Source: a virus | DNA: 64,000 nucleotides | Virus record (IMG/VR): IMGVR_UViG_3300046328_000506 | Span: 32,001-96,000 of that record | Strand: one strand, 5' to 3' | Part shown: positions 1 through 64,000 of the stretch, one piece after another | How the letters are laid out: every line of letters starts with the position of its first letter | How positions within the stretch are numbered: position 1 is the first letter of the stretch | Program-made: the position numbers and the translations under genes | The notes under the pieces: model-generated | Told to the model about the DNA's origin: nothing | Seen by the model: only the letters and a program-made list of their open reading frames with translations | The model's database searches: none

Positions 1-552
1 AGTAGGGGCATACTCAACTGGTTTTTGTGTAGTAGATTCTGTTTGTTTTTTACCTACATAATCTTTTGTAGTATTAAAATACTTTAGTATAGCATTTGCT
101 TCATTAAGCCTTTTGCTTTCATTTTTTGTAGGTACTTCATCATCACTTTTACCTTTAAATATTTTTTGTAATAATTCACCAGCACCAGTTCTTGACCGTT
201 TTACTTCACCTGTTTCAGAATCTATTGGTTGAATTTCTTTTGTTTTTGTGTCAAACCTATACTGTGTAGGATTTTTTTCTAAATGCCGCACAGCAGCTTT
301 TAATGATTTTATTTCACTTTTTCCTAATTTCCTACCACCAATTTTACCAGAGTTGATAGCTGCGTTCATCATACTCATATTTGAACGAATACCTTCATCA
401 GCAGATTCTTTTAATCTTTCTTCTGATAATTGTGTAGTGGTATTATACAGTTTCTTATACCCAAGCATTTCCCCTTTGTCTTGCTTTTCTTTCTTTTCCG
501 ATTTTCCACCTTCTTGAAATTTACGTACAGTAGATATTAATTCTAATTTCAT
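1..552 (-). CDS. Partial ORF running off the window edge; putative virion internal protein with N-terminal RKFQEGG motif
   Basis: Own translation from ATG at 552: MKLELISTVRKFQEGGKSEKKEK..., open to position 1. Not in the supplied track because it has no stop in the window. Confidence 0.75.
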   Translation of the reverse strand, partial: MKLELISTVRKFQEGGKSEKKEKQDKGEMLGYKKLYNTTTQLSEERLKESADEGIRSNMSMMNAAINSGKIGGRKLGKSEIKSLKAAVRHLEKNPTQYRFDTKTKEIQPIDSETGEVKRSRTGAGELLQKIFKGKSDDEVPTKNESKRLNEANAILKYFNTTKDYVGKKQTESTTQKPVEYAPT

Positions 553-580
553 TTCTTTCTAATTTATATTGTTTACAAAT

Positions 581-859
581 TTAAACATTTGTATTGGAAG
601 ATTGTATAAGTATATCTTCTTCTAATTTAGTATAGCTAATTCCCAATGCCCTTAAATGCTCTGGAAATTCACTCAGGAACAACATCTCTATCTGAGATGT
701 ATTATCTCTGTCATCATCCGTAAGTATGTCTAATAGCCTCTTAATGATAAATAGCACTATGTCTATAATAGGCTTTGCTGCACTTGTGTTTGACAAGGAT
801 TTAGCTAACAAATCTATAAGAGTATTAAGTCCAAGTTTAATAAAATATTTGAATAACAT
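581..859 (-). CDS. Hypothetical protein, lysis-module neighbour
   Basis: 92-aa ORF directly downstream of the amidase; amphipathic N-terminus. Confidence 0.55.
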   Translation of the reverse strand: MLFKYFIKLGLNTLIDLLAKSLSNTSAAKPIIDIVLFIIKRLLDILTDDDRDNTSQIEMLFLSEFPEHLRALGISYTKLEEDILIQSSNTNV

Positions 860-860
860 A

Positions 861-1352
861 TTAATATTTGTTATGTTTTAAAATTGTAAAATTATCTTTA
901 TCATAAATATTTTTTTTAGGGACACCAAGTTCTTGTAAGTATTTTGGAACTGAAAAACAAGGGCATGCTTTTGCTGCAATTTGGTTATGACCTAAGATAA
1001 TAATCTCTGGATATTCTTTCAAATACCATTCAATTATTTCTTTCATTTTTTCTTTTTGTATGTCTGTACGATTATCAATAGGTTGTCCTTTTGCAGTTAT
1101 TCCGCCAATATACGATATGTTTATTGAATTACTATTTGATATATCAATGGTTTCATTTTTATATGCTTGAACTCCATTTGAAGGTTTGGTATTATCTATG
1201 TAACGTTTTACAACTCCATCTGGTTGTATAGTAACATGATAACCCTCTCTTTTCCACTTTAAAGAATTAAGGAAGAAGTGTTGTAGTTTCTGCCAATTCC
1301 AAGTTTGAGGACTGGCTGTTGTGTGTATTACTAAATATTTTATTGTTCTCAT
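861..1352 (-). CDS. N-acetylmuramoyl-L-alanine amidase (T7-lysozyme/Amidase_2 type endolysin)
   Basis: Zn-amidase motifs VIHTTA, GYHVTI, ISYIGG, ILGHNQ, KACPCF. Confidence 0.92.
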   Translation of the reverse strand: MRTIKYLVIHTTASPQTWNWQKLQHFFLNSLKWKREGYHVTIQPDGVVKRYIDNTKPSNGVQAYKNETIDISNSNSINISYIGGITAKGQPIDNRTDIQKEKMKEIIEWYLKEYPEIIILGHNQIAAKACPCFSVPKYLQELGVPKKNIYDKDNFTILKHNKY

Positions 1353-1367
1353 GTGTGTTGTTTTGTC

Positions 1368-1733
1368 TTAACGTGTTAGTTTTACAAATATACCACCAAA
1401 TAATCTAACTGCTCTATAGTAGATTTTAGCGTACTTAAAGTTGTTTTCTTGCATCATTTTTAAAAACAAATCATCTATTTCTTTTCTTGTAAAAGGCATA
1501 CCATTTTCTAAGAATTGGTATAAAGCATCATGTACTAAAGAAGGATAATAAGTTTCTTTAAAATCTGGTGATAACGTAGTCCCATCCCAAGCATATCCAG
1601 CTTTTACAACCACATCTCCCCTTTTATCAATAATTACCCAAATCTTACCAAGTAAATCTCTACCTGTAAAAGATTTATTCTTTATCTCAGTAGAGTATGT
1701 AAAGTCTTTCTCTAATGTAAATTTATATTTCAT
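1368..1733 (-). CDS. DUF1353-like protein
   Basis: Motifs GYAWDG, SLVHDALY, RKEIDDLF, YRAVRLFG. Confidence 0.75.
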   Translation of the reverse strand: MKYKFTLEKDFTYSTEIKNKSFTGRDLLGKIWVIIDKRGDVVVKAGYAWDGTTLSPDFKETYYPSLVHDALYQFLENGMPFTRKEIDDLFLKMMQENNFKYAKIYYRAVRLFGGIFVKLTR

Positions 1734-1960
1734 AAGTAGTTATATAAGATTTTAGTGAGCATTTCGTTTATTGGTAAGTTTTTGTAAGTATCAAAATCCT
1801 TTCCAATTAAAAATATAGGAATACCTGATACTGTAGTGGAATTACCCTTGTATGTTACAATAATATCATAGACTATATTAATGTATGTTTCTGTTAAATC
1901 ATAATTAATAATATCTACATTTCTTTCTATTCCATGATTAGATGGTATTTTTATTATCAT
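1730..1960 (-). CDS. Hypothetical protein
   Basis: 76-aa ORF coupled to the next gene by an ATGA overlap. Confidence 0.55.
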   Translation of the reverse strand: MIIKIPSNHGIERNVDIINYDLTETYINIVYDIIVTYKGNSTTVSGIPIFLIGKDFDTYKNLPINEMLTKILYNYL

Positions 1961-1967
1961 GTTAGTA

Positions 1968-2003
1968 AAAATGGTTCTAACCTTTTTAAAATTAGAACCA
2001 TTT
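1968..2003 (-). terminator. Probable intrinsic terminator hairpin
   Basis: AAATGGTTCTAA / TTAGAACCATTT inverted repeat in an intergenic gap. Confidence 0.55.
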
Positions 2004-2017
2004 AGTTTTTTAAGTTA

Positions 2018-2437
2018 TTATAAATTAGTCCAATTTGCCCAAGATTTAAACTCATCTACTTTATTATCTGAAACTAACTGAAGATAGCTTTCTAAAGCTA
2101 TATCTTGTAAATCAGTAGTAGTAGAAGTTTGTAATGTTAATACTGCGTTTTCAATAGTCCAAGTCATTGTAATTTCATAAGTAAAAGCACCAGTGTTAAC
2201 TAAAGAATATGTACCATTACTGCTTGTATCTTGAATACTAAATTCAGGTAACTGTTTGTATGCACTTTCAGCATTTTGTACTACATTCTGACAAATATTT
2301 ATAAATTCTTCAGAAGCTTCCGTATAAGGGACTGTAATTGTATTTACAAGCGTTTGACTTACGTTAATATTTGCTTCAATTCCAATTGTATAAGGAATAA
2401 TTGGCGTTCCTGTAGAAATAATTTGATAACTGTTCAT
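2018..2437 (-). CDS. Hypothetical (tail-associated?) protein
   Basis: 139-aa Thr/Ile-rich ORF downstream of fibre genes. Confidence 0.6.
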   Translation of the reverse strand: MNSYQIISTGTPIIPYTIGIEANINVSQTLVNTITVPYTEASEEFINICQNVVQNAESAYKQLPEFSIQDTSSNGTYSLVNTGAFTYEITMTWTIENAVLTLQTSTTTDLQDIALESYLQLVSDNKVDEFKSWANWTNL

Positions 2438-2456
2438 TTGTTTTTTATTTTAATTG

Positions 2457-4226
2457 TTAAAAATATGTTGTTGAAACTACTACTTCATTGGCGACTCCTG
2501 TTGCTGTATTGTCATTATTTACTATACCCGATGTAATGGCTAAACTAAAACCTGTCGGAAGTCTTATTCCAAATGCACCACAATCTATAGAAACACTCTG
2601 CCCTGCTGGAATAAAATAATTCAATGTAGCATTTGTAGTTCCCATTACAACTGAAGCACTCAAAGAGTTAAATATTTTCAACCATCTTCCTGTCGCAGAT
2701 ATATTACTACAATGTATATTATTCAATACTGTAGCACCTGATTTAATTTGAATTAAACTATTTGTAGCATTAGACACTATATTAGTATGTGTAGAAGCCC
2801 CTTGTGCTGTGCTACCTACATTTGTTACTACACTGTTTGCACCTAAATTGGCAGTTACTGTACCTGAAACAGCTTGGGTATTTACATAAGTAGGAATTGT
2901 AGATTGTAAACCGTTTACTAATAAAGTAGTTGTTCCTCCTGTAGTTGCTGTAGTAAGCCTTAAAATAAAATATCTCGCTATTACATTTGTTATTCTTAAA
3001 GCCGTAGTATTAAAAGTACCAGAAATACCTCCACCAATAGGGTCAAATAACTGCCCATTTTGTCTTACGGCTAAAGTAGGGTCATTACTCCACTGCCCTG
3101 TAATTACACCTGTCGTACCTATTGAAGTACATTGTATAGATAAACTTCTAAGTTGTGAGCAATCTATTACTAATAAATCTGTGTTGATAGGTATCACTCC
3201 TACTTGTGAAAAAGAAAATGGTGTTAATGGTACTTGTGTTGCTTGAATATTTTCGCTAGCACTCATTACACCTATCTCTAACTTATTGTGATTTTTACAA
3301 GTAATATAATCAAGAATAATGTTGGTATTAGTTGCAGGAGGAGTTGCTCCATTTAATACTGCAACACCAGCACCCATTGTATCATATTGACTTGGAATAA
3401 CCCTTGTATGTCTTGCTACTCTTATTTCGTTAATATAAAAAACTACTTCTTCAGTAAGTAATTCGACACGATATTCTAAACTTGTTGCTGTAGTTAAACC
3501 GTTTGGAATTGTTACAACTGTCTCTTGAATTTCATTACCTGTCGGAGCTATTGTTGGATTTCTTGCAGTTTGACATTTTATTGTAGTATTTGTCGTACCA
3601 TCTGCTTGAAATCTTGCAAACCATTTAGTAGGAGAACCCTCATCATTTAAACCAATATTAATTGTCTGATTTATAATTCTTTGAGATATACTTAAACCTG
3701 CTCTATATACTAATGGAGCTACATCAACAAATCTACCTAATACTGTTACAGCACTTGCTGTAGTTCCTGCGGCTATCGTAGCTGCTCCAGAAGCCACTGA
3801 TGTTGTTGCTCCTGTTCCAGTAAAACTTCTTACTATTTGTCTACTTGCTACACCTGTTGTAGTTGCCCCTGTATAAGGTGTTTCAAGAATTATTTGTGTA
3901 GGAGTAATTGTATCTATTTGAACAAGTGTGCTCTCAGCATGACCGTCAATATTTACATAATCACCTGCTTTTACATCATAAGTATTAAATGCTGTTCCCG
4001 TAACTATATCACTTCCATTTGTAAAAGTACAAGTGCCAATACTAACTCTTAAAGAAGTATTTGCAAAGTTTACTCTAAAAGTACCTTCATCTGTTAAAGC
4101 AGCACCTCTCATCATAAGATTACCATCTGCATCAAAAGAGGCTTCTACTACATCTGGCGCAATAGGAGCTACTGGAGGATAATAATCTTTTTGTATTCCG
4201 TTTAATCTAAAATTTTCTGCGTACAT
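2457..4226 (-). CDS. Tail fibre / receptor-binding-like structural protein
   Basis: 589 aa, Thr/Gly/Val-rich beta-type composition; N-terminal GTCTFTNGSDIVTG module resembles one in 35894..36673. Confidence 0.65.
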   Translation of the reverse strand: MYAENFRLNGIQKDYYPPVAPIAPDVVEASFDADGNLMMRGAALTDEGTFRVNFANTSLRVSIGTCTFTNGSDIVTGTAFNTYDVKAGDYVNIDGHAESTLVQIDTITPTQIILETPYTGATTTGVASRQIVRSFTGTGATTSVASGAATIAAGTTASAVTVLGRFVDVAPLVYRAGLSISQRIINQTINIGLNDEGSPTKWFARFQADGTTNTTIKCQTARNPTIAPTGNEIQETVVTIPNGLTTATSLEYRVELLTEEVVFYINEIRVARHTRVIPSQYDTMGAGVAVLNGATPPATNTNIILDYITCKNHNKLEIGVMSASENIQATQVPLTPFSFSQVGVIPINTDLLVIDCSQLRSLSIQCTSIGTTGVITGQWSNDPTLAVRQNGQLFDPIGGGISGTFNTTALRITNVIARYFILRLTTATTGGTTTLLVNGLQSTIPTYVNTQAVSGTVTANLGANSVVTNVGSTAQGASTHTNIVSNATNSLIQIKSGATVLNNIHCSNISATGRWLKIFNSLSASVVMGTTNATLNYFIPAGQSVSIDCGAFGIRLPTGFSLAITSGIVNNDNTATGVANEVVVSTTYF

Positions 4227-4229
4227 ATA

Positions 4230-4658
4230 TTAGCTTAATATAAAGTTAGTATCGTTTGAAATTATTGTAATAAAAGTATTTTGATGTCTAATTATTAAAT
4301 TTACATCATTATTAATCGTTTGTCCTCCTGTTGTGATAACAGTAATAATATTACCTGTAGAATCTGTTTTTACTATTGATACTTCTTTACCAGCATTACT
4401 AATAGCAGTTGGTAAAGTAAGAGTAACATCACCTGAAGTACAATTTACTTGATAAATAGTATTATAAACTAAACTTGTATTTGTACTTATAGAAGATATA
4501 GTCGGAGGTGTAGGTGCTGAAGGAGTAGACGGATTATCTATCCAAGTACCAGCACTTCTCAGTTCTAATTTACCAGTATCTAAATTAAAAATTACATCTC
4601 CATTAGACCAACTTCTTGCTGCAATTTCAGCATTTGTATATCCTATATTTGCTTGCAT
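4230..4658 (-). CDS. Fibre-associated structural protein
   Basis: VNCTSGDVTLTLPTA...GKEVSIVKTD...GGQTIN module common in phage fibre/decoration proteins. Confidence 0.6.
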   Translation of the reverse strand: MQANIGYTNAEIAARSWSNGDVIFNLDTGKLELRSAGTWIDNPSTPSAPTPPTISSISTNTSLVYNTIYQVNCTSGDVTLTLPTAISNAGKEVSIVKTDSTGNIITVITTGGQTINNDVNLIIRHQNTFITIISNDTNFILS

Positions 4659-5068
4659 TATTTTACATATTTATTGAAATATCCAAGAGAATCACCTCTT
4701 GCTATTGCATTATTAATTAAATCATCAACTATTGTAGGTTGTGTAAGTAAAAATTGAAAGAAATCAAACTCACCTATTGGTTCACCTTTTGTATCTGTGT
4801 GTAACAAAGTTGGAGGTAAAGTAGAATTATCATATTCTAAATACTCACCAGTTAAACTATAAACTTGTTCGTTATTACTTGCAATTAATTCACCTGTTGT
4901 AGTTAGGTTTTCTATTACTTCCCCAAGATTATTCTCGTGGTATATTTTGACAAAGAATAATACTGAGTTAGCATCTTCTGAATCAAATAAAAATTTCTTC
5001 TTTTCAGCATAGTAAAATCTTTTTACTCCTGCTATTTTTGGATAATCTGATATGTATATTTTTGTCAT
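4658..5068 (-). CDS. Hypothetical protein
   Basis: 136-aa ORF in the fibre operon, TAATG coupling. Confidence 0.6.
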   Translation of the reverse strand: MTKIYISDYPKIAGVKRFYYAEKKKFLFDSEDANSVLFFVKIYHENNLGEVIENLTTTGELIASNNEQVYSLTGEYLEYDNSTLPPTLLHTDTKGEPIGEFDFFQFLLTQPTIVDDLINNAIARGDSLGYFNKYVK

Positions 5069-5078
5069 ATTTTGTATT

Positions 5079-5849
5079 TTAGTATGTTATTGTTGAACCA
5101 AGAGAATTAACCCAAGCACCACCACCTAAGTTAGACGTAGCACCAAAGCTATTAAGTGTTGTGTGCAGTTGGTTTGGGCTATTATCTGTGGCTTGCGTGC
5201 CTGACTTTTGATTAAAATTATAATTTACTACAATGTTACTTTCTAACCCACTTATGTTATTCCCAAAAGATGTATATAGTTGATTTATTTGTCCTACAGT
5301 TATGTTATTATTAAATATTTTAAAATCATACAAAATCATATTTTGAAAATTTGTATTTGCTGGCTGTAAGACTGGTGGGTTAATATCTGCATTAACACCT
5401 CCTATTGTCAAATAAGTATTTGATACATTTATGTTAGTAATCAATGCATTTGTACCTGTATTTACTAAAACACCATCAACATATAATAGCAAAGAAGTAC
5501 CATTTCTTACCATTGTTACTTGGTATGTTCTATTTAATGAAATAGTTGGACTGGTAATTACTACTGAGTTACCTGCTGAATTTCTAATAGTTGCATAAAA
5601 AACACCTGTGCTTAATACATATATACTATAATTAGGAACTCCATTATAAACACTAAAAACTATTCCGTCAACAGGATTTAATGAAATTACATTTACAATA
5701 GTAGAAATAGAGAAATTACCTGTTCCAAAGTTAAAAATACTTGCAGGAGAAGGTGTAAAGGTACTTTGATTTGTACCATTAAACTTTAAACCATTTCCAA
5801 TCTGATTGACTGTGATTAAGTCTGTATTTCCTTTTGTTAAAGTTTTCAA
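5079..5849 (-). CDS. LamG/concanavalin A-like lectin domain protein
   Basis: GNGLKFNG, NFSIS, VTMVRNG..LLYVDGVLV, LYDFKIFN, YNFNQKSG; paralogue of 5846..6601. Confidence 0.8.
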   Translation of the reverse strand: MKTLTKGNTDLITVNQIGNGLKFNGTNQSTFTPSPASIFNFGTGNFSISTIVNVISLNPVDGIVFSVYNGVPNYSIYVLSTGVFYATIRNSAGNSVVITSPTISLNRTYQVTMVRNGTSLLLYVDGVLVNTGTNALITNINVSNTYLTIGGVNADINPPVLQPANTNFQNMILYDFKIFNNNITVGQINQLYTSFGNNISGLESNIVVNYNFNQKSGTQATDNSPNQLHTTLNSFGATSNLGGGAWVNSLGSTITY

Positions 5850-6601
5850 TATGTTATGCTACCTCCTAAGCTATTTACCCATGAATTATTTACTCCTAAA
5901 CTTGTATTTGCAAAATTAGTAAGAGTTCCATTTAAGTTATTTGTAGATTTATCTATTAATGTATTCCCTTGTTTTTGATTAAAGTCGTAATTAGCAACTA
6001 TGTTAGAAGTAAGTCCTGTTAAATTTGTTCCAAAACTTTCGTATAATTGAGTAGCCTCCCCTGTAGAAAGAGCTTTATTAACTATCTTTAAATCGTATAT
6101 TATGTGATTAGCATAATAAGCGTAGTTTGGTAAATATACAACACTACCTAATTGCCAGTTTGTATATGCTTGTGTATTATCTGCCAATGTAAATCCCCCT
6201 GAATATAAAGGTATTGCCTCTGTTACTTGTCCATTGACATTAAAATATCCTGTTCCATCACCTCTTGCTATAAAAGAAACATTGTAAAGTACATTTATAG
6301 AAAGATTAACATTAATATATAAGTCTAATAATCGAGAATTTCCAGAAAACAACTGAACATCAATAAAAGAAGCAGCATATACTATTCTATAACTTCTTAA
6401 AGTAATTGAACTCGTATCTTGTGCTGAAAGAATATAATTGTTATTTACGCTAAACGCTTTTGGTGTAAATGAAAAATAGAAAGAAATTGGTGAAATTGGA
6501 GTAGTTGGTACACTATTTAACCCACTTCCTAAATTAACAAAATCATTTACTCCATCATATAACAAACCATTTCCTATCAAATTTGCTGTTCCTACATTCA
6601 T
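5846..6601 (-). CDS. LamG/concanavalin A-like lectin domain protein
   Basis: GNGLLYDGVNDFV, IYDLKIVNKALS, YDFNQKQG..LIDKS.N.LNGTL. Confidence 0.8.
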   Translation of the reverse strand: MNVGTANLIGNGLLYDGVNDFVNLGSGLNSVPTTPISPISFYFSFTPKAFSVNNNYILSAQDTSSITLRSYRIVYAASFIDVQLFSGNSRLLDLYINVNLSINVLYNVSFIARGDGTGYFNVNGQVTEAIPLYSGGFTLADNTQAYTNWQLGSVVYLPNYAYYANHIIYDLKIVNKALSTGEATQLYESFGTNLTGLTSNIVANYDFNQKQGNTLIDKSTNNLNGTLTNFANTSLGVNNSWVNSLGGSITY

Positions 6602-7935
6602 TACGCTAATTTAGTTAAGTTAAAGTTTGTAGAAGTTATCGTGTTATTCGCGTTTGCAGTTCCCCAAATTACTGTTACACTTAGAAGTTGAGATATTGTA
6701 GTATCAACAGTATTTGTAGCTGTATTAAGCAAACATATTTTTTCTTCTGTGGTATTATCTCTGAAATACTTAAATAAACCTTGTGAGAATATTGTACCAC
6801 TTACACCAGTTGTTCTATTAGTCAATTCAAAATCTAATTCAAATCTTCTTGTGCCAGTAATACTTAATAAAGTTGTTGCTGTTGTATCTAAAATAGTTAC
6901 AGCATTTAATTTTACTTGTATTCTAATAGTAGGTGGGATAGCGTCATCACCGATAAAACCTTGCACTCTACCTTTCAAAGTTTTACCAACCACAAAGAAA
7001 CTTGCAGGTAAAGAAAGAGTACCTTGCCCAGTCCCTAATAAAGTTGTTTCTGCTACAGTATTAGCTACTGTTTGACTTGCAGTTTGAGTAAATATTGTGG
7101 CGTTTAACCACTCGTTTATTCCACCTATGTCATATCTATAAGATTGTTGTGCTGAATCCCAAATATCTAATCCTGTTATTTCTTGTGGAGGTGCTGCTAT
7201 ACCTGATAAATTGCCTAAAAATCTATTATTCTGAATGTTTTGAATTTCAGTAAGTAAGATTTGAGCAAAAGGAAGGCTACGCCAAGTAGTACCATCGTAC
7301 CACTCTAATCTACCTGTTGTTGTATTTGAATACAATTGACCAATTAAAGGCGAAGGGATGGCAACACTTCTATTAGCTGTAGTTCCACTAAATCTTTCAA
7401 CAAAAGTGTTAAAAGCTATATTAGTAATATTACCAGAACTTCTACCAACTAAACTATTTGTTGTAACAGCAAAATCTTGTTCATTAGCTAATGCTGCTGT
7501 AGGATTAGATTTGATTGTATTTGCAGCACCTTGAGCTAATTGTGTGTTAGTAATTGAGTTATTTATTACTATTGCAGTAATTGAAGGAGTTCCATCATTA
7601 TACGTAAAATCAATTGTAGAACTATCTACTAAAATCGTACCTACAGCGTCTTGCGCTTGCTCATCTGTATAAAGTGCACCACCAACTTCCATATCCCACA
7701 ATACCCATGTAGCTGATAAATAAAGAATACCATCACCAGGCTGAACAGTAGTTCCTCCAACTGTACCACTATTAGTTCCGATTAACCATAAATCACCTTC
7801 AGTAGGAGTAGACGGATAACTTGGATTTGTATTGGCATTAGTAATAATACCTTTAACATTTATTACATTACCACTTACTACACCAGTTTCATAATAGTCT
7901 AACTCGTTTGTAAATGGATTAAATTTCCATGCCAT
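6601..7935 (-). CDS. Tail fibre-like structural protein
   Basis: MAWKFNPFT N-terminus, EQAQDAVG repeat-type motif, GQLYSNTTTGRLEWYDGTTW motif typical of fibres. Confidence 0.65.
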   Translation of the reverse strand: MAWKFNPFTNELDYYETGVVSGNVINVKGIITNANTNPSYPSTPTEGDLWLIGTNSGTVGGTTVQPGDGILYLSATWVLWDMEVGGALYTDEQAQDAVGTILVDSSTIDFTYNDGTPSITAIVINNSITNTQLAQGAANTIKSNPTAALANEQDFAVTTNSLVGRSSGNITNIAFNTFVERFSGTTANRSVAIPSPLIGQLYSNTTTGRLEWYDGTTWRSLPFAQILLTEIQNIQNNRFLGNLSGIAAPPQEITGLDIWDSAQQSYRYDIGGINEWLNATIFTQTASQTVANTVAETTLLGTGQGTLSLPASFFVVGKTLKGRVQGFIGDDAIPPTIRIQVKLNAVTILDTTATTLLSITGTRRFELDFELTNRTTGVSGTIFSQGLFKYFRDNTTEEKICLLNTATNTVDTTISQLLSVTVIWGTANANNTITSTNFNLTKLA

Positions 7936-7953
7936 ATTTTTATATTTTTATAA

Positions 7954-8787
7954 TTATATTACTGTCCAAGAAGCAAATCCCCCCATATTTTCAAATCTGA
8001 AATTACTTCTGCATCCGTAAGGACTATTATCTTGTGTAGTTCCAAATATATACTCTTTACTTACTACATCAAAAACAACAGTGCTTGTAAAAACAGTTAC
8101 GTTATTTCTTTTAAATTCTAATCTACCATTAGGTAATACTAACATCTCATAATCAGCAGATGTCGCTGTATTTGCAGCAAAAACAAATGTTGTTGAACTT
8201 GGATTATATTCATACCACAGAGGAGTATGTCCTCCTGGAGTGTGCATTTGCATTACTACTGTAGGGTTTGTATAACTTGGAGTTATATAATTTCCAGCAT
8301 TAGCTTCAACATTACCTCGTTCTTGTAAGAAATATTGTAAAGAACCTAACCATCCTGAAGGAGTGTTATCTTCCATAGTCCATTTCATAGAAGAACCTAC
8401 TTGTACTTTTCTTGCTGATACAGTATTTAAGTAAGGGTTAGGAGTACAATTATTGATATTATTTGTGTAACATATCCAACCATCTCCACCAGAACCATAT
8501 TCAAATTGTATCATTTCAGTAGGAGAGCATATTACAGAATCTACAAATTCAACAAAACTAATACTATCACTACAAGCTGTCCCAAAAGCAGTATAGTTAG
8601 CAGTTACATTAAATGTAAAATTACCACTGACACCAATATCTCCAGCACTTGTTAAAGTTAGATTAGGAGCAGAATATGAAGCAGTTAAAGGGTAACTTAC
8701 GTTACTTTGGACTGCTGTAGCTGTAAATGATAATCCTGTAACCGAAGCTAAATTAGATACAGTTTTTACTAAATTTATCGTTGGCAT
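7954..8787 (-). CDS. Putative structural protein (Ig-like plus beta domain)
   Basis: 277 aa, Thr/Ser/Val-rich, in the fibre operon. Confidence 0.55.
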   Translation of the reverse strand: MPTINLVKTVSNLASVTGLSFTATAVQSNVSYPLTASYSAPNLTLTSAGDIGVSGNFTFNVTANYTAFGTACSDSISFVEFVDSVICSPTEMIQFEYGSGGDGWICYTNNINNCTPNPYLNTVSARKVQVGSSMKWTMEDNTPSGWLGSLQYFLQERGNVEANAGNYITPSYTNPTVVMQMHTPGGHTPLWYEYNPSSTTFVFAANTATSADYEMLVLPNGRLEFKRNNVTVFTSTVVFDVVSKEYIFGTTQDNSPYGCRSNFRFENMGGFASWTVI

Positions 8788-8788
8788 A

Positions 8789-9577
8789 TTAACTGTAGAT
8801 TAAAGCTGCTCTATTATCCCAAATATTTGTATGAGTTTGTGTTCCACCTGCCCAAGTAATTGTTAAACTACCTGTTGCTACAACTTCAACCATTCTCATT
8901 ATTTTCCATGTAGCAGCATTTGTTAAAGTTCCAGGTAAAGCCCATCCTACATAAGTTGTAGTTGAACCTGCTCCTGGAGTATTTGCTAATACATCTGTTC
9001 TTAAGACTGGTACTCCTCCTGTATTAACATGTATTCTACCGTATAAATCAGCAGAAGTTTGTATGTAGTCGCCAGTATTAGAAGTTGTAGATGAAAGTAC
9101 ATCTTGTCTTACTCCTAATATACTTACTCCACCATCACCACTTGCAGCTGGAGTATCCTCATACTTTACTAAATCATTTAATTTAGCTATAGTAGAAGTC
9201 TTAAAATCATTTACCTCAGCTATTAAATCAAGAATACTGTTTTGTATATCTGTAGTAACTACTAATAATGCTTGTAGCTCTGTAATAGCTGTTTGTAGCT
9301 CTGTTACAATAAGATTTGAGTTAGTTACCAATAAAGTAGTATCTGCTTCTATTGCTGTAACTAATGTTATAACGTTATTTAAAGAAGTTTCTATAGCTGC
9401 TGTATTAGCATCAATAGCCTGTACTGCCAATAATATCTCTGCTGTATCACTTTTTATATTTGTAAGTCTTGTTGTAATACCTACAAGATATGATTCAAGT
9501 AAATCTGGGTCTATAATCCTTGCCCAAATAGCTTGTAGTAACTCTATAATTCTCCCTGTTTCTATCGTTGTTTGCAT
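8789..9577 (-). CDS. Putative fibre/structural protein with coiled-coil N-half
   Basis: Heptad-like N-half; C-terminal TYVGWA.PG....ATWKIMR...W...WDNRAAL.YS motif seen in phage structural proteins. Confidence 0.6.
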   Translation of the reverse strand: MQTTIETGRIIELLQAIWARIIDPDLLESYLVGITTRLTNIKSDTAEILLAVQAIDANTAAIETSLNNVITLVTAIEADTTLLVTNSNLIVTELQTAITELQALLVVTTDIQNSILDLIAEVNDFKTSTIAKLNDLVKYEDTPAASGDGGVSILGVRQDVLSSTTSNTGDYIQTSADLYGRIHVNTGGVPVLRTDVLANTPGAGSTTTYVGWALPGTLTNAATWKIMRMVEVVATGSLTITWAGGTQTHTNIWDNRAALIYS

Positions 9578-10060
9578 ATAATTCTAATCTTTCTATGGTA
9601 CTTATATTGTTTTACAATGACTGTAGTTATTGTTCCAAATGTTGTAAGACATTGTTCACTAATATCGGAAGATTATCTCAATAGTTTATAGTATAGAACT
9701 TTGATACATAAATACTACAGAATATTAATATCATTATTTTTTATCATATAAAATACAACAGATTGCATCTGAGCTACAGTATATTGTATGTGCACATTCA
9801 AAAACTTATAAATATTGTCTTTCTATAGAGGAACAATTGTATACAACAACTCAGGTTTCACTACGGTGTAAGTGCTAAATACCCTATAACGCATTGATAC
9901 AGATACTCTTATACCACTATTTTACTGGTTTTAGAGTTAGCTATCATTAATATATGGCTAAATCGTAAAGTGTTAAAAATGCCCTTTATCAAATTGAGTA
10001 TTAGATAGTTACAACAAATATTCACTTTCACGCCTGTGAAAATAAAACAGTTACCATAAA

Positions 10061-10092
10061 TTTGCATGTATGTGAAAATATTCGTATATTTG
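10061..10092 (+). promoter_or_regulatory. Bacteroidota sigma-A promoter
   Basis: TTTG (10061-10064), 20-nt spacer, TATATTTG (10085-10092) upstream of 10118. Confidence 0.8.
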
Positions 10093-10117
10093 TAAACGAT
10101 TATAAACAATTTACATT

Positions 10118-10645
10118 ATGGAAAAAATAAAACTACAAAAAAAGCCCAAAAAAGCGTTTGACAAAAAGAAAACTCCTTTTGAAAAACCTAAGTTTGAAGA
10201 ATCTGATTTAGGTACAAATATATTTATAAGCTACCTACAAATCCCTGTATCACATTTTCCAGCAAAAAATGAGTACGTTAAAGATGATGAAGGAATACTT
10301 GTCAATAAAGAAGTTGATGTTGAATATACACCCTATACAAAAGTCTATCAAAAATCAAATCTAAGATTAATAATAGCGGGTTTAACTGATAAATCTAAAA
10401 GTTTGTATTTGTGGATTACGTATGAACTGGATTCTAATAAAGATTATTTGTGGATTAATGTGCCAAGATATATGGAAGAAAACAAGCTATCTTCTCTAAC
10501 TACATACTACAATGCTATAAAAGAATTACAGCGTTGGAATATAATGGTAAACACTACAGTAAAAGGTGTATATTGGATTAATCCTGAATATTTCTTTCGT
10601 GGTAATAGAATTGAAAAATATCCAAACAACTTAGTAAAAAGATAA
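10118..10645 (+). CDS. RepL-like replication/HTH protein (copy 1)
   Basis: YTKVY, YYNAIKEL, GVYWINPEYFFRGNR motifs typical of RepL-family proteins known from crAss-like phages. Confidence 0.75.
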   Translation: MEKIKLQKKPKKAFDKKKTPFEKPKFEESDLGTNIFISYLQIPVSHFPAKNEYVKDDEGILVNKEVDVEYTPYTKVYQKSNLRLIIAGLTDKSKSLYLWITYELDSNKDYLWINVPRYMEENKLSSLTTYYNAIKELQRWNIMVNTTVKGVYWINPEYFFRGNRIEKYPNNLVKR

Positions 10646-10663
10646 TAAATTAAAAAAATAATT

Positions 10664-11512
10664 ATGGAAAACAAAAATTTATTTAAAGTAAATTTAGCGA
10701 TTGCTTTTAGGTGGGCATTGAAGTATGATAAAAGATTATTTATGAATTTATTAGACATGTTTAAAGAATTTAATTTTAATGAACATGGTTTATTAGATAA
10801 TTATATAATTGATGAAAGTGTTAATATTATAGAAGTATTAACTACTGCAATTAATGAATGTGGAGATTATGAGAGTATATTATCTTTTACTTGGCTGTTT
10901 GACAGGAGAGTTGAATATTATGATTATACAAACTATAAGTACACATTAGCAGAAGAGCACCCTTATAAAGAATTAATTCCTATCATAAAAGAAAAAAGAA
11001 ATTGGCTTGAAAAGAATGGAATAAGTAATTGGAGAAAATCTTTAAACCATGAAAAACACCAACACTTTAGATTTTGGATAAATAAAATATTAACTGCAAA
11101 TACAGATAAAGATAATAACTTATATAATAAAATATTACACTTATCATTGTTGCCAAATAACGATACAAGAGTATTTAGTCATTTATATTTATGTGATAAT
11201 CACAATAATAAGACAGATAGCTTTAATCAAATTTTAAAATATATTTTAGATAACAATATTATTCCAGATATACACAAGAAACAAGTAGAATTTATTGACC
11301 CAATAAATCCAGATAGACATAATCCAAGAATGGTTAAAACCTCTGGTGCTATTTTTGGTTTTTCTTATTTGGTATCTTTAACAGGTAATGAGCTAAAAGA
11401 TATTTATAAAACAAAAATAAAAAAACATCATTTAGGCTATTTGGAAAAACAAAGCTGGGCTTATGTAAATGCTGGGGATGATAATAGTTTGTATTATATT
11501 TATATAAAATAG
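10664..11512 (+). CDS. Hypothetical protein
   Basis: 282-aa ORF in the plus-strand island. Confidence 0.7.
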   Translation: MENKNLFKVNLAIAFRWALKYDKRLFMNLLDMFKEFNFNEHGLLDNYIIDESVNIIEVLTTAINECGDYESILSFTWLFDRRVEYYDYTNYKYTLAEEHPYKELIPIIKEKRNWLEKNGISNWRKSLNHEKHQHFRFWINKILTANTDKDNNLYNKILHLSLLPNNDTRVFSHLYLCDNHNNKTDSFNQILKYILDNNIIPDIHKKQVEFIDPINPDRHNPRMVKTSGAIFGFSYLVSLTGNELKDIYKTKIKKHHLGYLEKQSWAYVNAGDDNSLYYIYIK

Positions 11513-11567
11513 TTGGAACTAATAGATAAAACGAATAGTTATAGTAGTATAAACAACATTTAAAAAT

Positions 11568-11984
11568 ATGAAGAAAATAATTTTAATAGTAGGATTAGTA
11601 TTAGTGAGTTTAGTGGGATATAGTCAGGCAGATTGGGTAGCAGCAGATAGTTTATCAGAAGTGGTTGTGAACGGAAATGAATACGAAGAAGTGAAATCTC
11701 AATTAACTACTATTTATAAAGGAAAGATTTTTAAACCTACTACAGATTTAACAAATACACCAAAAGATGTTAGAGATTGGTTTCTTAGCGGTGAGGAATT
11801 AAAAAGAAAAGATACATGGATTTTTATGATACCATTTAATAAAAAACATATAGCATTAAATGATATAACAAATAGGTATAAATATTCTACAATAAAAGAT
11901 GTTGGTGATAAAAAATACTTTACTTTTTTTATTGAAAAGACAGAAGATGGAAGATATAAATACACAACTTTGTTTTTTAATTAA
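11568..11984 (+). CDS. Secreted/periplasmic hypothetical protein
   Basis: Signal peptide MKKIILIVGLVLVSLVGYS|Q (Bacteroidota Gln +1 rule). Confidence 0.7.
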   Translation: MKKIILIVGLVLVSLVGYSQADWVAADSLSEVVVNGNEYEEVKSQLTTIYKGKIFKPTTDLTNTPKDVRDWFLSGEELKRKDTWIFMIPFNKKHIALNDITNRYKYSTIKDVGDKKYFTFFIEKTEDGRYKYTTLFFN

Positions 11985-11989
11985 AATGT

Positions 11990-12024
11990 AAAAAGGAGAG
12001 ATTAAGTCAATCTCTCCTTTTTTT
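11990..12024. terminator. Bidirectional intrinsic terminator
   Basis: AAAAAGGAGAGATT / AATCTCTCCTTTTTTT between convergent genes. Confidence 0.85.
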
Positions 12025-12031
12025 ATGCTCT

Positions 12032-13084
12032 TTACAAATCTTTTATTTTTTCAAACATTTCTTTTGACAACGGATATGTTCCTGTATGACTTTGCATATT
12101 AGCTAATGCACGTTTAAATCTACCAGAAGGGTCTGCCGCAGCAATTTCATTTATTTGACTTGCATGAGATGTGGTATCCCAATTTTTTATTACTTCTGAT
12201 TTACTATTATCACGCAAATTTATACGAGATACAGTAACTCTACCTAAATTTTGTCCAGCGTTATTTGTTACAGATAAAGTCATTTCGTATTTATAATCAT
12301 TTGGATTTCCACCACCACCATCACCTCCAGTTTTTATCGGAGTAGGAGTATTAAAATCCATTTTAGATGCTGCTAAATACTCTAAATTTTCATCTAACCC
12401 AAGCTGCTTATTTATACCTCTTTTATAAGTAGTTGCATTAGATTTCAATGCTTGATTTCTATTGTAAGCATCTGATAACAGTTGAGCTTGCTCTTTTGTA
12501 ATTTGATTTGATTGAAACATTTGAGCAATTCTTTCATCATCAGGATTACCAAATTTAGCAGCTAAATCTCCTTGTGATGCTCTCATCTTATCTTGGTACG
12601 CTACATTACCTGAATTTTTACCATAAGCAGTATTGCTTGTATCAGTATATTTCTCAGTATATAAAGTACGTTTAGCACCGTCTTCTGGCTTAATATCTCT
12701 TGGTTTTGTTGTAGCACTATACCCAGAAGCCATAGTTTTATTTACAGTATTTACTATAGGCTTTTTACCCATTCTACCTGCATTTTGAAACTTAGGAATA
12801 CCACCACCCATTTTAAATTTAGGGATTATAATTCCCCCAAACTTTTGAGAAGGTATCATTTCAACAGACTCTTGCTCACCTTGTGGAGATGTAACACCTA
12901 ACATTTCTGCAACCATACCTATAATCTCATTACCCAATTCTTCATTAGGTTCTTGCATATAGGCTTGTATCATTGCAACTAATTGTGTTTCAGGATTTTC
13001 TTGTTCTTCCTGTGGCATTTGTTCTTGGGGAGCTTCCATCATTTCTCCCCCTTCTTGATAAATTCTTAGATAATTTTTTTTCAT
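12032..13084 (-). CDS. Putative virion internal (cargo) protein, KFxxGG family
   Basis: RIYQEGG, QKFGG, KFKMGG, KFQNAG; acidic Q/E/M module homologous to 13097..13510. Confidence 0.65.
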   Translation of the reverse strand: MKKNYLRIYQEGGEMMEAPQEQMPQEEQENPETQLVAMIQAYMQEPNEELGNEIIGMVAEMLGVTSPQGEQESVEMIPSQKFGGIIIPKFKMGGGIPKFQNAGRMGKKPIVNTVNKTMASGYSATTKPRDIKPEDGAKRTLYTEKYTDTSNTAYGKNSGNVAYQDKMRASQGDLAAKFGNPDDERIAQMFQSNQITKEQAQLLSDAYNRNQALKSNATTYKRGINKQLGLDENLEYLAASKMDFNTPTPIKTGGDGGGGNPNDYKYEMTLSVTNNAGQNLGRVTVSRINLRDNSKSEVIKNWDTTSHASQINEIAAADPSGRFKRALANMQSHTGTYPLSKEMFEKIKDL

Positions 13085-13096
13085 ATAAGTTTTATA

Positions 13097-13489
13097 TTAT
13101 TTTGATTTTTTCTCTTTGTTTAAATACCCATTCTTCATAACCTCTTGATATGCTTTATTTGCAAGAGTTGCTTTCCCACCCTTTTCCATTTTTTTACTTT
13201 TCATAAACTTTGGTTTAGGTTTAGACATACTACCACCACGTTTAAATTGTGGTAAACCACTTTCATTTTGCATAGGTTCTTCTTGCGGTAACATCATTTC
13301 AGCAAGCATCCCAATTAGTTGTTGTTGTGCTTCAAAAGAAGGTTGTATTAGATATTCCTCAACCATAGCTTTTATATCTGCACCTTCTGCTTGTGTTTCC
13401 TCTTGTGGCATTTCCTCCATTTGAGGTGAAGGCATACTATCTACACCCTCTTGAAATTTTCTTAGTTTTAATTTATTATTATTACTCAT
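13097..13489 (-). CDS. Putative virion internal protein, KFxxGG family
   Basis: RKFQEG, QFKRGG, KMEKGG. ATG at 13489 preferred because a TAACTTTG promoter box (13508-13515) overlaps the track's TTG start. Confidence 0.65.
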   Translation of the reverse strand: MSNNNKLKLRKFQEGVDSMPSPQMEEMPQEETQAEGADIKAMVEEYLIQPSFEAQQQLIGMLAEMMLPQEEPMQNESGLPQFKRGGSMSKPKPKFMKSKKMEKGGKATLANKAYQEVMKNGYLNKEKKSK

Positions 13490-13633
13490 GTTAAATGTTT
13501 TTGTTTGCAAAGTTAGTTATTAAAATAGACAAATGTTATTGACTGTGTATTGTTCATGTAATTTAGCGTAAATTTATTTATGTATTTAGCTAATGTAGTT
13601 TTGTAGGTATCTAATGCTATAAAATCAGAAAGA

Positions 13634-15013
13634 TTATTCTTCAACATATTGTGGGTTTTGTTTATTGTGAATATCTATTATTTTGATTAATTCTTTTCCA
13701 ATTTTTTCTAAGTCTTTTGGTGTTTTAGCTAATAGTGTTTTATCAATTAATTTCTTAGTATGTTTTCTTGAAAATATCCTTTCTCCACCTTGCAATTCTG
13801 TTTGCACTTCTCCATTTTCATCTAATAGATACATGCCACCTTTTTTTAGTTTAGATAAGATATTGCCTCCTAATTCATGTTTATTCCATTTAGAAGCGTT
13901 TTGTGCAAATACAGCTCTTTTTTTCGTAAGGGGATTTTTAGAATGTGTAAGTTCTTCTGTACTTTTACCTGTACGTTTTTTAGTTTCAGTAAATTTACCT
14001 TTGTTTTTCGGGTCTATATTTATCCCACCTTTTTCTAATTTAATACTTTTAAGGAATGTATTTTTATTATAATCTATATTTTGTTTTTCAAAATCATTAA
14101 TTACATCTTTTGATATAGATAATCTATTACTTTTATCTTTAACTTTTCGTAGTAAATCAGCTATACCATCAATCATATCTTTTGATTTAATAGGAAGTGC
14201 TGTATATAAATTCTCCCCTAATTGAGCTAAACCTTTTGTATTACTTATTTTCCTTAAATAACCTTGAACTGATTTGTTTTTATTTTCAACTAATTTACCA
14301 CTACTCGTAGAGTACCCATCTAATGTGTGGTCTCTTACAGTATTAGTTTTAGATAATACAAATTCCATTGTTGTATCACCTTGATTTAATTTGTTATTTA
14401 TAACCCCACCATCTTCAAATTTACAGCCATCTTCACATTTCCATTTTTTTCTTGCTAATCTTAATCTTGAATTAGGGTTCTTTGCTGCTTTTGGAAACAT
14501 TTTCATTTGTCCTGCACTTCTGGCACAATAAGATTTCTTTCTACTTCCCCCTTCTGGTTGTGGTGGTTTTAAATTACTTCCAGGATTTTCTCTGTTATAA
14601 GAATCTCTGCCTTTCTGATTCAGCCCACCCGTCTTCGATTGTCCTTCAGTCCTTGTCCAAGCCCCTCCTTGTTTGTATTTTATAATATCGCCAGTTTTAA
14701 TCTTAGCATAGATTGGTAATTCTAATACAGCATCAGTATTGTATGTTGTTAGCTTCTCACTATTTGGGTCATTGCGTTTAACTACATTAGTAACTACACC
14801 TTTTTTTATAAAAGCTAATTTTAATGGAAATCCTACTCCAGCCATTGTAATTGATTTCTCTTTACCCTGCTCTGGAAATTTTAATAGCATATTTGAAGGT
14901 TCAGATTTACCTCTCTGCCCTTGTTTTAATTCTTCGTTAGTTTCTGCTAATTCTACATTTAAAGGTGCATTATTAACAGTAATTGTTTTATTTTTGAATC
15001 TTAGTTTTTCCAT
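13634..15013 (-). CDS. Modular protein: DUF192-like N-domain plus small basic modules (DUF6321-like), separated by KxxxGG motifs
   Basis: VELAET...MLLKF...M.GV.FPL.LAFI...AVLEL (DUF192-like); AWTRTEG.SKTGGLN.KGR.SY...RKKSYCAR; IDPKNKGKFT...KRAVFAQNA.KW. Confidence 0.65.
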   Translation of the reverse strand: MEKLRFKNKTITVNNAPLNVELAETNEELKQGQRGKSEPSNMLLKFPEQGKEKSITMAGVGFPLKLAFIKKGVVTNVVKRNDPNSEKLTTYNTDAVLELPIYAKIKTGDIIKYKQGGAWTRTEGQSKTGGLNQKGRDSYNRENPGSNLKPPQPEGGSRKKSYCARSAGQMKMFPKAAKNPNSRLRLARKKWKCEDGCKFEDGGVINNKLNQGDTTMEFVLSKTNTVRDHTLDGYSTSSGKLVENKNKSVQGYLRKISNTKGLAQLGENLYTALPIKSKDMIDGIADLLRKVKDKSNRLSISKDVINDFEKQNIDYNKNTFLKSIKLEKGGINIDPKNKGKFTETKKRTGKSTEELTHSKNPLTKKRAVFAQNASKWNKHELGGNILSKLKKGGMYLLDENGEVQTELQGGERIFSRKHTKKLIDKTLLAKTPKDLEKIGKELIKIIDIHNKQNPQYVEE

Positions 15014-16442
15014 TTCTAATGCTTTTAAATTCTTTTGTATTATTATGTGTGTTAGCCATAAGCTGCTGCTTAAAAAAGTTTCCTATATCTTGAAGCGAAG
15101 CTGAACCGTTTTTATGTTTTTGTACTAATCTATCTAATTGTGTAGAATTATCTTTTGTTAATATTAATTCATTTGATTCTATTTCAGCAGTTTTCTCACA
15201 ATTACCATCTGTACTACAATAGACCACAGGAATACCTTTACCTCCAAACCCTAATTCTTGTGGGATATTATTTCTATTTTTATGTAGTACACCTTTTGGG
15301 ATTATGTTGATGCCACCTGTTTGAAACTTAAAAGGACTCACTCCTACTTTATCTATTATAGGTTCTCTACTTGCTATTTTAGATTTAGCACGAGGAACAC
15401 TCATATCAATTTTTGGTTCTCTTTCTGGTTTAACTGCATATTTATCAGCTAATCTTTCTGTGAGAGGCTTGCCCTCTCTAATTCTTGGTACATTGCTATC
15501 CATTTTTTCATCAATCATATAAGGTTGATTTGGGTACTTATAATCTTGATAACCAACAGGTTCACTTACTCTATCTGTATTAGTTGAAGTTTGGTTTCTT
15601 TCTTCTTGTGTGAGTAGTGGTTTATATTGGTGTGTATTATCTATTCTTTGTAATTCTCTATTTAATTCATTAAACTTTATTGCATATTCATCAGCAGTTA
15701 ATTCTCCTGCACTATCATACAATTCTTTAAGTTTATTTTTTAAGAATGTTGTAGGATTATTTTCTCCCCCTTGCTGGAATTTTAATTTACGGAATTTTAA
15801 TTCCCCCCCTGTGTTATAATCATTAAAACTTTTACCCACAGCTGTATTTGCTGTACCTAATTGTCCAAACTTTTTAAGTCCTTGCTTTACAACATTTGAA
15901 GCAAACTTTCCTGCTCCTGGAATTGGGATTAAACTTGCCCCCAATCCAGCACCATAACTTGCAGCATCTGTATAATTTCCTTTTGCTACATTTTCTAATA
16001 AGCCATAAGCATTAGCTACGGTTGATGTTCCTGGTAATGTTTCTAAACCAGCTCGTACAACATTTTTAGCTATTTGTCTATTTTCAGTTCTATCAATATT
16101 TTCTTCCCTTTGATTTAAACTTTGTTGTGCATTTCTTTCTTCAATAGATGGGAAATTCAACTTCTCTTTTAGAGTTGGGGCTAATGGTTTAAATTGTTTC
16201 TGTTGTACCCCAGTAGAATCTCTTTGTACGCTTTCATATTTGCTTTGTAAGGCATTATCTTTTCCCAGACGTATATTTGTACCACCTGACTGTAATAATG
16301 GTTTATAAGGCAATTGTGAGCCTGATTTGTAAAAAGGAAATTTTATTTTCAAATTTATAGGGTAGGGTGTAGACTGAAAATCATCGTGTTTTTTAACACC
16401 ACGCTTTTTCATCTTATTAAATTTTATTTTATCAGTTTCCAT
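14988..16442 (-). CDS. Putative virion internal protein, KFxxGG family
   Basis: LLQSGG, KFQQGG, KFQTGG; C-terminal IIPKGVLHK...KGIPVV...AEIESNELIL module. Confidence 0.65.
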   Translation of the reverse strand: METDKIKFNKMKKRGVKKHDDFQSTPYPINLKIKFPFYKSGSQLPYKPLLQSGGTNIRLGKDNALQSKYESVQRDSTGVQQKQFKPLAPTLKEKLNFPSIEERNAQQSLNQREENIDRTENRQIAKNVVRAGLETLPGTSTVANAYGLLENVAKGNYTDAASYGAGLGASLIPIPGAGKFASNVVKQGLKKFGQLGTANTAVGKSFNDYNTGGELKFRKLKFQQGGENNPTTFLKNKLKELYDSAGELTADEYAIKFNELNRELQRIDNTHQYKPLLTQEERNQTSTNTDRVSEPVGYQDYKYPNQPYMIDEKMDSNVPRIREGKPLTERLADKYAVKPEREPKIDMSVPRAKSKIASREPIIDKVGVSPFKFQTGGINIIPKGVLHKNRNNIPQELGFGGKGIPVVYCSTDGNCEKTAEIESNELILTKDNSTQLDRLVQKHKNGSASLQDIGNFFKQQLMANTHNNTKEFKSIRNGKTKIQK

Positions 16443-17230
16443 TACGAAAATATGTTATTGTTATCTTTGTAGATTGCCATTATTTCAGATAGTTTTTCTT
16501 TTATATATTTTACTGTAGTATGTTCTTCTATTGTTTTAGTGCAATCTTTATCTATTGCTACAAGCAAACTTCCAAGTAGTGCAAAGTTCTTACCATCTCT
16601 TTCTATATTAATTACATTATTTGGTAGATTATCGTTATCTATATGCTCTATTAAAATAGGATAAGATATAAGTATTTCTAATTCATGTTGTTCTAATATT
16701 CCAGCAACTAACAATGGTAGGTTCTTTGATGTTTTATTATAAAATAAACACTCTAGCTTTTCGTATTTAGCAAGTTCCTCATAATGAGAAGATAAAGGCA
16801 TTGCTTGATAGTTGTATATTGTAGAATGTTTTATACTAATAGCTTCTTGAAATCTAAAAGAAAAATTTTTAAAACCTTTTGCTACTCCATTGTGATATAT
16901 TGCAATGCTAACGGTTTGAGCATCTAAGTTTTCTCTAAGTTCTTTTAGTATATGATTTATCTTAATTCCATCAAGTAATACATTCCTATTTAGTTTGTAT
17001 TCTAACATTTTATCTTTTAACACCTCTTCTCTCTGTGCTTGTTTTCTAAGTTCTATTACAGCTAATTCAGTTTCAACAGTTTCTATTTGCTGGTCTTGTG
17101 CTTGTTTAAATTTTAACTTAGTAGCGTAATAATCATATAACAATTTAGCACCCTCACGTAAAAGATAAATAAGTCCCCCAAAAACTGTTATTAATAAAAT
17201 GTTGTATTGTTCTATAACTGTCTGTAACAT
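16442..17230 (-). CDS. Membrane-anchored protein (N-terminal TM, coiled coil, GAF-like C-domain)
   Basis: TM ILLITVFGGLIYLL; ILKELRENLDAQTVSIAIYHNG motif. Confidence 0.6.
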   Translation of the reverse strand: MLQTVIEQYNILLITVFGGLIYLLREGAKLLYDYYATKLKFKQAQDQQIETVETELAVIELRKQAQREEVLKDKMLEYKLNRNVLLDGIKINHILKELRENLDAQTVSIAIYHNGVAKGFKNFSFRFQEAISIKHSTIYNYQAMPLSSHYEELAKYEKLECLFYNKTSKNLPLLVAGILEQHELEILISYPILIEHIDNDNLPNNVINIERDGKNFALLGSLLVAIDKDCTKTIEEHTTVKYIKEKLSEIMAIYKDNNNIFS

Positions 17231-17234
17231 GATT

Positions 17235-19748
17235 TTATCTTTTAAATTTTAGTGGAACTCCTCCCTGTTTCATTGTTGGAATACTACCCTGTTTATTTTG
17301 TTGTAAATATTGATTATATGCTTGCTGTAACTGTTGTTGCATAGTAGTATCAGTAGCTTGTATTTGTGTAATTTTACCTTCTTGTATCATTTGATTAACA
17401 AACTCTTGATAACTTAATTGCTTATTTGGAACTTGTTGCACGTTAGCTTGCTGACCTCCAATTAAATTAGGTAACATTCCTGTAATTGCACCTGTTATAT
17501 TACCTGCTCCTGTGGGACTTGTACCACTTCCAAACATACTTCCGACACCCTGCATTACAGCAGCATTACTTAATAATGAAGTCAATCCTCCTAATTGATG
17601 TTTGTTTTTATTCTTTAAGTATACATTGCTCCAAAGACCTCTTTTAGTTTCTTTCCCATTTTTTGTAATATATGTGTTCTTATCTTTTAAATAACCACCT
17701 TTTTTATAACCTGTAACACTTATCATTGGTTTAAATTTTGTATCAGGTTTCCTTGTGTTTGTAGTACCACGTATTACTTTTTTAGTTCTACCTGTATCAT
17801 CACTTAGTTCATCAACAATGTTATAACCTGTATTTGCTTTTTTATTTATATTAAAGTTTTCATACAAAGTTCTTTTTTGTGTGGGCTCAAAAGGTTTATA
17901 ATCACTAAATGTATAGTGCGAAATACCAGATATAGATGTTGGGTGTCCTATTGTTTCAGCACCAAGTCTGTCAAAACTAATGCCGTTATCATTAGCCATA
18001 TTTGCTTGTTGTTCTCCTAATTTATTAGCTTCTTTAATTTTCCCAGCTTTAAATAGTTTTGATGCTTGATAACCAAGTTCTTTTATTTTTTCTAATATAT
18101 CTGGATTTGTACCACCAGTTTGCAATCTCTTAGCTCTTATAGTAAATGGTTTCAACATTGTAGGTTTCTCAGCAATTCTTTCTTTTGTTTTTGGGTCATA
18201 GTAAATCCTATCGTATAATTGCATTGGAGTACCTAATCCCACATCTGATTTTTTATTTTTTTCAAAAACATTTGGTGCTAAATCCCACTTATCATAAAAG
18301 CTAACGTAATCACCCTTTTCATCTTTGCCAACATTTGCTGTGTAATTTCCCATAACAGAAGCATCTATATCTTGTAAATTCTTTTTCCCAAAAGGGAGAA
18401 GTGGTAAATTATTTTTTAATGCTTTAATGCGTTCTCTTTCTTCTGGCAGTTGTGCTTCATCACTTAATGATACTGCCATTTCATCATCAATACTTAATCC
18501 TTTTGTATCTGTATGAGCTTTTCTATAAGTTTCAAAAAGTTTAGTTTTTATGTCATCATCTTTAAAAGTATAGTATGTATCATTCTTATTATCTCCTTTT
18601 GACGGACTTGTTTTAGATTTAACTATAGTGCCGTTGTCTTGATAACTTTCGTCTCCACCTAAATACATTTTAAAAGCATCCATTCTTCTTTTATCTCCAG
18701 CATCAGGTTCACCCATATTGCGATTGTTTTCCGTAACTTTTTTAAAAATAGAATTTGCTTTATCTAAAAAATTTGAATTATTTTCTACTTTTACATCTTC
18801 ACCATAACCAAATGGATGAATGTTTTCACTTACCCATTTACTTACGCCAGACAGTTCTTTTTTTTGTATAGGTACATTAGCTGATGGATTTTGTTTTTTC
18901 CATTTTTCCGCCATTACTTTTTCAGTATTATTTTTAGGATTTTTTACAAATGCAGGAACATTACCCCCCTGCTGAAACTTCTCTATAACTATTATTTGTT
19001 TTTCAGCATTAGGTATTTGTGTAATAAAATCTCTTAATGACTTACCTGAGCTTTTAGCTGATTGTTTTATCTTTTCTTTTGTTGAGTTATCATACTTCTT
19101 ACCTTTACCAACACCACTCATTTCATGTATTCCATCTATAATCTGTTGCGGTAAGTCAAATAGTATATCTGTATCTATTCCATCAGTGTCTTTATTACAA
19201 CTACAATCAGTTACTCCTCCTTTTTGGAATTTAAGTTTCCCACCTTTACGAAATGACCTCATACCAAACGCAGGACTATTAAAACTATTTTGTTGTTGCA
19301 TAAGTCCTTGATTAATACCGCTTTGATTAGCCTTATTTATTTGAGCTTCTTTTTGCTTTTGTAATTGCTTTTTAATTTCTTCTAATTTTTCATCATTAGA
19401 ATTGTCTTTAACTCCAAATATTTTTCCAAGTGGTGTAGCTGCAATAGCTCCTGTTACATTTCCTTTTGATAAGTTAGATAACATATTTACACTCGAACCA
19501 ATTGGGTCTAATGTGCTTTTTAGTACACCACCAGCAATAGAACTATTATCTTGGCAAACTTCTTTCCCTGTAACTGGGTCTATTTCACAATCTTCTTTCC
19601 CAAACTTCTTAGATAAAGCTGCTGCTGTGTTCATTACTTGCCCTGCACCAGGAACAAAAGCATCTGCCACACCAGATACAGTTTGTCTTGCCATATCTGC
19701 TGTAGCATTTGGCACTTTTGCACCACTATAAAATTTTAACTTTTTCAT
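17235..19748 (-). CDS. Large modular putative cargo protein, KFxxGG family
   Basis: At least seven KxxxGG motifs; lies directly after the muzzle gene, where crAss-like phages encode cargo protein. Confidence 0.65.
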   Translation of the reverse strand: MKKLKFYSGAKVPNATADMARQTVSGVADAFVPGAGQVMNTAAALSKKFGKEDCEIDPVTGKEVCQDNSSIAGGVLKSTLDPIGSSVNMLSNLSKGNVTGAIAATPLGKIFGVKDNSNDEKLEEIKKQLQKQKEAQINKANQSGINQGLMQQQNSFNSPAFGMRSFRKGGKLKFQKGGVTDCSCNKDTDGIDTDILFDLPQQIIDGIHEMSGVGKGKKYDNSTKEKIKQSAKSSGKSLRDFITQIPNAEKQIIVIEKFQQGGNVPAFVKNPKNNTEKVMAEKWKKQNPSANVPIQKKELSGVSKWVSENIHPFGYGEDVKVENNSNFLDKANSIFKKVTENNRNMGEPDAGDKRRMDAFKMYLGGDESYQDNGTIVKSKTSPSKGDNKNDTYYTFKDDDIKTKLFETYRKAHTDTKGLSIDDEMAVSLSDEAQLPEERERIKALKNNLPLLPFGKKNLQDIDASVMGNYTANVGKDEKGDYVSFYDKWDLAPNVFEKNKKSDVGLGTPMQLYDRIYYDPKTKERIAEKPTMLKPFTIRAKRLQTGGTNPDILEKIKELGYQASKLFKAGKIKEANKLGEQQANMANDNGISFDRLGAETIGHPTSISGISHYTFSDYKPFEPTQKRTLYENFNINKKANTGYNIVDELSDDTGRTKKVIRGTTNTRKPDTKFKPMISVTGYKKGGYLKDKNTYITKNGKETKRGLWSNVYLKNKNKHQLGGLTSLLSNAAVMQGVGSMFGSGTSPTGAGNITGAITGMLPNLIGGQQANVQQVPNKQLSYQEFVNQMIQEGKITQIQATDTTMQQQLQQAYNQYLQQNKQGSIPTMKQGGVPLKFKR

Positions 19749-19767
19749 TCTATATTTGTATAATTTC

Positions 19768-22700
19768 CTATGAAAAACTTTGTAATATCGTTGTAATTAT
19801 TCTTTGTACTTGTGTATATTTATCACCAGGATATGTAATTCTAAATTTACAATACTTATCCCTTACCCTTTTATTCTTAAAAAAGGATTGTTTGTGAATA
19901 TCGTCATTTTCTTTTTGTATTGTAATATAGTAGTGATTTTCCTTGTAATATGTGTTTGATTTATAGATACTAAAATAATCTGTATTATCCCTTAAATTAA
20001 TTAACATTTCATAGGTATCATTATCTGTAGTCATCTCTATTTTTGTAGGGGGAGACTCGTTAGATACAATCATTAAGTTATTAAATACTTGGTGTATGGT
20101 TGTATCTTTTGTTACTACAAATTCAAATACAAAGTTATCTTGCTCATTATAATAATTGCAATAAGGTACATTAGGACTTTCATGTTTCCAAATTGTATTT
20201 CTTATTGTATCTTGTTTATAAGGGAAACTAAATAGCTTATCATATAAAGTAAACATCATGTGTGGTGAGTATGGTAAGAATGTTTGCCATTTATCACTCA
20301 TCTCAAAATACACTAATGTTTTAAAGCTATCATCATCAAAACATTCTACTGGTGTTTTTATAATCTTTGTAGAGCCTTCTCTTCCTCCTGTAATTGTAAT
20401 TACGTTATTATTGTATTCTACTACAGGACATTCAAAGGGTATTATCTCAGTTAAATCTATTGTGCCACAAGTATTATTTGGTTTTTCAGATAAGAAAGAA
20501 AATATTACATCATTCTTCTTTACATCATAATATGTTCTAATATCATGTTTAAACCATGTAGACACTTGTCCTTGAAATCTATCGTTAATGCTGCGTAAAA
20601 ATGATTGAACATTAAAGTCTGATATTAACTTTAAACTATCTCCTGTAAATTGCCATATTTTTCCTTTATCTATATCTACACCGTACACAGTATTATCTGT
20701 ATTTAATATAGACCATTGCCACTTACTACCGTATAATTCTGAGATAGTTCTTGTTTCCCCTACTGGCGGTAATACTCCTGCCGATTCTATAAATACACTA
20801 CCTACAGCATCACTAAATGATTGTCTTCTTTGATTTACAGGTATTGAATGTAATCCGTTTTCAAATACACATATTAATTGACCATTTAAGTTTTTAATAG
20901 CTACAATAGCCCCTAAATGTTTCTGATAATCTTGTCTTGCTATTGGGGCAAACTTCCTATAACCATCTACAAATGAGTTAGATGTATATAGCTCTGAATA
21001 TATAATCCTTGTATCAAATCTATCCTCAATAAACGGGTTATCGCTTTTTAATGCTATATAGTTTTTACCAGAACTTGAATCTGAATATCCTTTATTACTT
21101 ACTGTAGTTTCTGGTAATTTAGACTTTTTCCAAACATTACCTGCATTTTCTCCACCATAATTCCCTTTTGTATAATAAGGTAAGAAGCTACGTTTTTCAG
21201 ATTCATCTACACTATATAAATTATCAGTTCTTAATCCTGGATTAAAGTTAGATTCTGTTAATAGTTGTAACGACAAACCTAAATTAGATTCTTGTGAAGA
21301 TTTCTCTAATACTTCTGTTAAATCTATGTTATTCCAATAAAGTTTTCTAAACGAAGTCCCAATATAATTATCGCCATTAAATCCTTCTAATCTGCCGTCT
21401 GGTCTTAATAATCTTTCATTTTCTAATGATGTAAACTGACTTGCATTTGAATTTACTTCTAACGCTTTTGCATTATCCCAGTACATCTCTTTCGTAATTG
21501 GGAAGAATGTTTCATATTCTGGTTTATATAAATCAAATAATTGTGGTGTAGGATAATATCCATTAGGATTATTTGTACCATCTTGATATAGATTTACTAA
21601 ATAAGCTAATGGTTTAGAAACTGTTTTCCCTACTATTGGGTAAACATAATCCTCTTCATATATAGGATTTCTAACTTTACCATTATATACTACAAATGAA
21701 GATGTTTTGGCTATTGGTTCTTGGTATGTTGTATGTTGGAATAAATTTGTTTGATTTTCCACGCTAATACCGATATAACTATCAAAAGATAATCTAAAAT
21801 TAGCGTTACCATTTGTAGGTTCATTTACTCTATACTCATTATCATCTAATCGTAAAAATGTATCTCTTAAATTTGGTGCAGATACTAAATACATTTTACT
21901 ACTAAATCTTCCTGCGTTATATGTATATTGATTATTTATTTGAAAATAATTCTTAGCAGTAAGTAGTTGATTATAAGGTGTATGTAGGATAGGTTTGTAT
22001 AATGAGAAACCTCCTGATGTAGTTATTAAATCTGTACTCCCATTACCATTAGTGGCATCAAAGAATTTAGATTGCGAAGCTATTGCGTATTGCATTGATA
22101 TTGCTGATAATAACTTCATTTTAACATCACTATTTGCTTCTAATGAGGATACTAACTTTTCACTATTTAATAGTAAATCTGGTGATATTAAAGCAAAGTT
22201 TTTATTTACAACATCTGTTCTTAAATAAGCTGAGTTTGGAGCACTCATTGGGTAAACAAACTTATATAAAAACTCTTGAAAGTAATCTTTGCCATCTGGA
22301 GGTAAATCATCATCATCATGTGTAGCTAAATGACTTTCTAATAACCAATCTACTGATGGGATTAATTTGTAATTTGTATCATTAAACTCATAGTCCATAA
22401 TAAAGTTTACATTGTCGTTTGGGGCATCTAAGAATGGTATTGGAAGAGTATCAATAATATATCCTTGTGTTATAATGTTAGATTTCTTTTTGCATCTAAC
22501 TATCATAAAACCTAATGTATCATCTAATATAGCTTGTGGAGGAGTTGGTATCTCAAATGTTGGATATAGCATATTAGCATAATACAACTCGTCAGACAAA
22601 GGTACTGTATCTCTTGTTGGAAATCTGAATATACCATTGATGTTTTCCCCTGTTGTTTCATCAAAAGGGTCATCTGTATTTAATGTAGTATTACTATATG

Positions 22701-24174
22701 TGTTTGTTACAGTTGAATCAATACCACGTAAAGGGAACACTGTACTGTAACTCCCATCTTTCATTTTAAACACTATACCAAATACATAACTTTCAGCACC
22801 CCAATAACCTAATTGGTAATAAATATTTTTTGGAGAGTAATAACCTGCACCATACGAACCGTTAGGATTTTTATAATCAATAGGAAGTGTTACTTGAAAT
22901 GTGCCACCAGAATAATCATTGTCGTATCCTGGAACTACTAACTTTTTAGTATCATAATATGTTTTTATTGTAGAAGCATACTCAAAAAACTCTTTGTAAT
23001 CGTAGAATTTATTTTTAATATTAGCAGCAAACAGTCTTCCTGCTACTTGTGTCATTGTTCTGAATGTATCTATTGAAGCATTGTTTACAGATAGAGTTGT
23101 AATATCTAATACTTGTGTTCTCTCTGTACCTGTATGCTCAAATCTTAAAGTATTCCCATCTGATATAAAGTATTTATTCTCTAATACAAAAGCGTTGTTA
23201 ATAGATTCTAAATCCCCAGCTTTATAAACATAAGATACTTTTACATAAGAATAGCTTTCATCTAAGTTACCTAAGATTAATACATTAGATTTATTTGTAG
23301 ATTCATTTGGTTGCCCTCCACGTATATTAGTCATAGCATTACCAAAATACACGCTACAATCAAAACTCTCACCAATTATATCTGTGCAATTCCCATCTTG
23401 GGTACACAATTGAAAGTAGTATTTATAATTACCAGCAGGTAAAGAACCTGTGCCTTGACTATCTAAATCAATATTTAATATCTTTTTGGTAGTTAGGATT
23501 AGATTTAATGTATTATCCCAATTTAATCTATTGTATAAATTAGAATCGTCATTGCCAATTCTATCCCTTATGACATATTTATTAGCTGGTAATACTGAAA
23601 ATCTACTATTTAAAGTTCTTGGTTTATTAAAGTTATCTGTAAAGATAATGTTTACTGAGTTATCATATACAGGTTGTATCTCTACTTCTAACGGTTTATC
23701 TATCTGAAAATTAAAGTAGATAGAATTAAAATCATTTATGTAATCTGTTTTAGGTACTCCATTAGGGTCAATATTATCCCCTAAATAATTCTTTAGTGGT
23801 TTATAGTTATATTCTAAATAGCCGTATTTATCACCATCTACCCAAGTTTCACCATCAATATTTGTAAAGCTATCATAATTAGGGGAAGGAAAACTCCCAA
23901 CTTCACCTCTCCCTGTAAATCTAAAATTAACGTATTCAGCACTTAGTATATAACAAATACCATTATAAGTCTTATTTCCAACAGGTACATAGTTTGGTTT
24001 TAATAATGTAGTATATTCATTACCCAATGGTGTTTGAATTATTAATTCATTACCATTGTGAGTTACAAAGTATAAATTTTCAGCGTAAGTTACAACATTA
24101 TCAGGTGTTTGATAGACTGGAAAATCCATCTTCATTCCTTCATTAAACGTGTTTTGTATTGGAATTTTTGGCAT
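19768..24174 (-). CDS. Tail stabilization / muzzle protein (crAss Tstab, P22 gp10-like)
   Basis: 1468 aa; NTFNEGMKMD N-terminus, GEVGSFPSP, YGSKWQWSI, YGVDIDKGKIW, RVRDKYCKFRITY C-terminus; synteny. Confidence 0.85.
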   Translation of the reverse strand: MPKIPIQNTFNEGMKMDFPVYQTPDNVVTYAENLYFVTHNGNELIIQTPLGNEYTTLLKPNYVPVGNKTYNGICYILSAEYVNFRFTGRGEVGSFPSPNYDSFTNIDGETWVDGDKYGYLEYNYKPLKNYLGDNIDPNGVPKTDYINDFNSIYFNFQIDKPLEVEIQPVYDNSVNIIFTDNFNKPRTLNSRFSVLPANKYVIRDRIGNDDSNLYNRLNWDNTLNLILTTKKILNIDLDSQGTGSLPAGNYKYYFQLCTQDGNCTDIIGESFDCSVYFGNAMTNIRGGQPNESTNKSNVLILGNLDESYSYVKVSYVYKAGDLESINNAFVLENKYFISDGNTLRFEHTGTERTQVLDITTLSVNNASIDTFRTMTQVAGRLFAANIKNKFYDYKEFFEYASTIKTYYDTKKLVVPGYDNDYSGGTFQVTLPIDYKNPNGSYGAGYYSPKNIYYQLGYWGAESYVFGIVFKMKDGSYSTVFPLRGIDSTVTNTYSNTTLNTDDPFDETTGENINGIFRFPTRDTVPLSDELYYANMLYPTFEIPTPPQAILDDTLGFMIVRCKKKSNIITQGYIIDTLPIPFLDAPNDNVNFIMDYEFNDTNYKLIPSVDWLLESHLATHDDDDLPPDGKDYFQEFLYKFVYPMSAPNSAYLRTDVVNKNFALISPDLLLNSEKLVSSLEANSDVKMKLLSAISMQYAIASQSKFFDATNGNGSTDLITTSGGFSLYKPILHTPYNQLLTAKNYFQINNQYTYNAGRFSSKMYLVSAPNLRDTFLRLDDNEYRVNEPTNGNANFRLSFDSYIGISVENQTNLFQHTTYQEPIAKTSSFVVYNGKVRNPIYEEDYVYPIVGKTVSKPLAYLVNLYQDGTNNPNGYYPTPQLFDLYKPEYETFFPITKEMYWDNAKALEVNSNASQFTSLENERLLRPDGRLEGFNGDNYIGTSFRKLYWNNIDLTEVLEKSSQESNLGLSLQLLTESNFNPGLRTDNLYSVDESEKRSFLPYYTKGNYGGENAGNVWKKSKLPETTVSNKGYSDSSSGKNYIALKSDNPFIEDRFDTRIIYSELYTSNSFVDGYRKFAPIARQDYQKHLGAIVAIKNLNGQLICVFENGLHSIPVNQRRQSFSDAVGSVFIESAGVLPPVGETRTISELYGSKWQWSILNTDNTVYGVDIDKGKIWQFTGDSLKLISDFNVQSFLRSINDRFQGQVSTWFKHDIRTYYDVKKNDVIFSFLSEKPNNTCGTIDLTEIIPFECPVVEYNNNVITITGGREGSTKIIKTPVECFDDDSFKTLVYFEMSDKWQTFLPYSPHMMFTLYDKLFSFPYKQDTIRNTIWKHESPNVPYCNYYNEQDNFVFEFVVTKDTTIHQVFNNLMIVSNESPPTKIEMTTDNDTYEMLINLRDNTDYFSIYKSNTYYKENHYYITIQKENDDIHKQSFFKNKRVRDKYCKFRITYPGDKYTQVQRIITTILQSFS

Positions 24175-25276
24175 ATTGTTTTTTTCTATCTAATGTTCTT
24201 TTTTTAATATTATTATATGCAGTTTTACCTAACCATCTGTATATTCTAAATGAAAAATCACTTGTTTTAAAGAATAATGGTCTCATTTTTACTACACTAC
24301 TACACAATTTAGATAAAGCTACCATAAAAAATCTAACTAATTTCTCATAGTTTAACAAATGATACTTTTTAAGTGCATGTACTTTTTGAGCATAGTATTC
24401 TATATGCTTCTCAAAAGGTGCTATCTCATTTGTAAATAGTTTATCGTTATTTTCTATAATACTTATTTGTGTTTGTTGTTCAATTATTCTTTTATTAGCA
24501 GATGTTTTCTTAGAATACTCTAAATTAAACTTTCTCCTAACTCTAACTTTTTTAGGTCTTTTTAATTCTTTACTGTATAATGTCCAATCATTTACTATTT
24601 CTTTGTAAGGTAAAAAATTAAATTGACCAGTATTCATTTTATCAACTAATTTTTTATACATATTCCTTGATACATCCACTCTATACCTATGTGTAATTGG
24701 GAATAAATATTTATCAACTCTCTTAGCTATGTGCATTTGAAATGTATAATACTTAAATTTAGTCTTAAATAAATCTACATCTTTATACACACGTTTAGCT
24801 TGTCTTTTTCTTTGTAGCTCTATGTCAGGTATTGCTCTTACACACAATTCTGCTTTAAATTTTGTAGGCAAGATAAATTTTCCCCCATTTTCAATTAAAT
24901 CTTCAAACACTACTTCAAAAAAATCACATAATAAAGATTTACCAACAGCTTTTGGAGAGTTTGCCCTAAATATAGTTCTAAATCTTTTAGTCTTTCTACC
25001 ATTAATAATTTCAGGTCTTTCAATTATTAATAGTTTTTTATAGTTAGTTGGGAATATAGATTCATTCCTTGTTAAATCAGAATAATCATATATCATATTA
25101 TTCCTTAATAACTCTGCTTTTACATTTGGAGTAAGCCTTTCAACTGATTTATGTAAAACACTTTTCCGAATAAGTGCTTCAATAGCTGCATTTGAAAACT
25201 TATTTAAACTTTTATAAAATTCCCTTCTTGCATTTAAGTCATTTATCTGTTTATCTGTTAATCCTTTTCTGTCCAC
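24143..25276 (-). CDS. Basic protein, possibly IHF-like crAss conserved gene
   Basis: Very Lys/Arg-rich; position between ring and muzzle genes. Confidence 0.5.
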   Translation of the reverse strand: MDRKGLTDKQINDLNARREFYKSLNKFSNAAIEALIRKSVLHKSVERLTPNVKAELLRNNMIYDYSDLTRNESIFPTNYKKLLIIERPEIINGRKTKRFRTIFRANSPKAVGKSLLCDFFEVVFEDLIENGGKFILPTKFKAELCVRAIPDIELQRKRQAKRVYKDVDLFKTKFKYYTFQMHIAKRVDKYLFPITHRYRVDVSRNMYKKLVDKMNTGQFNFLPYKEIVNDWTLYSKELKRPKKVRVRRKFNLEYSKKTSANKRIIEQQTQISIIENNDKLFTNEIAPFEKHIEYYAQKVHALKKYHLLNYEKLVRFFMVALSKLCSSVVKMRPLFFKTSDFSFRIYRWLGKTAYNNIKKRTLDRKKQYAKNSNTKHV

Positions 25277-25411
25277 TATAACATTCCTTTTATTGTTGAT
25301 TTATCTTTTGCATCTTTATATAAAGTACAAAGTAATATTTTGTATTCTACACCACTTAAAGGTTTTGACTTCTTTATACTTTCAATAATCTTTAACAATT
25401 CTTTATTCATT
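25277..25411 (-). CDS. Small hypothetical protein (44 aa)
   Basis: Own translation MNKELLKIIESIKKSKPLSGVEYKILLCTLYKDAKDKSTIKGML fills the gap between coupled genes. Confidence 0.45.
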
Positions 25412-26180
25412 ACTGATTAAATTTATAATCTTGATTGTAAAACTTTCTATTGAAAGAACTTAGTCTATTCAATATACTATCTATTGCATTTTGTGAGAAA
25501 TGTTCTGGTATTCTTGCTTGAACACATTCTTGTAACCAATTTTGTTTTGCTAATTGTACAGTCTGTCCTAACGGTAAACCCATAAATGCTTGCTTTTGCT
25601 TATCTAAATAATTACAGTAGTAAGCTATCGCTACAGCTTCTTTTTCTGTAACTTTCATAAAACCTTCTTCATCTGCTAAATATCCTCTATAAATAACATT
25701 TAACATTCTGTGTTCTGTATAATTCTTAACAGTTCCGGGTGTTAATTGATTAGCATATTGGTAATCTAATACTATTTTGTTATCTACAAATGTATAGTTA
25801 GTAAACTTACCAAAAGGAAATAAGTTAGATTTGTCTAATCTTCCCAATATATAATAGCCACGAATAGCATAGAAATAAGGAAAGTATGCTTGTAATTGTG
25901 GATTTAAGAATATCTCTGAGGTTAAATAACTATTGTATGTAATATCGTCAAATGTTACAGCTTCAATAGCACCTACATTACAAGGCAACTCTACCACACC
26001 GTCTACAATAGCCCCCCTATGTAAGAATATATCATAGTGAACATTCCCTATTTTTTTTAATGCTATTGCTGCATTTTCTATAATATCATCTTCTTGCATA
26101 TCAATACCAAACAACCTTGTTAAGATTGGTTTAACTGATAATACTGAAACATAATTGTATGTACTATTATTCTCTATCAT
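25410..26180 (-). CDS. Tail tubular / ring protein
   Basis: ALKKIGN, VELPCNV..IEAVT, YRG...DEEG, AIAYYC motifs; synteny. Confidence 0.7.
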   Translation of the reverse strand: MIENNSTYNYVSVLSVKPILTRLFGIDMQEDDIIENAAIALKKIGNVHYDIFLHRGAIVDGVVELPCNVGAIEAVTFDDITYNSYLTSEIFLNPQLQAYFPYFYAIRGYYILGRLDKSNLFPFGKFTNYTFVDNKIVLDYQYANQLTPGTVKNYTEHRMLNVIYRGYLADEEGFMKVTEKEAVAIAYYCNYLDKQKQAFMGLPLGQTVQLAKQNWLQECVQARIPEHFSQNAIDSILNRLSSFNRKFYNQDYKFNQ

Positions 26181-26269
26181 TTGCGGTTTAAGCCCTTGTT
26201 TTTTTAGACTTATGTTTATATGTTTTTAAAAAAATAGTTGCTTAGAATCAATTTGTGAAAGAATTAAGG

Positions 26270-27034
26270 CTACCCTGTTACTAAGTTACCTTGTATATTA
26301 CCTTGTAGAACTTGCGGTACATTTGCTTTCCTATAATACCCTAAAAATTCTTGTGTAATACTTGTAATAATTTTATCTACAATAAACTCTGGTGCTGGGT
26401 ATGTATCATCATCACATATCTTAGAGCAATTAAAGAAATTCACATCTAACGGATTTTCAAAGATTGCTTCTATTGTTAAATACTTTATATTTTCTGTTGG
26501 TGGATTAAATAAAAACACATCGTAGAATATACCCGAACTTTCAAACTCTGTATTAATATATTCTGTTGGTTCAAATAATGTTGTAGCTAATATAGAAGTA
26601 TCTACCCAAGCATAAGGTCTGTGTGATGTTTTAAGGCTATATTGATGATATGCAAAAGTTGTATCATAGAATACTTTAAATGGTTTCATTCTATTTGGCG
26701 TACCCAAGTATAATACTGGGTCGGCAATAGCATTAGATAATCTTGGTATTCTAAAATGTTTAGCTGTTTCAAATCCCTTTACATGACAACATCTTTCTAT
26801 ATTTTGACAATCAAGCTCTATACAAGTTATTGATTGTTTTAATTTATTTAAAAAATCTAATTCAGATTTAGAAATAGAAATCTCTTTAAGTATAGTAGCT
26901 CTCCTTGTATTTATCATATACTTGATTTGCTCCATACTATATCCAAAATTGACATTACCAATAGCTCCTGTAATATTTTTTTGAATTGCGGATGCTATTT
27001 TCTTTAATGACCAAACTGTATTTAATGACTCCAT
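26270..27034 (-). CDS. Ring/adaptor structural protein
   Basis: QSITCIEL, IEAIFENP, DDTYPAP motifs; synteny. Confidence 0.65.
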   Translation of the reverse strand: MESLNTVWSLKKIASAIQKNITGAIGNVNFGYSMEQIKYMINTRRATILKEISISKSELDFLNKLKQSITCIELDCQNIERCCHVKGFETAKHFRIPRLSNAIADPVLYLGTPNRMKPFKVFYDTTFAYHQYSLKTSHRPYAWVDTSILATTLFEPTEYINTEFESSGIFYDVFLFNPPTENIKYLTIEAIFENPLDVNFFNCSKICDDDTYPAPEFIVDKIITSITQEFLGYYRKANVPQVLQGNIQGNLVTG

Positions 27035-27132
27035 TTATCCTAATTTAATTTGTTCGTAAATATAAACAAAAAAAGAGGAAGCCAAAGACTTCCCCCTTTT
27101 GTAAACTTAATTTCAATCTTAAATAAAAAATG

Positions 27133-28209
27133 TTATGCGTTTGTTTTGAACTGTGCAAGGGTACAACCATTTGTGTAAGTACCACCAACAACTGCGTTCC
27201 AAACTTCAGTTCCTGTACCTCTGTCAAAATAATCAGCTAATGAATCAATTTGAGTTTCTAATGCTGGTATGCTTTGATTAACCCAAATTACAAGTGTTTC
27301 TTCATCTGATGTTGAATTTGGGAAATAATTATGGAAATCTTTTCTATCCATAGTCATTGTAACCGCAAATTCTGTATAAAGATTACCTGCAATTGGAATT
27401 TGTGCTTGCTCACCTTTGTTTTGTGAAGCCCAACCACTTGCCCAATCTAAACCGAGCAAAGTACGTTTTGCAAATAGTTCGTCAAAAGTACCAAGACCAG
27501 GAGATTGTGCTTGTGTTGTTGTTGGATTAAACACTGTTACATAAGCAGATGATTGATTATCAACACCAGTAACACTAAATTTTTCAAAGTATTGGTATGG
27601 CGTAAGTGTTTCAAAGTTTACATCTGAAATAGAAGTATAAGAACGAACAGGCTGAGTTAAAGCTGATGCCAAAATTGCAGAGAATGTAGTGCCATCATTA
27701 TACGTACCAGATACAGTAGCACCAGATACAGGGGCAACCGTAAAGTTAGGGTTTTTTACACCACGAGCTCTGTAAGTATAAGTGATTGTGTTTACCATCT
27801 TAGCCAAGAATGTAGCCGCAGTTTCGCCAGTTGTGATATTAATCTCAAAAGGTCTCTGTCTGAAATTAGTCATTCTCTTAGTTTGGTACTGTGCTTCCCA
27901 ATGTGTATCAACAACATTAAAAGTTAAATAAACTTTTGTGTTTGCTGGAATTGTACCTGTTACAGTAATTTCAGCAGCAGTTGCAGCAGTTACATTTACT
28001 ACGTGTGTTGTGCCAACTTTACCACGAGAACCACTTACTCTTGTTACTTTGTTAAAAGGAATACCTGTTGAAGTGTATCCTAATAACCCACCTATAAACA
28101 AATTATCACCAAGCAATGCTGTCGAAGCTGCTTGTGATGCTCCTAATGTATAATCAATAGGAAAATTTGTTAGGTCATTAATTAGAAGTGTTTTTGTTAC
28201 GTTAAACAT
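27133..28209 (-). CDS. Structural protein (auxiliary capsid-like)
   Basis: 358 aa, high-expression codon style, located between MCP and ring genes. Confidence 0.6.
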   Translation of the reverse strand: MFNVTKTLLINDLTNFPIDYTLGASQAASTALLGDNLFIGGLLGYTSTGIPFNKVTRVSGSRGKVGTTHVVNVTAATAAEITVTGTIPANTKVYLTFNVVDTHWEAQYQTKRMTNFRQRPFEINITTGETAATFLAKMVNTITYTYRARGVKNPNFTVAPVSGATVSGTYNDGTTFSAILASALTQPVRSYTSISDVNFETLTPYQYFEKFSVTGVDNQSSAYVTVFNPTTTQAQSPGLGTFDELFAKRTLLGLDWASGWASQNKGEQAQIPIAGNLYTEFAVTMTMDRKDFHNYFPNSTSDEETLVIWVNQSIPALETQIDSLADYFDRGTGTEVWNAVVGGTYTNGCTLAQFKTNA

Positions 28210-28286
28210 ATTGTTTTTTTGTTGTTTTGTGTGTGAGACAAGTCTTTTGGTTATTTACTTATCTAAATTGTTTATAAAGATAGGAG

Positions 28287-29054
28287 TTATTGTTGAACTT
28301 GTATTGATTGGTTAATCGGTATATTACTTTGTAACCTTTCATTAACTTGTTGCTCAAATGATAATGCTACATATTTCTTAACTATCTCATTACATACATA
28401 ATTTGGAAATTCAAATACTGTACTTTCATCAATAGCTGTGGTTCTAAATAAATCTAATTGCTGATAAGTTAAAGTATATTTATTTGGCTCTTTTAAATAC
28501 CTCATACCAAGCTCATCTATTGTAGTATTTGTACCTAAATTCCCAACAATAATTTCTACCCAACCTTTTGTTGAGGAAGTTTCTACACTCTCATCATCTG
28601 AATAAATATGGTAATAAAGGCGTTCTTCTTTCCAACTAGGCTTATCAAATTCATTCATCTCAACAAATGGATACATATCATCATTTGCTTTCTTTACAGA
28701 TATAGGGTTAGATACAGTAAATTGTCCTGGTACTATTTTACCACAATCTAATTTAGGAAAACGGACTTTAACATATACATTTGTTAAATGCCAATAATTT
28801 AATGGTAATAATACTCTATATGAATTAGTGTAACTACCCACAGTTAAGTCTGCACTTCTTTTAACAACTTGCCGCTTAATTGCTTGCAAGTAATCAGTTG
28901 TTTGCTGTGTAGTCTCAAATGTATTGTACGCAATGTTAGCACATTCCTGTATAGATTTGTTTAAATAATAGTTGAACTCAAATAAAGATTGAGTTGGAGC
29001 TTCCTCTTTATTGAGTTCAACAAGTACATTTCCATAAAATTCAAGTATAGTCAT
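28287..29054 (-). CDS. Ring/adaptor structural protein
   Basis: ELNKEEAP, FNYYLNK, LPLNYWH, YLKEP, EFPNYVCNEIV motifs; synteny. Confidence 0.7.
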   Translation of the reverse strand: MTILEFYGNVLVELNKEEAPTQSLFEFNYYLNKSIQECANIAYNTFETTQQTTDYLQAIKRQVVKRSADLTVGSYTNSYRVLLPLNYWHLTNVYVKVRFPKLDCGKIVPGQFTVSNPISVKKANDDMYPFVEMNEFDKPSWKEERLYYHIYSDDESVETSSTKGWVEIIVGNLGTNTTIDELGMRYLKEPNKYTLTYQQLDLFRTTAIDESTVFEFPNYVCNEIVKKYVALSFEQQVNERLQSNIPINQSIQVQQ

Positions 29055-29992
29055 TATTTACGTTTTGCAGGTGCTTTTGGAGAAGCTGTGTTAAAATCAC
29101 TTTCTCCTGATAAATATGTTGCTTGAAAACTATTAATATCGTCTTGTTTGTAATACTCTGAATTTACACTCATTGTAATAAGTCTTGTTATATCAACATT
29201 CTTATCACGCTTCATAAATTCTAAAATACCATCATCAGTTGCCCCTAATAATGTTTCACCATATTTCCATATACCATCTTCCATACGAATTGTGCCTTTT
29301 TGTTTTGCTTTTTGCAATAACACTTTCATTTGTAAATCTGGGTCAGCAAATACTGATAAAATTATATCTGGATTTTTTGCAGCAGTTTCGTACATAAGTT
29401 GTTTGATTTGGTCAGGTAAAAACCCACCCATATCTTCTGATGTAACGAGTTGTGCTTTGTATCTTAACTCTGTATCTGATTCATTTTTAATCATGTACTG
29501 AGCATTGATTACTTTTTCTTGTCTTGCAACAAGTCTCTTTTCTTCACGACCTTCTATGTGAATAACAAATTGACCACTATCTCTACCCATACCCTTAGCT
29601 TCTTGTAAAGACATAGCTACTTTTGGGTGATGCTTAATCCAAGCCCAACGATTTCTCTCCATTGGTTTAGCTAAGTTTAATACAGCACCATCTCTCAATT
29701 CAAATTCTGACTCTGGTGTTTGTACACCACTTGCTCCCACTTGCTTAATTCTTTCTTCCCAATCATTACCAATACCTAAATATTCGTTTTGGTATCTTGA
29801 ATAAACTGGTTTAATAATACACTTTCTCTCTTTGTATTTCAAAGACCTAAACTCTACCATTTGAGATGGGTTATTCTCAATATCATAGATAACTTTTTCT
29901 CTTGCTGTCATAGCAGCATACTCTAATTCTGAATTACTCATTTGTCTTTTATTGTTTGTTTGTGTTAAATAAATTATATAAGATTGTACCAA
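29054..29992 (-). CDS. Conserved crAss capsid-module protein downstream of MCP
   Basis: Position after MCP; LLQKAKQKG.I..DG.WKYGETLLG motif. True start probably the internal Met (MSNSEL). Confidence 0.65.
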   Translation of the reverse strand: MVQSYIIYLTQTNNKRQMSNSELEYAAMTAREKVIYDIENNPSQMVEFRSLKYKERKCIIKPVYSRYQNEYLGIGNDWEERIKQVGASGVQTPESEFELRDGAVLNLAKPMERNRWAWIKHHPKVAMSLQEAKGMGRDSGQFVIHIEGREEKRLVARQEKVINAQYMIKNESDTELRYKAQLVTSEDMGGFLPDQIKQLMYETAAKNPDIILSVFADPDLQMKVLLQKAKQKGTIRMEDGIWKYGETLLGATDDGILEFMKRDKNVDITRLITMSVNSEYYKQDDINSFQATYLSGESDFNTASPKAPAKRK

Positions 29993-30035
29993 GTGAACTA
30001 TTCTACTCAGTACAATCTTATATTTATGTGTTAGT

Positions 30036-31484
30036 TTAGCCTATTACAGCCTCTTGCAAAATTGCTGCTTTGTATGGGTTACGTACAATAGCACCTGTAT
30101 ATGTCATCATTTCCAACTGGCTACCTGCAATTGGCGTAGAGATTTGACCTGATGTTTTACCATCTAATCCACCCATACCAATTAATTCACCTGTAAGAAT
30201 ATCAATACCATGATACTTCAATGCCATAATGTTTGGTTCGCCATCTTTCTCGTCAATACCAGTATCAATACAGAAACCGAAACCAGTATCAGGATAATGC
30301 TCTGACAAAACTCTATCTGGCGCAAATGTAATCAAGTTACCACTAAATTCATACGTGTTGAATGTAGTTCCTACTTGCATGCCATCGGGAGATTCAGTTT
30401 CAACGGATTTAACGTTTACTTTCTTTCCAGCAGCCTTAGAGTAATACCAAGCACCAGCGATTGCAGATGTCTTCAATTCACCAATCATAGTTTCGTTGAA
30501 GTGTTCCCATAATGTTTTGTTACAAACAAATGTGAAGTGATTACCTGTAATCTTAGGTGTTTTGTTCGTGATTGATTTGAACATATTATTCAATTGTCTA
30601 ACCGACAAAGAACCTTGTGCATAATCAAATGTATCTGCAAACTTATTGATTTGTGTATAAACACCATCACCTGCGATGATAGGGTTGTTGTTACCGTAAT
30701 CAAATAGTGTTGATTGCAATTGGTCATTTACTGTGCTCTCACCAAAAATCATTACGTTGTTTACAGCATACAACAATTGTTGCATCATGTCTTCACGAAT
30801 TGGCTCCATTTTTACAAGCACTTGCTCATTGTTAAGTGTTGTTGCGTAATACTTTTCTTTCAAAGCATACTCACTTGAGAATGATGCAGATGTTCTTAGT
30901 GTTGTAACATAGTTTACGTGCTCTTCTACGTTAAAGTAAAATCTTGAAGAACCACTTTCAGACAATTCTGGGAAGATAGAATACATATAACGAGTTCTTC
31001 TACCAGTAGTCATAAACAAAGTGTCAATAAACCTTGCAGAATCACCACCTACTAAAGATACTGTGTACTCATACTCATTGTCGTTGATACGTACAGGTGC
31101 TTTGTTTACATACAACAACTGACCATTCTCCAACTTGAAAACGTCATTTTTATTGTAGTATTTCTTTTTAAGATAAACTGTTACCAATTTACCATTATCA
31201 CCTGTTGCTGTACAAGTCCTTGTAAAAGGGATTTCTACAATCTGGTTGTTTTTGATTCTCCAGCGTACTTGCTTAGATGATACAGACAATGTGCTTGAAG
31301 AGTCTTTCGATACTCCAAAGATGTTGCCTAATGCTTGTGTGATGTAAGGAAGGGTGTATTGTGGATATAGCTGCGTAACTTTTTCAAGCCTGTGAATATC
31401 TTGCCCCCACCATTTGTTCCACTCCAGGACTGTTCGCCTGTCAGAACCTAAGTTGTTTACCTCCGATGTACTAAGTAATCTCAT
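30036..31484 (-). CDS. Major capsid protein
   Basis: 482 aa; FPELSE.G, EEHVNYVT..R, IIAGDGVY.QI, G.GGLDG..SG.ISTP.AGS, IVRNPYKA, all typical of crAss MCP; codon bias. Confidence 0.9.
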   Translation of the reverse strand: MRLLSTSEVNNLGSDRRTVLEWNKWWGQDIHRLEKVTQLYPQYTLPYITQALGNIFGVSKDSSSTLSVSSKQVRWRIKNNQIVEIPFTRTCTATGDNGKLVTVYLKKKYYNKNDVFKLENGQLLYVNKAPVRINDNEYEYTVSLVGGDSARFIDTLFMTTGRRTRYMYSIFPELSESGSSRFYFNVEEHVNYVTTLRTSASFSSEYALKEKYYATTLNNEQVLVKMEPIREDMMQQLLYAVNNVMIFGESTVNDQLQSTLFDYGNNNPIIAGDGVYTQINKFADTFDYAQGSLSVRQLNNMFKSITNKTPKITGNHFTFVCNKTLWEHFNETMIGELKTSAIAGAWYYSKAAGKKVNVKSVETESPDGMQVGTTFNTYEFSGNLITFAPDRVLSEHYPDTGFGFCIDTGIDEKDGEPNIMALKYHGIDILTGELIGMGGLDGKTSGQISTPIAGSQLEMMTYTGAIVRNPYKAAILQEAVIG

Positions 31485-31513
31485 TATTTGTTAGAATTGT
31501 GTTTAAATTAACG

Positions 31514-32560
31514 TTATCCCCATATACTTGATATATGGTCTGTTTTTTGTTTATTGGTACTATTATTATTTTTAACTACTGTTTCGTGTTTTTTTGTTGT
31601 TGGGAAACCTTGAAGTATTTCTTGTTTGGCTTGTGATTTTTGTTTCCCCATTTCATTTTTTAGTTCTTTGATTTGGTTTTCATAATAATTCACAACTTCA
31701 GGTAACATTCTCCTTGACCACTCTGCTTCATAAGCTACTTGCGGATTTCTCCAATACTCCTCTATTAAAATTGGCAAACCCTCACTTGATTCTGGATGTG
31801 GCTCAACCATTAATCCTAATATCTCATTCTTTGCGTCATCATCTACTTCAAATCCTGCAATACTTTGTATATCAGATACAGCATTTACAATTTGTATTCT
31901 TGCTTGCTCAATTTCTTGATTTATCTGTTGTTGCTGTATTGCGTTTTGCTCTGATAGATATTGAGTTTGTTCTTTTTGTAATTTACCTCTTAGATTATTT
32001 AGAATTTTATCTTTATTGCCTGAGCTATTAATTCTATCTAATTCTAATTCGTACTCTTTGTCAATCTCTTCCTCTGATACATCTTCACCAAGTTTGTTAA
32101 TTACATCTTGGTAAATAATTTGTTCATTAGATAATTGATTAATATCAATATTTTTGACATCATCATACTGTTTTAAGTTATAATTACCTACAACTTCACT
32201 AACTCGTTCATCTACAATTTGTGCAACTAAATCTGATAGTGATAGATTATTCTCTCGTGCAAAGTTTATTAGTTCTAATTCTGTACTATCTAATAAATTT
32301 TCAACAGAATTATCTCTTCCTGCTTGAATTAAAACGTCTAATTGTTCTTCTGGTGATAATGTATCAATGTGAACTTCTGTATCACCATAAGCAATTAAAC
32401 CACTATCAAAGCCCAACCCTCTAAAGTATTCTTCTATTGGGGAAATTTCACTTAACTGTACTTCTTGCTGATTCTCTTGTACTACATTACCTTCAACTGC
32501 ATTATTAGCAGTTATTGTTTCAAACAAACTCCCTATATCATTTATTCTTTCTTCTTCCAT
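31514..32560 (-). CDS. Acidic scaffold-like protein (crAss gene upstream of MCP)
   Basis: Highly acidic, coiled-coil, immediately upstream of MCP. Confidence 0.65.
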   Translation of the reverse strand: MEEERINDIGSLFETITANNAVEGNVVQENQQEVQLSEISPIEEYFRGLGFDSGLIAYGDTEVHIDTLSPEEQLDVLIQAGRDNSVENLLDSTELELINFARENNLSLSDLVAQIVDERVSEVVGNYNLKQYDDVKNIDINQLSNEQIIYQDVINKLGEDVSEEEIDKEYELELDRINSSGNKDKILNNLRGKLQKEQTQYLSEQNAIQQQQINQEIEQARIQIVNAVSDIQSIAGFEVDDDAKNEILGLMVEPHPESSEGLPILIEEYWRNPQVAYEAEWSRRMLPEVVNYYENQIKELKNEMGKQKSQAKQEILQGFPTTKKHETVVKNNNSTNKQKTDHISSIWG

Positions 32561-32624
32561 TATCTCTATTGTTTTAACTTTTTCATTATTGTTTACTAAT
32601 ATAAACTATTATTTTTAGATGCAA

Positions 32625-34319
32625 TTATGAGCAACAATTATCGTATCCATATTTATAGTATTTTGTTGCTGTAACTGTGTTTGGTCTTAGCAATAGTGTT
32701 ACTAAATAATTTCCAGGTACGATTGTTAATTGATTCCCTATTGCGTATTGTAACTTCAATTCGTTAATTGTATTAGATACATAAATATAATCACCAACTA
32801 CATTTTTCAAATCTCCAATTGTAGGAATATAAGATGGAATTGAAGTACATATTTGCATTTTATAACCACTTATAGGTTGCCCTGTTTCAGTTTGTATTTG
32901 TGCTAAATCTATATTCCAATCTCCACTGCTTCTAATAAATGTCCAAACAAAATCAGTCCCTACTTGTAATTGTAGTTGGTCTACTTGCATTACCAAAGCA
33001 CTGCTTTCTTGTGCACAATTTTCATTTGCTATTATTTTTACACATTGTATTTGATTTTTAAATAAATACAAATTAGTGTTTACCCACGTATCTCGCTTAC
33101 TATCAGCTTCTTCTTGTGATAATGATGAAGTAAATGCTGGGATTATAATGTTATTGTATGAGCCACCACCACCTTCGGGAATTGTTACTGTTAATTGTTG
33201 TGGGTTAGGCGTATAACCCATATCACAAGTTTTTTCTACAACGACAGGTTTTGTCTTAGAATAATATGTTGTTGGTGTTATACAACAAGGTGAAGCTAAA
33301 TCATATCTCCTATCTAATTCTATTTGTGCTTGTGTTTGAGCATCTTCTTGGGATATAGTAGATGTAAATGTACCTGCTGTAATACTAACTGTTACATCAC
33401 AAGCATACCCAATATTACATTCTTTTTTCCCAACTTTATTAATTAAGGTGTTTTCATATATAGTAGTATCTTGACACAACGGTTGTGCTGCTGCTATTTT
33501 TTGTTTTAATAATTCGTTAGCTAAATAGTTTGCATGAGCCCCAGATATATCTGATAAAACTTCCCCTTTACTTACAGTAATTGTTTGTGGCAATGCAATT
33601 TGTGGTACTGTAAGTGTATTGTTAATTGGTAGTTCTTGTGTTTGTACTTTACTTACAACTTCATAACATTTCCCATCAATTAATGTTGTACCTTGAACAC
33701 AAGTTGGTGTAGTATTTTGATTTGGGGCAATCCAAGTAGTTCCTCCAAATATTACAGAACTTAATTGACTAACTGTCATTCCAATTCCCAAACCACTTGT
33801 TGTATTTGATTTTTTAGTCTCTCCTGCTACAAATGTATTATTTGGGTAAGCTACTGAAAATATATCTTCTTGAAAATAAATAATAGAACCTTGTACCGAA
33901 TCTACCACTTGACTGTATGATACTCCTCCTAAAAAAAATTGAATTGGTTGCCCAGCACTTCCGTAAGCATTTAATAATGTAGGAAATACTGATGTAGCCT
34001 CTATTTGTTGATTATCGCAACTTTCAAAATTAATAAAAGAAAAAAATATGTTTAATGGTGCACTAATATTATTATTTCTCCTCCCGTAAGTACATCCAGC
34101 TACACCAACACAAGGAACTGTAACTGGTGGTATTTCTTTAATGCAATCACTTCCATTATCACTATACCCGTCAGGACAAATTGTGTATACACACATCCCT
34201 CCCACTAAATCTCCTACTTCACAAGATTGTGTCGTAACAAATTTATCTGGGCAAGATAATGTTATTTCTTTTGAAATTTCATCGTTCTCAAATGTTATAT
34301 CACAATTTGAATTTATCAT
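32625..34319 (-). CDS. Cys-rich structural protein with DUF5977-like repeats
   Basis: AGTFTSTISQEDAQTQA / AFTSSLSQEEADS / LSDISGAHAN repeats; CPDGYS..GSDC motifs. Confidence 0.65.
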   Translation of the reverse strand: MINSNCDITFENDEISKEITLSCPDKFVTTQSCEVGDLVGGMCVYTICPDGYSDNGSDCIKEIPPVTVPCVGVAGCTYGRRNNNISAPLNIFFSFINFESCDNQQIEATSVFPTLLNAYGSAGQPIQFFLGGVSYSQVVDSVQGSIIYFQEDIFSVAYPNNTFVAGETKKSNTTSGLGIGMTVSQLSSVIFGGTTWIAPNQNTTPTCVQGTTLIDGKCYEVVSKVQTQELPINNTLTVPQIALPQTITVSKGEVLSDISGAHANYLANELLKQKIAAAQPLCQDTTIYENTLINKVGKKECNIGYACDVTVSITAGTFTSTISQEDAQTQAQIELDRRYDLASPCCITPTTYYSKTKPVVVEKTCDMGYTPNPQQLTVTIPEGGGGSYNNIIIPAFTSSLSQEEADSKRDTWVNTNLYLFKNQIQCVKIIANENCAQESSALVMQVDQLQLQVGTDFVWTFIRSSGDWNIDLAQIQTETGQPISGYKMQICTSIPSYIPTIGDLKNVVGDYIYVSNTINELKLQYAIGNQLTIVPGNYLVTLLLRPNTVTATKYYKYGYDNCCS

Positions 34320-35512
34320 TGTATAGTAATTGTGTTTGTTAATGCGTTATATGTTGTTGTTACTAATGAACAAACGTCTGCTGCTGCATAAATTATTTCA
34401 ACATACTTGTCTTCTGTAATTGCTGTTAATTGATATGTACCTGTTTGTGGGAATATGCTTGCAACATAACCAGATATACTTAGTTGATTAAATGGAATAG
34501 CCACATTATTTACTCTGAATGACTGTATCGCATTAACTCCCGTTGATGTAAAGTCTACTGTAAAGTTACTACCATAAGATACTGTATTTGTACCTGAATC
34601 AGGTGATGTTCCGTTTGTTACACTCACTATTACTGTGAATGGTGCTGTTTGAACTGGTAATGTACTATTTATACTTCCAGCACAATTTGTAGCAGTTACT
34701 CTTACGGAATAATCTGAACTTGGGAGTAGTCCTGTAAATGTTCTTGTTAGTAATGTTTGTGTGTAGCTTTGTACTACTACAGCATTTGAGATTAACTCTA
34801 CTAAATATTGAACATCTGTTCCAACACTTACCCAAGTTACTGTTAAACCTGTTTGTGTTACAGCAGAAGGAGTTAGTGTTAACGGTGTTGGGGCAGGTAC
34901 AGCACAGCCTATCAACCTAAATTTAGCTACAACTTTGTGATTACATTCTACATCAGTAAATGCAACTGTGTTTGTTGTAGGAATTATATACTCATCATCT
35001 TTTTGTAATGACATATAATCATACAATAGTACATCTGGATTAACGATGTTTAATGTATAATTACTATCTTTTTCTATTAAGATATTAGATATTGTAGAAG
35101 TTATTAAATCCTCATCCCAAATCTGTATCTCATATTGTAGTAAATACTTATTATCTAAATCTTTTACGAACTCTGTATTAATGTCAAAGTTTTTAAGTAG
35201 TTCTTTATGCGGTAAATTATGGCAAGCAAAACATTTTATTGCACAATCTAAACCATACTTAGTATAAATGTCTTTTATTTGCTCGTAAGTATAACAACAA
35301 TCATTATTAATTATAAAATCTACTTTCTTTTTTATTTGTGTAAGTAGTTCTATTAAATAATAATAATCCATTAAATGATTGTACTTGCAAGATTGGTTTA
35401 CCCCAAAGTATTCTTTATACAACAAGGAACTAACCTGTTTGTAAACAATTGAGTGGATGTAATCGTAAGATTTATTCCTTGATAATTGTATAGTAGAATA
35501 TTGGGTTGTCAT
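34316..35512 (-). CDS. Fibronectin type III / Ig-like domain protein
   Basis: LTVTW...YLVEL...FTGLLPSSDYSVRVTATNCAG FN3 signature. Confidence 0.75.
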   Translation of the reverse strand: MTTQYSTIQLSRNKSYDYIHSIVYKQVSSLLYKEYFGVNQSCKYNHLMDYYYLIELLTQIKKKVDFIINNDCCYTYEQIKDIYTKYGLDCAIKCFACHNLPHKELLKNFDINTEFVKDLDNKYLLQYEIQIWDEDLITSTISNILIEKDSNYTLNIVNPDVLLYDYMSLQKDDEYIIPTTNTVAFTDVECNHKVVAKFRLIGCAVPAPTPLTLTPSAVTQTGLTVTWVSVGTDVQYLVELISNAVVVQSYTQTLLTRTFTGLLPSSDYSVRVTATNCAGSINSTLPVQTAPFTVIVSVTNGTSPDSGTNTVSYGSNFTVDFTSTGVNAIQSFRVNNVAIPFNQLSISGYVASIFPQTGTYQLTAITEDKYVEIIYAAADVCSLVTTTYNALTNTITIQ

Positions 35513-35861
35513 TACTACTTATTGTAGAAGTTGTTTGTTCTGTTGTAAAATCTATTATTTGATACGACATAGTTACAAAATCTATAAAAGAATCTTGTAA
35601 TGGCTGTGTGGTAAAATCTACACAAATAAAATTACTTGTTGTAAAATCAATGTATGTATCTGTAATTGGTCTTGTTGTAAAGTCTACATAGGAATAATTA
35701 CTTGATGTAAAATCTACAAAACTATATCCTACTGTTGTAAAATCTATATAGTTGTCTACAACAGACCTTGATGTAAAATCTGTAATAGCTACTGTGGTTG
35801 TTGTGAAATCTAAAAAACCAGTAGCAAAGTTTGTTGTAAAATCTATATATGAATTTGGCAT
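35472..35861 (-). CDS. Tandem DFTT-repeat protein
   Basis: Ten [YFIC][IVLT]DF[TV][TS] repeats at 10-12-aa spacing. Confidence 0.7.
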   Translation of the reverse strand: MPNSYIDFTTNFATGFLDFTTTTVAITDFTSRSVVDNYIDFTTVGYSFVDFTSSNYSYVDFTTRPITDTYIDFTTSNFICVDFTTQPLQDSFIDFVTMSYQIIDFTTEQTTSTISSNDNPIFYYTIIKE

Positions 35862-35893
35862 TTATTTATTGTGTTTATTTTATAAACAGGTTA

Positions 35894-36673
35894 TTAATAA
35901 TCACCATTGTTTACTGTAGCGTAAGGCATATTTGTTGTAATGTTTATATCAGGTAATGTTTCTGTAACAATCAATCTAAATCTTGAAAATACAGAAAGAT
36001 TAGAACCAGTTGCGCCATAAGGATTTAATTTATACCAAATATAGCTTGGAAGGTCTCCACTTGTAGGAAAATAATTACCAGACGGAAGTGTTGCTTGTGT
36101 AAACACATTTAATCTTTCAATTGTAGTATTAATTACAGTAGTGCCTGGAGATGTGCCAGGAAGATTACTTGTAGATACTTGTCCTAATTGCACGTATGCC
36201 GTATCTGTGTTAGATGATACTAATGCTCCATTTGGGTTTCTTAGGTAAGAAACTCTTGGAATAGTACGAGTTACACTATCTACAACTATTACAGGAACTC
36301 TTACTAATATGTCTTGCTCAATCAACACACCATCAGCTAATGTTTTTCTTAAATAAGAAATGCCAGCAGTAGTTGCATAAGCTCCACCAGCTTCTAATAC
36401 AAGATTTAAGTTATCTGTAATACTAAGAACTTTACCCAAATAAACTGGCGGTGAAGCATTGCTATATAAATAACTACCTACAGCTAATTCTACTGTAAAT
36501 AAAGTACCTACACCCACTACGGCTGTATTACCAGAGTTTGTTGTAATTGTTCCTGTTGTAACAGATACTGCTCCAAGAGCTTCTGTGGGAGTGCCTACAC
36601 CAGAATTACTTGTAGCTATTGCTAAATTATTAGCATTTGATTTATAATAAGTTGTATTTGAAAATACTGCCAT
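35894..36673 (-). CDS. Structural (fibre-like) protein
   Basis: GTITTNSGNTAVVGVGTLFTVEL module; Thr/Gly-rich. Confidence 0.6.
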   Translation of the reverse strand: MAVFSNTTYYKSNANNLAIATSNSGVGTPTEALGAVSVTTGTITTNSGNTAVVGVGTLFTVELAVGSYLYSNASPPVYLGKVLSITDNLNLVLEAGGAYATTAGISYLRKTLADGVLIEQDILVRVPVIVVDSVTRTIPRVSYLRNPNGALVSSNTDTAYVQLGQVSTSNLPGTSPGTTVINTTIERLNVFTQATLPSGNYFPTSGDLPSYIWYKLNPYGATGSNLSVFSRFRLIVTETLPDINITTNMPYATVNNGDY

Positions 36674-36700
36674 TTTATTTTTTGTTTGTTAGTTTAATCG

Positions 36701-37909
36701 TTATTTGCACCCACAACCACAATCAGAATTTGTTTTTCCTGCTGATACGCAATTATCACAAATCTCTAATATTTTATTGTAGATGTCATCTATTTGGTAT
36801 AGTTCTTTCAGTCTATTTGAATAGTCAAGAAGTTTGTTATCTGGAAATAAATCATAAGACTTACCTTCCATTTCTTCATCAATCCATTTGTAATAAAGCT
36901 GAGATAGTAACATTATCTTGTTTAGCTTCTCTCTATTCTTCTCCCCTTCTTTTCCTGGACATTCTTTACAACTTTCACTACATAATATGCTTTGAATTAA
37001 AGAGTTCATACAATCATCTATCTTACAGAATAAATACCACAATCTTGTTTTTTCAAAGTTATCAATATCTGTATATCTTATCTCAAATACACCATCTTTA
37101 CTATGCGTAACTGTTTGTGATGAATTTGCAGGTAAGATACCTTCTATTGTTGTAAATGTATTTACTTGTGGGTATAGTTGAGTTATTGTGTAAGGTATTG
37201 TTTCTGTTGTAGAGTAATTATACAATGTATACTTACCACATTCACAGCAATCTGCTTTTATTTCTAATGGTGCACATACATTAATTGTGATGTATTTAGA
37301 TACTGTAGTGCAACAGTTTTGTACTGTTACTAATAATAAATACGAACCATTTTTATCAAATGTAGCTGTCCAAGTTTCTGTCGTTAGTGGTGTAGGTATT
37401 GTTGTACCTAATAATAAACTTCCAGAAGGTTTTTCGATAATGTCAATTACCAATTCAGAAGTTAAAGCTCCACAAACATTTGAATTTAAAGCTGTTATAA
37501 AACTTAGTTCATACTCGTTGCCTTGAATTAAACAGTCTTCAAATCCTTGAACATTTAATTCTGGAGTCCACTCTAATATTGTTATTGTTTCAGTTCTATC
37601 TGATTGATATATAATAGGACTTACTCCACCACAATTAGGTATTTCTCTAATGGTTAGTAATTGCCTTACTGTGTAAGTTGCTGCACTACAAAAATCATAA
37701 TAAAAAGAAGAACCTTTTGCTGTTTCCCCAATCTTTTTTTCTGTAGTATCAGGATAGACAATAAAATATTCAACTCTACCCCTATCATATTCTGGAGGAG
37801 TAATTGTTGTTGTATCTACAATTAAAGTATTATAACTACACGTTTGCTGTGTAATTGTAAAATCTTGGTTAATTGTTTCCCCAGTTATATTGTCTATTAT
37901 TATTGCCAT
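36701..37909 (-). CDS. Cys-rich structural protein with PKD/Ig-like segments (tail hub-like)
   Basis: FDKNGSY.LLVTVQN; C-terminal CDNC...CGCGCK. Confidence 0.55.
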   Translation of the reverse strand: MAIIIDNITGETINQDFTITQQTCSYNTLIVDTTTITPPEYDRGRVEYFIVYPDTTEKKIGETAKGSSFYYDFCSAATYTVRQLLTIREIPNCGGVSPIIYQSDRTETITILEWTPELNVQGFEDCLIQGNEYELSFITALNSNVCGALTSELVIDIIEKPSGSLLLGTTIPTPLTTETWTATFDKNGSYLLLVTVQNCCTTVSKYITINVCAPLEIKADCCECGKYTLYNYSTTETIPYTITQLYPQVNTFTTIEGILPANSSQTVTHSKDGVFEIRYTDIDNFEKTRLWYLFCKIDDCMNSLIQSILCSESCKECPGKEGEKNREKLNKIMLLSQLYYKWIDEEMEGKSYDLFPDNKLLDYSNRLKELYQIDDIYNKILEICDNCVSAGKTNSDCGCGCK

Positions 37910-38358
37910 TAGTTTGTTGTTGTACGTAATAATCCTTTATCAATCATTACAACATAATCATATATTGTAAAATCAAGAAAGAATTTATTATCTTTTTGTG
38001 CTTTATAAAAGTTTATATATGTTGAGATTTTAAATTCATCATTACCAAATAAAATTGAATACTTTGGTAAGGTAAACATATTTTCTTCAATATATACAAT
38101 ATTTTTTCTATCGTATTTTATTGGAATAAGTAAAGATAGTTGTTTTTCTCCTGCTTGTTGAAAACTTAATCGTGATTTATCATCACATTCTAACTTTATT
38201 ATCTTCTTTACTTTTTGTATGTAAACATTTCTTTCTTTTTCTGCTCGTCTTCTATCTTGAAAACGACCTGGTATAATAAAAGTCTTCTCATACTCAGTAC
38301 CTTTAAACACCACTTCTTCTTTCCTGAAGTTCTTCTTTCTCTTATATTCGTTATTCAT
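37909..38358 (-). CDS. Hypothetical protein
   Basis: 149-aa ORF downstream of portal. Confidence 0.6.
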   Translation of the reverse strand: MNNEYKRKKNFRKEEVVFKGTEYEKTFIIPGRFQDRRRAEKERNVYIQKVKKIIKLECDDKSRLSFQQAGEKQLSLLIPIKYDRKNIVYIEENMFTLPKYSILFGNDEFKISTYINFYKAQKDNKFFLDFTIYDYVVMIDKGLLRTTTN

Positions 38359-38382
38359 CTTTATTGTTTACTAAGATACCAT

Positions 38383-40725
38383 TTAAGTTAGTTTATTTGC
38401 TACTTTATCATCTTTTGTATTAACCGTATCTAACACTTGTAATTGCTCAAGTTTAGTTCTTTGTTCAATTAATTCATTTTTCTTATCTTCAAATTTTTTC
38501 TTTTGTTCTAATTCTTGTAATTTCAGTTGATAGTCTTTCTCTTTGTACTCTTTATCTTGCTTTAATTTATCTTGGTCAAAGGTAGAAGCTATCTTTTGTA
38601 CTTTTTGTAATTCAGTTTCCATTTGCTTCAACTGTTCTTGCAACTGTTGATTTTGTTGTGATAACTGACTTACCTGTTCGTTCTCTTTACTATTTAATTT
38701 TTCTTCTAACTTTTTCTTAGCTTCAGATAAAGATGTTGTTAAAGATATATCTAATGCTGTATAAATATCTATTAGTTGTGCCTGTAATGCTTGTGAAGTC
38801 ATTTGTTTAATTATTTCTAATTGCTTATGTTCTTCTGTTGCATCACTTATAAATATATTGTAATCAGCTATTGAGAATTTATCACCATCAATACTAAATA
38901 TCTTTTGACCATACTCCCCTAATATATATGAAGCATGTTTACCTTTACTATACGCTATCCTTGAAGTATTTACTAATTGTGTAAATAAATGCTTACACAT
39001 TAATCCAATTTGAAAGTACAAAGGTTTATTTACAATTGCCCCTTGTTTAATAGCTTGCAATGTATTGCCAACTAAATCTTGTTGCTCTACTTCCCCCTCA
39101 GCTTGTCTTGGTACACCTGTAATTTTCCTACTTCTTTCTTCTAATTCATTTATAGCATAATCTAATGCTTGTAATAAATCTCCTTTTAAGTTACTTTCAT
39201 ATCCCCCAAATGTCTGACCCCCAGATAGTTCTGCTCCTTCTTGTGCTGTATTAATCCAAGCAATGCCACCATCTTTCTTCATACCAATCCACTTCTCTAT
39301 TCTTTTATAGAAATCTCCATCTATCTCATTTGGTATTTGTGCTATGTTCAAATACATACCACCTGGCTCTATTTTAGGGTATATACTATTTTTTACATAA
39401 TTAAGCAAATCATAATCATCTTGCATATCTTTTGTAGATAAGATTAATGATAATGGTTTACCATCTAATTCTTCATTGCAAAAACCATCGTAAGATAAAG
39501 TACATTTATAAGGTTCTTGATTTGTTCTTGATACATACTTAGATTTTCCCATAATAGGAAATATATTATTACCAATTCGTACACACTCATATCTATCATT
39601 TCTATATCTTTTTATTTCTTCATATTCTTCTCTATCTGTACCCGTTTCAACTCTTTGTAAATCTTGTATCATCTCACCATCTGAAATTACTACAGGATTA
39701 GAGCTAATCCATTCTACGTGATATACGTTTATCTCTTGCCTAAGTACGTTATTCGGAACCATATTCCCGTTTTGGGTATTTAATGGATACCCTCTTAGGT
39801 TTTGATTGTATGTAGGATTGTAGTAATTACCTAATTGTGAGTAGTTTGTCCAGCTATATAGTTCTTCTATATCTCCATCTTGTAATAAATGACCGTATTC
39901 TTGTAAAACTTGTTGTTTAGTCATACGTTCTACATAAACACATCTATCAGCATTTCTTACCCATTTTTGTCCAGATGCTTTGTTATAATAGAAAAATCTT
40001 GGGTCTATTCTTTTTACAATAGGGTCTACACCAACTTCTGTAATGTAAGTTCTCCAATAGCTACAACCACCTACAAAATAATCTTCAACAAGCCACCTAA
40101 TAATATCTTTTAAATCTTTTGCTTGTTTATAATATTCAATAACATCATAAGCACACATCTCTAAATCTGTTTTATAGTGTGTTTTATAATAAGATTGGAG
40201 TTGCTTAATTTGTTTTTCTAATAGTTCTTGTGATTCTTTCCCACCAGATAACAATGAAGCATTATAATTATTAATAGATTCAAGTACCTTTTTAATAACT
40301 TCATTTTTCTTTGTTTGCTCTATATAATCTAATGCTTCTTTGTTATTACAGGTAGGTTGGTAAGGTATATCATTTTCTAAAAACTTACCAATGAGGTATT
40401 GTATTTGAGTTTTAATAAGCGGGTAAAATGGCACATCTTTTGGATTACCTACACCATAATTTTCAGTAAGCCAAGCAAACTCTCTTTTATCTCTTTTTAA
40501 ATTATACATATTGTAAGCCAATGTGAGTTCTTTTTTCTCATTAGTTACAAGTTGTGTGATAATTGTGTTTGCAGTAGATTTTAGATAGTCCTCTGAAAGT
40601 TTGTCTTCTTCTGACAAATCATATTCATTGAAAAATCTATTAGCATGACTACCCTGTGCTGTTACATTAGGGTAAGCATCATAGCTTAATTGTTTACCTG
40701 TCTTACTTACTTTTTTTAATTGCAT
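38383..40725 (-). CDS. Portal protein
   Basis: 780 aa; FYPLIK..I.YL.G, VYHVEW, RYECVRIG, ITGVPRQ..G..EQ.D.VGN, coiled-coil C-terminus; follows terminase. Confidence 0.88.
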   Translation of the reverse strand: MQLKKVSKTGKQLSYDAYPNVTAQGSHANRFFNEYDLSEEDKLSEDYLKSTANTIITQLVTNEKKELTLAYNMYNLKRDKREFAWLTENYGVGNPKDVPFYPLIKTQIQYLIGKFLENDIPYQPTCNNKEALDYIEQTKKNEVIKKVLESINNYNASLLSGGKESQELLEKQIKQLQSYYKTHYKTDLEMCAYDVIEYYKQAKDLKDIIRWLVEDYFVGGCSYWRTYITEVGVDPIVKRIDPRFFYYNKASGQKWVRNADRCVYVERMTKQQVLQEYGHLLQDGDIEELYSWTNYSQLGNYYNPTYNQNLRGYPLNTQNGNMVPNNVLRQEINVYHVEWISSNPVVISDGEMIQDLQRVETGTDREEYEEIKRYRNDRYECVRIGNNIFPIMGKSKYVSRTNQEPYKCTLSYDGFCNEELDGKPLSLILSTKDMQDDYDLLNYVKNSIYPKIEPGGMYLNIAQIPNEIDGDFYKRIEKWIGMKKDGGIAWINTAQEGAELSGGQTFGGYESNLKGDLLQALDYAINELEERSRKITGVPRQAEGEVEQQDLVGNTLQAIKQGAIVNKPLYFQIGLMCKHLFTQLVNTSRIAYSKGKHASYILGEYGQKIFSIDGDKFSIADYNIFISDATEEHKQLEIIKQMTSQALQAQLIDIYTALDISLTTSLSEAKKKLEEKLNSKENEQVSQLSQQNQQLQEQLKQMETELQKVQKIASTFDQDKLKQDKEYKEKDYQLKLQELEQKKKFEDKKNELIEQRTKLEQLQVLDTVNTKDDKVANKLT

Positions 40726-40726
40726 C

Positions 40727-41206
40727 TTAACTTAATTCCCTCAATTTATATAGCGTTTGATATATAAAGCCTATAATTTCTTCAATACGATTTTTTAAAT
40801 GTCCTGGAAGTGTTTCTGCATGAGTTTCAGAAATAGTTGCTAAGTGTGTAAAATAATCCAGTACAGTTTGTTTATTGTACGCTAAAAAATCAAATGCTTC
40901 TGTAAGTCTAATTAAACCAAACCTACCCTGATATTCTTCAGCAAATAAATCTAATAGTTCTGGCATCCCTATATAATAATCACTAAACGCACCATGTTGA
41001 GCATAAGAGTTTGTTGCATGATGCCACACATGAGCTTGTGTAATACTCATTCTCAATAAAGATATAATCTCTTCGCAACTCATTTCTCCACCACTTTCTT
41101 CATACATCTCTTCTTGGGCATTCTCTATTTGTGGTTCTTGTGTAGGTAGCATAGCTCCTTCTTGTGCTTTGACTATTTTTGTGTTATTTTTAAATTCTTT
41201 TTTCAT
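40727..41206 (-). CDS. Ferritin/Dps-like four-helix protein (DUF5856-like) with acidic leader
   Basis: QAHVWHH.T.SYAQH.A...YY....LLD.FAEEYQG and LKN.IEEI...YQTLYKL; ATG (MKKEFK) chosen as start. Confidence 0.7.
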   Translation of the reverse strand: MKKEFKNNTKIVKAQEGAMLPTQEPQIENAQEEMYEESGGEMSCEEIISLLRMSITQAHVWHHATNSYAQHGAFSDYYIGMPELLDLFAEEYQGRFGLIRLTEAFDFLAYNKQTVLDYFTHLATISETHAETLPGHLKNRIEEIIGFIYQTLYKLRELS

Positions 41207-41210
41207 TGCA

Positions 41211-41546
41211 TTAGTTTTGATTATTTGATAAATTCTCTGAAAAATATGCTGTATTACCAATTCTATATTGTATTCTTTTCTTTTCTAAATTTGGTAATAA
41301 ATATTTTGTAAATGTATTGTATGAATTTTCTTTTGTAGTATCACCAAAATCAAAACTAAATGTAAAATATGGAGCTAATTGAAAATCAACATAAAGTATG
41401 TACGTATACCAATCTACTTTATCTGTTGGGATTTCATAAAAAAAATATTCAAATTGTGAATAGTAAGTTTCCCCAAAATAATCTTTTAGAAAACAAAGAA
41501 CTGTATCTGGTATTGGTGTAATTAAATTCCTTGTTGTTCTTATCAT
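41211..41546 (-). CDS. Hypothetical protein
   Basis: 111-aa ORF coupled to terminase. Confidence 0.55.
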   Translation of the reverse strand: MIRTTRNLITPIPDTVLCFLKDYFGETYYSQFEYFFYEIPTDKVDWYTYILYVDFQLAPYFTFSFDFGDTTKENSYNTFTKYLLPNLEKKRIQYRIGNTAYFSENLSNNQN

Positions 41547-43747
41547 TTGTATACTATCTTTTGATTGGTGATGTCATAGTAGTCCACCGACTTGTAATTG
41601 TTTTGCAAATTTAATAATTCTTTTTCTCTTTCTAAGTTAGTCCTTACTTTACGCTTAAATCCCGTCATTGGGTCAATCTCCCACTTATATTCTATTGTAA
41701 CTTTTTCTTTTTTGTTTGAATCTCTTGCTAATATATCTCTCCACTCATCATCTAATATTTCTACCATTAACATAGCTGCATGAATATCAAACTTAGATTT
41801 GTTTTCCCTTGTAAATTCTACTAATTGAGATACGTGTTGTTCTATGTGCATATTCTCAACATAGTCATTTATATACTCCTCAATCTTTTTAATACCATAA
41901 TCTAATACTTTTGTAGACATTTGTGTACCTTTCCTACCCCTTAACTGTTTAGCATTTAGATTATCATTTACATTTGTAGGTCTATCCCCTAAATATTTCT
42001 CAAACCCATATCGTTCAAAGTGTTGTATTATACCAATCTTTGTATATTCAAGATTCATCATAGCATGGTAATACAAAGTAAGTTTTAAAGCATTATCCCA
42101 ATTCTCCCTTACATCATTTCTACTCCTTTGATTATACAATGCTACGTATATGTTATTGTGGTCTGTAACACCTTTATTTGGATTAATTCTCTTTTTAACC
42201 AACATAGCTAACTTAGAACCTCCAAGTGTGTTAGAATCACCGTCTGATTGGTCTATACTATCACAACCTGATACATATAACTTATCTATTTTAGGTTGCT
42301 TAAAATATGTAATTCTATTACCTTCTTCTGTCCAATCTGGGTGTAATACTATTTCTACATCACCTTGTGGATGTGCTTCAAATTTTACTCCAACCAAACT
42401 TCTTCTATCAGTTTCATCCTTAACCCAATGTAAATAACCTTTTTCAACTTTCATTCCAATCTTTTTAACTTTTACATCAATTAGTTGTTTTGAAAGTGCT
42501 GGAGATTGGTATTCTCTACCATGCGTTTTTACTAATGCTTCATCTATTGTAAAAGGATTATCTGCAAAAAAAGCTGTAGCATCTCCTACATCTTGTCCTT
42601 TAAGCATTATACTTCTTTCTTTTTCTGTATGTTGTATGCACTCCCTTACTTTAGGATTGCCATCTTTATCAATAAATTTAGCTTGCCCCATATAGCAAGG
42701 TATAAACCAACCTGTTCCTGGTTCATCACTATCTCTTGGCAAAATTAATTTGGTAGGGTCTAATTCGTAGTTTTCTAATTTAAGTATATCTTCTTCTGTC
42801 TGTGGAAATATCCAATTATTTCTAAACTTAACCATATTGTAGGCAGAAGGATGTAATATCATTTTTTTTAACCCTTCTATGTAATTAACTTTTTCGTTAG
42901 CTGTACCACCTATAATTAAGTTACCTATACAAATACCACTTCGTTCTATATTACCTCTTAATATGTTTACTGCTTTTTGAGAGTCTTTAAATGCACCACC
43001 CTCGTCTAATATAGCCCAATTTAATGTACCGCCACGAACATCATCTGGTGAAGTTACAATGTTAGCTGCTATATGACCACCTGTTTGTATATTGTCGTTA
43101 GCTTTTGTTTTCTTACCAGCAATCCTTTCATCTTCTGTATTCTTTACTTGATGAAGATGTTTCATTGCTCCTTGTGTATTAGCATTAACAAAATCTATTT
43201 TCTTTTTAACTAAATCGAATACACCTTTACCAAATAGATAATCTCTATCCCCAGCATAATAAAATATAGTCTTAAAGATTTTATTATTGTTACTATCTCT
43301 TTCTACAAGTGCATAATCCCTTGTACCAAGTGCTGATATAATCTCTGAGAAACCACAACCCCTTACTTTTATTACACCTAAATGCTGACCATTTTTTTGA
43401 CAATAATCTATAATTTGAAATAACTGCCAATGTGGTAGCCAAAACTTAGGAAAAGCTGTAATGTTCTTAGCTCCATTCTCATTAGAATCAGCTATCTTCA
43501 TTGGGGTATAGTTTAACATAAAGTAATAGTAGCCTGTTATAGTTACTTCCCCAATAGTTACTCCTTCAAAACATTTACGTCTTTCTTCTACCCAAAAATC
43601 TACCCAGTCTTTTGATTTAATAGGAAAATCACAATACTTACCATCTTTGAGAAACTTGTTTGCAGCCTCTGAAAAATGATAAGTATTGCGAAATTTATTA
43701 CCATCAATATATGGTAAACCTTTTTTTATAATTTGTTCCCTATTCAA
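41543..43747 (-). CDS. terL: Terminase large subunit
   Basis: ITGYYYFMLNY, Walker A-like KVRGCGFS, Walker B ILDEGG, GGTA coupling motif, nuclease SGCDSID, KFD..AAM. Confidence 0.92.
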   Translation of the reverse strand: MNREQIIKKGLPYIDGNKFRNTYHFSEAANKFLKDGKYCDFPIKSKDWVDFWVEERRKCFEGVTIGEVTITGYYYFMLNYTPMKIADSNENGAKNITAFPKFWLPHWQLFQIIDYCQKNGQHLGVIKVRGCGFSEIISALGTRDYALVERDSNNNKIFKTIFYYAGDRDYLFGKGVFDLVKKKIDFVNANTQGAMKHLHQVKNTEDERIAGKKTKANDNIQTGGHIAANIVTSPDDVRGGTLNWAILDEGGAFKDSQKAVNILRGNIERSGICIGNLIIGGTANEKVNYIEGLKKMILHPSAYNMVKFRNNWIFPQTEEDILKLENYELDPTKLILPRDSDEPGTGWFIPCYMGQAKFIDKDGNPKVRECIQHTEKERSIMLKGQDVGDATAFFADNPFTIDEALVKTHGREYQSPALSKQLIDVKVKKIGMKVEKGYLHWVKDETDRRSLVGVKFEAHPQGDVEIVLHPDWTEEGNRITYFKQPKIDKLYVSGCDSIDQSDGDSNTLGGSKLAMLVKKRINPNKGVTDHNNIYVALYNQRSRNDVRENWDNALKLTLYYHAMMNLEYTKIGIIQHFERYGFEKYLGDRPTNVNDNLNAKQLRGRKGTQMSTKVLDYGIKKIEEYINDYVENMHIEQHVSQLVEFTRENKSKFDIHAAMLMVEILDDEWRDILARDSNKKEKVTIEYKWEIDPMTGFKRKVRTNLEREKELLNLQNNYKSVDYYDITNQKIVYK

Positions 43748-43959
43748 TTTAATTTAAACTTACTCTCTATAACACTAATTATTCTGTAAAATAAAAAAGC
43801 ATTTGTAAATGTTAGTATTGCCCAAACTGTTCCTAATATTGTATTACTATTAACCACAGGATTATACCTAAACCAAAATAATAAATAAGAACATTCAACT
43901 ATTGCAAATAAAAAACCAACCACTAACACAAAAAATACTTTAAACCAATCTATTCTCAT
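43744..43959 (-). CDS. Small two-TM membrane protein
   Basis: Two hydrophobic segments in 71 aa. Confidence 0.6.
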   Translation of the reverse strand: MRIDWFKVFFVLVVGFLFAIVECSYLLFWFRYNPVVNSNTILGTVWAILTFTNAFLFYRIISVIESKFKLN

Positions 43960-43973
43960 TTAAGTATGGGTTT

Positions 43974-44534
43974 TTAATTATTAAAATATCCGTCTTCTTG
44001 GTCTCCCCGAATGTCTCCTTCTGATTTCATTTCTTCTTTAAATATCTTTCTCAAATTTTGTGCTTTAATAATAAGTTCTTCCATTTGTTTTACTGTATCC
44101 CTACCTTCCTTTACAGAATTAACTAATCTTCCAGCATTTGCTCCTCTTTCTATAATTGTTGTAAAGTTTACAGTTTCACAATATTCAGATAAAGAATCTA
44201 ACAATTTCCAAGTAGATTTTATATAGCGAATAATCCTATTTGAATTTACTATTTTTTCATATTCTGCTTTTGCTAATTTTAACAAATTATTTTCTAAATC
44301 TTTATTTGTTAATTCAGCACTCTTTAAAGCAGATTCTTCTTTATCTTTATCTGAGAAGTCAGCATAAGGACTTTGTAAATCTAACAATAAATAAAGATAT
44401 AAATAATACTTAAACGCTTTCTCTTTATTCTTTGTCTTATCATCTTCCCAAATATCTCTAAATTCTTTGACTGAAAGAAATTTTACTGGGTCATCAAAAG
44501 TTATTTTGAAATTTTCGTATGCTAATAGTTTCAT
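43974..44534 (-). CDS. Conserved helical protein upstream of terminase (small-terminase candidate)
   Basis: DKTKNKEKA...YLY...D..SPY motif, C-terminal IRG; position. Confidence 0.55.
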   Translation of the reverse strand: MKLLAYENFKITFDDPVKFLSVKEFRDIWEDDKTKNKEKAFKYYLYLYLLLDLQSPYADFSDKDKEESALKSAELTNKDLENNLLKLAKAEYEKIVNSNRIIRYIKSTWKLLDSLSEYCETVNFTTIIERGANAGRLVNSVKEGRDTVKQMEELIIKAQNLRKIFKEEMKSEGDIRGDQEDGYFNN

Positions 44535-44541
44535 TCTATAC

Positions 44542-44886
44542 TTATAAGTTTTTTATTTTTTCTTTAAAACTTTCTAAGGTTTCATTTATTACAGCCCTTG
44601 TTCCCCCAACTTCTACAATCAATTTATCTATCTCATCTCCTTGACAAACACTCAATGGAGGAACATCAAAAAACAACAAACCATCTTTAAACTCTTGTGC
44701 TTTCTCTAAACAACCTTCTGCTATCTCTATGTCTTCTTGTAGTTGCTTATTCTTTTTGTATGTGTACCCCATGTTTTTAGCTGATTCCATATCAAGTTCT
44801 TCTTCTTGGTACAGCTTATCTAAATTTTTAGCATATTCAGCATACGCTTTTGTATAGCAAAGGATTTTAGTTTCTATATATTTCAT
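44542..44886 (-). CDS. Hypothetical protein
   Basis: 114-aa ORF in operon. Confidence 0.6.
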   Translation of the reverse strand: MKYIETKILCYTKAYAEYAKNLDKLYQEEELDMESAKNMGYTYKKNKQLQEDIEIAEGCLEKAQEFKDGLLFFDVPPLSVCQGDEIDKLIVEVGGTRAVINETLESFKEKIKNL

Positions 44887-44888
44887 TG

Positions 44889-45851
44889 TTATTTTGTTAT
44901 TAAAATTGGAAGTTTATCTATCACAACACCTACTGAATGTATAACTGGTTTAGGATTATCTTTGGCATAAGCAAATGCTTTTGATTTTGTATCTATTAAA
45001 CAGCCTACACTCATTGTAAATAATCTTTGTGTAAACCATTGTATTCTACTTAGTGTGTGTAAGTGTCCATGAACTACTGACCTGCCAGAATACATTACTT
45101 TCTTTTCTACTGTCTGTGCTGATAATCCTGTACCATGTGTGTATAATGTTCCATTGTACTCATATTCATCTGTATAGTTCCATTTGTGAGTTCCAAATAT
45201 TTCGTTATAGCTTTTAGCTACAAATGAAGGAAGTCCAACAGAACGAAGTTTACGCATAATTAAAGAGCTATGATTACCGTAAGTTACTGTTACATCTGGA
45301 AACTCTTTATACCACTCTTGCAATTTCTTTTTGGCTAATTTTAATTCATCGCCAGCACTTGCTAAATCTGGGTCTGATTCGTGGTAAGATATTGCCTGCC
45401 CATCTATTTCATCACCAATTAAAATCACTTTACCACAATTAAATTCAGATTTAATATACTTACAAAACGATAAAGCATCAGCAGTTTCGTAGGGTAAATG
45501 TAAATCTGGTATTACAAGTACGTTTTTAGGATTATTTTTATTTACAATGTTTGGAGCATAAACTGTATCTGTATAAGCAACCGTTGGTTTTATTACTGTA
45601 TCTTCAACAAATTGTTCTGCTAACTTAGTTGTTGTAGTTGTTTCTAATTCATCAAATTCATATTTATAAGCATTTAATTCAAGCCTTACTAAATATTTAC
45701 TTACAAATTTTCTCCAACTATCTGATTGTACTTCTGGGTAATTTTCGTCTAATTTAAACTTTACTATTAACTCTCTTGCAATCTCTGTTTTTGTTAATCC
45801 CTTTTCATTTAATTCTCTAATGTCTCCAAATAAAAACTTGTACTTACTCAT
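44889..45851 (-). CDS. Calcineurin-like metallophosphoesterase with N-terminal HTH-like region
   Basis: Motifs DLH, GDEID, GNH, THG, GHLH. Confidence 0.88.
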   Translation of the reverse strand: MSKYKFLFGDIRELNEKGLTKTEIARELIVKFKLDENYPEVQSDSWRKFVSKYLVRLELNAYKYEFDELETTTTTKLAEQFVEDTVIKPTVAYTDTVYAPNIVNKNNPKNVLVIPDLHLPYETADALSFCKYIKSEFNCGKVILIGDEIDGQAISYHESDPDLASAGDELKLAKKKLQEWYKEFPDVTVTYGNHSSLIMRKLRSVGLPSFVAKSYNEIFGTHKWNYTDEYEYNGTLYTHGTGLSAQTVEKKVMYSGRSVVHGHLHTLSRIQWFTQRLFTMSVGCLIDTKSKAFAYAKDNPKPVIHSVGVVIDKLPILITK

Positions 45852-45877
45852 AATCTTTTTACTTTTAAATTAAACTT

Positions 45878-46405
45878 TTAATCTTTCATTATTAAAGCTA
45901 AGTTATACTTCTTAGCAAATCTTACTATTCCAATCTCTTTTACTTCTCTATCTATTTCCTCTTGCGCAATCTCTAAATTAGTTGTATCAATTTTTAACTT
46001 AACTGAATCAATTTCTTTCCATTTTCTAAGAGGACATTCCATATAAGCACCTCTACGTTTTGCAGCTAATCTACAACCACAACCACTTCGGTATTGTTTT
46101 TCTGTAACTTTATGTGTGGAAATAAAGTTCCCATCTTCTTCATTTGATACAACATTATATTCATTTGAATTTATAGGTTGCTCTAATGTATCTTCTGAAA
46201 TCACTTCACCATTATTATCTGTATGTTGAAATACTTGTGTGGTACATATCTCACCCATTCCAGACTGTGTGTGTAATTTGCATTTTAAGCACACTGTACG
46301 CCTTGTTTCTTCAAGACTACTATTTATATTCAACAACTCCAAAGTGTGTCCTAATGCAATGTCTGGAAGTTTATTGACTATCTTTTTAATATTATCTAAT
46401 TTCAT
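45878..46405 (-). CDS. Zn-finger-like conserved protein
   Basis: RRTVCLKC...C...GCGCRLAAK...CPLRKW. Confidence 0.65.
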   Translation of the reverse strand: MKLDNIKKIVNKLPDIALGHTLELLNINSSLEETRRTVCLKCKLHTQSGMGEICTTQVFQHTDNNGEVISEDTLEQPINSNEYNVVSNEEDGNFISTHKVTEKQYRSGCGCRLAAKRRGAYMECPLRKWKEIDSVKLKIDTTNLEIAQEEIDREVKEIGIVRFAKKYNLALIMKD

Positions 46406-46928
46406 TTGCTTTTATTGCTGATTGTACACTTTTATCAAAATCGTCTTTTAAATATTTTAAATTCGCTAAATCTACAGTCTTTCCAATACTTAATGGCGTT
46501 TTTCGTATTACATTTGCTATTTTTTCAGATAATGAAGATTTTGGAGTCATTCTAAAACACAGTTCTTTATCTGTTATTTTTATTAATTCTATAATTGAAA
46601 CATACTCTGTATCTACAAAAATAGTCAATCCAACTTTAACTTCACCGATTTTATTACTTACTTTACCATAAGCATTTGCTAATAAGTGTGAATTTCTGTA
46701 AGGGTCTCCTTGTGCTATTGGATTTACTGGTATTTTTGTTTTGCCTCCATTTTTATATTTATCTTTATCCATTAGTTGATATACAGAACTAAGCATTTCT
46801 CCAAAAGAATCTGTGGGAATACTTGCTGTATTATCTAACTCTTCAATCTCTTTTTCTAATGCCTGTATTTGTAAATTTAATTCCTCATCAGACAATTCTT
46901 TTTTCTTTTTCTTAAATAATCCAAACAT
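46392..46928 (-). CDS. Hypothetical protein
   Basis: 178-aa ORF. Confidence 0.6.
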   Translation of the reverse strand: MFGLFKKKKKELSDEELNLQIQALEKEIEELDNTASIPTDSFGEMLSSVYQLMDKDKYKNGGKTKIPVNPIAQGDPYRNSHLLANAYGKVSNKIGEVKVGLTIFVDTEYVSIIELIKITDKELCFRMTPKSSLSEKIANVIRKTPLSIGKTVDLANLKYLKDDFDKSVQSAIKANEIR

Positions 46929-47077
46929 AAGATTTACTTGATTTCATTTTTTATTATCTCTTTTACAAATCCAATTATTAATATTGTAATAACAAATACT
47001 GCAATAGTAGTCATTGTAATTTTAAGTGTAAGCATAGTATAAAAATAAAAATGCCCCTAATCTTTTATAATTAGAGG

Positions 47078-47109
47078 CAAAGGTAAAACTAATTTTTTGT
47101 ATTTCCAAA
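47078..47109 (-). promoter_or_regulatory. Bacteroidota sigma-A promoter
   Basis: TTTG-N20-TACCTTTG on the minus strand. Confidence 0.7.
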
Positions 47110-47128
47110 CTATTGTTTTTAAGTTTAC

Positions 47129-47377
47129 TTAAAACCCTATAAGTTCAGATGTTTCTCTGTAAATTAATTCTAAATCTTTGAACGACAGCACAGCTTGTTT
47201 GATTGTATTTTCTTTATTAAAATATAAACACACAGCTTTAATCTTTGGGAATTTAGGGTTATCACTTTCTTTTTTAAATCCTATGATTCTTAAATGTGGT
47301 GTTTCATCTAATCCTTTTATCCTTACTATGTCTCCTGCTGAGAATAAAAACTTACCTTCTTCTTTTTCCTTTTCCAT
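47129..47377 (-). CDS. Small SH3-like protein (YodC/DUF2158-like)
   Basis: FSAGDIVRIKG...P.LRI...C.YF...F...LEL. Confidence 0.55.
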   Translation of the reverse strand: MEKEKEEGKFLFSAGDIVRIKGLDETPHLRIIGFKKESDNPKFPKIKAVCLYFNKENTIKQAVLSFKDLELIYRETSELIGF

Positions 47378-47430
47378 TTGTCTTTTTAATTTTTGTAAAT
47401 TGTAAAATTGATTTATTGTTTACAATAATA

Positions 47431-48219
47431 CTACTTATTTAGCAATGGTGTTAAATCTAATATATCACATGGAATTATCTTATACCCTTCTGGATAAAGT
47501 ATATCTGAAATTTGTACTAATAGTATACCCTCAATTTTAATGTTTGTATTTCTTTCTATCAGTAATTTATACCCAGATTGCTGCATACAATACTCATAGT
47601 ATTTGTTTTTTTGTAAATGTTCAAATGGTGCAAAAAATTTAAAGTTAGAAACTCTTTCTTTACCTGTATGCTTACAAGTATAAGTTTCAACTTTTTTAAG
47701 TGCTTTGTGTCTATTTGTTTTCCAATCTACAAGCCAATAACCACCAGTATTAACATTATAACAAAGCCTATCACCAGCACCACATAACCCAAGTTCTTCA
47801 TCATACATTATAAGTTCTGAAACTATAACTCGTAAACCAAGTTTTATTAATTCCCTCTCAACTTTTATAATTGTAGAAACTGGTACTAATTCTCCATCTA
47901 CTTTTCTGTATTTATCTTTTGATTCATCTTCAAAGACTTTGTGAATTGCTGAACCACGTATTACACTCTTATCTCTTTTCTCATCCCATTGCTTTTCTAA
48001 ATCTTCCTCTGTAACTCCTAATTCTTTTGATTTTTTTTCTAACCAATAAGGTTTATTAAAAGGTTCTTTACAAAGTTCAGCTATTTTACTACAAGATAAT
48101 TTAAAACGATAATCGGGTTTAGATTTTAATGTATATCTATGTAGTTCTTCGTTAAACTCTAAATCTTTAAATACATCAAGTAAGTAATCTCTTACTTTAT
48201 TTCTTTCTTTTTTAGTCAT
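47431..48219 (-). CDS. PD-(D/E)XK (RecB/Cas4-like) exonuclease
   Basis: RGSAIH, SELIM, GAGDRL, LVDWKT, YCMQQSGY. Confidence 0.8.
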   Translation of the reverse strand: MTKKERNKVRDYLLDVFKDLEFNEELHRYTLKSKPDYRFKLSCSKIAELCKEPFNKPYWLEKKSKELGVTEEDLEKQWDEKRDKSVIRGSAIHKVFEDESKDKYRKVDGELVPVSTIIKVERELIKLGLRVIVSELIMYDEELGLCGAGDRLCYNVNTGGYWLVDWKTNRHKALKKVETYTCKHTGKERVSNFKFFAPFEHLQKNKYYEYCMQQSGYKLLIERNTNIKIEGILLVQISDILYPEGYKIIPCDILDLTPLLNK

Positions 48220-48856
48220 TTGGAAAAAATGCTTTTAACGTATGCTTAAAGGGATTACCTTCTATGTTTTTAATTTGCTGTAACATTTCTTTTGCTACTT
48301 CTTGAGTTTCAGCTTGAGCATCTGGTTTTAAACGAAGATTAAATAAATGTAAAAATGAAAGTAACGAGCCTGTCCAAATAAATGTTGTATTAAGATTTAA
48401 AGGGAGTATTGTTCGACTTTGTTCTTTACTAACGCCTAAATCAATTAAACTATTATAAGCTAGTTTGCAAACTTCTAATACCTGCGATTCTACAATAGAA
48501 CATAATTCTTGATTTTCAACTAATCCTTCGCTCCCTTGTTTAGATGATTTAGATTGTTTTCTCCACTCTTTAATTGTAGTATAAGTATCACTAAAATCTA
48601 CATATCTACCACTAATGCTGTTAGCTGACATTCCTACTTGATGTTTAAATAATTGCCTTTCTACATAAATAGGGCAAGTAATTCTAAATTGTAATTGTGG
48701 ATGTCTAAAAACAGATGTATGCTTGTGTTCTACTAAATACTTAATCAATTTTGCATTTTGTTCTTCGGTATAATTTGATGATTCTTTATTATACGAGACA
48801 CGAGCCGCATTAACCACCATAATATCATCCCCAAAGACTTCTAATAATTCTACCAT
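48212..48856 (-). CDS. thyX: Flavin-dependent thymidylate synthase
   Basis: VNAARVSY, H.SVF.H, RQLFKH...S.NS.SGRY, EQSR.ILP, LRL...AQ.E. Confidence 0.9.
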   Translation of the reverse strand: MVELLEVFGDDIMVVNAARVSYNKESSNYTEEQNAKLIKYLVEHKHTSVFRHPQLQFRITCPIYVERQLFKHQVGMSANSISGRYVDFSDTYTTIKEWRKQSKSSKQGSEGLVENQELCSIVESQVLEVCKLAYNSLIDLGVSKEQSRTILPLNLNTTFIWTGSLLSFLHLFNLRLKPDAQAETQEVAKEMLQQIKNIEGNPFKHTLKAFFPND

Positions 48857-48882
48857 AATTCTTTACTGTTTAATTTAAAATA

Positions 48883-48914
48883 CAAATATAGTCTCTACAC
48901 ACAACAAATGCAAA
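48883..48914 (-). promoter_or_regulatory. Bacteroidota sigma-A promoter
   Basis: TTTG-N20-TATATTTG upstream of thyX. Confidence 0.75.
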
Positions 48915-48957
48915 GACTAGATAGTTTATTTTTGTTTTGTAATGTGTAACATTAATT

Positions 48958-51693
48958 TTATTCACAACTAATACAATGCGCAAATTTACGACTAAACTCA
49001 GAAGCAGATGAAATGTTATGCTGATAATACAAAGTCTTAACTCCCATATCGTGTGCAAGTAACATTAATCTATTTACTTCTTTTGCTGTAGTATCTGCTG
49101 TAATAAATAAGTTTAATGATTGTGATTGGTCAATATACTTTTGCCTATGTGCTGCTTGTATAATTATTTCTTCTTGACTAATCTCTCGTGATGTTTTAAA
49201 TACTAACTTCTCATCATCTGTAAGGAAATCTAAATGTAACACACTTCCCTTTTCTTTCATTATACTATTCCATACTTCATCGGTATTTTTACCTTTTTTA
49301 ATTAATAAGTTTTGTAAGTAGGGATTTTTAATTACAAACTTTCCTTTTGCTAAATCTTTAATATAATAGTTACTATCGTAAGGTTCTATACTTTGACTTA
49401 CTTGTCCTAAAATAAACGCACTACTTGTTGTGGGGGCAATTGCTTGTAGTGTAGTATTTCTTCTACCTGTTCCTTTTGTCCATTCACATTCACCAAACAT
49501 TACAGCTAACTTTTTAGACGCTTTTAAGGCTTGTGATTGAATTGTTTTTTGTATTGATACATTATGTAGTCTTGCTTCCAACGATTCAAATGGTATCATC
49601 TTAGATTGTAAATAAGAGTGATAACCTAACCTGCCAATACCTAATGCTCTATGATTCTTAGCAAAGTTTACTGTCTTTTCCATGAACTTTATCTTAGATG
49701 CCTTATTTATAAACTCTGTCATTACAGCATCCAATAAAAACGTAACTACTTCTACACAATCTGTATCTTTCCACTCTTCATAATACAAATCATTTAAGGA
49801 AGCTAAATCACACACAAAAGATTCTTCAGTATTTACTGGCAAACAAACTTCAGAACAATTAGATGTGATAACACTATTACAAATCCAAAGATGCTCATTT
49901 GAATTCACTGTCGTACAATACACATCTTCATTACCAACATATTCTATAGATTTTATTTTATACGATTTTTTACAGTTACTCCTATATTCTCTATCTTCAA
50001 TAATAATATTTTTTCGTGATAAAAATCCTGTGTATTTTTCTAATTCTAATGCTGCATTTTTATCTCCAAAATATAATCTCCAACAATCCTTTGTTTCATA
50101 ATATTTATGACCACCATTTCCGTCTGGTAACAATGTTTCGCCAGCTTTTCTCATTATTGCTATCTTTGCATTTAAACCGAGATTGTTAAATAGTATTTGT
50201 AATTCTTCTAAAAACTCTCGATTAATGTTTGATAGTGATACTTGAAGTGCTTGATTACTTTCTTGTAATCCGACTGTGCCATCAGCATATAATAATCCCC
50301 TTATATATTGCCATTGAGTTAATTCGTCAGATTCCCAAATCCATTGTGGCACATATCCTTTTTCAAAATTTAATGCTTTTTTTAAACTTTTACTTGTTAA
50401 TCTTTTCTTTTTAACAGTAGAATGATAAACTGCACAATCTGCAAATTTTGCAATTTCATAAACTCTATTGTTTACTCCAATATTTGATTTATATTTGTTA
50501 GTAATATTAGTAAAACATGTTTCAATTTCTGGTATTAAATCAAAATCGTTTTCCCACACATCTAACATAACAGAGTCTTTATGCTGAGTTCCATCTGCTT
50601 GATATAGTCCTAATAAAAACGCCTCTTCTTGCATTGAATTTTTGCCAAAAATACCTTTGTTTGTTTGAGTGCAAACTTTATCATCAACTTTTAAATCTTT
50701 ACATTCAACCATGCCATACTTATTGTCTCCATAATAAACTTTTACTTTGTGATAAGAAGTAACTGTGTGAGTAATTCCATTCTCCAAAGTTAATTTATAC
50801 ACAGGAGCATCTTTCTCAATTAATCTCATTGGGGAAGCAGTTACAATTTTTGTATTATCAAAAAGTGTTAATTCTTCACCTCTGTCATATAATTCTTTAA
50901 CAGTTAATAAGCCGTCTGAGGTTGGAACTCGTTCACTCCCTATTACACAAAGATTTGACGCTTTAATCAAGGATTTGTTCTTATAAACTTCTGGTGTAGA
51001 TTCTCCGTTATTTACATTATCTTTAAAAAATATGTAAGGTAAACCTGTTTCAAATCTTTTCTGAATTACTTTAGCCCAAAGATTTCTTTTTTCAGCATCA
51101 CCCTCTTTCATTTTTTTAATCCAATCAGAAGAAATACATACTCCCCAAGTTAATTGTTGTATTGGATTACCTTCTTTTCTTATGCCCAACCACTCCTCTA
51201 TATCTGGATGTGTAATGTCTTGGTAAACAGCAAGATAACCCCTTCTTGATGAGCCTTGAGAAATCGTATTACTTACACTTTGGAATAGTTCTAAGAAACT
51301 AAATGTACCATTACTCTTACCATTGTTTGTAATAGCACTGCCTCTTGGTCTTACATCTCCAAAATAAGCTGATGTACCACCGCCAAGTTTACTCATCATA
51401 CCTATTTCTGCTGATGTTGATAAAATATCTTCTACTGTATCGTTTACATAACTTGAAAAGCAAGAGATTGGTAAACCTCTGTCTGTGCCAAAGTTAGTCC
51501 AAATAGGTGTAGATAAACTTATCCAACCATTAGCTATGTATTGTTGTAGTTTTATAGAGAAACCTTCTATCCCTAATATCTTTTCAGCATTATCCCCAAC
51601 TATTTTTATTCTTTCTTCTACTGTTTGATTTGGTAGTAAATAATCTTTTGATAGAAACTCCTTAGAGTAGTCTGTAAGCCATCTTATAGTCAT
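48958..51693 (-). CDS. nrdA: Class I ribonucleotide reductase alpha subunit, intein-containing, no ATP cone
   Basis: GLPISCF, SQGSSRRG, SNL|CSE, AIAPTTSS, IDQSQSLN, KTLYY, C-terminal CISCE. Confidence 0.95.
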   Translation of the reverse strand: MTIRWLTDYSKEFLSKDYLLPNQTVEERIKIVGDNAEKILGIEGFSIKLQQYIANGWISLSTPIWTNFGTDRGLPISCFSSYVNDTVEDILSTSAEIGMMSKLGGGTSAYFGDVRPRGSAITNNGKSNGTFSFLELFQSVSNTISQGSSRRGYLAVYQDITHPDIEEWLGIRKEGNPIQQLTWGVCISSDWIKKMKEGDAEKRNLWAKVIQKRFETGLPYIFFKDNVNNGESTPEVYKNKSLIKASNLCVIGSERVPTSDGLLTVKELYDRGEELTLFDNTKIVTASPMRLIEKDAPVYKLTLENGITHTVTSYHKVKVYYGDNKYGMVECKDLKVDDKVCTQTNKGIFGKNSMQEEAFLLGLYQADGTQHKDSVMLDVWENDFDLIPEIETCFTNITNKYKSNIGVNNRVYEIAKFADCAVYHSTVKKKRLTSKSLKKALNFEKGYVPQWIWESDELTQWQYIRGLLYADGTVGLQESNQALQVSLSNINREFLEELQILFNNLGLNAKIAIMRKAGETLLPDGNGGHKYYETKDCWRLYFGDKNAALELEKYTGFLSRKNIIIEDREYRSNCKKSYKIKSIEYVGNEDVYCTTVNSNEHLWICNSVITSNCSEVCLPVNTEESFVCDLASLNDLYYEEWKDTDCVEVVTFLLDAVMTEFINKASKIKFMEKTVNFAKNHRALGIGRLGYHSYLQSKMIPFESLEARLHNVSIQKTIQSQALKASKKLAVMFGECEWTKGTGRRNTTLQAIAPTTSSAFILGQVSQSIEPYDSNYYIKDLAKGKFVIKNPYLQNLLIKKGKNTDEVWNSIMKEKGSVLHLDFLTDDEKLVFKTSREISQEEIIIQAAHRQKYIDQSQSLNLFITADTTAKEVNRLMLLAHDMGVKTLYYQHNISSASEFSRKFAHCISCE
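49858..50949 (-). mobile_element. Intein (364 aa) with LAGLIDADG homing endonuclease in nrdA
   Basis: Begins CVIGSERV, ends VYCTTV...ITSN before the catalytic Cys; LLGLYQADG and IRGLLYADG motifs. Confidence 0.92.
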
Positions 51694-51715
51694 TGGTTTT
51701 ATCTATTATAGGTTG

Positions 51716-53665
51716 TTAAAATAAATCGTCTGAAGTAATGCTTTGTGCTTTCTTAGTGTAATTTGTAGGTACTTTATTGAAAAAGTCTGTATGTGTATTA
51801 GATAAGGTTTCTACATCAAACCATGCTACTTGTTTTAATAGTTCTGTATTAACATAGTATATCTTATTAGCGCCTATCATTTCTAATGACTTGTTAAATC
51901 TATCTTTTAAAAATTCTATAACTACATTTTTAGGTAAGAAATCTATTTCTCCATTTTGGAATATCCAATCTACTATTTTTTCTTCTGCTGAAAATGCTTT
52001 TTTACAAGCTCTTGTAATTGTGTCGTAAAACTCTTGTGTAAATATTTCTGGGCATTGCTTTTTAACTAAACTAATGATATAAGCCCCAGCTTTGGCATGG
52101 AGGTCTTCCTCTGACCTTGTAGCTTGTATTACATTATCAATACCTTTAAATAAATTCTTTTCTTTGTTGAATGATTTAATAATGAGGAACTGAGAAAACA
52201 AAGATACATTCTCTATAAATAAACTAAATAGAGTAAGGGTTAGTATGTATTGTTCTTTGTTATTTGAGCTTGCGTTTTTTAAATATTTTTCTAAATAATC
52301 TATTCTCCCTTGTATAACAGGTTCTTCTATTAGTTTTTCAAACGCTTCATTTAAACCTAATAATTCTAAAAGATTAGCATAAGCTCTTAGATGACGAATT
52401 TCCGAGTTACCCCCAATAAACGTACAATTATTATATCTTGTTACAATTGCACCAGATGGTACAGTTACACAATATATATTTCCTGTGTAATTTTCTATTG
52501 TTTCTTTAAGTGCGCTAAATGCTACTTTTTCTCTGTTAGCAATAAATGAAACAATATAAACATCGTTAAATGTTTCTTTTCTGGAATCTTTATGTATTCC
52601 CATATTAGCTTTATATCCAGCCAATGTTCCTATCATTTGTACAATATCAGCGTTTGTTTTGTCTGTGGTAGAATATTTTATCTTACAATCTTTTTTGTGT
52701 GGTAATCTTGTGCCATCCCAGTAAGACAATTCTTCAACAAAATCTTTACACCATAAATGAGATTGTTTATCAATTACAACCCAATTAAATTGCTTGTAAT
52801 TAAATTCTGTATCCATATCAATTTCAACTTTAATGTAACCTGTTTTTGTCACATTAAACGTTCTATATGTTACATCGCAATCTTTTAATATTTCAAAAAG
52901 CCTTTCTTTTTTACGTTCTTTCTTAACACTTATTTCATAAGTATGACAATTAGAACTTGTGCCCCTATGCCTTTTTTCTCCACTTTTTAATCTTCTCCAA
53001 CGAATTGAACCATCTGCTTGTATCGCAATTTTTAATCTTTCTAATGATGTTAGTTTATGAATTTCACCATTAATAATACCTGCTTCTGGTAAAAAATTAT
53101 TACTATTTTTTACACCAAGTTCTTTAATACTTTTTGATGTGTAGTTTCCTTTTGAATCAAAATACACGATTCTATGATTTGGTGTGATTTGTACATCAAT
53201 ACCTTTTTTGTGAAGTTTGTGAATTTCTCCAGAGTAATGTTCTTTAATAGTCCTAAGTGCTGGTGTAAAATTAATCTTACAATCTTCAGTATACTGTGCT
53301 ACTAAATCACCAACATTTATTTTTTCAAAATTTACCCATCCATTTGGTGTTAGTATTTCAGTGCCTTCAATATGACACTCACCGAAGCTAACACCCAGCA
53401 TATCAAATTCTGGTTTGGGGAATTGATTATACAAGTTACTCCAAAACCTTTTTACATTTACTTCTATTTGTGATATTGCAAGCATTGCATTTGTTACAGC
53501 ACTTCGTTCTACGACACTCAAATTTGCTTTGAAGTCTTGTATATCACTGTTATAATTGAACTCGCTATGAAGCCAATAGCTATGGTTTATAGCATCTACA
53601 AAATCTATTAACTCTGGGTACTCGTAAGGTTTTAACGTAGTTCTTTTTTCAAATATATTTGGCAT
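51716..53665 (-). CDS. nrdB: Class I ribonucleotide reductase beta subunit, intein-containing
   Basis: KPYEYP, SQIE, SEIRH..AY, IENVSLFSQF, EEDLH, DFF. Confidence 0.95.
   Translation of the reverse strand: MPNIFEKRTTLKPYEYPELIDFVDAINHSYWLHSEFNYNSDIQDFKANLSVVERSAVTNAMLAISQIEVNVKRFWSNLYNQFPKPEFDMLGVSFGECHIEGTEILTPNGWVNFEKINVGDLVAQYTEDCKINFTPALRTIKEHYSGEIHKLHKKGIDVQITPNHRIVYFDSKGNYTSKSIKELGVKNSNNFLPEAGIINGEIHKLTSLERLKIAIQADGSIRWRRLKSGEKRHRGTSSNCHTYEISVKKERKKERLFEILKDCDVTYRTFNVTKTGYIKVEIDMDTEFNYKQFNWVVIDKQSHLWCKDFVEELSYWDGTRLPHKKDCKIKYSTTDKTNADIVQMIGTLAGYKANMGIHKDSRKETFNDVYIVSFIANREKVAFSALKETIENYTGNIYCVTVPSGAIVTRYNNCTFIGGNSEIRHLRAYANLLELLGLNEAFEKLIEEPVIQGRIDYLEKYLKNASSNNKEQYILTLTLFSLFIENVSLFSQFLIIKSFNKEKNLFKGIDNVIQATRSEEDLHAKAGAYIISLVKKQCPEIFTQEFYDTITRACKKAFSAEEKIVDWIFQNGEIDFLPKNVVIEFLKDRFNKSLEMIGANKIYYVNTELLKQVAWFDVETLSNTHTDFFNKVPTNYTKKAQSITSDDLF
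52406..53377 (-). mobile_element. Intein (324 aa) with LAGLIDADG-like endonuclease in nrdB
   Basis: Begins CHIEGTEILT, block B TPNH, ends IYCVTVPSG...GGN before Ser; IAIQADG and LSYWDG motifs. Confidence 0.9.
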
Positions 53666-53697
53666 TGTATAATTGTTTATAATTTTAAAAAGGATTG

Positions 53698-53729
53698 CAA
53701 AGATAGTCTATAAAAACAAAAAACCCAAA
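53698..53729 (-). promoter_or_regulatory. Bacteroidota sigma-A promoter for nrdBA
   Basis: TTTG-N20-TATCTTTG on the minus strand. Confidence 0.75.
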
Positions 53730-53756
53730 TACTATGATACTTAGGTATTTGGGTTT
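53712..53756 (-). terminator. Intrinsic terminator
   Basis: AAACCCAAATAC / GTATTTGGGTTT stem followed by a U-tract on the minus strand. Confidence 0.7.
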
Positions 53757-53784
53757 AACTGTTTGAAATACATTATTTTATTTA

Positions 53785-54045
53785 CTAAAAAATTAATGTA
53801 AATATTAATATAATTATTTCAGCAATCCAATAATTTAATATTACTGATAAAGTAGTCATTAGCCACAAGTTATCATCTACTAAATCTTTAAAATATTTGT
53901 TTACTTTGTCTTGTTGTTCTTCTGGATTGTATTCATCTAATTCTACTGTTCTCGCTAAATACCAATTGTATAACAATAAAGATATGTAAATAGCTGATGC
54001 TGAAAACGCATATAGAATGTCTTTTGTTTTTTGATTCATAAACAT
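53785..54045 (-). CDS. Small two-TM membrane protein
   Basis: Hydrophobic N- and C-terminal segments. Confidence 0.55.
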   Translation of the reverse strand: MFMNQKTKDILYAFSASAIYISLLLYNWYLARTVELDEYNPEEQQDKVNKYFKDLVDDNLWLMTTLSVILNYWIAEIIILIFTLIF

Positions 54046-54093
54046 TAGTTTTATAATGCAAATTTAAGTACAAATAATTTAATATCACAATAA

Positions 54094-54125
54094 TTTGATA
54101 AAGATTTTTATTATTTATATCTTTG
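54094..54125 (+). promoter_or_regulatory. Bacteroidota sigma-A promoter
   Basis: TTTG-N20-TATCTTTG upstream of 54155. Confidence 0.75.
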
Positions 54126-54154
54126 TGCAAAATTAAAACTGATAAAAATAATAA

Positions 54155-54901
54155 ATGGAAACTTTAAAGACATTCAATATAAGTGAATATCCTTGTTTTG
54201 TAAAACGAGATGTGTTGAGAAAAGAAATAGAAGCATTAGGTATTAATGTAAATTGTGTATATGATATGTATGTATCAGAAGTACAAACTTATAAACATGG
54301 AAAGTATGTTTTTGTTTGGAGAACTTCTGGAGTACAAGATTTAATGGGAGATAACATAAAAGATTTAACGGAAAAACAAAAAGAGGATTTAGTGTACTTA
54401 GCTGCAAATGATAATTCTTTTATTTATAATGTGTTTGTTATCCCAATATCTATATTTGACAAAACTCCGTATATTGGCTTTCCTGCTGATACATATTCTG
54501 GTGATGTTATATCTAAATTAAAATGGATTATTGGGGAATTAAAAAAAGATGCCGAACAATACATTGATAGGTTTTTATCTTATAATGAGTACATTATTCG
54601 TCTGAGTATTGACTGGTATGATGGAAATGATGCTGAATATGAGTTTTTATTCAAACAAAATTTGCAAAATGAGTTATTTTACATTACCAATATCACAGGT
54701 AGAGGAGATACTTATAGATTTGGTATTGATAATAAGATTAGTAAATTAATAAGCGAAAATTTTAAAAGTATTATAGACAACTTTAAACTTACCTCTTATA
54801 CAAGAAATGAAAGTAGGGATAGAGAAAAAGAAGTTAATGGCGAGAAAATTCTCCATAAATGTTACGAAACTGATTATATAATTAAATTACCAATAAACTA
54901 A
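54155..54901 (+). CDS. Hypothetical protein
   Basis: 248-aa ORF with promoter. Confidence 0.7.
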   Translation: METLKTFNISEYPCFVKRDVLRKEIEALGINVNCVYDMYVSEVQTYKHGKYVFVWRTSGVQDLMGDNIKDLTEKQKEDLVYLAANDNSFIYNVFVIPISIFDKTPYIGFPADTYSGDVISKLKWIIGELKKDAEQYIDRFLSYNEYIIRLSIDWYDGNDAEYEFLFKQNLQNELFYITNITGRGDTYRFGIDNKISKLISENFKSIIDNFKLTSYTRNESRDREKEVNGEKILHKCYETDYIIKLPIN

Positions 54902-55001
54902 ATTTAACCTCCCTATAAAAACATGAGTACAATTATTATTATTTTTGCTCTTTTAGTTGTAATTAATTATGGTGTAAATATTTACATGAATAAAAAATCA
55001 A

Positions 55002-55268
55002 ATGAGACTAATTAATCTTTCATCAATACCTAAGTTTGGAGAATTATCTACTGAGGAAGCTATTGATTATTGCTTAGATAATGATATAGATACAATACGT
55101 GATAACTTCTCAGATTATAAAATAGAATATACTTTATCTGATTTAATTGTAATACCTGAATATAAAACTAAAACTATTTGGGAGAACATTAGGGATAGGG
55201 GAATTGAATATTTAGAAAGACAAGAGTTAAAAATTAAGATAAACTATTACCCAAAAGAATTTGAATAA
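55002..55268 (+). CDS. Hypothetical protein
   Basis: 88-aa ORF in plus-strand operon. Confidence 0.55.
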   Translation: MRLINLSSIPKFGELSTEEAIDYCLDNDIDTIRDNFSDYKIEYTLSDLIVIPEYKTKTIWENIRDRGIEYLERQELKIKINYYPKEFE

Positions 55269-55512
55269 AAATATGAAAACATATAAGTTGAGAAAATACA
55301 ATCCAAGTGGTCTTTTTGAAATCACAGAAAAAGATTACACTAAATTGAAAGGGGTTATTTTTTCAGAAGAAACAGATTCTATTGATATATTAAAATGCAC
55401 AGATACAAAAAGTGGTAACGAAGTGTATTTAAAAAATCTTTCTGTAAAAAATAATATTGCACAATTAGGGGCAAAAGGATATTTACCAAAAGTTATAGAT
55501 TTTAATAAATAA
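55261..55512 (+). CDS. Hypothetical protein
   Basis: 83-aa ORF; start possibly the internal ATG. Confidence 0.55.
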   Translation: MNKNMKTYKLRKYNPSGLFEITEKDYTKLKGVIFSEETDSIDILKCTDTKSGNEVYLKNLSVKNNIAQLGAKGYLPKVIDFNK

Positions 55513-55650
55513 TGAAACTTAAAATAGAAATACCACCTAATCAAGCTAACGCCTCATGCCCTAATAAAAATGAATGTAAAATAATTAGGATACCAAATGG
55601 TGATAGTGAAAGTTTAATGTGTAAGAACTGTAATAAAAAAGTAAATTAAA

Positions 55651-55956
55651 ATGAAGAAACTTGTATATGGAACACCTATGATAGATATATCTGACTTAGA
55701 ACAAGTAAAAGAAGAATCTACTAATAAAGTATTTAATGAAATAAAAATTAATCACTCAGAATTTATACAACAAACTTATAGTGAATCAATGACAGATTCT
55801 TCAAAAGTTAAAGTAATGACCTCTGTTTGTCTACTAACATCAAGAGAATTTGTTACACTAAATAAAATAATAGAAAAGTTAGAATCTGAGGATTATAGTA
55901 AAGGTGAAATAATTGAACAATTAAGAAAATTAACAACAGAAACTATTTATTTATGA
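55651..55956 (+). CDS. Hypothetical protein
   Basis: 101-aa ORF. Confidence 0.6.
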   Translation: MKKLVYGTPMIDISDLEQVKEESTNKVFNEIKINHSEFIQQTYSESMTDSSKVKVMTSVCLLTSREFVTLNKIIEKLESEDYSKGEIIEQLRKLTTETIYL

Positions 55957-56267
55957 AACTAACAATTGATACAAAACTAAAACAAATAATGATAGAAGAT
56001 TCTGTTAGTATTAACGAACTAAATTCTTTTATAGTAAAGAATGGTTATAATGATTATACAATAGTTTCAAAAGAAAAAATAGAAGCAGATAAATTAAGGG
56101 AATGGTTTAATCAACCAAGAGATTATATTACAACAAACAATCTCCCAACTTTTAATCCTACATATTATGGCGGTAATGATGCACTTGATAATAGTAAATC
56201 AATGATAGGTAAGGTTACAACAAATGGTAGTATGTCTTTTGGTAACTTCTCTAAAAACGCTTTGTAA
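55953..56267 (+). CDS. Hypothetical protein
   Basis: 104-aa ORF, ATGA-coupled. Confidence 0.6.
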   Translation: MKLTIDTKLKQIMIEDSVSINELNSFIVKNGYNDYTIVSKEKIEADKLREWFNQPRDYITTNNLPTFNPTYYGGNDALDNSKSMIGKVTTNGSMSFGNFSKNAL

Positions 56268-56610
56268 TATGATAATAAATAAAATGTTAATGTATAATGC
56301 AGTAATTTGTAATAAATTACCGTTTGATTTTTTTAAGGATGTTGAGTGTGATTTTTCTACTGTTGATGGTAATAGAAAAATATTTTATGTAAAGAGGGCA
56401 TTGGGGGAAATTTTAAAAATAGATGTTACAGACTATAGTGTTAGCATTTATTATTCAAAAGTTTTAGAACGTGATGGAAATAGTAGTATTGCAAAAACAA
56501 TAGAGGAGAGTTTTACTTATGGCTCTAAAAATACCAATGAGCATTTTGATATATGGTGTAATCGTATTATTAATTCTGTAAGCACAATTCAAGAGAAAAT
56601 GTTTGTATAA
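56224..56610 (+). CDS. Hypothetical protein
   Basis: ORF; true start probably downstream (MIINK). Confidence 0.55.
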   Translation: MVVCLLVTSLKTLCNMIINKMLMYNAVICNKLPFDFFKDVECDFSTVDGNRKIFYVKRALGEILKIDVTDYSVSIYYSKVLERDGNSSIAKTIEESFTYGSKNTNEHFDIWCNRIINSVSTIQEKMFV

Positions 56611-56675
56611 AAACTTTTATATTTCAATTATAAGCTAAGATAATTTTAAACCTATATTGTATCAACTTAAAAAAG

Positions 56676-56719
56676 AAAGTGCCTTAAAACTCAATTGTGA
56701 AAGTTTTAAGGCACTTTTT
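56676..56719. terminator. Bidirectional intrinsic terminator
   Basis: AAAGTGCCTTAAAACT / AGTTTTAAGGCACTTT between convergent gene blocks. Confidence 0.8.
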
Positions 56720-56910
56720 ATTTGCTTGGTATTTACTTTTTAATTTTATTAATATCATTTGTATCAACTTCTCTGTAACTAACATTCTCAAACTTTTTTG
56801 GAGAAGCTAATATGTTATCAAGTTCTTGTTTTGTAAGGATTTCCATTACAGTATTAGAACTGTACACATCTAAATAATTAACTAAGTATTTTTTCATGTT
56901 CTCTAATTGT

Positions 56911-57141
56911 TTAAATTAAACTTGGTTTATAATCTACTCTTTTTCTATTATCTATTGGTATCACTTTGTAAAAGCCTTCAATTAATATATTGTGGGTTTC
57001 AAAATTCTTAATCATGTTTTCTAATCTTTCTCCAACATTTTCTCCAAAACAAGTGTAGTTCATATCTTCTGATATTAACTCTGCTCAATTAGAAGGTAAG
57101 TGAAAATAGATTATACAATCTTTATGTATTTTTGGTTTCAT
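56911..57141 (-). pseudogene. 76-codon ORF with one in-frame TGA (pseudogene or read-through gene)
   Basis: MKPKIHKDCIIYFHLPSN-TGA-AELISEDMNY...KPSLI; ATG lies 1 nt after the stop of the upstream gene. Confidence 0.55.
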
Positions 57142-57142
57142 T

Positions 57143-57343
57143 TTATTCTTCAATTAAATCTTCATAATTAACTATTAACTCTTTCAACTGCTCTTCTGTT
57201 AAACCTCTTTCTCTAAAACCTTCTAACATAGCTTTATTACAAAGTATTTTTGGGGAAGGAAGTTCTGGCGAAGTCTCTATCTTTTTATATAGACTTGCAA
57301 ATGCTTCCTTTAATGCTTTTTCTGATAATTCAAAGTTACTCAT
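57143..57343 (-). CDS. Hypothetical protein
   Basis: 66-aa ORF. Confidence 0.6.
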   Translation of the reverse strand: MSNFELSEKALKEAFASLYKKIETSPELPSPKILCNKAMLEGFRERGLTEEQLKELIVNYEDLIEE

Positions 57344-57453
57344 TTTATTTTTGTTATACTAACTTTTTGTACTGTGCAAATAATTATGCTATTTTCTTGT
57401 GTGGCTACGTTAAGGTATTTTTGGTACAGTGTGCGGTGGAGGAAACCATCTTG

Positions 57454-57966
57454 TTAATTTTCATACCCCTGCCTATACACTACATTGTTTGGAAATTTAG
57501 TTACCCTATTCCCTTGAAAAAAGAAATCTGGGTTTGTCCAGTATATCCCTTTAACTACTGATTGTTGTATTATACAATACCTTGTTAATTCTTTTATCGC
57601 ATTATGATATGTAGAGAGAGATTTAATTAAATTCTCATCCATATATCTTTTTGTATTTATCCACACAAAATCTTTATTTGAGTCTGCTTCATATATTAAC
57701 CACAAATATAACCTTTGTGATTTGTCAGATAGCCCATTTATAATTTGTCTGTGAATAGCTTTTGTATAAACTTTTGTAAATGGAGTATATTCCATCTCCA
57801 ATTGCTTGTTTATCAAATCCCCATCCTTGTCTTTATGATAAGTATCTTTCTGGGTAAACGTAGATACTGGTATTTGTAACCCACATACAAAAGGATTAAT
57901 ACCTAAATCCTTTTCTTCAAATAATGGTTTGTATACTCTTGATGATTCTTTCTTTCTCGCAGCCAT
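57454..57966 (-). CDS. RepL-like replication/HTH protein (copy 2)
   Basis: Colinear paralogue of 10118..10645 (FTKVY, YHNAIKEL, GIYWTNPDFFFQGNR). Confidence 0.75.
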   Translation of the reverse strand: MAARKKESSRVYKPLFEEKDLGINPFVCGLQIPVSTFTQKDTYHKDKDGDLINKQLEMEYTPFTKVYTKAIHRQIINGLSDKSQRLYLWLIYEADSNKDFVWINTKRYMDENLIKSLSTYHNAIKELTRYCIIQQSVVKGIYWTNPDFFFQGNRVTKFPNNVVYRQGYEN

Positions 57967-57985
57967 TGATTGTTCTAATTATTTA

Positions 57986-58017
57986 CAAAGATACGAAGAA
58001 TTTATTATAAATACAAA
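57986..58017 (-). promoter_or_regulatory. Bacteroidota sigma-A promoter
   Basis: TTTG-N20-TATCTTTG upstream of repL-like copy 2. Confidence 0.78.
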
Positions 58018-58713
58018 TAATTGTACTAATTATGTTTATTTGTATAATGTTTTTATTCTTGTAATATACAGTACAAAAAATTACTATGATAAAAATGATA
58101 TAACTTATTGATTGTTAGAGCTTTACAAGGATATTATGACAAACTCGTTTTAGCAGTAATATTAATTACTTTGTACCAAATCCAAGTATAGTTAAATAGT
58201 GGTATAACTACTGTGATACTCAATGAGTTACAGTGATTTTCTCTATGTAAAAAATTGTACTACTATTTTTATACCCCTCCCCCTTTTGAATTTAATATCT
58301 TTAACCGTTATAAATTTTTACACAGTACCTATATTAGTAATGATACCCCCTCACTTTTTAATGGGATTATAGTTTCTGATAATAAAATTGTATGTGTGTG
58401 TTCTAAGGGTGATACCATCTCATAATTGACCCTCCATCAAGAGCGTATTAGAAAATAGAATTGATATACTGTTTCCTATTGGGAACAGTCTATTGATTTT
58501 ATAAAAAAGAATAGCTTTACAGTAATGTAAAGTAACAGAATCAATTAAGCGGTGTTAGTTGCTTAATCTATTCTTATTCTAATGTGCATAGTAAGGCGTT
58601 ATCTTGCAAGGCTTAACACACTTGTAAGATATTAGGATAAGAATAAAAGGGTATCCCTTTTTTCTCTTTGCAGTGTTAAATAGTTTCCTTACAACTATTG
58701 CAAAGTTTTTTAA

Positions 58714-58786
58714 CTTGTATATGACAGATGCCTTTACGTGGCATACAAGATAAGTAATTACGAAAGTAATGAAACTAAATCTGTCA
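58714..58786 (+). ncRNA. HDV-like self-cleaving ribozyme candidate
   Basis: P1 CTTGTAT/ATACAAG, P2 TGACAGAT/ATCTGTCA, P3 GCC/GGC with 7-nt L3 TTTACGT, P4 ATTAC-GAAA-GTAAT, J4/2 ...ACTAA; the helices occur in the nested double-pseudoknot order. Confidence 0.7.
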
Positions 58787-58953
58787 AAATTGGATTATTC
58801 CAATAGAGTTTAAGTCTTAACACGTTGTTTTGTCTTAACTTTGTTGTACTATTCTAATAACAGTTGTGTATGTTTTCTTTAATAGCATACAAAGGTTAAA
58901 TTGTGATATACCTATTAATCTACTCACACAAAAATACCATACCATTTATTTAT

Positions 58954-59433
58954 ATGAAATCATTAACAGAATTATTAGCAGAATTAGCAGCAGCACCAGC
59001 AAACAAAAAAGCAGCAATTCAGTTACAAATTGATGCCAAAAAAGCAAGTAGAACTAATAGCTTAACTGCCTATGCAGAAAAATATGTAACAAGTTCCTTG
59101 TTTTATGGTTCAAAAGAAGAGCAGGCAATTAATATGCAGGTTGTTTTCAATGATGATGATACTGTAAAAACAAAAGAAGTGCAGGCATCAGGCAACAAAA
59201 AAACACAACGTATCATTGCAATTAACATTGATACGGAAAAGGAAATCACTTTGCCGTCGTTATCTGAATTGAAAAAATTTAGCGGTGAATCTGAAAACTT
59301 TTGGAATCATTGCAATTATGGGCAACCGTTTGCTTTAAAGTTTACTACTATCAAAAGTGGTGAAGAGAATCCGTTGACTTCAGAAACCTATACAAGACCC
59401 ACTTTTGCTGTTAGTGAAATTACGTCTATGTAG
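58954..59433 (+). CDS. Hypothetical protein, probably highly expressed
   Basis: ATG at 58954 (MKSLTELLAELAAAPANKK); followed by a terminator. Confidence 0.7.
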   Translation: MKSLTELLAELAAAPANKKAAIQLQIDAKKASRTNSLTAYAEKYVTSSLFYGSKEEQAINMQVVFNDDDTVKTKEVQASGNKKTQRIIAINIDTEKEITLPSLSELKKFSGESENFWNHCNYGQPFALKFTTIKSGEENPLTSETYTRPTFAVSEITSM

Positions 59434-59441
59434 TAAGTCTT

Positions 59442-59486
59442 ATACATACCTTGTATATTTCTATATATAAGGTATGTATTTTTTTT
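59442..59486 (+). terminator. Intrinsic terminator
   Basis: ATACATACCTT / AAGGTATGTAT stem plus T-run. Confidence 0.7.
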
Positions 59487-59519
59487 AATTGATTTTTTCA
59501 CACTTTAATTTTTACTTTT

Positions 59520-59705
59520 ATGAAGTGTACTATTTTATTTTTTGCAGGTATTGACAAAGAAACAAGGGAATATACCAAAGAATCTTATGTTTGTGATTTT
59601 CCTTTAAAATTTGGATTTGGTTCTTTTAACGAGGATAGCATTATTAAAAATATACCTAAAAAGATATTTGTCAAAGATATTATATCTATTGACTTAATAG
59701 ATTAA
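59520..59705 (+). CDS. Small hypothetical protein
   Basis: 61-aa ORF. Confidence 0.5.
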   Translation: MKCTILFFAGIDKETREYTKESYVCDFPLKFGFGSFNEDSIIKNIPKKIFVKDIISIDLID

Positions 59706-59964
59706 TAAAGAATATTGAGAATGTTAGAGTTCTCTATTCTTTTAAAATATAAAATACCTTGACTCAGTCATTTCAAACATTTTTACTATTCAACAGTAAA
59801 ACGTGTAAGAAAATATAACGGTGTCGTCATAGGTGTTTGTGTCTATTTTTAGTCTACTCTAACAAATAATTTAGGCTTGTCTAAACTTTTGTTTTGGTTT
59901 ATCTAATCTTTTTCTTATTAAATACCTTGACACAGGGAAATCTCACATTTAATCATTTAAAAAC

Positions 59965-60171
59965 ATGTTAGTTATATATAGAGGAATACTTTCTTTTGCT
60001 GATTTAAGAGAATTAAGCAAAGAGTCTGACATCTCCAACAGACAATACTTGATAAAAGTAATTGGGGAAACTATGGAAACATTTTTTGTTACCAAAGAAG
60101 ATTACGAATCATTTCGTAGTGGACTCTCTACATCTGATAGAGGTACATATTGGTTTGAGATGGGATATTAG
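59965..60171 (+). CDS. Small hypothetical protein
   Basis: 68-aa ORF with AT-rich leader. Confidence 0.55.
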   Translation: MLVIYRGILSFADLRELSKESDISNRQYLIKVIGETMETFFVTKEDYESFRSGLSTSDRGTYWFEMGY

Positions 60172-60193
60172 TTTAGGTGTTCTTAAAACACCT

Positions 60194-60295
60194 CTGTCGT
60201 TTATATGCACTATGGAGTATCTTACTAACGTAAGATACGTGTATAAACCTGATGAAATAAGTATCTAACGACACTTAGGGGATAACCCGAAACAG
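60194..60295 (+). ncRNA. Type III hammerhead-like ribozyme with insertion
   Basis: Stem III CTGT/ACAG, GTC cleavage triplet, 10-bp stem I, CTGATGA core, GGG-ATAA-CCC stem II, GAAAC; 23-nt insert between A9 and G10.1. Confidence 0.6.
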
Positions 60296-60349
60296 TAACC
60301 ATAAATTTTCTTAATTTTACATTTTCAAATACTAAATAATATAAATATC

Positions 60350-60562
60350 ATGGAAGAAACATTAGTAATAAATGGTATAACTTATGGAGAAGTTGTATCG
60401 GAGTTTACAGCGTTAAGCAAATATACTGGCGAATCAATTTCTGTTGAAGGTGTTGAATTTAATCAGTACGAAAATGGGAAAATTGAAACTCCTATTGGCT
60501 ACGACACTATTGATGGTGAAGATTGCACTATTTGGGGTAGTCGTTATCCTGTATCATTGTAA
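60350..60562 (+). CDS. Small acidic hypothetical protein
   Basis: 70-aa ORF. Confidence 0.6.
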   Translation: MEETLVINGITYGEVVSEFTALSKYTGESISVEGVEFNQYENGKIETPIGYDTIDGEDCTIWGSRYPVSL

Positions 60563-60586
60563 AGGCAAATTTTAACTTAGAAAAAT

Positions 60587-60799
60587 ATGACACAAGAAGT
60601 ATTTATTGACGAACAAGGGAATGTGATTCTTAATAGAGAAACATTTGAACCAAAGCCAAACGAGAAATTTGGCAATCCATATCGTGAAAATGGGGAATTG
60701 CACGTATCTTTTACTTTTGAAGGAGGGCATGATTATCCTATGTTTTATTCTTCAATAGAAGAGCTTAGTGCCATCAAACAATGGTATTGGGAAAGCTAA
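60587..60799 (+). CDS. Small acidic hypothetical protein
   Basis: 70-aa ORF. Confidence 0.6.
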   Translation: MTQEVFIDEQGNVILNRETFEPKPNEKFGNPYRENGELHVSFTFEGGHDYPMFYSSIEELSAIKQWYWES

Positions 60800-60862
60800 A
60801 TAAAACTTAAACTTGCAAATTTATATTAGATTATTCTTCTTTTAGAACTATCTATTGTATAT

Positions 60863-61162
60863 TTGCAAGTTGATTTTAACTTAAAAGACGAACTCGTTAC
60901 GTCATTAAAGAAGCGAGATAAAATGCCATTATTTTCAAGCCAAGTAATTGGCTATTTTAACAATGAGTACGGGAGTGCTTATTGTGATATTTACTGCTCA
61001 GATAATTTGTCAGAGCAACAAATGGAAGAGATTCATCAGAATCATCTTCAAAACGGTGATGTGTATCGCCAATGTACTTTTATGAGTCTTGTAGAGGCTC
61101 GTAAAATGTGGAAAGAAAATCCACAGTACATAGAACTATTTGAATCCTTTTGGGAAAAATAG
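60863..61162 (+). CDS. Hypothetical protein
   Basis: ORF; start uncertain (internal MPLFS possible). Confidence 0.55.
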   Translation: MQVDFNLKDELVTSLKKRDKMPLFSSQVIGYFNNEYGSAYCDIYCSDNLSEQQMEEIHQNHLQNGDVYRQCTFMSLVEARKMWKENPQYIELFESFWEK

Positions 61163-61590
61163 TGTACACTGATAGGGGAAATAAACTCCTTAATCAATAG
61201 TAGAGTTGGGTAATCGCATGATTATTTAAACTATTGAGGATTGAACAACAATTCTATTTTTTGTATGTTTTTAAAAACATAATCCTGTTTGAGCAGGGAT
61301 ACCATAGAGTATCAAAGGTGATTAGGCTCAAATTTCGTCACAGTGCCAGTTGAGAAGGTTCTTAATCAACCTTCTCAAGAAATCGTGTGTCATCACACGG
61401 AAGATTGGGGAAACCCATTAGGAGGAGTGGAACCTTGTGATGAGCAAGGAAACTCTATAACAACTCCATTGATAGATGAAAATCTTCTGTGGATAGTTGT
61501 AGAAGACTAATAATCTTCTAACGTAAGACGACCACGAAACGGTTGAAAGAGTAGTAACTCTCCTGAATAAAAGCAGGGTATAGTAAAAAA

Positions 61591-61790
61591 GATTTCATAG
61601 CTCAATTGGTCAGAGCATTTTAAAATAAACAACAGCTTTTTTTATAAGTGAAGATAGTAACTTATAATTTAAACGTAGTTGTTGAAGTGATTAAAAGATA
61701 ATAAAAGCCCAGCAGAATGGGAAGAAACGAAAACTTTTAATCAGTTGTTTATTTTTAAAAAGGTTTCAGGTTCAAGTCCTGATGATTTCA
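61591..61790 (+). ncRNA. tRNA-like RNA with the anticodon loop replaced by a 133-nt insert
   Basis: D-arm GCTC-AATTGGTCA-GAGC, T-arm TCAGG-TTCAAGT-CCTGA, variable loop AGGTT, acceptor GATTTCA/TGATTTC (two U-U mismatches), anticodon stem TTTTA/TAAAA. Confidence 0.7.
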
Positions 61791-62526
61791 CGAACTCGAA
61801 TATATTGTTAATGGCATCTGGACTCCGAAGTAGGCTATGTTGTGAGACATAGAAAAAAAGGGCTAACAGAAATAATGTTCTAACAATACAACGAAGCATC
61901 TGTGTAGAAGTACAATACATAGGTAATCATAGCTTCCATATAACCGTTTTAAAGTGTGTTGGGTTATAGAATACTAATAGACTATACAATGTCTATTGAA
62001 TATCGGCTCGAAAGAGACCATATAAAGTTTGAAGTAAAAGTTTCGTTGGCTCAAATGAATACTGCTAAGAGTTGAAAACGCAGAGACGAAACAATATTTT
62101 ATTTCAAATGGTGGCAGCAGTCAGAAATGATTGCCTCAATTATATTATTACAACAACCTTATGTTAAGTTAAAAGGTAAAAGACGGTTCAGGTTTAAACC
62201 GATACCTTGTTGTAATAAGATAAAAGAGTAGTAACTGTTAGTAATAACAGACTTCATCAGACGTGATGACTTGGAGAGCAAACTAAGGTTCGTGTATCTC
62301 TTTACGTTGTGCAGACCCGAAAGGGTAATAAACAAATGGTCAATAATAAGGGAAATTTCTCTTTAAAGTAAAATTATGTAAAGTAATATATGTGTTGTTA
62401 TAGCAACAGTGAGTAATCACAAACATATATGAAATCATAAGCTGCTATAACAGAACTTTAAATAGAAAAGGAGTATCGAATACTTCATTGACCGCATTTT
62501 TTTAAATTAATTAAAACTCATATACG

Positions 62527-63114
62527 ATGAAAACTACTCTTTTCGTGGCATTTAGCCACACTCTTACTCAAAGCCAAATTGACGGCTTTCAAAGTCAATT
62601 TTCTACTCAAACTGTTATCAGAGAATTTTCTGATAATGGTGGTATTCCCACTGGTGACGGTGGAGAAGCGTTTACTGAATTTGTTGATTTCAGTATTGTA
62701 AGTCTTGGTGAAGTTGCACCAGAATTACAAGCTCAAATGAGCCAAATTCCTGCAAGAGCTACTTTACAAGAAGTTCAAGAGCTTGCGAAAAGCATTGTAG
62801 CTGAAGCAATCAAAGCTGGTGCAACACATTTTTTCTGTGTTGGTGAACCTACTCTTACAATGTGGGCTAACTTATTGATAGAAAGAAAGATGGTGTCAGC
62901 AAGACTCACTTACTATGTGTCAGAAGATGGTACAGAAGTAGGGTGGGGTAAAACTTCATCTGTTTTTGTAGAGGATAGATACAAAGTCGAACATCCTCAA
63001 ATTACTTGTATTCAATCAACCACTGAACGTCAATCAGTTGAGGAAACTCAACCTGACGGAAGTGTTTTAAAAAAGGCTATCTTCAACCACGTAATGTGGC
63101 GAGAAATGTTTTAG
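62527..63114 (+). CDS. Csx20-like CARF-related protein (candidate cA4 ring nuclease / anti-CRISPR)
   Basis: LFVAFSHTLTQSQ...LQAQMSQIP...VGEPTL...STTERQSVEE.QPDGSV.K..IF.HV.WRE matches my recollection of the Csx20 pattern FSHxLT..Q / WSNIP / QGDF / TTxR.S.E..DG..K.F.HV.FR. Confidence 0.7.
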   Translation: MKTTLFVAFSHTLTQSQIDGFQSQFSTQTVIREFSDNGGIPTGDGGEAFTEFVDFSIVSLGEVAPELQAQMSQIPARATLQEVQELAKSIVAEAIKAGATHFFCVGEPTLTMWANLLIERKMVSARLTYYVSEDGTEVGWGKTSSVFVEDRYKVEHPQITCIQSTTERQSVEETQPDGSVLKKAIFNHVMWREMF

Positions 63115-63195
63115 TTCTTTAAGTTTGTAGGTGTATATCTTTAAAACCTTCACATAATGTTCCAAAGACTATTAGGAAAGACTAATAACAATACC

Positions 63196-63289
63196 TGCTA
63201 TAAAGCCATGTAGGCTCTCAATCTTCAAAAGAGAAGGGAAAGTGGTGAGTAACATCATTAGTAGGGTACGAGTCCCTTATATAGCACAA
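63196..63289 (+). ncRNA. Degenerate tRNA-like element with a CUUCAAA (UCA) loop and long variable arm
   Basis: Acceptor TGCTATA/TATAGCA, D-stem AGCC/GGCT, variable arm AGTGGTG/CATCATT, T-arm AGGG-TACGAGT-CCCT; anticodon stem imperfect. Confidence 0.45.
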
Positions 63290-63465
63290 TTAAACTTATT
63301 TTTAAATATTTACCACAATAGTTTTAATACTGTTGTTTGGTATTTTTTACAACTTATTCCAAATGCAAGGGGTAAGTATGTTTAGTAATTGGGGCTTGTG
63401 GTTACTAATAGCTATGGTAGCTGTTAGGTATATTCGTGCAATTTTACTCATTAAACTATAATACT

Positions 63466-63627
63466 ATGGAAAACTCTTTTGAAGTAGAAATGGATTTCTC
63501 CGATTTAGAATTAGATTGGGAAATAGATGAAGACTTTGATGATTCAGATTTTATGGATTATGAAGAGTCTGATGACGAGTACCAAGAACGCTTAGAAAGG
63601 TCTTGGGCTAAATACGAAAACGATTAA
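63466..63627 (+). CDS. Extremely acidic small protein (DNA-mimic candidate)
   Basis: 53 aa from ATG 63466; 24 Asp/Glu residues. Confidence 0.6.
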   Translation: MENSFEVEMDFSDLELDWEIDEDFDDSDFMDYEESDDEYQERLERSWAKYEND

Positions 63628-63694
63628 AAATAAACTTCCCGTTATCACCAGAAATCAAGTAGGGTGAATAACGGGTTTCCAAAATATTTATGTT

Positions 63695-63856
63695 ATGAAA
63701 TTATCACACATTGAAAATACAATCTTTGGATTAGGTGTGGCTACTTGTTTATTAAGTTGCTACACTATCCCTTTGTTACTACCACAAATATTCTTTTGCT
63801 TGGCTTCATTAACTTTGAGTATTGGAATATTTGAAAACACAACACAAAAAAATTAA
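63695..63856 (+). CDS. Small membrane protein
   Basis: Own translation MKLSHIENTIFGLGVATCLLSCYTIPLLLPQIFFCLASLTLSIGIFENTTQKN. Confidence 0.5.
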   Translation: MKLSHIENTIFGLGVATCLLSCYTIPLLLPQIFFCLASLTLSIGIFENTTQKN

Positions 63857-63891
63857 ATCATTTTACATAACCATTTAACTTTACAAAAATT

Positions 63892-64000
63892 ATGAGAAAA
63901 TTAATTTTGCCTATTCTATTAGGTTTCGTTCTTATTGCAATCTTAGGGATTGTGGGTTCAGTATCGGCTCAGTCAGCATTTGAAGTGGCTGTCTACACTA
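63892..64000 (+). CDS. Partial secreted protein
   Basis: MRKLILPILLGFVLIAILGIVGSVSA|Q signal peptide; runs off the window. Confidence 0.55.
   Translation, partial: MRKLILPILLGFVLIAILGIVGSVSAQSAFEVAVYT

Follow-up and report, generated by a model that had tools for sequence, protein, structure and literature searches.

Why would a crAss-like phage label proteins that it likely injects with one short peptide, at their starts and at the joints between their modules? The question is raised by a window of 64,000 nucleotides (the whole stretch of DNA that was analysed), which belongs to a 130-kb crAss-like phage record whose completeness CheckV estimates at 76%. A block of nine minus-strand ORFs, lying between the muzzle gene and a giant 5,724-aa ORF, carries repeated copies of a signal ending in Gly-Gly, which a first-pass annotation read as a polyprotein processing or capsid-loading code. 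Every copy listed there is present in the translations, including the variant KAQEGA. The ORFs concerned are:

19768..24174, minus strand: muzzle protein (tail tip gatekeeper), crAss_MUZ 1.7e-57; no motif copy.
17235..19748, minus strand: putative 837-aa cargo protein, first gene after the muzzle and in the position of crAss001 C1; seven copies (SFRKGG 19239-19256, KFQKGG 19215-19232, KFQQGG 18963-18980, RLQTGG 18111-18128, GYKKGG 17694-17711, KHQLGG 17586-17603, TMKQGG 17259-17276) and the N-terminal near-variant KFYSGA (19719-19736).
16442..17230, minus strand: 262-aa protein with an N-terminal hydrophobic helix and a GAF-like domain, amid the cargo genes; no motif copy.
14988..16442, minus strand: putative 484-aa cargo protein; LLQSGG 16281-16298, KFQQGG 15765-15782, KFQTGG 15312-15329.
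13634..15013, minus strand: putative 459-aa modular cargo protein; five copies, among them KYKQGG at 14663-14680; DUF192 3.3e-07, DUF6321 3e-16.
13097..13510, minus strand: small putative cargo protein, 137 aa from TTG or 130 aa from ATG at 13489; N-terminal near-variant KFQEGV (13442-13459).
12032..13084, minus strand: putative 350-aa cargo protein; IYQEGG at residues 8-13 (13046-13063), KFKMGG (12803-12820) and KFQNAG (12776-12793) around residues 89-103.
1..552, minus strand: N-terminal 184 residues of a putative 688-aa cargo protein (30486-32552 of the record) that runs off the start of the window; KFQEGG at residues 11-16 (505-522), with LFQQGG and SLKFGG falling outside the window.

The strict form of the motif is K-[FYL]-[QKE]-x-G-G and the loose pattern is x-[FYLMH]-[QEKR]-x-G-G. 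Against shuffles that keep each protein's own composition, the claimed enrichment holds: over the 67 ORFs of the window there are 15 strict copies versus a mean of 0.34 (maximum 4 in 2000 shuffles), and 23 loose copies versus 2.87 (maximum 9 in 2000). Twenty of the loose copies lie between positions 1 and 19,748, in ORFs 1-552, 12032-13084, 13097-13510, 13634-15013, 14988-16442 and 17235-19748. Across the 172 ORFs of the whole record, 15 strict copies versus 0.20 expected (maximum 3 in 1000 shuffles) and 24 loose copies versus 1.36 fall in the nine cargo-region ORFs (4,149 aa), and the remaining 163 ORFs (35,903 aa) hold 1 strict copy versus 0.51 and 3 loose copies versus 4.37. The whole-record ORF scan found no copy in muzzle, portal, capsid or ring proteins. 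DMEVGG in the tail-fibre-like ORF 6601-7935 is a further loose copy, probably due to chance, and one strict copy stands outside the cargo block:

46392..46928, minus strand: 178-aa protein of unassigned function; KYKNGG at residues 57-62 (46743-46760), the sole strict copy outside the block.

This lone KYKNGG is the number that chance gives. Lys (11.9%) and Gly (8.2%) are abundant in the cargo ORFs, as a compositional artefact would have it, but the shuffle tests in the window, the whole record and the relatives refute such an origin, and its probability is practically nil. Lys occupies position -4 in 14 of the 24 loose copies, a residue that the loose pattern does not demand (background Lys 12%), and in aligned copies the N-terminal side of GG is conserved and the C-terminal side variable. 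The Gly codons differ among copies (GGT, GGA, GGG, GGC), indicating that selection acts on the protein and ruling out both a Shine-Dalgarno-like element and a repeat at the DNA level. The signal is thus a conserved peptide ending in Gly-Gly, under protein-level selection and restricted to the cargo block. No description of it was found in the published literature, to which it is apparently new.

The muzzle gene serves as the anchor by which the genes downstream are identified as a cargo block. The block starts directly after it, as gp45 and gp46 do in the gene order of crAss001, and both of those proteins were detected in crAss001 virions by mass spectrometry (PMC10172136). The six genes that follow the muzzle of Cellulophaga phage phi14:2 are annotated as structural by MS/MS. 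Residues 323-377 of ORF 13634, a basic module, match residues 368-424 of crAss001 C1 (gp45) with 47% identity (E 9e-11). Given this position and this homologous module, the motif-bearing ORFs most likely encode virion-internal cargo that is packed into the particle and injected, in line with the first-pass annotation. Within the block, the 837-aa protein has six relatives beyond the query itself. The 262-aa protein has viral clusters as its Atlas neighbours, some under the name of GAF domain proteins (features 0.96-0.97; structure TM 0.62-0.69), together with a weak HetE-N match below the Pfam cut-off.

The motif marks the N-termini of the cargo proteins, the seams between their modules and their C-terminal tails. 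ORF 13634 is ordered as DUF192 (residues 19-100), KYKQGG, DUF6321 (125-191), KFEDGG, a helical module, KLEKGG, the basic 'KNKGKFT' module, KHELGG, KLKKGG and a C-terminal hairpin-helix module, so that the placement of copies at module boundaries is borne out. Its AlphaFold model, of low confidence (mean pLDDT 55.7), puts the copies at helix ends or in low-pLDDT linkers. In ORF 13097, KFQEGV and an acidic P/Q/E linker precede a short helical core, after which comes a basic tail with QFKRGG and KMEKGG. The motif-bearing ORFs had been called otherwise unrelated, which is correct in general but fails for ORFs 13097 and 12032, paralogous over their N-terminal ~120 aa (E 1.6e-15). When window proteins were compared by BLAST with those of the relatives P0002, P0003, P0004 and P0009, 12 of 18 break-points fell within 6 aa of a copy, a zone that makes up only 11-14% of the sequence (binomial p ~1e-6). 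It is exactly at motif copies that modules have been shifted, lost or fused in the relatives. DUF192, fused in ORF 13634, is free-standing in MT835470; the C-terminal module of ORF 14988 ('GG-INIIPKGVLHK...GIPVV...EIESNELIL') aligns to the C-terminal end of the gene that comes right after the muzzle in that phage, which also has a 106-aa ORF with a layout similar to ORF 13097, starting MKIQSKVARFMQQGG. Since break-points coincide with copies and copies are conserved in relatives, the notion of a plug-in cassette system is supported.

Conservation of the motif extends well beyond this phage. In the 648-aa family, 11 of 12 full-length homologues (24-65% identity) carry it in the first 30 residues, where shuffles expect 0.26 (maximum 4 in 2000), and the twelfth carries it where the query's N-terminus aligns. 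The orthologue of the 688-aa protein, P0142, keeps all three copies around a diverged middle. In MT835470, whose muzzle is 32% identical, the cargo ORFs have 6 copies versus 1.0 expected, three of them at residues 7-13, and the other ORFs have 2 versus 1.7. Among the C1 proteins of five named crassviruses, [FYW]-x-x-G-G occurs 13 times versus 3.4 expected, at aligned positions, a number reached by 0 of 1000 shuffles; the crassvirus-wide form of the motif is aromatic-x-x-G-G. Its flavour differs by lineage: KFQxGG here, F-A-x-GG in Steigviridae and T-F-x-x-GG-I-V-P in Suoliviridae.

The reading that we favour, at a probability of roughly 45%, is that the motif is an uncut docking-and-hinge tag for cargo. 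[quoted passage not shown] The Lys-aromatic-Gln part would be a docking handle that some component reads as the particle is assembled, one absent from or disordered in the mature virion, such as a scaffold-like protein or cargo-to-cargo contacts. Gly-Gly would act as a hinge, allowing each small module to fold, unfold and thread through the portal and tail independently. With the same seam on every module, recombination at seams would yield working proteins, and this is the proposed source of cassette-like shuffling between ORFs and phages. The conserved residues upstream of GG, including Lys at -4, are more than a plain flexible linker requires. Our inference is that a partner reads the motif and that it stays uncut. 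Two further ORFs may be relevant:

40727..41260, minus strand: DUF5856 (Dps/ferritin-like) protein between terminase and portal; DUF5856 1.8e-17, phrog_858; near-variant KAQEGA at 41153-41170.
31514..32560, minus strand: 348-aa protein, very acidic, encoded immediately upstream of the major capsid gene.

The N-terminal leader of the DUF5856 protein, KIVKAQEGAMLPTQEPQ, resembles that of ORFs 13097 and 12032, with weak local similarity to the N-terminus of ORF 13097 (E 0.78), and this protein may be a further cargo protein. The acidic protein, which had no family match in Pfam and PHROGs scans, is a scaffold candidate and could conceivably read the basic motif.

The first-pass annotation had proposed that polyproteins are cut after GG. 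A GG-specific protease, whether phage-encoded but unrecognised, encoded in a part that the record lacks or of host origin, would then remove short N-terminal leaders and free enzymes and small basic peptides, and adenovirus indeed processes its core-protein precursors by such cleavage. The conserved P side and variable P' side of GG also resemble a protease site, and the free variation of module order and ORF membership among relatives, with DUF192 both fused and free-standing, fits released modules at least equally well; both count against an uncut tag, as do the poor AlphaFold model behind the seam positions and the presence of an N-terminal copy in only 3 of the 9 cargo-block ORFs by pattern, plus variants. 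Cleavage would further agree with the propeptide-like position of copies in many family members, 7-22 residues from the N-terminus, and with copies that bracket short basic stretches, such as QFKRGG to KMEKGG in ORF 13097. Against it, Pfam scans covering 160 of the 172 ORFs and a PHROGs scan covering 30 turned up no peptidase family, and six-frame searches of the record for Peptidase_C48, C5, C39, S78 and S77 gave 0 matches each; such searches are blind to a host or novel protease and cover a record that is an estimated 76% complete. Moreover, the hydrophobic residue of the motif lies at P5, versus P4 in adenain and PLpro-type consensus sites, and tandem copies are just 8-10 residues apart.

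The joints of crAss001 gp45 bear on the same point. Its resolved segments, as given in the text of the paper and not taken from coordinates, are residues 214-245 and 425-552, the latter on the portal (PMC10172136), and they fall between GG joints at 209, 263, 427 and 562. The motif-like joint A425-F-G-G428 is inside the second range, which counts against cutting, for one joint of NAFGG flavour in a distant phage. The other joints are unresolved, as a hinge would be, or a handle from which the partner has departed. The MS peptides reported (79-101, 181-190, 275-300, 307-320) span no GG joint, as cleavage would predict, but in the authors' treatment a single gp45 chain bridges tail and capsid, and 'cleav', 'proteoly' and 'protease' are absent from the main text (PMC10172136). 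Virion-internal cargo, as most likely, and a cassette system stand from the earlier interpretation, whereas cleavage after GG is not supported and is judged less likely than an uncut tag.

Less probable again is a passive seam, in which a helix or strand cap with a flexible Gly-Gly linker has no specific reader, and uniformity is the outcome of recombination and gene fusion that recur at one short sequence. Internal copies might in that case be remnant N-termini of formerly separate genes, which some resemble (MRSFRKGG; MKSKKMEKGG), and the modelled positions, the break-points and the lineage-specific flavours would all fit. A mere linker has no need, however, of a conserved Lys-aromatic-Gln, synonymous codon variation speaks against recent copying, the N-terminal copy persists down to 24% identity while surrounding residues change, and in the same phage the motif is missing from multidomain ORFs (tail-fibre, muzzle and giant). 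Colicin translocation domains use short epitopes, and by analogy the motif might be recognised, once ejection has taken place, by a factor of the host envelope or cytoplasm (a periplasmic protein, a chaperone or a protease) that would pull cargo in or place modules. Several of the linked modules look cell-wall related in relatives (P0007 has phage tail lysozyme and PG_binding_1), in the mature crAss001 virion the motif is resolved at one joint only, and its flavour changes among phage lineages; with no candidate host partner, this explanation is very improbable.

Several known systems resemble this motif and its proteins in part. Bacteriocin double-glycine leaders, cut by C39 peptidase-containing ABC transporters, are likewise short, N-terminal and end in Gly-Gly, but they have another consensus and belong to exported peptides, whereas the proteins here are phage particle proteins with internal and C-terminal copies and the record has no Peptidase_C39 match. 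Adenain (clan CE) cuts core-protein precursors at (M/I/L)-X-G-G|X, and ASFV pS273R and SUMO/Ulp proteases also use Gly-Gly sites. Shared with these systems are the terminal Gly-Gly, the basic nature of the internal virion proteins and the occurrence of several sites in a protein; the hydrophobic residue here is one position further from GG than in adenain-type sites, and the record shows no Peptidase_C5 or C48 match and no sign of cutting. The T4 capsid targeting sequence (CTS) is N-terminal only and is removed by the prohead protease. Here the motif is N-terminal in many proteins, with further copies inside the proteins and close to the C-terminus; it has no known protease, shows no similarity in sequence to the CTS, and its loading role is putative. 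Nevertheless, T4 internal proteins are diverse and share only this sequence, which loads them into the scaffolding core (PMC3012670), so that in both cases a short peptide is the sole common feature of diverse, virion-internal, injected proteins. Polyvalent proteins are multi-module, delivered with DNA and extensively shuffled (Iyer et al. 2017, PMC5512222), as the proteins here probably are too, and lysozyme-type modules occur in the relative P0007. Effector domains define that class, whose members are often processed by a zincin-like MPTase domain, whereas Pfam scans found no MPTase or other peptidase here; 'linker', 'glycine' and 'crAss' are absent from the main text of PMC5512222. The closest counterparts are crAss001 C1 (gp45) and C2 (gp46) (Bayfield et al. 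2023, PMC10172136; PDB 7QOG, 7QOI, 7QOJ, 7QOL, 8CKB), in a paper whose abstract and passages on cargo, gp45 and residue 425 make no mention of such a motif. C1 occupies the same position directly after the muzzle (842 aa, versus 837 aa here), shares the basic 'KNKGKFT...RKRAxFAQNA' module with ORF 13634, has a basic N-terminus followed by aromatic-x-x-G-G, and has cryo-EM-resolved segments flanked by GG joints. Whole-protein BLAST of the 837-aa protein against gp45 is not significant (best E 2.6); compared with crAss001, the cargo here is divided among smaller ORFs, at least eight of them, and its motif is far more uniform and frequent.

The motif K-[FYL]-[QKE]-x-G-G is concentrated in one block of the source record of the window, a single 130,171-bp virus record (completeness estimate 76%, CheckV; the window covers its bases 32001-96000) that is a crAss-like phage by its Pfam and PHROGs marker genes. 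This cargo block consists of nine minus-strand ORFs between the muzzle gene and a giant 5,724-aa ORF, and lies partly outside the window. The relevant features are, in window coordinates unless stated otherwise:

57454-57966, minus strand: second RepL-like gene (2.7e-08)
41543-43747, minus strand: large terminase (phrog_6681, 1.2e-59)
38383-40725, minus strand: portal (phrog_6547, 4.2e-59)
31514-32560: scaffold candidate, a very acidic 348-aa protein that matches no known family and is encoded immediately upstream of the major capsid gene
30036-31484, minus strand: crassvirus major capsid protein (Pfam)
26270-27034, minus strand: ring protein 2 (Pfam)
19768-24174, minus strand: crassvirus muzzle protein (Pfam crAss_MUZ, 1.7e-57)
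17235-19748, 14988-16442, 13634-15013, 13097-13510 and 12032-13084, minus strand: motif-bearing ORFs directly after the muzzle gene, on the same strand
10118-11984, plus strand: three-gene island between the cargo block and the tail-fibre block, first gene RepL-like (5.5e-07)
581-9577: tail-fibre/lysis block, inserted in the cargo block
1-552, minus strand: residues 1-184 of a 688-aa cargo-block ORF, the remainder outside the window
Record positions 9823-26997, outside the window: giant 5,724-aa ORF, in which Pfam matches only SF1-helicase-like AAA_30/AAA_19 (residues 1446-1569)

Past the tail-fibre/lysis insert, the cargo block continues with the 688-aa ORF, a 284-aa ORF and a 648-aa ORF, and ends at the 5,724-aa ORF, which by its position should be the candidate site of the virion RNA polymerase, as in the 4,400-4,950-aa ORFs of Suoliviridae. 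The one cargo-block ORF that lacks the motif (16442-17230, 262 aa) has an N-terminal hydrophobic helix and is a member of a large family in viruses, where several clusters bear the name GAF-domain protein; this GAF-like ORF is not a candidate protease. Elsewhere in the window, both ribonucleotide reductase subunits (48958-51693 and 51716-53665) carry inteins, the large subunit with Intein_splicing and LAGLIDADG_3 matches and the small subunit with an Intein_splicing match that is weak and misses the cut-off.

All motif copies listed in the first-pass annotation were found in the translations, and the comparison with a shuffled control that it had called for places the motif far above chance. 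Together, the nine ORFs of the cargo block (4,149 aa) contain 15 copies of the strict form, [KR]-[FYLMH]-[QEKR]-x-G-G, where per-protein shuffles give 0.20 expected and a maximum of 3 in 1000, and 24 copies of the loose form, which leaves the first position free, against 1.36 expected. In the remaining 163 ORFs (35,903 aa), the counts are 1 strict copy against 0.51 expected and 3 loose copies against 4.37, and a shuffle test limited to the window agrees with that of the whole record. A chance origin of the motif is excluded. Lysine occupies position -4 in 14 of the 24 loose copies, though the loose pattern does not demand it, and a copy lies within the first 30 residues in three of the nine cargo ORFs and in none of the 163 others. 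Since the codons of the glycines and of their flanks vary from copy to copy, the repeat is maintained at the protein level, and the same variation rules out a DNA-level repeat or an internal Shine-Dalgarno sequence.

The motif is likewise retained in relatives. The 648-aa protein, as query of an exhaustive search, returned 13 matches, 12 of them full length (24-65% identity). Within the first 30 residues, 11 of these 12 have a motif copy (0.26 expected), while the twelfth has it where the N-terminus of the query aligns. The orthologue of the 688-aa protein keeps all three copies in a sequence that has otherwise diverged. The muzzle of MT835470, a crAss-like phage from the human gut, is 32% identical to that of the window. 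In this phage, three cargo ORFs in a row start with MKIQSKVARFMQQGG, MSQAIRKYQTGG and MEIINKIQKLQGGG, and the cargo ORFs hold 6 copies against 1.0 expected, compared with 2 against 1.7 in its other ORFs. A more relaxed pattern, [FYW]-x-x-G-G, occurs 13 times in the cargo protein C1 of crAss001, DAC15, IAS virus, cr55_1 and cr118_1 (3.4 expected; 0 of 1000 shuffles reach 13), at aligned positions downstream of a basic N-terminus. As the motif recurs in the cargo proteins of crAss-like relatives, the window shows an unusually crisp, expanded version of an order-wide feature. Searching viral_contigs with the muzzle yielded no close relatives, and with an alignment of the 837-aa family (ORF 17235) it yielded four loci; useful information came from L005 and L006/L007 alone. 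Read with table 11, the late genes of MT835492 and of cr6_1 (NC_055894) are interrupted by in-frame stops, of which cr6_1 has 19 in the muzzle and 57 in the giant ORF; this fits stop-codon recoding, which is known in some crAss-like phages.

The copies had also been described as lying at the boundaries between modules, and this is borne out by domain positions, by an AlphaFold model, which is weak evidence, and by rearrangements in relatives. In ORF 13634, KYKQGG lies between DUF192 (residues 19-100) and DUF6321 (125-191), and KFEDGG follows DUF6321 (Pfam); in the model of this ORF (mean pLDDT 55.7), the copies lie at helix ends or in low-confidence linkers. The strongest evidence comes from related proteins in which the modules of the window proteins are rearranged at the copies, which upholds the plug-in cassette character proposed for these modules. 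Relative to the 837-aa protein, P0004 begins just past GG261 and stops at GG684, and P0002 is missing residues 178-254; residues 213-369 of ORF 13634 have no counterpart in P0009, and P0003 (1,415 aa) presents window modules in another order together with the basic module that the window has in ORF 13634. Of the 18 break-points that BLAST gives on the window proteins, 12 fall no more than 6 residues from a copy; only 11-14% of the sequence is that near (p ~1e-6, the 18 end-points being only partly independent). The motif is not a piece of DUF6321, given that 49 of the first 60 of 526 DUF6321 relatives have no copy; a copy just ahead of the domain occurs in three of those 60 (the query, its close relative P0009, and P0033). 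In ORF 13634, DUF192 is a fused N-terminal domain, unlike in MT835470, where a free-standing 188-aa DUF192 gene (26373-26939), assigned by eye from its sequence, stands in the cargo block. Two DUF6321 relatives from other phages, P0012 and P0013, repeat Y-A-D-G-G-x-V-D-D-A-h-R-L-A at the N-terminus and at module joints, and Gly-Gly seams with lineage-specific flavours may extend beyond crAss-like phages. Isolated modules searched against Pfam at E up to 10 gave nothing relevant, and fold searches with the ORF 13634 model gave a best Foldseek E of 3.3 and only generic helical matches in VIA (best Z 7.0).

The identification of these proteins as cargo rests on crAss001, in which the muzzle gene is followed by those for C1 (gp45), C2 (gp46) and the subunits of the virion RNA polymerase; mass spectrometry detected every one of these proteins in virions, and they are presumed to be ejected (PMC10172136). 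Similarly, the six post-muzzle genes of Cellulophaga phage phi14:2 have a structural annotation based on MS/MS. In ORF 13634, the basic module (residues 323-377) is 47% identical to residues 368-424 of gp45 (E 9e-11), and has Gly-Gly on both sides in ORF 13634, gp45, DAC15, IAS virus, P0003 and a 585-aa protein of locus L006. The gp45 segments reported as resolved by cryo-EM are residues 214-245 in the tail barrel and 425-552 in the portal wing (PMC10172136); the GG joints of gp45, at 209, 263, 427 and 562, flank these segments, so that the resolved modules sit between joints. By position and by this one homologous module, the window proteins qualify as probable crassvirus cargo. The whole 837-aa protein showed no significant similarity to gp45 and no homologue among PDB sequences. 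The modules at the C-terminal ends of ORFs 14988 and 13634 gave no significant match to gp45's portal-bound domain (hhalign E 0.2, probability 0.3%); the hhalign alignment has the same register as that found by eye. Because its N-terminal leader, KIVKAQEGAMLPTQEPQ, resembles those of the small cargo proteins, the DUF5856 protein (Dps/ferritin-like, phrog_858) encoded between terminase and portal at 40727-41260 may also be loaded into the particle.

Within the 837-aa protein, residues 262-546 (window 18111-18965) form a 285-aa domain bounded by KFQQGG and RLQTGG that is common to P0002 and P0004-P0007; in P0007, phage tail lysozyme and PG_binding_1 domains are attached to it. A colicin M-like lipid II-degrading enzyme (lipid II phosphatase) is a weak but recurrent lead for this domain. 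An Atlas neighbour carrying Colicin_M scored 0.84, under the 0.9 bar; with a domain model of middling quality (mean pLDDT 64.4), Foldseek placed syringacin M at rank 3 (E 0.47), and VIA gave pectocin M1 Z 3.2, colicin M 2.6, syringacin M 2.4 and PaeM 2.4, with 3.6 for its best row overall. At the sequence level, the domain gave no match to the colicin M family; its invariant YDKWDL presumably recalls the DKYD catalytic motif of colicin M.

The reading preferred here, at a probability of roughly 0.45, is that the motif is an uncut tag that combines a docking handle with a hinge. Lys-aromatic-Gln would be the handle, the Gly-Gly that follows would be the hinge, and the tag would mark proteins or modules bound for the particle interior. 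In mature crAss001 virions the joints lack resolved structure, which fits either a partner that departs, for example a scaffold, or plain flexibility. It is conceivable that the basic motif is read by the acidic 348-aa scaffold candidate; co-folding of this protein (P0143) with a 130-aa small cargo protein scored 0.00 in a run without controls, which speaks neither for nor against binding. That the copies are instead passive seams kept by recombination is rather doubtful, and that they form a handle directed at the host is very improbable.

A maturation cut site, one of the two roles originally proposed for the motif, is unlikely, even though conservation confined to the N-terminal side of the GG fits a cut site as well as a tag, and free module reordering suits the one no less than the other. 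The proposal that the cargo proteins are polyproteins cut after GG found no support in the search for an enzyme, in the register of the site or in crAss001. Pfam scans, which covered 160 of the 172 ORFs (all but the 12 of 50-59 aa, and with the giant 5,724-aa ORF included), detected no peptidase family, and PHROGs found no protease among 30 head, tail and cargo ORFs. Six-frame searches of the record gave 0 matches each for Peptidase_C48, C5, C39, S78 and S77, with a cut-off of E <= 1 for C5 and C48 and with ASFV family C63 not among the families searched by name. The suggested search of the rest of the genome thus found no protease in a record estimated to be 76% complete; such searches reach known families, and a host or unrecognised enzyme would lie beyond them. 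The 24 copies have a hydrophobic or aromatic residue at P5 and Q, K or E at P4, whereas adenain-type sites, with the consensus (M/I/L)-X-G-G|X, have the hydrophobic residue at P4. The joint at residues 425-428 of crAss001 gp45, although of another flavour than the window motif, appears to be uncut, because it falls inside the range given as resolved, 425-552, which opens with A-F-G-G. The mass spectrometry peptides given in the crAss001 paper include none across a GG joint, and its main text does not contain "cleav", "proteoly" or "protease" (PMC10172136). A ubiquitin-, SUMO- or Pup-like C-terminal GG was set aside, as the poor ORF 13634 model indicates no beta-grasp before the copies. Quite doubtful, too, is a fuller scheme in which crassviruses would run a Gly-Gly-specific maturation, the phage counterpart of adenovirus core maturation. 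Here, a protease of an unrecognised family or of the host would cut cargo polyproteins at aromatic-Q-x-G-G, stripping N-terminal loading leaders and releasing enzymes and small basic DNA-associated peptides, and the motif would be loading tag and cut site at once.

No viruses are more abundant in the human gut than crassviruses, and the motif touches on the question of how they select and package several megadaltons of internal protein and how they eject it. A short tag common to cargo modules across the order would be a direct experimental handle. If it is a loading tag, it would explain the free swapping of injected modules and might serve to bring selected proteins into crassvirus particles; a cut site would mean that there is a new protease still to be discovered. 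The motif also flags cargo proteins that have no detectable homology, thus aiding annotation.

Among known systems, that of the clan CE Gly-Gly proteases (adenain, ASFV pS273R, Ulp/SENP) differs, as the record gave no match to the clan CE families C5 and C48 and the motif has its hydrophobic residue at P5 rather than P4. The double-glycine leader system has a C39 PCAT peptidase as its partner, whereas Peptidase_C39 has no match in this record. Since the enzyme is missing and the register of the site differs, the cargo system appears to lie outside both the clan CE and the C39 systems. Polyvalent proteins (Iyer et al. 2017) are similar in that several unrelated domains are joined in one polypeptide and shuffled, as DUF192, DUF6321 and more are in ORF 13634, but the zincin-like MPTase or processing peptidase of such proteins is absent from the scanned ORFs, the 5,724-aa ORF included. 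Searches of the literature for QxGG-type motifs, Crassvirales Gly-Gly motifs and proteolysis of crAss-like cargo found no description of the motif, and the crAss001 atlas, in its available part, locates the cargo and names no signal (PMC10172136).

The closest functional precedent for the tag reading is the capsid targeting sequence of T4, which suffices to bring a foreign protein into the capsid and is removed by a prohead protease; six-frame searches of the present record for the prohead protease families Peptidase_S77 and S78 gave no match. The T4 sequence is the sole feature shared by diverse internal proteins, and loads them into the scaffolding core, according to the available part of the source (PMC3012670). 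As in T4, a short N-terminal peptide is common here to otherwise unrelated, putatively internal proteins; unlike in T4, copies are also found internally. As a probable signal for loading or processing the internal proteins of a phage, the motif would belong to a known kind of signal.

Follow-up and report, generated by a model that had tools for sequence, protein, structure and literature searches.

Within ~5 kb of freshwater phage DNA, ribozyme candidates occur together with a tRNA gene split by an insert, an element resembling a tRNA, folded noncoding RNA, and a Csx20-like gene (Table 1; positions are those of the window, the whole 64,000-nt stretch that was analyzed). The bulk of the features that a sequence-only reading had listed for the interval from about 58450 to 63680 were found again by computation. 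On the left, a divergent ORF (57454-57966) matched RepL in a profile search (E 2.7e-8) and is bordered by a divergent intergenic spacer of roughly 1 kb. The block is most likely the beginning of the plus-strand small-gene run of the phage, adjoining a RepL-like replication gene. Our searches found neither RNA data nor close relatives.

Table 1. Features of the block and its right flank, in window coordinates.
Feature	Position	Strand	Basis or remark
Chain of long hairpins, divergent intergenic region	58450-58712	+	z -6.3 for 58430-58953
Terminator-like hairpins in the left chain	58468-58489, 58645-58661	+	
Hairpin and U-run	about 58667-58713	+	by eye
HDV-like ribozyme candidate	58714-58786	+	nested double pseudoknot, descriptor search
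ORF1, 159 aa	58954-59433	+	ORF list
Intrinsic-terminator-like hairpin, 17 pairs, then U-run	59442-59487	+	directly after ORF1
35-nt repeat pair with AATACCTTGAC (TTGAC-containing)	59748-59950	+	copies at 59748 and 59916
ORF3, 68 aa, pI 4.8	59965-60171	+	
Hammerhead variant, type III topology	60194-60295	+	descriptor search, MFE fold
Three small acidic ORFs, pI 4.1-4.5	60350-60562, 60587-60799, 60923-61162	+	
Structured ORF-free stretch, 428 nt	61163-61590	+	folding z
tRNA-Ile(UAU) gene with insert	61591-61791	+	ARAGORN, introns allowed
Structured ORF-free stretch, 735 nt	61792-62526	+	folding z, six-frame stops
Csx20-like protein, 195 aa	62527-63114	+	NCBIfam, PADLOC profiles
Cloverleaf-shaped tRNA-like element	63196-63286	+	ARAGORN at loose thresholds, fold
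Very acidic ORF, 53 aa, 24 D+E, pI 4.1	63466-63627	+	
Twister-P3 ribozyme	334-401 nt beyond the window's end	same as block	Rfam

The hammerhead variant, placed between ORF3 and ORF4, has a complete core of the form CUGANGA...GAAA plus a UH cleavage triplet, consisting of GUC (60196-98), CUGAUGA (60249-55), and GAAAC (60289-93). Helices I (10 bp plus an inner 9-bp hairpin), II (3 bp, GGG/CCC), and III (an A-U pair plus 3 bp) all close directly on this core, and the MFE fold reproduced all stems (z -3.1). The backbone is interrupted between A9 and G10.1 by a 22-23-nt hairpin (UAAGU/ACUUA), the loop of which (AACGACA, 60267-73) is the complement of UGUCGUU (60195-60201), the stretch at the cleavage site. 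We also observed an alternative fold hiding the cleavage site at -33.3 versus -33.8 kcal/mol, a gap within 0.5. A relaxed descriptor matched only this locus on both strands of the 130-kb record, and in simulations it found 2 loci in 172 genome equivalents, none with a stem I of at least 10 bp. This architecture is far beyond chance. Curated covariance models detected no hammerhead family at the locus, either at the gathering score or at E<=10.

Several hammerheads are known to flank prophage genes in intergenic spacers, and it has been proposed that they process long phage transcripts into gene-length mRNAs; slow or regulated phage variants have also been discussed (Perreault et al. 2011, PMC3088659). 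The element described here is likewise a self-cleaving-type motif in the intergenic spacers of a phage gene block. Among the variants described in the available part of that report, core insertions are of 1-2 nt only and the A9-G10.1 link is never interrupted, whereas the present variant carries a 22-23-nt hairpin at this point with a loop complementary to its own cleavage site. Furthermore, three ribozyme classes share one block here, as opposed to several hammerheads there (PMC3088659).

The HDV-like candidate forms a nested double pseudoknot with P1 to P4 in the right order. P1 (58714-20/58743-49, 7 bp), P2 (58722-29/58779-86), and P3 (GCC/GGC, 3 bp, with L3 UUUACGU) consist of 18 Watson-Crick pairs out of 18, and P4 is AUUAC-GAAA-GUAAU. 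CUAA lies immediately 5' of the P2 3' strand, and the first J4/2 residue is uncertain because four further junction nucleotides precede CUAA. HDV-like ribozymes have G at +1 in a G·U wobble and a P1.1 of two G-C pairs. At the locus, position 58714 is C, paired with G58749, and P1.1 could form only through U-A and G·U pairings. The result against chance depended on the descriptor: a loose form with P2 of at least 8 gave 16 matches in 31 simulated genomes (0.52 per genome), and allowing G-U pairs gave 3.5 per simulated genome, with 8-12 matches for control bases in the real record. A Watson-Crick-only form, a criterion picked after the candidate was seen, gave 1 locus in 25 simulations (0.04 per genome), had the candidate as its sole match in the record, and yielded 0 matches with A, G, or U as catalytic-base controls. 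We therefore regard the fold as borderline above chance.

Kienbeck et al. (2024, PMC10879173) reported 526 HDV-like matches that do not adjoin tRNAs, most of which lie in noncoding DNA and share the orientation of the closest gene. As far as the available part of that work describes the minimal phage "theta" ribozymes, our candidate resembles them in its small nested double pseudoknot, may also have their catalytic C at the start of J4/2, and differs in having C rather than G at +1 and weak P1.1 pairing (PMC10879173).

Rfam detected no ribozyme family in the studied interval, including the HDV-like candidate, at the gathering score or at E<=10. Outside this interval, a twister-P3 ribozyme begins between ORFs 334 nt past the window's end and scored 49.0 bits, above the Rfam gathering score (39.9). 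The earlier proposal of two different self-cleaving ribozyme folds was thus borne out in the complete hammerhead core and the presence of all HDV-like helices, but the latter fold is borderline against chance and Rfam is silent on both. Two noncoding motifs, a (61159-61250) and b (61273-61344), are common to a distant phage contig that encodes a Csx20-like protein of only 47% identity. The ribozyme candidates gave 0 matches in 93 kb of related loci, and a further pattern search returned 6 matches, 0 with the architecture.

With introns allowed at default thresholds, ARAGORN called a tRNA-Ile(tat) gene with a cloverleaf containing intact D and T arms; the same mode made 1 call in 10 simulated genomes. 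Without its insert the tRNA is 77 nt, and the break follows position 33. The insert (61624-61747) is 124 nt and structured, and its 5' end pairs with the anticodon loop, masking the loop in a 16-bp helix. ARAGORN at default settings for uninterrupted tRNAs found 0 genes, and the Rfam tRNA model scored 18.5 bits against a threshold of 29. In the tRNA, position 37 would be U and the acceptor stem would contain two U·U pairs. No group I or group II intron matched across 61150-62540 at E<=10, and to our knowledge a 124-nt non-group-I tRNA insert has no known splicing route. Searches of the 76%-complete record found no RtcB, RNA-ligase, or CCA-adding gene, and a search for an insert-free allele found no insert-free joints. 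Of the 888 Ile codons in 24 large ORFs, 426 (48%) are AUA; for nine small ORFs of the block the figure is 15 of 58. Devoto et al. (2019, PMC6784885) described "enigmatic" introns in tRNAs of Lak megaphages, along with intergenic regions that are large and expressed. Going by the available part of that report, the likeness extends to a phage tRNA broken in its anticodon region by an insert not recognized as self-splicing and to long noncoding stretches; the present phage is a different, freshwater one of roughly 130-170 kb, and its 124-nt insert differs in masking the anticodon loop in a 16-bp helix (PMC6784885).

The other tRNA-shaped element, located 3' of the Csx20-like gene, folds as a cloverleaf with a 7-bp acceptor stem, a 4-bp T stem, a T loop of UACGAGU, a long extra arm, and a 6-nt "anticodon" loop. 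ARAGORN called it only at thresholds that yield 15-25 calls in 6.1 kb. Of the two aberrant tRNA-like elements suggested from sequence, both are therefore tRNA-shaped, but the second fails normal thresholds, and for the larger an interrupted tRNA-Ile(UAU) gene is a better reading than punctuation. Farther along, 2.8-3.1 kb downstream, are two genuine tRNA genes together with two further aberrant T-arm elements. At 4 of 20 loci, other phage lineages included, tRNA-type minihelices occur within 100 nt of a Csx20-like gene on the same strand, against about 0.3 per 20 loci as calculated from the simulated rate. In the tRNA cluster of phage T4, the source of the stable tRNA-like RNAs called species 1 and 2, as well as in the mitochondrial tRNA punctuation model, tRNA-shaped elements are cotranscribed with other RNAs and excised by RNase P and 3' processing enzymes. 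Unlike in those systems, the elements here flank a protein-coding gene and are minihelices or aberrant cloverleaves rather than full tRNAs.

The Csx20-like protein matched NCBIfam NF040559 (Csx20) in two stretches with 42.1 bits (E 1e-10), under the curated cut-off of 70, and independent PADLOC Csx20 profiles at E 1.3e-9 and 5.6e-6, which agrees with the gene's earlier assignment. It contains conserved N-terminal, central, and C-terminal blocks and two variable inserts. A structure model (pLDDT 83.7) aligned in VIA-align to SAVED/CARF proteins with Z 5.4-6.8, including Crn1 Sso2081 (7ygh; Z 5.4, rmsd 5.8, 114 aligned), with aspartate racemases higher at Z 7.5; Foldseek returned nothing at E<=0.001. 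Its relatives come from metagenomes or viruses, and 48 of 51 carry the tag PF27247; the peptide patterns used found none in 185,579 reference genomes. According to Hoikkala et al. (2025, PMC12409355), Csx20 is a ring nuclease family that degrades cA4 and occurs in 4 of 28,114 phage genomes. From these two points, as given in the available part of that report, a phage Csx20 would be an anti-CRISPR protein. The closest known systems are Csx20 of type III CRISPR loci and viral ring nucleases such as AcrIII-1 (PMC12409355): the conserved blocks of our protein match the Csx20 models, and the sub-cut-off score and variable inserts set it apart. This protein is the sole defense-related evidence in the block. 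Profile searches found no family for ORF1, and 4 of the 10 ORFs examined have a pI of 4.1-4.5, in line with the tiny acidic ORFs noted earlier.

The claim of structured noncoding sequence also held. The ORF-free stretches 58111-58953 and 61163-62526 contain all three kinds of stop in all six frames and fold at z -4.2 to -6.6 relative to shuffles, with 400-nt windows reaching z -5 to -6.6, against a mean of -1.0 for 13 coding controls; their minus strand also folds well (z -4.7 and -5.5). Around the tRNA gene, the strongly folded RNA amounts to about 1.1 kb. A 14-mer, AAAGAGTAGTAACT, occurs at 62223 and 61546, and short repeats containing AATTGTACTA occur at 58015 and 58249. The 35-nt repeats, 168 nt apart and with only two close copies in the record, appear promoter-like by eye. 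Terminator-like sites number 13 in the block versus 2.0 +/- 1.5 in shuffles, one of them directly after ORF1. Because these hairpins interrupt the block, the idea of one early transcript is unsupported.

Much of this could belong to an ordinary phage control region, with tRNA-like elements as decaying pseudogenes of a tRNA island, ribozyme look-alikes as inactive relics or coincidences, and hairpins as terminators, promoters, and protein-binding sites. The tRNA genes and aberrant T-arm elements downstream, the terminator enrichment, the below-threshold second tRNA-like element, the silence of Rfam in the interval, and the borderline HDV-like fold would all suit this view. We nevertheless consider it somewhat unlikely: it does not accommodate a hammerhead architecture that far exceeds chance, a tRNA-Ile called at default thresholds with D and T arms intact, or two motifs kept in a phage with so divergent a Csx20-like protein, and a few terminators do not explain the fold statistics over 400-nt windows. 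For the left part alone (about 58000-58950), a DNA-level replication origin or control region for the RepL-like initiator, with hairpins and repeats that bind proteins, would draw on the RepL match, the AATTGTACTA repeats, and the divergent spacer. That proposal is silent on 59400-63680 and has no DNA-level rationale for a nested pseudoknot with CUAA exactly before P2, and the plus-strand terminator-like hairpins with U-runs point to transcription; we judge it unlikely.

The sequence-only reading in full, in which ribozymes and host tRNA enzymes divide one early transcript into mRNAs and many ncRNAs, with the RNAs themselves acting as anti-immunity decoys or inhibitors, appears very unlikely to us. 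Three ribozyme-type elements (twister counted) and tRNA-type elements do lie on one strand within 6 kb, the same block has a likely anti-CRISPR ring nuclease and acidic miniproteins, and the structured RNA has no other explanation. Against these points, strong terminator-like sites and the by-eye promoter-like repeat pair lie inside the block, no RNA element matches any known anti-defense RNA, and AUA decoding provides a plain alternative role for the larger tRNA-like element.

The account that we favor, at a probability of about 0.5, combines ribozyme-cut messages, an interrupted tRNA, tRNA-like handles, and a ring nuclease; the analysis shows the folds, fold statistics, and family matches, and we infer cleavage, processing, timing, and all functions. 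Self-cleaving ribozymes would most likely cut messages at gene boundaries, with the hammerhead acting between ORF3 and ORF4, the HDV-like element probably ahead of ORF1, and twister-P3 beyond the window. The interrupted tRNA-Ile(UAU) probably supplies AUA decoding, and the tRNA-shaped elements beside the Csx20-like gene would probably serve as handles for RNase P or RNase Z of the host or as 3'-end stabilizers. Degradation of cyclic tetra-adenylate is the most likely activity of the Csx20-like protein, and we propose that type III CRISPR signaling would thereby be blunted. Earlier publications cover ribozymes next to phage genes, HDV-like ribozymes that stand alone, and phage tRNAs with introns. 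That self-cleaving RNAs and tRNA-type signals process messages of this phage is plausible, given the statistically solid hammerhead variant and the twister-P3 between ORFs and the tRNA-type minihelices beside homologous Csx20-like genes of other phage lineages.

A farther-reaching possibility, which we regard as quite unlikely when its parts are taken jointly, is that timed RNA switches and decoys make up the block, with tRNA gating, a regulated hammerhead, and anti-defense RNAs. If so, tRNA-Ile(UAU) would first exist as an inactive precursor of 201 nt with its anticodon loop locked by the insert in the 16-bp helix, and translation of the AUA-rich large genes would be gated by activation of this tRNA. 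The hammerhead would carry its own inhibitor hairpin, and since it lies between two near-isoenergetic folds, its cleavage could be regulated. The folded RNA near the tRNA gene, together with the tRNA-shaped elements, would then act beside the ring nuclease against host defenses that target RNA or tRNA.

Two self-cleaving ribozyme folds had been placed in the plus-strand block at 58450-63680 by the sequence-only reading. Our descriptor searches support one of these, a hammerhead variant at 60194-60295, beyond chance expectation, and give only moderate statistical support for the other, an HDV-like candidate. The hammerhead descriptor, which was written to tolerate up to 30 inserted bases at A9/G10.1, matched only this element on either strand of the real record, and 172 simulated genome-equivalents yielded two loci, neither with a 10-bp stem I. 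Furthermore, the unconstrained minimum free energy fold of 60172-60310 was the ribozyme fold itself (-33.8 kcal/mol, z -3.1, with 1 of 200 shuffles as stable). We take this element, from its sequence, to be a real hammerhead derivative with predicted activity. Where Perreault et al. 2011 (PMC3088659) treat core insertions in hammerheads, these are of 1-2 nt only, in contrast to the 22-23-nt hairpin in the core of the window element. A nonexhaustive literature search turned up no hammerhead that carries a hairpin between A9 and G10.1, and a gapped hammerhead pattern returned six stretches in a sequence search, of which not one had both stem I and stem III positioned correctly.

The loop of the inserted hairpin, AACGACA, is fully complementary to UGUCGUU, which spans the cleavage site. 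Forcing a helix between these two segments gave -33.3 kcal/mol (versus -33.8 for the ribozyme fold), with ensemble probabilities of ~0.41 for stems III and I and ~0.35 for the alternative helix. These near-equal energies and probabilities suggest an RNA balanced between the active fold and one that masks its own cleavage site, so that in the folding model the hammerhead is bistable, with a built-in, near-isoenergetic inhibitory fold.

Positions and parts of the features of the block and of related loci. Positions are those of the window unless a locus is named; L007 is the same virus record beyond the window's end (counted in nucleotides past that end), L002 is a distant viral contig with a Csx20-like gene, and L003 and L014 are other Csx20-like gene loci.
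Feature	Position	Strand	Description
Minus-strand genes	up to ~53.7 kb	minus	include ribonucleotide reductase, portal, large terminase, major head protein
RepL-like ORF	57454-57966	minus	E 2.7e-8; faces ~1-kb spacer
HDV-like candidate	58714-58786		P1 7 bp, P2 8 bp, P3 GCC/GGC, L3 7 nt, P4 AUUAC-GAAA-GUAAU
Terminator-like site	just after ORF1 (58954-59433)		17-bp hairpin and U-run
Terminator-like site	just before the hammerhead		hairpin
Hammerhead, cleavage triplet	60196-98	plus	GUC, read from the sequence
Hammerhead, stem I	from the cleavage site to CUGAUGA (60249-55), directly adjoining both		10 bp; encloses 8-nt bulge and perfect 9-bp hairpin
Hammerhead, anomalous hairpin	between A9 and G10.1		22-23 nt (UAAGU/ACUUA)
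Hammerhead, stem II	directly before GAAAC (60289-93)		GGG/CCC
Hammerhead, stem III			A-U and 3 bp
Motif a	61159-61250		two copies in L002
Motif b	61273-61344; L002 4790-4858
tRNA-Ile(UAU)	61591-61791		perfect D arm; T arm TCAGG-TTCAAGT-CCTGA; acceptor stem of 5 pairs and two U·U
tRNA-Ile(UAU), insert	after tRNA position 33		124 nt
Second tRNA-like element	63196-63286	plus	perfect 7-bp acceptor stem, D-like arm, long extra arm; 4-bp T stem with loop UACGAGU; 6-nt "anticodon" loop; 2-nt gap between T stem and acceptor stem
Minihelix, window	82 nt after Csx20-like gene
Minihelix, L002	40 nt after Csx20-like gene
Minihelix, L003	16 nt after Csx20-like gene
Minihelix, L014	29 nt before Csx20-like gene
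Twister-P3 ribozyme	L007 334-401	plus	Rfam 49.0 bits (gathering 39.9)

The HDV-like candidate has every helix of a nested double pseudoknot, correctly ordered and of correct length; the 18 pairs of P1, P2, and P3 are all Watson-Crick, and CUAA immediately precedes the P2 3' strand. With G-U pairs allowed, the HDV descriptor matched the record at three loci, of which two fall within ORFs, and 31 simulated genome-equivalents produced 110 hits, including 16 with a P2 of at least 8; when its catalytic C was swapped to A, G, or U, the real record yielded 12, 8, and 12 loci, respectively. With a Watson-Crick-only descriptor, a criterion chosen after the candidate had been seen, nothing but the candidate was hit, whichever of the four bases was specified, and 25 simulations gave one locus. 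The candidate has C rather than G at +1, and P1.1 is at best weak. Directly upstream lie two terminator-like hairpins with U-runs, one recognized by eye. Among the hits that Kienbeck et al. 2024 (PMC10879173) describe are 526 phage HDV-like hits away from tRNAs, mostly non-coding and in sense; if real, our candidate would be a further member of this non-tRNA-adjacent kind.

No Rfam model reached its gathering score anywhere in the window, and searches at an E value of ≤10 over 57900-64000, 58400-60360, and 61150-62540 returned weak, unrelated rows only and no ribozyme family. A match to RAGATH-12 at 61161-61212 was dropped (17.9 bits, E 1.1, versus a gathering score of 75); the RAGATH names reportedly come from gene-association work by Weinberg et al. 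in 2015. L002 3100-5050 had no significant Rfam match. Past the window's end, a twister-P3 ribozyme separates two small ORFs that belong to the same gene block and likewise run on the plus strand, and its score above gathering indicates that the phage uses a curated self-cleaving ribozyme class in this block.

More than 1.5 kb of structured non-coding sequence had also been proposed, and folding analysis bore this out. No ORF longer than 59 aa occurs in 58111-58953 or 61163-62526, and z scores against dinucleotide shuffles were -6.1 (61163-61590), -5.3 (61791-62526), and -6.3 (58430-58953). A separate run over five non-coding windows gave -6.6, -4.2, -5.3, -5.5, and -2.6, compared with an average of -1.0 for 13 coding windows. 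The most negative of these coding controls was an outlier within the Csx20-like coding sequence (62605-63034; z -4.06). Hidden coding or another genetic code in the ORF-free stretches was rejected, as TAA, TAG, and TGA stops are found in all six frames. The minus strands of these stretches fold well too (z -4.7 and -5.5), so the strand cannot be assigned from folding alone; absolute energies alone favor the plus strand (-124.6 versus -108.2 and -176 versus -157.1).

Comparison with related phages was one of the checks named in the sequence-only reading. Motifs a and b recur in L002. The HDV and hammerhead descriptors had no hits in 93 kb of related loci. L002 is 55 kb long, and its Csx20-like protein is 47% identical to that of the window. 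Motif b opens with 24 bases that carry a single mismatch between window and L002 (95.8% identity), continues with a hairpin in which four of five pairs are changed yet pairing is kept, and ends in AGGCTCAAA, which is common to both and can pair with the loop of the first hairpin. An 18-mer search with motif b found three stretches, of which one was L002's own contig and the other two lay inside a 415/416-aa ORF, on the opposite strand and without the rest of the motif. A chance-looking 18-nt match was seen in L004. Spanning two lineages only, motifs a and b may represent conserved RNA as a lead rather than as proof; no close relatives and no covariation were found.

Other repeated sequences were observed in these loci. 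A conserved hairpin, ACAGGC...TGTAAGTCCTGT, immediately follows successive ORFs in L002 (4457-4490, 5631-5660, and 6326-6355) and L011 (another Csx20-like locus, just after the gene), which are unrelated contigs, and might act in both as a signal for termination or processing. L002 also carries another non-coding repeat, TAGTTCCTCACCG.GTGTGAGTTTGGTGTTGCAACCAGAGAGC (3735-3800 and 4865-4935), that has no counterpart in the window, and an intergenic spacer (6815-6865) in which the plant-telomere-type heptamer CCCTAAA is repeated in tandem, with eight copies.

The supposed giant tRNA-like element is indeed tRNA-shaped and is best taken as an interrupted tRNA-Ile(UAU). ARAGORN detected no tRNA in the window at default settings; with introns allowed and default thresholds, it called tRNA-Ile(UAU), 77 nt with the insert set aside. 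Intron mode over the record returned this tRNA and two ordinary ones only, and 10 simulated genomes gave one call. The 5' end of the insert pairs with the anticodon loop, lengthening the anticodon stem to a helix of ~16 bp, and the remainder folds into three hairpins. No intron family matched the insert (Rfam, 61150-62540, E ≤10), DNA contigs of four runs contained neither an insert-free form nor joints, and no member of the RtcB, RNA_ligase, or PolyA_pol (CCA-adding) families was detected in the record, which is 76% complete. "Enigmatic" introns are mentioned for Lak phage tRNAs in Devoto et al. 2019 (PMC6784885). AUA makes up 426 of 888 Ile codons in 24 large ORFs versus 15 of 58 in nine small ORFs of the block, a difference of ~3 standard deviations by our arithmetic. 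With large ORFs so rich in AUA, the phage would benefit from a tRNA-Ile(UAU) of its own, chiefly for its large genes, most of which are structural. At L007 2796-3175 (~2.8-3.2 kb past the window's end), we also observed tRNA-Gln(UUG) and tRNA-Met(CAU), with two further aberrant elements between them, each a T-arm-like hairpin within a long stem (~2870-2965 and ~2985-3070, by eye).

ARAGORN called the second tRNA-like element only at thresholds giving 15-25 calls in 6.1 kb. Three contig differences within it (63235, 63253, and 63259) would each break a predicted pair and lie near contig ends. An attP reading of the tRNA-like pieces was set aside as improbable, both strands of the acceptor stem being present. 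The interest of this element comes from its position beside the Csx20-like gene. Scanning 20 Csx20-like loci (the window and 19 others, with near-duplicates L012, L013, L015, L017, L024, and L032 dropped) revealed a same-strand T-arm-plus-acceptor minihelix within 100 nt of the gene at four of them. The descriptor is lax and found 13.5 loci per simulated 186-kb set, which by our arithmetic corresponds to ~0.3 expected in the flanks. At L011, a true tRNA-Met lies ~250 nt before the Csx20-like gene.

The Csx20-like gene (62527-63114) and the tiny acidic ORFs were both confirmed. The 195-aa product matched the Csx20 profiles of NCBIfam (E 1e-10, with 42.1 bits falling below the cut-off of 70) and PADLOC (E 1.3e-9). 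Fifty-one relatives at E ≤0.001 were obtained among 221 candidates, 48 of them with PF27247, and the family has invariant residues in three blocks separated by variable inserts. The predicted model (pLDDT 83.7) was confident outside the inserts, and its structural similarity to CARF/SAVED proteins, among them the ring nuclease Sso2081, was only middling (Z 5.4-6.8), with other Rossmann-like folds interspersed among the matches. A search of IMG/VR with the single protein found none, and the family alignment as query found 3 viral and 21 metagenome loci; peptide patterns for the family had no hit in 185,579 reference genomes, and a PDB sequence search returned nothing. As stated in PMC12409355, Csx20 degrades cA4 and occurs in 4 of 28,114 phage genomes. 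Four small ORFs have a pI of 4.1-4.5, one with 24 acidic residues in 53. The small ORFs matched no family in Pfam or PHROGs, and an Atlas search gave nothing usable for ORF1 or the very acidic 53-aa ORF. A Shine-Dalgarno-like purine run was absent from the 20 bases before the start codon in 10 of 10 small ORFs (58954-63856), which may hint at a host not reliant on such sites.

The proposal of one early transcript was not supported. We detected 13 terminator-like sites, compared with 2.0 ± 1.5 in shuffles, and a 35-nt repeat with TTGAC in two copies (59748 and 59916). Sigma-70-like sites occurred at chance level (31 versus 30.0 ± 5.7), and TAnnTTTG was found seven times on the plus strand versus six on the minus strand. 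Together, the terminator-like sites, the repeat pair, and the chance-level promoters point to several transcription units or read-through control, rather than one plain transcript, as the likely organization of the block. Its timing may be early, to judge solely by position and gene content.

The record is an IMG/VR virus of 130,171 bases with ~30% G+C and an estimated completeness of 76%, and the window covers its bases 32001-96000. All ORFs are on the plus strand once past the ~1-kb spacer beside the RepL-like ORF. Short AATTGTACTA-type repeats occur after this ORF at 58015 and 58249 (57454-58450), and the spacer may serve as an origin of replication or as a control region. Within 48958-53665, a 649-aa ORF adjoins the ribonucleotide reductase large subunit; its small-subunit match is confined to residues 419-647, and large-subunit and PhoH-like PHROGs are matched over the first 420 residues, which makes it an oddly fused or split gene. 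Freshwater metagenome runs contain DNA of this phage, with no RNA run among those listed, and contigs from four runs were identical to the window save for a few differences near contig ends. No DNA-level relative of the region was matched by blastn in 50,697 phage records, and the terminase had a single IMG/VR relative, at 23% identity.

By the structures and matches in the window, what was first noticed here is largely real and in parts sharper than described. Processing of messages by ribozymes and tRNA-type elements, for which published precedent exists, is plausible from the sequence, and RNA-based counter-defense by the RNAs of the block is not supported. Within 5-6 kb, the phage unites a hammerhead, an HDV-like candidate, a validated twister ribozyme, a tRNA-Ile(UAU) with a masked anticodon, and tRNA-type minihelices of a kind that recurs beside a ring-nuclease gene family. 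The block bears on the role of self-cleaving ribozymes in phages and on the handling of non-group-I inserts in phage tRNA genes. If the hammerhead cuts, the accepted architecture of its class would be widened, and if the tRNA-Ile(UAU) is matured, it would imply a way of splicing or activating tRNAs that has not been described for bacteria.

Follow-up and report, generated by a model that had tools for sequence, protein, structure and literature searches.

An RNA read from positions 58714-58786 (+ strand) of the 64,000-base stretch of DNA analyzed here, hereafter the window, is likely to be a self-cleaving ribozyme of the HDV class. Our analysis places it in a variant with a C-G cut-site pair, a one-pair P1.1 and a loop-E-like P4, and predicts that it cuts at 58713/58714 and punctuates its transcript. 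As an assignment made from sequence, its identity as a genuine HDV-class ribozyme is well supported, and the evidence that counts is comparative; the predicted cleavage and its position rest on solved and assayed relatives (PMC13635239, PMC5640933).

A probable ribozyme between divergent genes of a crAss-like phage

The window, from an uncultured crAss-like phage, covers bases 32001-96000 of an IMG/VR record 130 kb long, whose completeness CheckV puts at 76%. The terminase is about 26-27% identical to terminases of crAss-like, Bacteroides and Flavobacterium phages, and is encoded in a long minus-strand block together with the portal, the major head protein and ribonucleotide reductase. The ribozyme lies inside a 990-bp gap between the start of a minus-strand ORF at 57966 and a plus-strand ORF that starts at 58954 (or 58903). 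Because these flanking ORFs diverge, any + strand transcript through the ribozyme must start inside the gap. The gene downstream is:

58954-59433, + strand: first sizeable downstream ORF, 159 aa from the ATG at 58954 or 176 aa from the GTG at 58903

Depending on which start is used, this ORF begins 167 nt (ATG) or 116 nt (GTG) from the ribozyme 3' end. Its protein has no PHROG match and no relative in viral or metagenome contigs; a PHROG search of nine small plus-strand ORFs between 54155 and 63114, four of them downstream of the ribozyme, also gave no match. The locus itself is similarly solitary, with no blastn match for 58400-59500 among 50,697 phage records and 0 matches in metagenome contigs for a 20-mer specific to the window. 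A sigma-70 scan did not place a promoter: it returned a single site where 4.0 were expected, and that one is far away from the ribozyme. A Bacteroidota-type -7 box (TAACTTTG) at 58836-43, between the ribozyme and the ORF, could be the ORF's own promoter; the motif is unenriched in the window (131 found versus 117.7 expected).

Anatomy of the predicted ribozyme

The elements of the ribozyme are listed below, with ribozyme position n corresponding to window position 58713 + n.

58713/58714, + strand: predicted scissile bond, A58713(-1)/C58714(+1), at the 5' end of P1
58714-58720, + strand: P1 5' strand, CUUGUAU, pairing with 58743-58749 (7 bp)
58721, + strand: J1/2, the single base A58721 between P1 and P2
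58722-58729, + strand: P2 5' strand, UGACAGAU, pairing with 58779-58786 (8 bp)
58730-58732 and 58740-58742, + strand: P3, GCC/GGC, 3 bp, enclosing L3
58733-58739, + strand: L3, UUUACGU (U58733 = U20, U58734 = U21, U58735 = U22, G58738 = G25)
58743-58749, + strand: P1 3' strand, AUACAAG; the cut-site pair is C58714-G58749
58750-58751, + strand: P1.1 partners, A58750 forming a Watson-Crick pair with U58735 and U58751 lying opposite U58734 (U.U)
58752-58774, + strand: P4 domain, 23 nt, with base strands AAGUA (58752-58756) and GAAA (58771-58774)
58757-58761 and 58766-58770, + strand: 5-bp stem of the P4 hairpin, AUUAC-GAAA-GUAAU, with its loop at 58762-58765
58775-58778, + strand: J4/2, CUAA, directly 5' of the P2 3' strand; C58775 is position 62, the predicted general acid
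58779-58786, + strand: P2 3' strand, AUCUGUCA, and ribozyme 3' end

Read in order, the helices of this 73-base segment (P1-P2-P3-L3-P3'-P1'-P1.1-P4-J4/2-P2') form a nested double pseudoknot in which all 23 helix pairs (7+8+3+5) are Watson-Crick. The original prediction had described this complete topology at the same coordinates, and every helix is in place as it claimed. Its proposal of an ACUAA J4/2 with a catalytic-type C also holds as a prediction: C58775 opens the CUAA that directly precedes P2', and a C occupies this position, which the search patterns fix, in 61 of 61 family rows (see below). Its P1.1, drawn as U-A/U-G, needs revision, since covariation gives U58735-A58750 over U58734.U58751, and its description lacked the conserved AAGUA...GAAA element between P1.1 and the P4 hairpin.

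The first and sixth bases of L3, U58733 and G58738, supply the U20.G25 pair of the metal site. P2 abuts P3 (J2/3 = 0), as it does in 43 of the 44 unique sequences that could be parsed. A nested-only fold recovers P2, P3 and P4 and leaves out the crossing P1. We place the predicted cut 5' of C58714 on the basis of the 5' end of P1, the tRNA junctions found in the family, and the cleavage at the base of P1 reported for variants in PMC5640933.

Comparative evidence for an HDV-class ribozyme

A descriptor that specifies structure only (Watson-Crick P1 of 7, P2 of 7-8, P3 of 3 and L3 of 7, with sequence left free) finds a single site, 58714-58786, in the 130,171-base genome. The fold alone is nevertheless unconvincing, because the same descriptor matches at least one site in 14 of 100 dinucleotide-shuffled genomes (mean 0.16 sites). 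The site could thus be read as chance inverted repeats in AT-rich DNA, or as a DNA element such as nested operator palindromes in a divergent promoter region, a reading to which its position in a 990-bp gap between divergent genes also lends itself. The comparative data below bring that reading close to refuted, and we give it almost no credence.

Descriptors and models that draw on sequence single out the same site. A theta-type core descriptor (RCY-T-NN-NCGY-RGY, CNRA) finds 58714-58786 as its sole site in the genome, and a covariance model of the family, R1, finds the ribozyme there in a single copy. A second model, R2, draws on nine other phages and excludes the window; it aligns to the window over its full length at 58714-58785 with 65.8 bits (E about 2e-11, on a rough calibration), a match that neither chance repeats nor a DNA element would readily explain. 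The second-best R2 match in the 64-kb window scores 20.9 bits and lacks P3/L3. HDV descriptors and covariance models had been suggested as a check on the original prediction; the core descriptor and R2 come out in its favor, and the HDV models of Rfam 15 do not. No HDV match appears at gathering scores across the whole window, or at E up to 10 for the ribozyme within 58500-59000. Rfam searches of 20 family loci likewise report tRNAs alone. These misses weigh little, since covariance models of the Rfam type cannot hold pseudoknots. At E up to 10, CPEB3 appears once, as a 24-nt fragment of the opposite strand at 58977-59000.

Relatives were collected from IMG/VR with two pattern scans. The first fixed a 13-mer core and CTAA, leaving P1, P2 and the P4 region free, and returned 93 loci. 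A strict parser found a 5-8 bp P1 together with a 5-8 bp P2 in 54 of these, built from differing sequences; the 39 "no fold" loci include members whose long J1/2 or P4 defeated the parser, and the model later recovered 12 of these. Nearly all of the 54 foldable loci also carry ATAAGTA, a hairpin and GAAA, none of which the pattern had fixed. The exceptions are L021, L053 and L061 (ATCA[AG]TA), L005, and L071, which is without P4. Most of the non-foldable loci have neither the P1/P2 helices nor the ATAAGTA/hairpin/GAAA element. The second scan fixed ACGTGGC, AAGTA and GAAACTAA, and it left the first three L3 positions and the two bases that follow P1' free. Its 81 loci comprise 51 unique sequences, one of which is a chance match; the first six bases of P3/L3 were unfixed, and 50 of the 51 read GCC followed by [TC]T[TCG].

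Model R1 (P1, P3 and three P4 pairs; 10 seeds) gave 71 matches in 86 sources, which reduce to 61 distinct rows. Applied to 17 loci picked as pattern matches devoid of structure, it left 16 without a match, and the seventeenth, L064, looks like a relative that lacks P4; this counts against the chance reading.

Over the 61 rows, 89.2% of helix cells are paired, versus 57.7% when shuffled and 33-50% when partners are slid by 1-3 columns, and 20 of the 22 pairs show changes on both sides; within these totals the figures for P1, P3 and P4 lean on the fit of the model. In P1, to which the alignment was fitted, pairing holds in 98.5% of cells and each of the seven pairs has changed on both sides. Pairing stands at 95% for the first three P4 pairs, also fitted, which again show two-sided changes, and P3 is nearly invariant, with a single A-U swap. 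P2 lies outside the model; its four inner pairs are 78-86% paired with four to six pair types each, and its outer pairs 64%, partly through varying J1/2 length and column drift. In L3, U occupies position 1 in 60 of 61 rows (free in scan 2) and G occupies position 6 in 61 of 61 (fixed by the patterns). The J4/2 C, invariant as noted, belongs to the CTAA that both patterns contain. These counts come from related sequences that share history, and much of the single-strand conservation is imposed by the search patterns.

The HDV-like fold that had been proposed for the + strand is therefore borne out on three counts: the fold itself, the covariation of 61 sequences and the R2 score. The conserved single-stranded motifs (L3, AAGUA/GAAA and CUAA) are asymmetric, and G.U pairs recur among the relatives, neither of which suits a DNA palindrome. 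At position 1, where G.U accounts for 31 of 61 rows, such pairs fit an RNA made from this strand.

A phage-borne family in unrelated surroundings

When the flanks of 41 locus sources were compared together with those of the window, they sorted into about 30 groups, unrelated as far as could be detected, and the window's flanks matched none; the conserved unit is hence the ribozyme itself. Five of 31 family contexts place it at a tRNA 3' end, with the first P1 base 0, -1, +1, 0 and 0 nt from the 3' end called by ARAGORN, and in none of the 31 does it lie inside a same-strand ORF. Searching phage records by blastn with the 73-nt query recovered one real relative, in crAss-like phage cr118_1. Thirteen further records gave short matches that we take for chance.

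In a scan of one genome per prokaryote species, the pattern occurred on nine contigs and a full model match was found at two loci. One is on a Cloacimonadota MAG contig, where the model matches a ribozyme with the same sequence as the one at IMG/VR locus L007; the other is on a 129-kb Parabacteroides goldsteinii contig. The family is essentially phage-borne, which fits PMC10879173.

Cut-site pair, P1.1 and the base of P4

Three features set the window apart from the general HDV build. Where HDV ribozymes generally have an R-Y pair at the cut site, usually G.U, the window has C58714-G58749; in place of a two-pair P1.1 it has one Watson-Crick pair and a U.U; and its P4 hairpin stands on AAGUA/GAAA. 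The first two might be taken as signs of a decayed copy that no longer cleaves, inactivated by C-G and the weak P1.1 and useful, if at all, as a structured spacer or a site for a protein. G.U or R-Y is indeed the general cut-site consensus according to PMC5640933, and a single Watson-Crick pair is all that P1.1 offers here.

The family data make such decay improbable. The cut-site pair across the 61 rows is GU in 31, CG in 20, GC in 5, AU in 3, UA in 1 and other in 1; because three of the CG rows reflect alignment ambiguity, C1-G is present in about 17-20 of 61. These members come from at least 12 unrelated contexts, one of them starting 1 nt after the 3' end of a tRNA-Leu. The window's helices are perfect, its sequence agrees with the family consensus at each of the 22 core positions tabulated, and ribozymes with exactly the traits in question cleave fast, as reported in PMC13635239 and PMC5640933.

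At the P1.1 position (L3 position 3 against the first base after P1'), the 61 rows have UA in 45, CG in 11, GC in 1, other in 1 and gaps in 3. The unique scan-2 matches combine TTT with AT, TTC with GT (14 unique) and CTG with CT, and throughout that set the second P1.1 position is U opposite U. An alternative register for the C1 members, with a 6-bp P1 and a G-A/U-U P1.1, is ruled out by L174, whose L3 CUG followed by CU fits the 7-bp register only.

C1, which had been regarded as atypical, thus has ample company in the family, in fungal variants (PMC5640933) and in C. briggsae (PMC13635239). As far as the sequences indicate, C1-G and the U-A/U.U P1.1 are family traits, already published and not unusual.

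AAGUA and GAAA are conserved in the family, flanking a P4 hairpin that covaries. From sequence, the AGUA/GAA at the base of this variable hairpin appears to be a loop-E-like motif; AGUA/GAA is the bulged-G motif that we take to be loop E, and this is the basis for so naming AAGUA/GAAA. The name also follows the published wording for HDV variants, in which an E-loop is placed in P4.

Relationship to known HDV-like ribozymes

The build seen here is already known from fungi and from another phage, and the window's ribozyme is a further member. Li & Breaker 2017 (PMC5640933) describe 230 fungal HDV variants in which the cut site is typically C-G and an E-loop partly replaces P4, and cleavage at the base of P1 was demonstrated in vitro for two of them. 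Variants with C-G and an E-loop are also traced to Weinberg et al. 2015 (per PMC5640933 and PMC13635239). The window's ribozyme resembles the fungal variants in its C-G cut site, an otherwise canonical pseudoknot and varied gene associations, and the loop-E-like base of its P4 may be a further likeness. It differs in its zero-length J2/3, where they have an extra base between P2 and P3, and in its phage origin.

The other phage example is the 'Ackermannviridae' HDV ribozyme (isolate ctUKy2, BK037802.1), crystallized by Luo et al. 2026 (PMC13635239). Its P1.1 is U:A over U21:U38, it reacts at 4.2 per min, and its C58U mutant is dead. The inactivity of C57U and C58U in that report establishes the role of the J4/2 C for HDV ribozymes, and the C. 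briggsae ribozyme, which has C1, reacts at 9.3 per min. Like the 'Ackermannviridae' ribozyme, the window's is phage-borne and has P4, a J4/2 C and a U:A/U:U P1.1, with positions 21 and 38 corresponding to U58734 and U58751. The catalytic C is C58 there and C62 in the window, as fits a P4 domain 4 nt shorter in the former. From the numbering and P1.1 make-up alone, we infer that the window's ribozyme belongs to the same sub-family.

Theta ribozymes (Kienbeck et al. 2024; PMC10879173) are minimal HDV-like ribozymes of gut Caudoviricetes. The layout given in Supplementary Data 2 of that report runs P1, J, P2, RCC, T, CC, NCGY, GGY, P1', GG, L4, CNRA, P2', and its rows have G1, a two-pair P1.1 (CC/GG, TC/GA or GC/GC), an L4 of 5-8 nt and no P4. 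The window shares with theta the string GCC-U-NN-ACGU-GGC, CUAA before P2', a P1 of 6-7 bp, a P2 of 7-8 bp and gut-type phages. It departs from theta in having C1 rather than G1, TT/AT rather than CC/GG in P1.1, and a 23-nt P4 domain in place of a 5-8 nt L4. The L3 string of the window is absent from the five supplements of PMC10879173 that were searched. A theta ribozyme in the strict sense is ruled out by P4, the absence of G1 and the one-pair P1.1; a minimal, theta-like label fails on C1, on that P1.1 and on a P4 with a loop-E-like base.

The theta data also bear on the setting. In 58% of theta occurrences the cut falls no more than 5 nt from the 3' end of a tRNA (PMC10879173), and the window's ribozyme, with no tRNA at its cut site, is unlike these. 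The remainder are isolated: 526 of 1281 (42%), of which 493 are in non-coding DNA and more than 96% have the same sense as the nearest gene; what isolated theta ribozymes do is posed as an open question in the same report. ARAGORN finds no tRNA in the 64-kb window, and the genome's two tRNAs (Gln and Met, 98796-99175 in genome coordinates) lie about 8 kb downstream without such a ribozyme. The lack of an attached tRNA, correctly noted at the outset, is therefore not the oddity it was thought to be, given the 526 isolated occurrences among theta ribozymes.

A bacterial precedent away from tRNAs is the HDV-like ribozyme of Faecalibacterium prausnitzii, which lies upstream of glmM, has a canonical build and shows a reported metabolite response. 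Both it and the window's ribozyme are intergenic or in a 5' leader and off tRNAs; a metabolite response is not indicated for the latter.

Flanking RNA and a possible role in transcript punctuation

The hairpins expected upstream and the ORF expected downstream are both present, the upstream features being as follows.

58490-58713, + strand: hairpin-rich non-coding stretch, 224 nt, the would-be upstream cleavage product
58645-58661, + strand: terminator-like hairpin from the terminator scan, followed by T-rich DNA (TTCTCTTTGC)
58666-58705, + strand: hairpin followed by U6 and then AA, ending 8 nt before the cut

The 58490-58713 stretch folds with an MFE of -58.2 kcal/mol (z -4.84), and 0 of 200 shuffles did as well. 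No Rfam family, ROOL included, matches it (E up to 1, 57900-58720), and it does not resemble the flanking DNA of other members of the ribozyme family. The last 150 nt upstream of the ribozyme have z -6.07, versus -2.56 downstream, and the mean values for 26 family contexts run in the same direction (-2.19 versus -0.93). In 19 of 26 non-tRNA contexts the cut follows the end of a stem-loop of at least 5 pairs by 0-4 nt, compared with a mean of 12.2 of 26 in shuffles (maximum 17, n=40) and 8-16 in 11 shifted windows. MFE z scores and hairpin-end counts are crude measures, controls adjacent to tRNAs spanning z +0.5 to -4.3, and the effects are modest.

If the ribozyme works as its solved relatives do, the transcribed RNA would fold into the nested double pseudoknot, and the 2'-OH of A58713 would attack its own 3' phosphate, cutting the chain between 58713 and 58714. 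C58775 would serve as the general acid, and a Mg2+ ion close to U58733.G58738 as the Lewis acid. The upstream product would end in a 2',3'-cyclic phosphate just past the hairpin and U6AA, while the downstream product would have a 5'-OH and begin with the folded ribozyme, leading onward to ORF 58954. Cleavage would in this way separate the hairpin-rich upstream RNA from the mRNA that follows, much as the original prediction supposed, and leave it with a defined 3' end capped by a hairpin. Efficient termination at the hairpins 8-52 nt upstream would mean that little transcript reached the ribozyme. Judged from context, we put the odds that the window's ribozyme serves to punctuate a transcript at about even.

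The cut might instead be selected for what lies downstream. An active ribozyme would then trim the leader of an early mRNA, leaving a 5'-OH and a compact fold that change stability or translation, with the upstream piece as waste. A same-strand ORF does begin 18-55 nt after the ribozyme in 13 of 31 family contexts, including cr118_1, where the ORF call places it at 30 nt, and the shared sense of more than 96% of isolated theta ribozymes and their nearest genes (PMC10879173) points the same way. The window's own ORF, 116-167 nt away, is outside that range, for family members located at a tRNA 3' end it is clearly the upstream product that is served, and the greater structure of the upstream flank, in the window and across contexts, also argues against selection for the downstream product. 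We consider this explanation rather unlikely, if far from fanciful. The window departs from both family settings, since its ORF is 116-167 nt off and its hairpin ends 8 nt before the cut.

Returning to punctuation of the upstream RNA, we speculate that a reusable phage "hairpin + ribozyme" module may take the place of a terminator: a cut just past a stable hairpin would leave the upstream RNA protected at its 3' end, with the polymerase running on into the next gene. The upstream stretch (58490-58713) would then be an uncatalogued, very structured non-coding RNA, some 220 nt long or longer, with which the early region of the phage starts, and many orphan phage HDV-like ribozymes would be makers of 3' ends for RNAs other than tRNAs. 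This wider proposal is tentative, and we hold it to be possible rather than probable.

Implications for phage ribozymes

The window's copy is an ordinary family member, and it does not settle what phage ribozymes away from tRNAs do. With it, the HDV variant defined by C-G, U-A/U.U and a loop-E-like P4 gains a well-supported example from a phage, together with a set of about 60 distinct relatives. A theta motif, with its G1 and lack of P4, would miss this ribozyme, and Rfam 15 does miss it, which suggests that counts of HDV-like ribozymes in phages are too low. A testable lead on the job of ribozymes that are not attached to tRNAs comes from the family contexts, 19 of 26 of which have a hairpin just before the cut and 13 of 31 an ORF that starts 18-55 nt after the ribozyme.

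A possible structured RNA and other elements of the divergent gap

Directly 5' of the predicted HDV-like ribozyme lies a non-coding stretch (window 58490-58713, plus strand) that folds strongly relative to shuffled sequences (z -4.84, falling to -6.07 for its 3'-terminal 150 nt) and contains five hairpins, two of them terminator-like. An Rfam search with this stretch returned no match, and no similarity was found between it and the flanks of other members of the ribozyme family. The stretch is possibly an uncatalogued small RNA.

The 990-bp divergent gap that contains the ribozyme also holds two overlapping small ORFs of 49 and 56 aa, followed by a terminator-like hairpin (together window 58223-58489, plus strand), which may constitute a short transcription unit of their own. 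Further elements include two Bacteroidota-type -7 boxes (TAnnTTTG):

58468-58489, plus strand: 9-bp terminator-like hairpin, 3' of the 49- and 56-aa ORFs
58836-58843, plus strand: -7 box, ~110 nt 5' of the ATG at 58954
57986-57993, minus strand: -7 box, ~20 nt 5' of the minus-strand ORF start at 57966

Across the whole window TAnnTTTG is not enriched (131 observed versus 117.7 expected), and we therefore claim no promoter at either site.

Ribonucleotide reductase genes

Elsewhere in the window (within 48958-53665, minus strand), a 911-aa ORF encodes a ribonucleotide reductase large subunit. Its PHROG profile matches are split, covering about residues 3-250 and 593-910, with ~340 aa between them that lack a match; an adjoining 649-aa ORF matches large- and small-subunit profiles alike. 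A fusion, an insertion or an intein could account for this arrangement.

Genomic settings of related ribozymes

Among the IMG/VR loci recovered in our scans, L007 carries tandem HDV-like ribozymes (585-658 and 757-828), with identical DNA in L184. The order is tRNA-Lys, ribozyme, tRNA-Ser, ribozyme, so that both ribozymes start where a tRNA ends. In the second ribozyme, position 1 is U, L3 reads UCUACGU and the P4 region differs. Three members of the most frequent sub-group (P1 GGCAUC; L029, L035 and L077, on contigs of 64-152 kb) have a suppressor-type tRNA with a CUA anticodon 5' of the ribozyme. ARAGORN called no tRNA directly at their cut sites. In L029, the suppressor-type tRNA lies 164 nt 5' of the ribozyme, and a conserved hairpin ends 1 nt 5' of the cut.

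Two loci encode an additional HDV-like ribozyme of different make-up (L015, 57-124; L016, 61-130), which shares its strand with the family member and lies ~500 nt away from it. The P1.1 of this additional ribozyme is CC/GG in L015 and CG/CC in L016. It has a P4 hairpin but lacks the AAGUA/GAAA motif.

Family ribozymes with long P4 hairpins occur in L082 (270-367 and 551-648, two copies ~280 nt apart) and L109 (293-385), whose contigs carry a giant-virus MAG (GVMAG) label. Either phage DNA may have been mis-binned here, or the ribozyme family may extend past phages.

Follow-up and report, generated by a model that had tools for sequence, protein, structure and literature searches.

The intergenic element and its predicted fold

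The candidate element occupies positions 60194-60295 (+) of the window, by which we mean the whole stretch of 64,000 nucleotides that was analyzed. It lies in a 178-nt spacer between the + strand ORFs 59965-60171 and 60350-60562, and from about 54,000 onward small ORFs form a long series on this strand. The window corresponds to bases 32001-96000 of IMGVR_UViG_3300046328_000506, a virus record of 130,171 bp with 30% G+C, linear topology, and a completeness of 76% (CheckV). Large terminases of crAss-like phages that infect Bacteroides, Flavobacterium, and Cellulophaga share at most 27% identity (25-27%) with that of the record; the nearest large terminase overall, with 82% identity, is on a 2.5-kb contig, and all others reach 40% at most. 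Identical DNA was present in freshwater metagenome runs of several studies, and Shine-Dalgarno sequences were absent at the ORF starts of the record, which has the appearance of a remote member of the crAss-like phages, from fresh water and with a Bacteroidota host.

The features of the spacer and its flanks, all on the + strand, are the following:

59965-60171, +: upstream ORF, 68 aa, ATG start; matches only itself
60175-60193, +: terminator-like hairpin of 7 bp, found by a consensus scan and contained in the spacer MFE structure; directly 5' of the element
60194-60197, +: 5' strand of stem III, CUGU, including G16.2 and U16.1
60198, +: C17; predicted scissile bond 60198/60199, placed by the hammerhead consensus
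60199-60248, +: stem I, 10 bp (60199-60208/60239-60248) with two G-U pairs
60209-60216, +: 8-nt bulge of stem I, between the 10-bp part and the distal hairpin
60217-60225/60230-60238, +: distal hairpin of stem I, 9 bp, loop UAAC
60249-60255, +: core C3-A9, CUGAUGA
60256-60278, +: insert between A9 and G10.1, 22-23 nt, the length depending on the stem II register
60258-60262/60273-60277, +: insert hairpin UAAGU/ACUUA, 5 bp
60279-60281/60286-60288, +: stem II, GGG/CCC with loop AUAA; G10.1-C11.1
60289-60295, +: G12 A13 A14, then the 3' strand of stem III (A15.1 C15.2 A G)
60350-60562, +: downstream ORF, 70 aa, ATG start; matches only itself

The three core motifs, GUC at 60196-98, CUGAUGA at 60249-55, and GAAAC at 60289-93, are exactly where an earlier note, made from the sequence of this DNA, had placed them. 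All of the invariant hammerhead core letters are present (C3 U4 G5 A6 N7 G8 A9, G12 A13 A14, A15.1-U16.1, and H17), with zero substitutions; A60292 and U60197 form the A15.1-U16.1 pair, and C60198 is C17. The semi-conserved features (N7=U, G10.1-C11.1, C15.2-G16.2, C17, and the GUC triplet) are there as well, in the correct order and adjoining the right helices. Helices I, II, and III adjoin the core strands in hammerhead order with 10, 3, and 4 bp, stem III being merely CUGU/ACAG (60194-97/60292-95). The same note had described a 10-bp stem I with a nested 9-bp hairpin, stem II as GGG-AUAA-CCC, and an insert between A9 and G10.1 that folds as UAAGU/ACUUA; our analysis reproduced the positions of both stems and found the insert, with its fold and a length of 22-23 nt. 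Stem II could just as well adopt another register (G60278-80/C86-88, 5-nt loop), and RNAfold chose that one. We ruled out UAAGU/ACUUA itself as stem II, since insertions would then be needed in both core strands.

The element occurs once in the genome. Its G+C content is 0.35, against 0.20-0.25 in the remainder of its spacer, and the leader of 54 nt that separates it from the downstream ORF is A/U-rich. Within the insert, RNAfold predicted inner pairs (60264-65/60270-71) and a second UAAC loop. The hexamer CUAACG, at 60225-60230 and 60265-60270, comprises the loop and closing pair of both hairpins (C-UAAC-G); it occurs 21 times in the genome against 17.5 expected and is not a genome-wide motif. 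The UAAC loops may be UNAC-type tetraloops.

The four-helix structure was the MFE structure of 60185-60305 (−26.5 kcal/mol, z −2.68; RNAfold), and 3 of 200 shuffled sequences folded as well. In the full spacer and in a longer context, the predicted probability of stem III was 0.01-0.02; that of stem II was 0.15-0.19 in spacer contexts. The MFE structure of the spacer contains a 7-bp helix, 60195-201/60267-73, that competes with stem III. Its strands are those singled out by the earlier note, which had presented AACGACA (60267-73) as the complement of UGUCGUU (60195-60201), and the two are indeed exact reverse complements. The alternative fold with this helix reached −26.0 kcal/mol against −26.5 kcal/mol for the hammerhead fold, so that the two are isoenergetic, and the pair probabilities of the helix were 0.29-0.41. 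When the insert was removed in silico, the predicted probability of stem III did not rise (0.01); the insert is therefore not the predicted cause of the weak stem III. Inspection by eye for a tertiary contact between stems I and II gave a single candidate of 4 bp with one G-U (60213-16 with 60264-67), estimated to be at chance level, and no convincing contact.

Family membership, relatives, and rarity

The Rfam hammerhead models gave no match to the element at the gathering score, nor at E ≤ 10 (301 nt) or E ≤ 1 (10 kb), and RF00008 (Hammerhead_3) searched alone gave none at E ≤ 10. HDV-like and other ribozyme families were likewise without a match at E ≤ 1 in positions 54000-64000 (Rfam). The candidate shares with RF00008 the order S-C-G, closed stems I and II, and an open stem III, together with CUGAUGA, GAA, A15.1-U16.1, C17, G10.1-C11.1, C15.2-G16.2, and GUC. 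It differs in the 22-23-nt hairpin between A9 and G10.1 and in its unusually long stem I (10 bp, bulge, 9 bp). The continuity of CUGAnGA with stem II is thus broken by 22-23 nt, whereas all known hammerheads have at most 1-2 inserted nt there in the published alignments, as these are described by Eckert et al. (2023). Because both the continuity of this block and the Rfam score are lacking, we do not file the candidate as a member of the hammerhead family. It is a candidate new variant that would be hammerhead-like in its working.

The literature held no precedent for a hairpin or an extra stem in a hammerhead core, with the qualification that the supplements of Perreault 2011 and Eckert 2023 could hold variants. 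A comparison of 59500-61000 with 50,697 phage records (blastn) returned no match. Viral contigs contained no relatives of either flanking ORF or of two larger neighbouring genes, nor a close relative of the major head protein, and the search of both flanking ORFs among 5.8 billion proteins returned self-matches only. None of the search routes led to a diverged homologue of the element. The element was present, letter-identical and with 0 differences, in contigs of two other samples (X2, 59971-61000; X3, 60172-60373); two further runs (X4 and X5) had no coverage of 60163-60315, and no RNA runs were listed as carrying its sequence.

To express rarity we used a descriptor of type III hammerheads that permits an insert of at most 30 nt after A9 and that was defined after the fact. 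A strict hit has a stem I of at least 7 bp and a stem III of at least 4 bp, and the consensus level adds G10.1-C11.1, C15.2-G16.2, and C17. With CUGAUGA required, there were 0.52 permissive and 0.02 strict loci per shuffled genome (4 of 200 shuffles had a strict one). The corresponding values with CUGANGA were 1.53 and 0.033 (23 of 700 shuffles), and consensus-level loci occurred in none of the 700 shuffled genomes. The real genome had four permissive loci, three of them of chance quality; only 60194-60295 reached both the strict and the consensus level. Natural DNA of unrelated viral and metagenomic origin (853,679 bases) yielded nine permissive, zero strict, and zero consensus loci.

Pattern scans of three public collections (CUGAUGA(A), gap, GGG, 4-6-nt loop, CCCGAAAC) gave 183 matches: 26 viral, 68 metagenome, and 89 genome. 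A stem I of at least 4 bp with a stem III of at least 3 bp was found in three of the 183, and stems of at least 7 and at least 4 bp, respectively, in none. Since these scans cover just one stem II sequence, a class with other stems remains compatible with this outcome. The combination of features is rare and better than chance for this genome. By a product estimate it amounts to about 1e-4 per genome, at which some chance cases would still be expected over the 250,000 windows scanned.

A further hammerhead-like match, at L111 (about 8858-8960), was rejected as chance: it is without stem II, has a z of −0.37, and spans an ORF start.

The downstream twister and the origin of the element

A twister-P3 ribozyme (RF03154) is located at G000:C1:96334-96401 (L003:635-702) on the + strand, with 49.0 bits against a cut-off of 39.9 and an E of 1.6e-7; the match is full length (model positions 1-73). 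Its position is 334-401 nt past the window end, with the candidate 4.1 kb upstream of it on that strand; the spacer that contains it measures 147 nt and is flanked by two + strand ORFs. By eye, this spacer has a long hairpin followed by a U-run at its start, and the spacer of the candidate likewise opens with its terminator-like hairpin (60175-93). Reviews describe bacterial self-cleaving ribozymes as often close together and sharing gene neighbourhoods, and hammerheads flanking genes or short gene blocks have been reported in prophages. A chance look-alike would have no reason to adjoin a twister, and the twister is therefore the strongest single argument that the candidate has a real ribozyme origin. 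The earlier note had proposed a hammerhead-type element between two same-strand ORFs, and both the rarity statistics and this twister-P3 support that proposal.

A scan with a twister core pattern of 16 letters found 19 loci, of which 17 were searched with Rfam. Seven of the 17 contained Rfam twisters, and one locus without a scored twister contained a hammerhead type II. An Rfam hammerhead stood beside the twister in 0 of the 7 viral twister loci, a small sample, and none of the twister-pattern loci was related to this phage arm. Elsewhere, a 17.7-kb viral contig carries two twister-P3 ribozymes on one strand (L102:638-715 and 1982-2057, +), 1.3 kb apart; this pair is another case of ribozymes bracketing a short block. 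One 186-kb viral contig has four matches to the core pattern (L103, L112, L114, and L115). Three of these were searched (L103, L112, and L115), none reaching the Rfam twister cut-off, and the contig may hold a repeated twister-like or unrelated element.

Our preferred reading, which we hold tentatively and give somewhat less than an even chance, is that the element is a self-cleaving ribozyme derived from a type III hammerhead, of novel architecture, that cuts a polycistronic transcript after C60198. The motifs, the helices, the statistical rarity, the same-strand intergenic position, and the nearby twister are established; we infer that the core may fold actively with the insert extruded, that the RNA may be cleaved, and that cleavage may serve mRNA processing. 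The core strand between A9 and G10.1 would be interrupted by a compact hairpin of 22-23 nt, giving a four-helix junction; that a hairpin extruded at this point forms a four-way junction is conceivable on steric grounds. Within a polycistronic transcript, the cut would fall after C60198 (GUC|G). It would leave an upstream RNA whose 3' end is 5 nt past the stable hairpin 60175-93, and a downstream RNA that starts, with a 5'-OH, at the foot of the long stem I and continues through the A/U-rich leader into the following ORF. Combined with a cut at the presumed site of the twister-P3, this cleavage would release a block of about 4.2 kb, comprising four small ORFs and a structured ORF-free stretch of 1.36 kb.

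Known hammerheads offer partial parallels to this reading. A stem II of 2-3 bp is described as normal. The earlier note had invoked a viroid with a tolerated single-nucleotide insertion at the same junction, and a review bears this out: in CChMVd(+), A9 and G10.1 are separated by an additional A10, which lowers the rate moderately, and a U there is even faster. In Penelope-element hammerheads, a conserved nucleotide is reported between 9 and 10.1. The 9/10.1 junction is thus the one core position with documented, tolerated natural insertions. Both groups share with the candidate an insertion at this junction that is, by these accounts, compatible with activity there; theirs is a single nucleotide, whereas the candidate would need to accommodate a whole hairpin, pushed out of the core as a fourth helix. 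The saltern HHmeta and HHphage (Perreault et al., 2011) are also phage-associated, and their core insertions are described as slowing cleavage under standard conditions; HHphage heads an early polycistronic transcript. In contrast to the candidate, they have a 2-nt insertion beside C3 and stem I and come from extreme halophiles. The non-circularly permuted hammerheads (SGC and CSG; Eckert et al., 2023) likewise evade standard models, with rearranged connectivity and intact core letters. As presented there, each of their three blocks is unbroken, whereas the candidate has the classical order and an interrupted block C. Clustered prophage ribozymes, as the literature describes them, bracket short gene blocks on the same strand, as the candidate and the twister-P3 would do over 4.1 kb; here, by comparison, the carrier is a crAss-like, virulent-type freshwater phage and one partner is non-canonical.

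Chance resemblance is an unlikely explanation that nevertheless has to be taken seriously. It would mean that ordinary regulatory hairpins, such as a terminator or sites for an RNase or a protein, adjoin three short core motifs and that no cutting takes place. The silence of the Rfam hammerhead models, the insert that breaks the known hammerhead architecture, the thermodynamically marginal stems III and II, and the terminator-like hairpin directly beside the element all fit it, and conservation was not seen, as no homologue was found. The permissive descriptor moreover matches 1.5 times per shuffled genome, and the candidate was picked out of a very large scan. Against it, the full feature set was absent from the 700 shuffled genomes and the 853,679 natural bases, comparable stems were absent from the 183 pattern matches elsewhere, and a random look-alike would be very unlikely to have a twister, discovered independently, in a comparable spacer on its own strand at a distance of 4.1 kb. 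The same sequence evidence that suggests an active ribozyme would also suit a former canonical type III hammerhead, disabled by the hairpin insertion or by its weak stem III, with hairpins that may persist for another use. Decay of this kind would agree with the accounts in which every known active hammerhead has an unbroken CUGAnGA block and other core insertions (HHmeta, A6a) strongly impair activity. We consider it quite improbable: the core is without any substitution, the insert forms a tidy hairpin that repeats the UAAC loop of the distal part of stem I, its location is the one core junction where insertions are tolerated, and phage genomes rarely keep dead sequence.

There is a slim chance that, as the earlier note had inferred, the hammerhead inhibits itself or can be switched, with AACGACA pairing with UGUCGUU over the scissile bond to hold an inactive fold, and with release by a factor, by co-transcriptional timing, or by a translating ribosome. 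That the flanking ORFs are early, as the note called them, is an assumption. An exact 7-nt complement of the cleavage site does exist; a fold built on it matches the hammerhead fold in energy and, over the entire spacer, is the MFE structure. A complement that spans the bond had a chance of 0.012 in 200,000 shuffles of the insert and of 0.0033 in 260,296 genomic 23-mers; by a broader, post hoc test, however, which counted 7-nt complements of the insert anywhere else in the element, the chance was 0.09. The complement is also part of the stem and loop of the insert's own hairpin, which would have to melt beforehand, removal of the insert in silico leaves the probability of stem III at 0.01, and relatives with co-variation of both 7-mers were not found. 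Such a switch is possible and would rest on one complementarity of marginal significance. The fuller form of this idea, to which we would likewise give little weight, is a four-helix hammerhead in which the 9/10.1 hairpin acts as a regulator in cis, its 3' half pairing across the scissile bond. Folding kinetics or a trans factor would then control cleavage and hence the separation of two phage messages, and the element would be the first natural hammerhead whose CUGAnGA block is interrupted as well as the first that inhibits itself.

If the element does cleave, as our preferred reading of an active hammerhead-derived ribozyme supposes, the rule of an uninterrupted core block would fall, on which homology searches and the 2023 permutation theory depend, and covariance-model searches would be overlooking a class of four-helix hammerheads. 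The 9/10.1 junction would be a natural attachment point for regulatory modules and useful in aptazyme design. The crAss-like phages would also gain a pair made up of a hammerhead variant and a twister, on which the idea that ribozymes process operons during phage gene expression could be put to a concrete test. Should cleavage fail to occur, the element would serve as a warning about hammerhead look-alikes.

Other features of the phage genome

Two further stretches of the + strand arm are predicted to be structured. The ORF-poor 581 nt at window positions 58373-58953 (+) have strong predicted structure (z −7.35) and include two terminator-like hairpins, 58468-89 and 58645-61. Positions 61163-62526 (+), 1,364 nt without ORFs, have very strong predicted structure (z −8.6), and the G+C content is locally raised to 0.41-0.45 at 61300-61500. 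The sole Rfam signals in this block were weak: a tRNA-like match at 61724-61790 (18.5 bits, E 1.1) and RAGATH-12 (16.7 bits, E 2.5).

Further along this + strand arm, some 2.4-2.8 kb past the twister, are two tRNA genes, at G000:C1:98796-98868 and 99104-99174 (L003:3097-3169 and 3405-3475; +), with 57.3 and 62.2 bits. On the − strand, the genes for the large and small subunits of RNR (window 48958-51693 and 51716-53665) were each matched in two separated stretches, and an N-terminal or internal part of 330 aa of the small subunit matched unrelated PHROGs. These split matches suggest inteins or fused homing modules.
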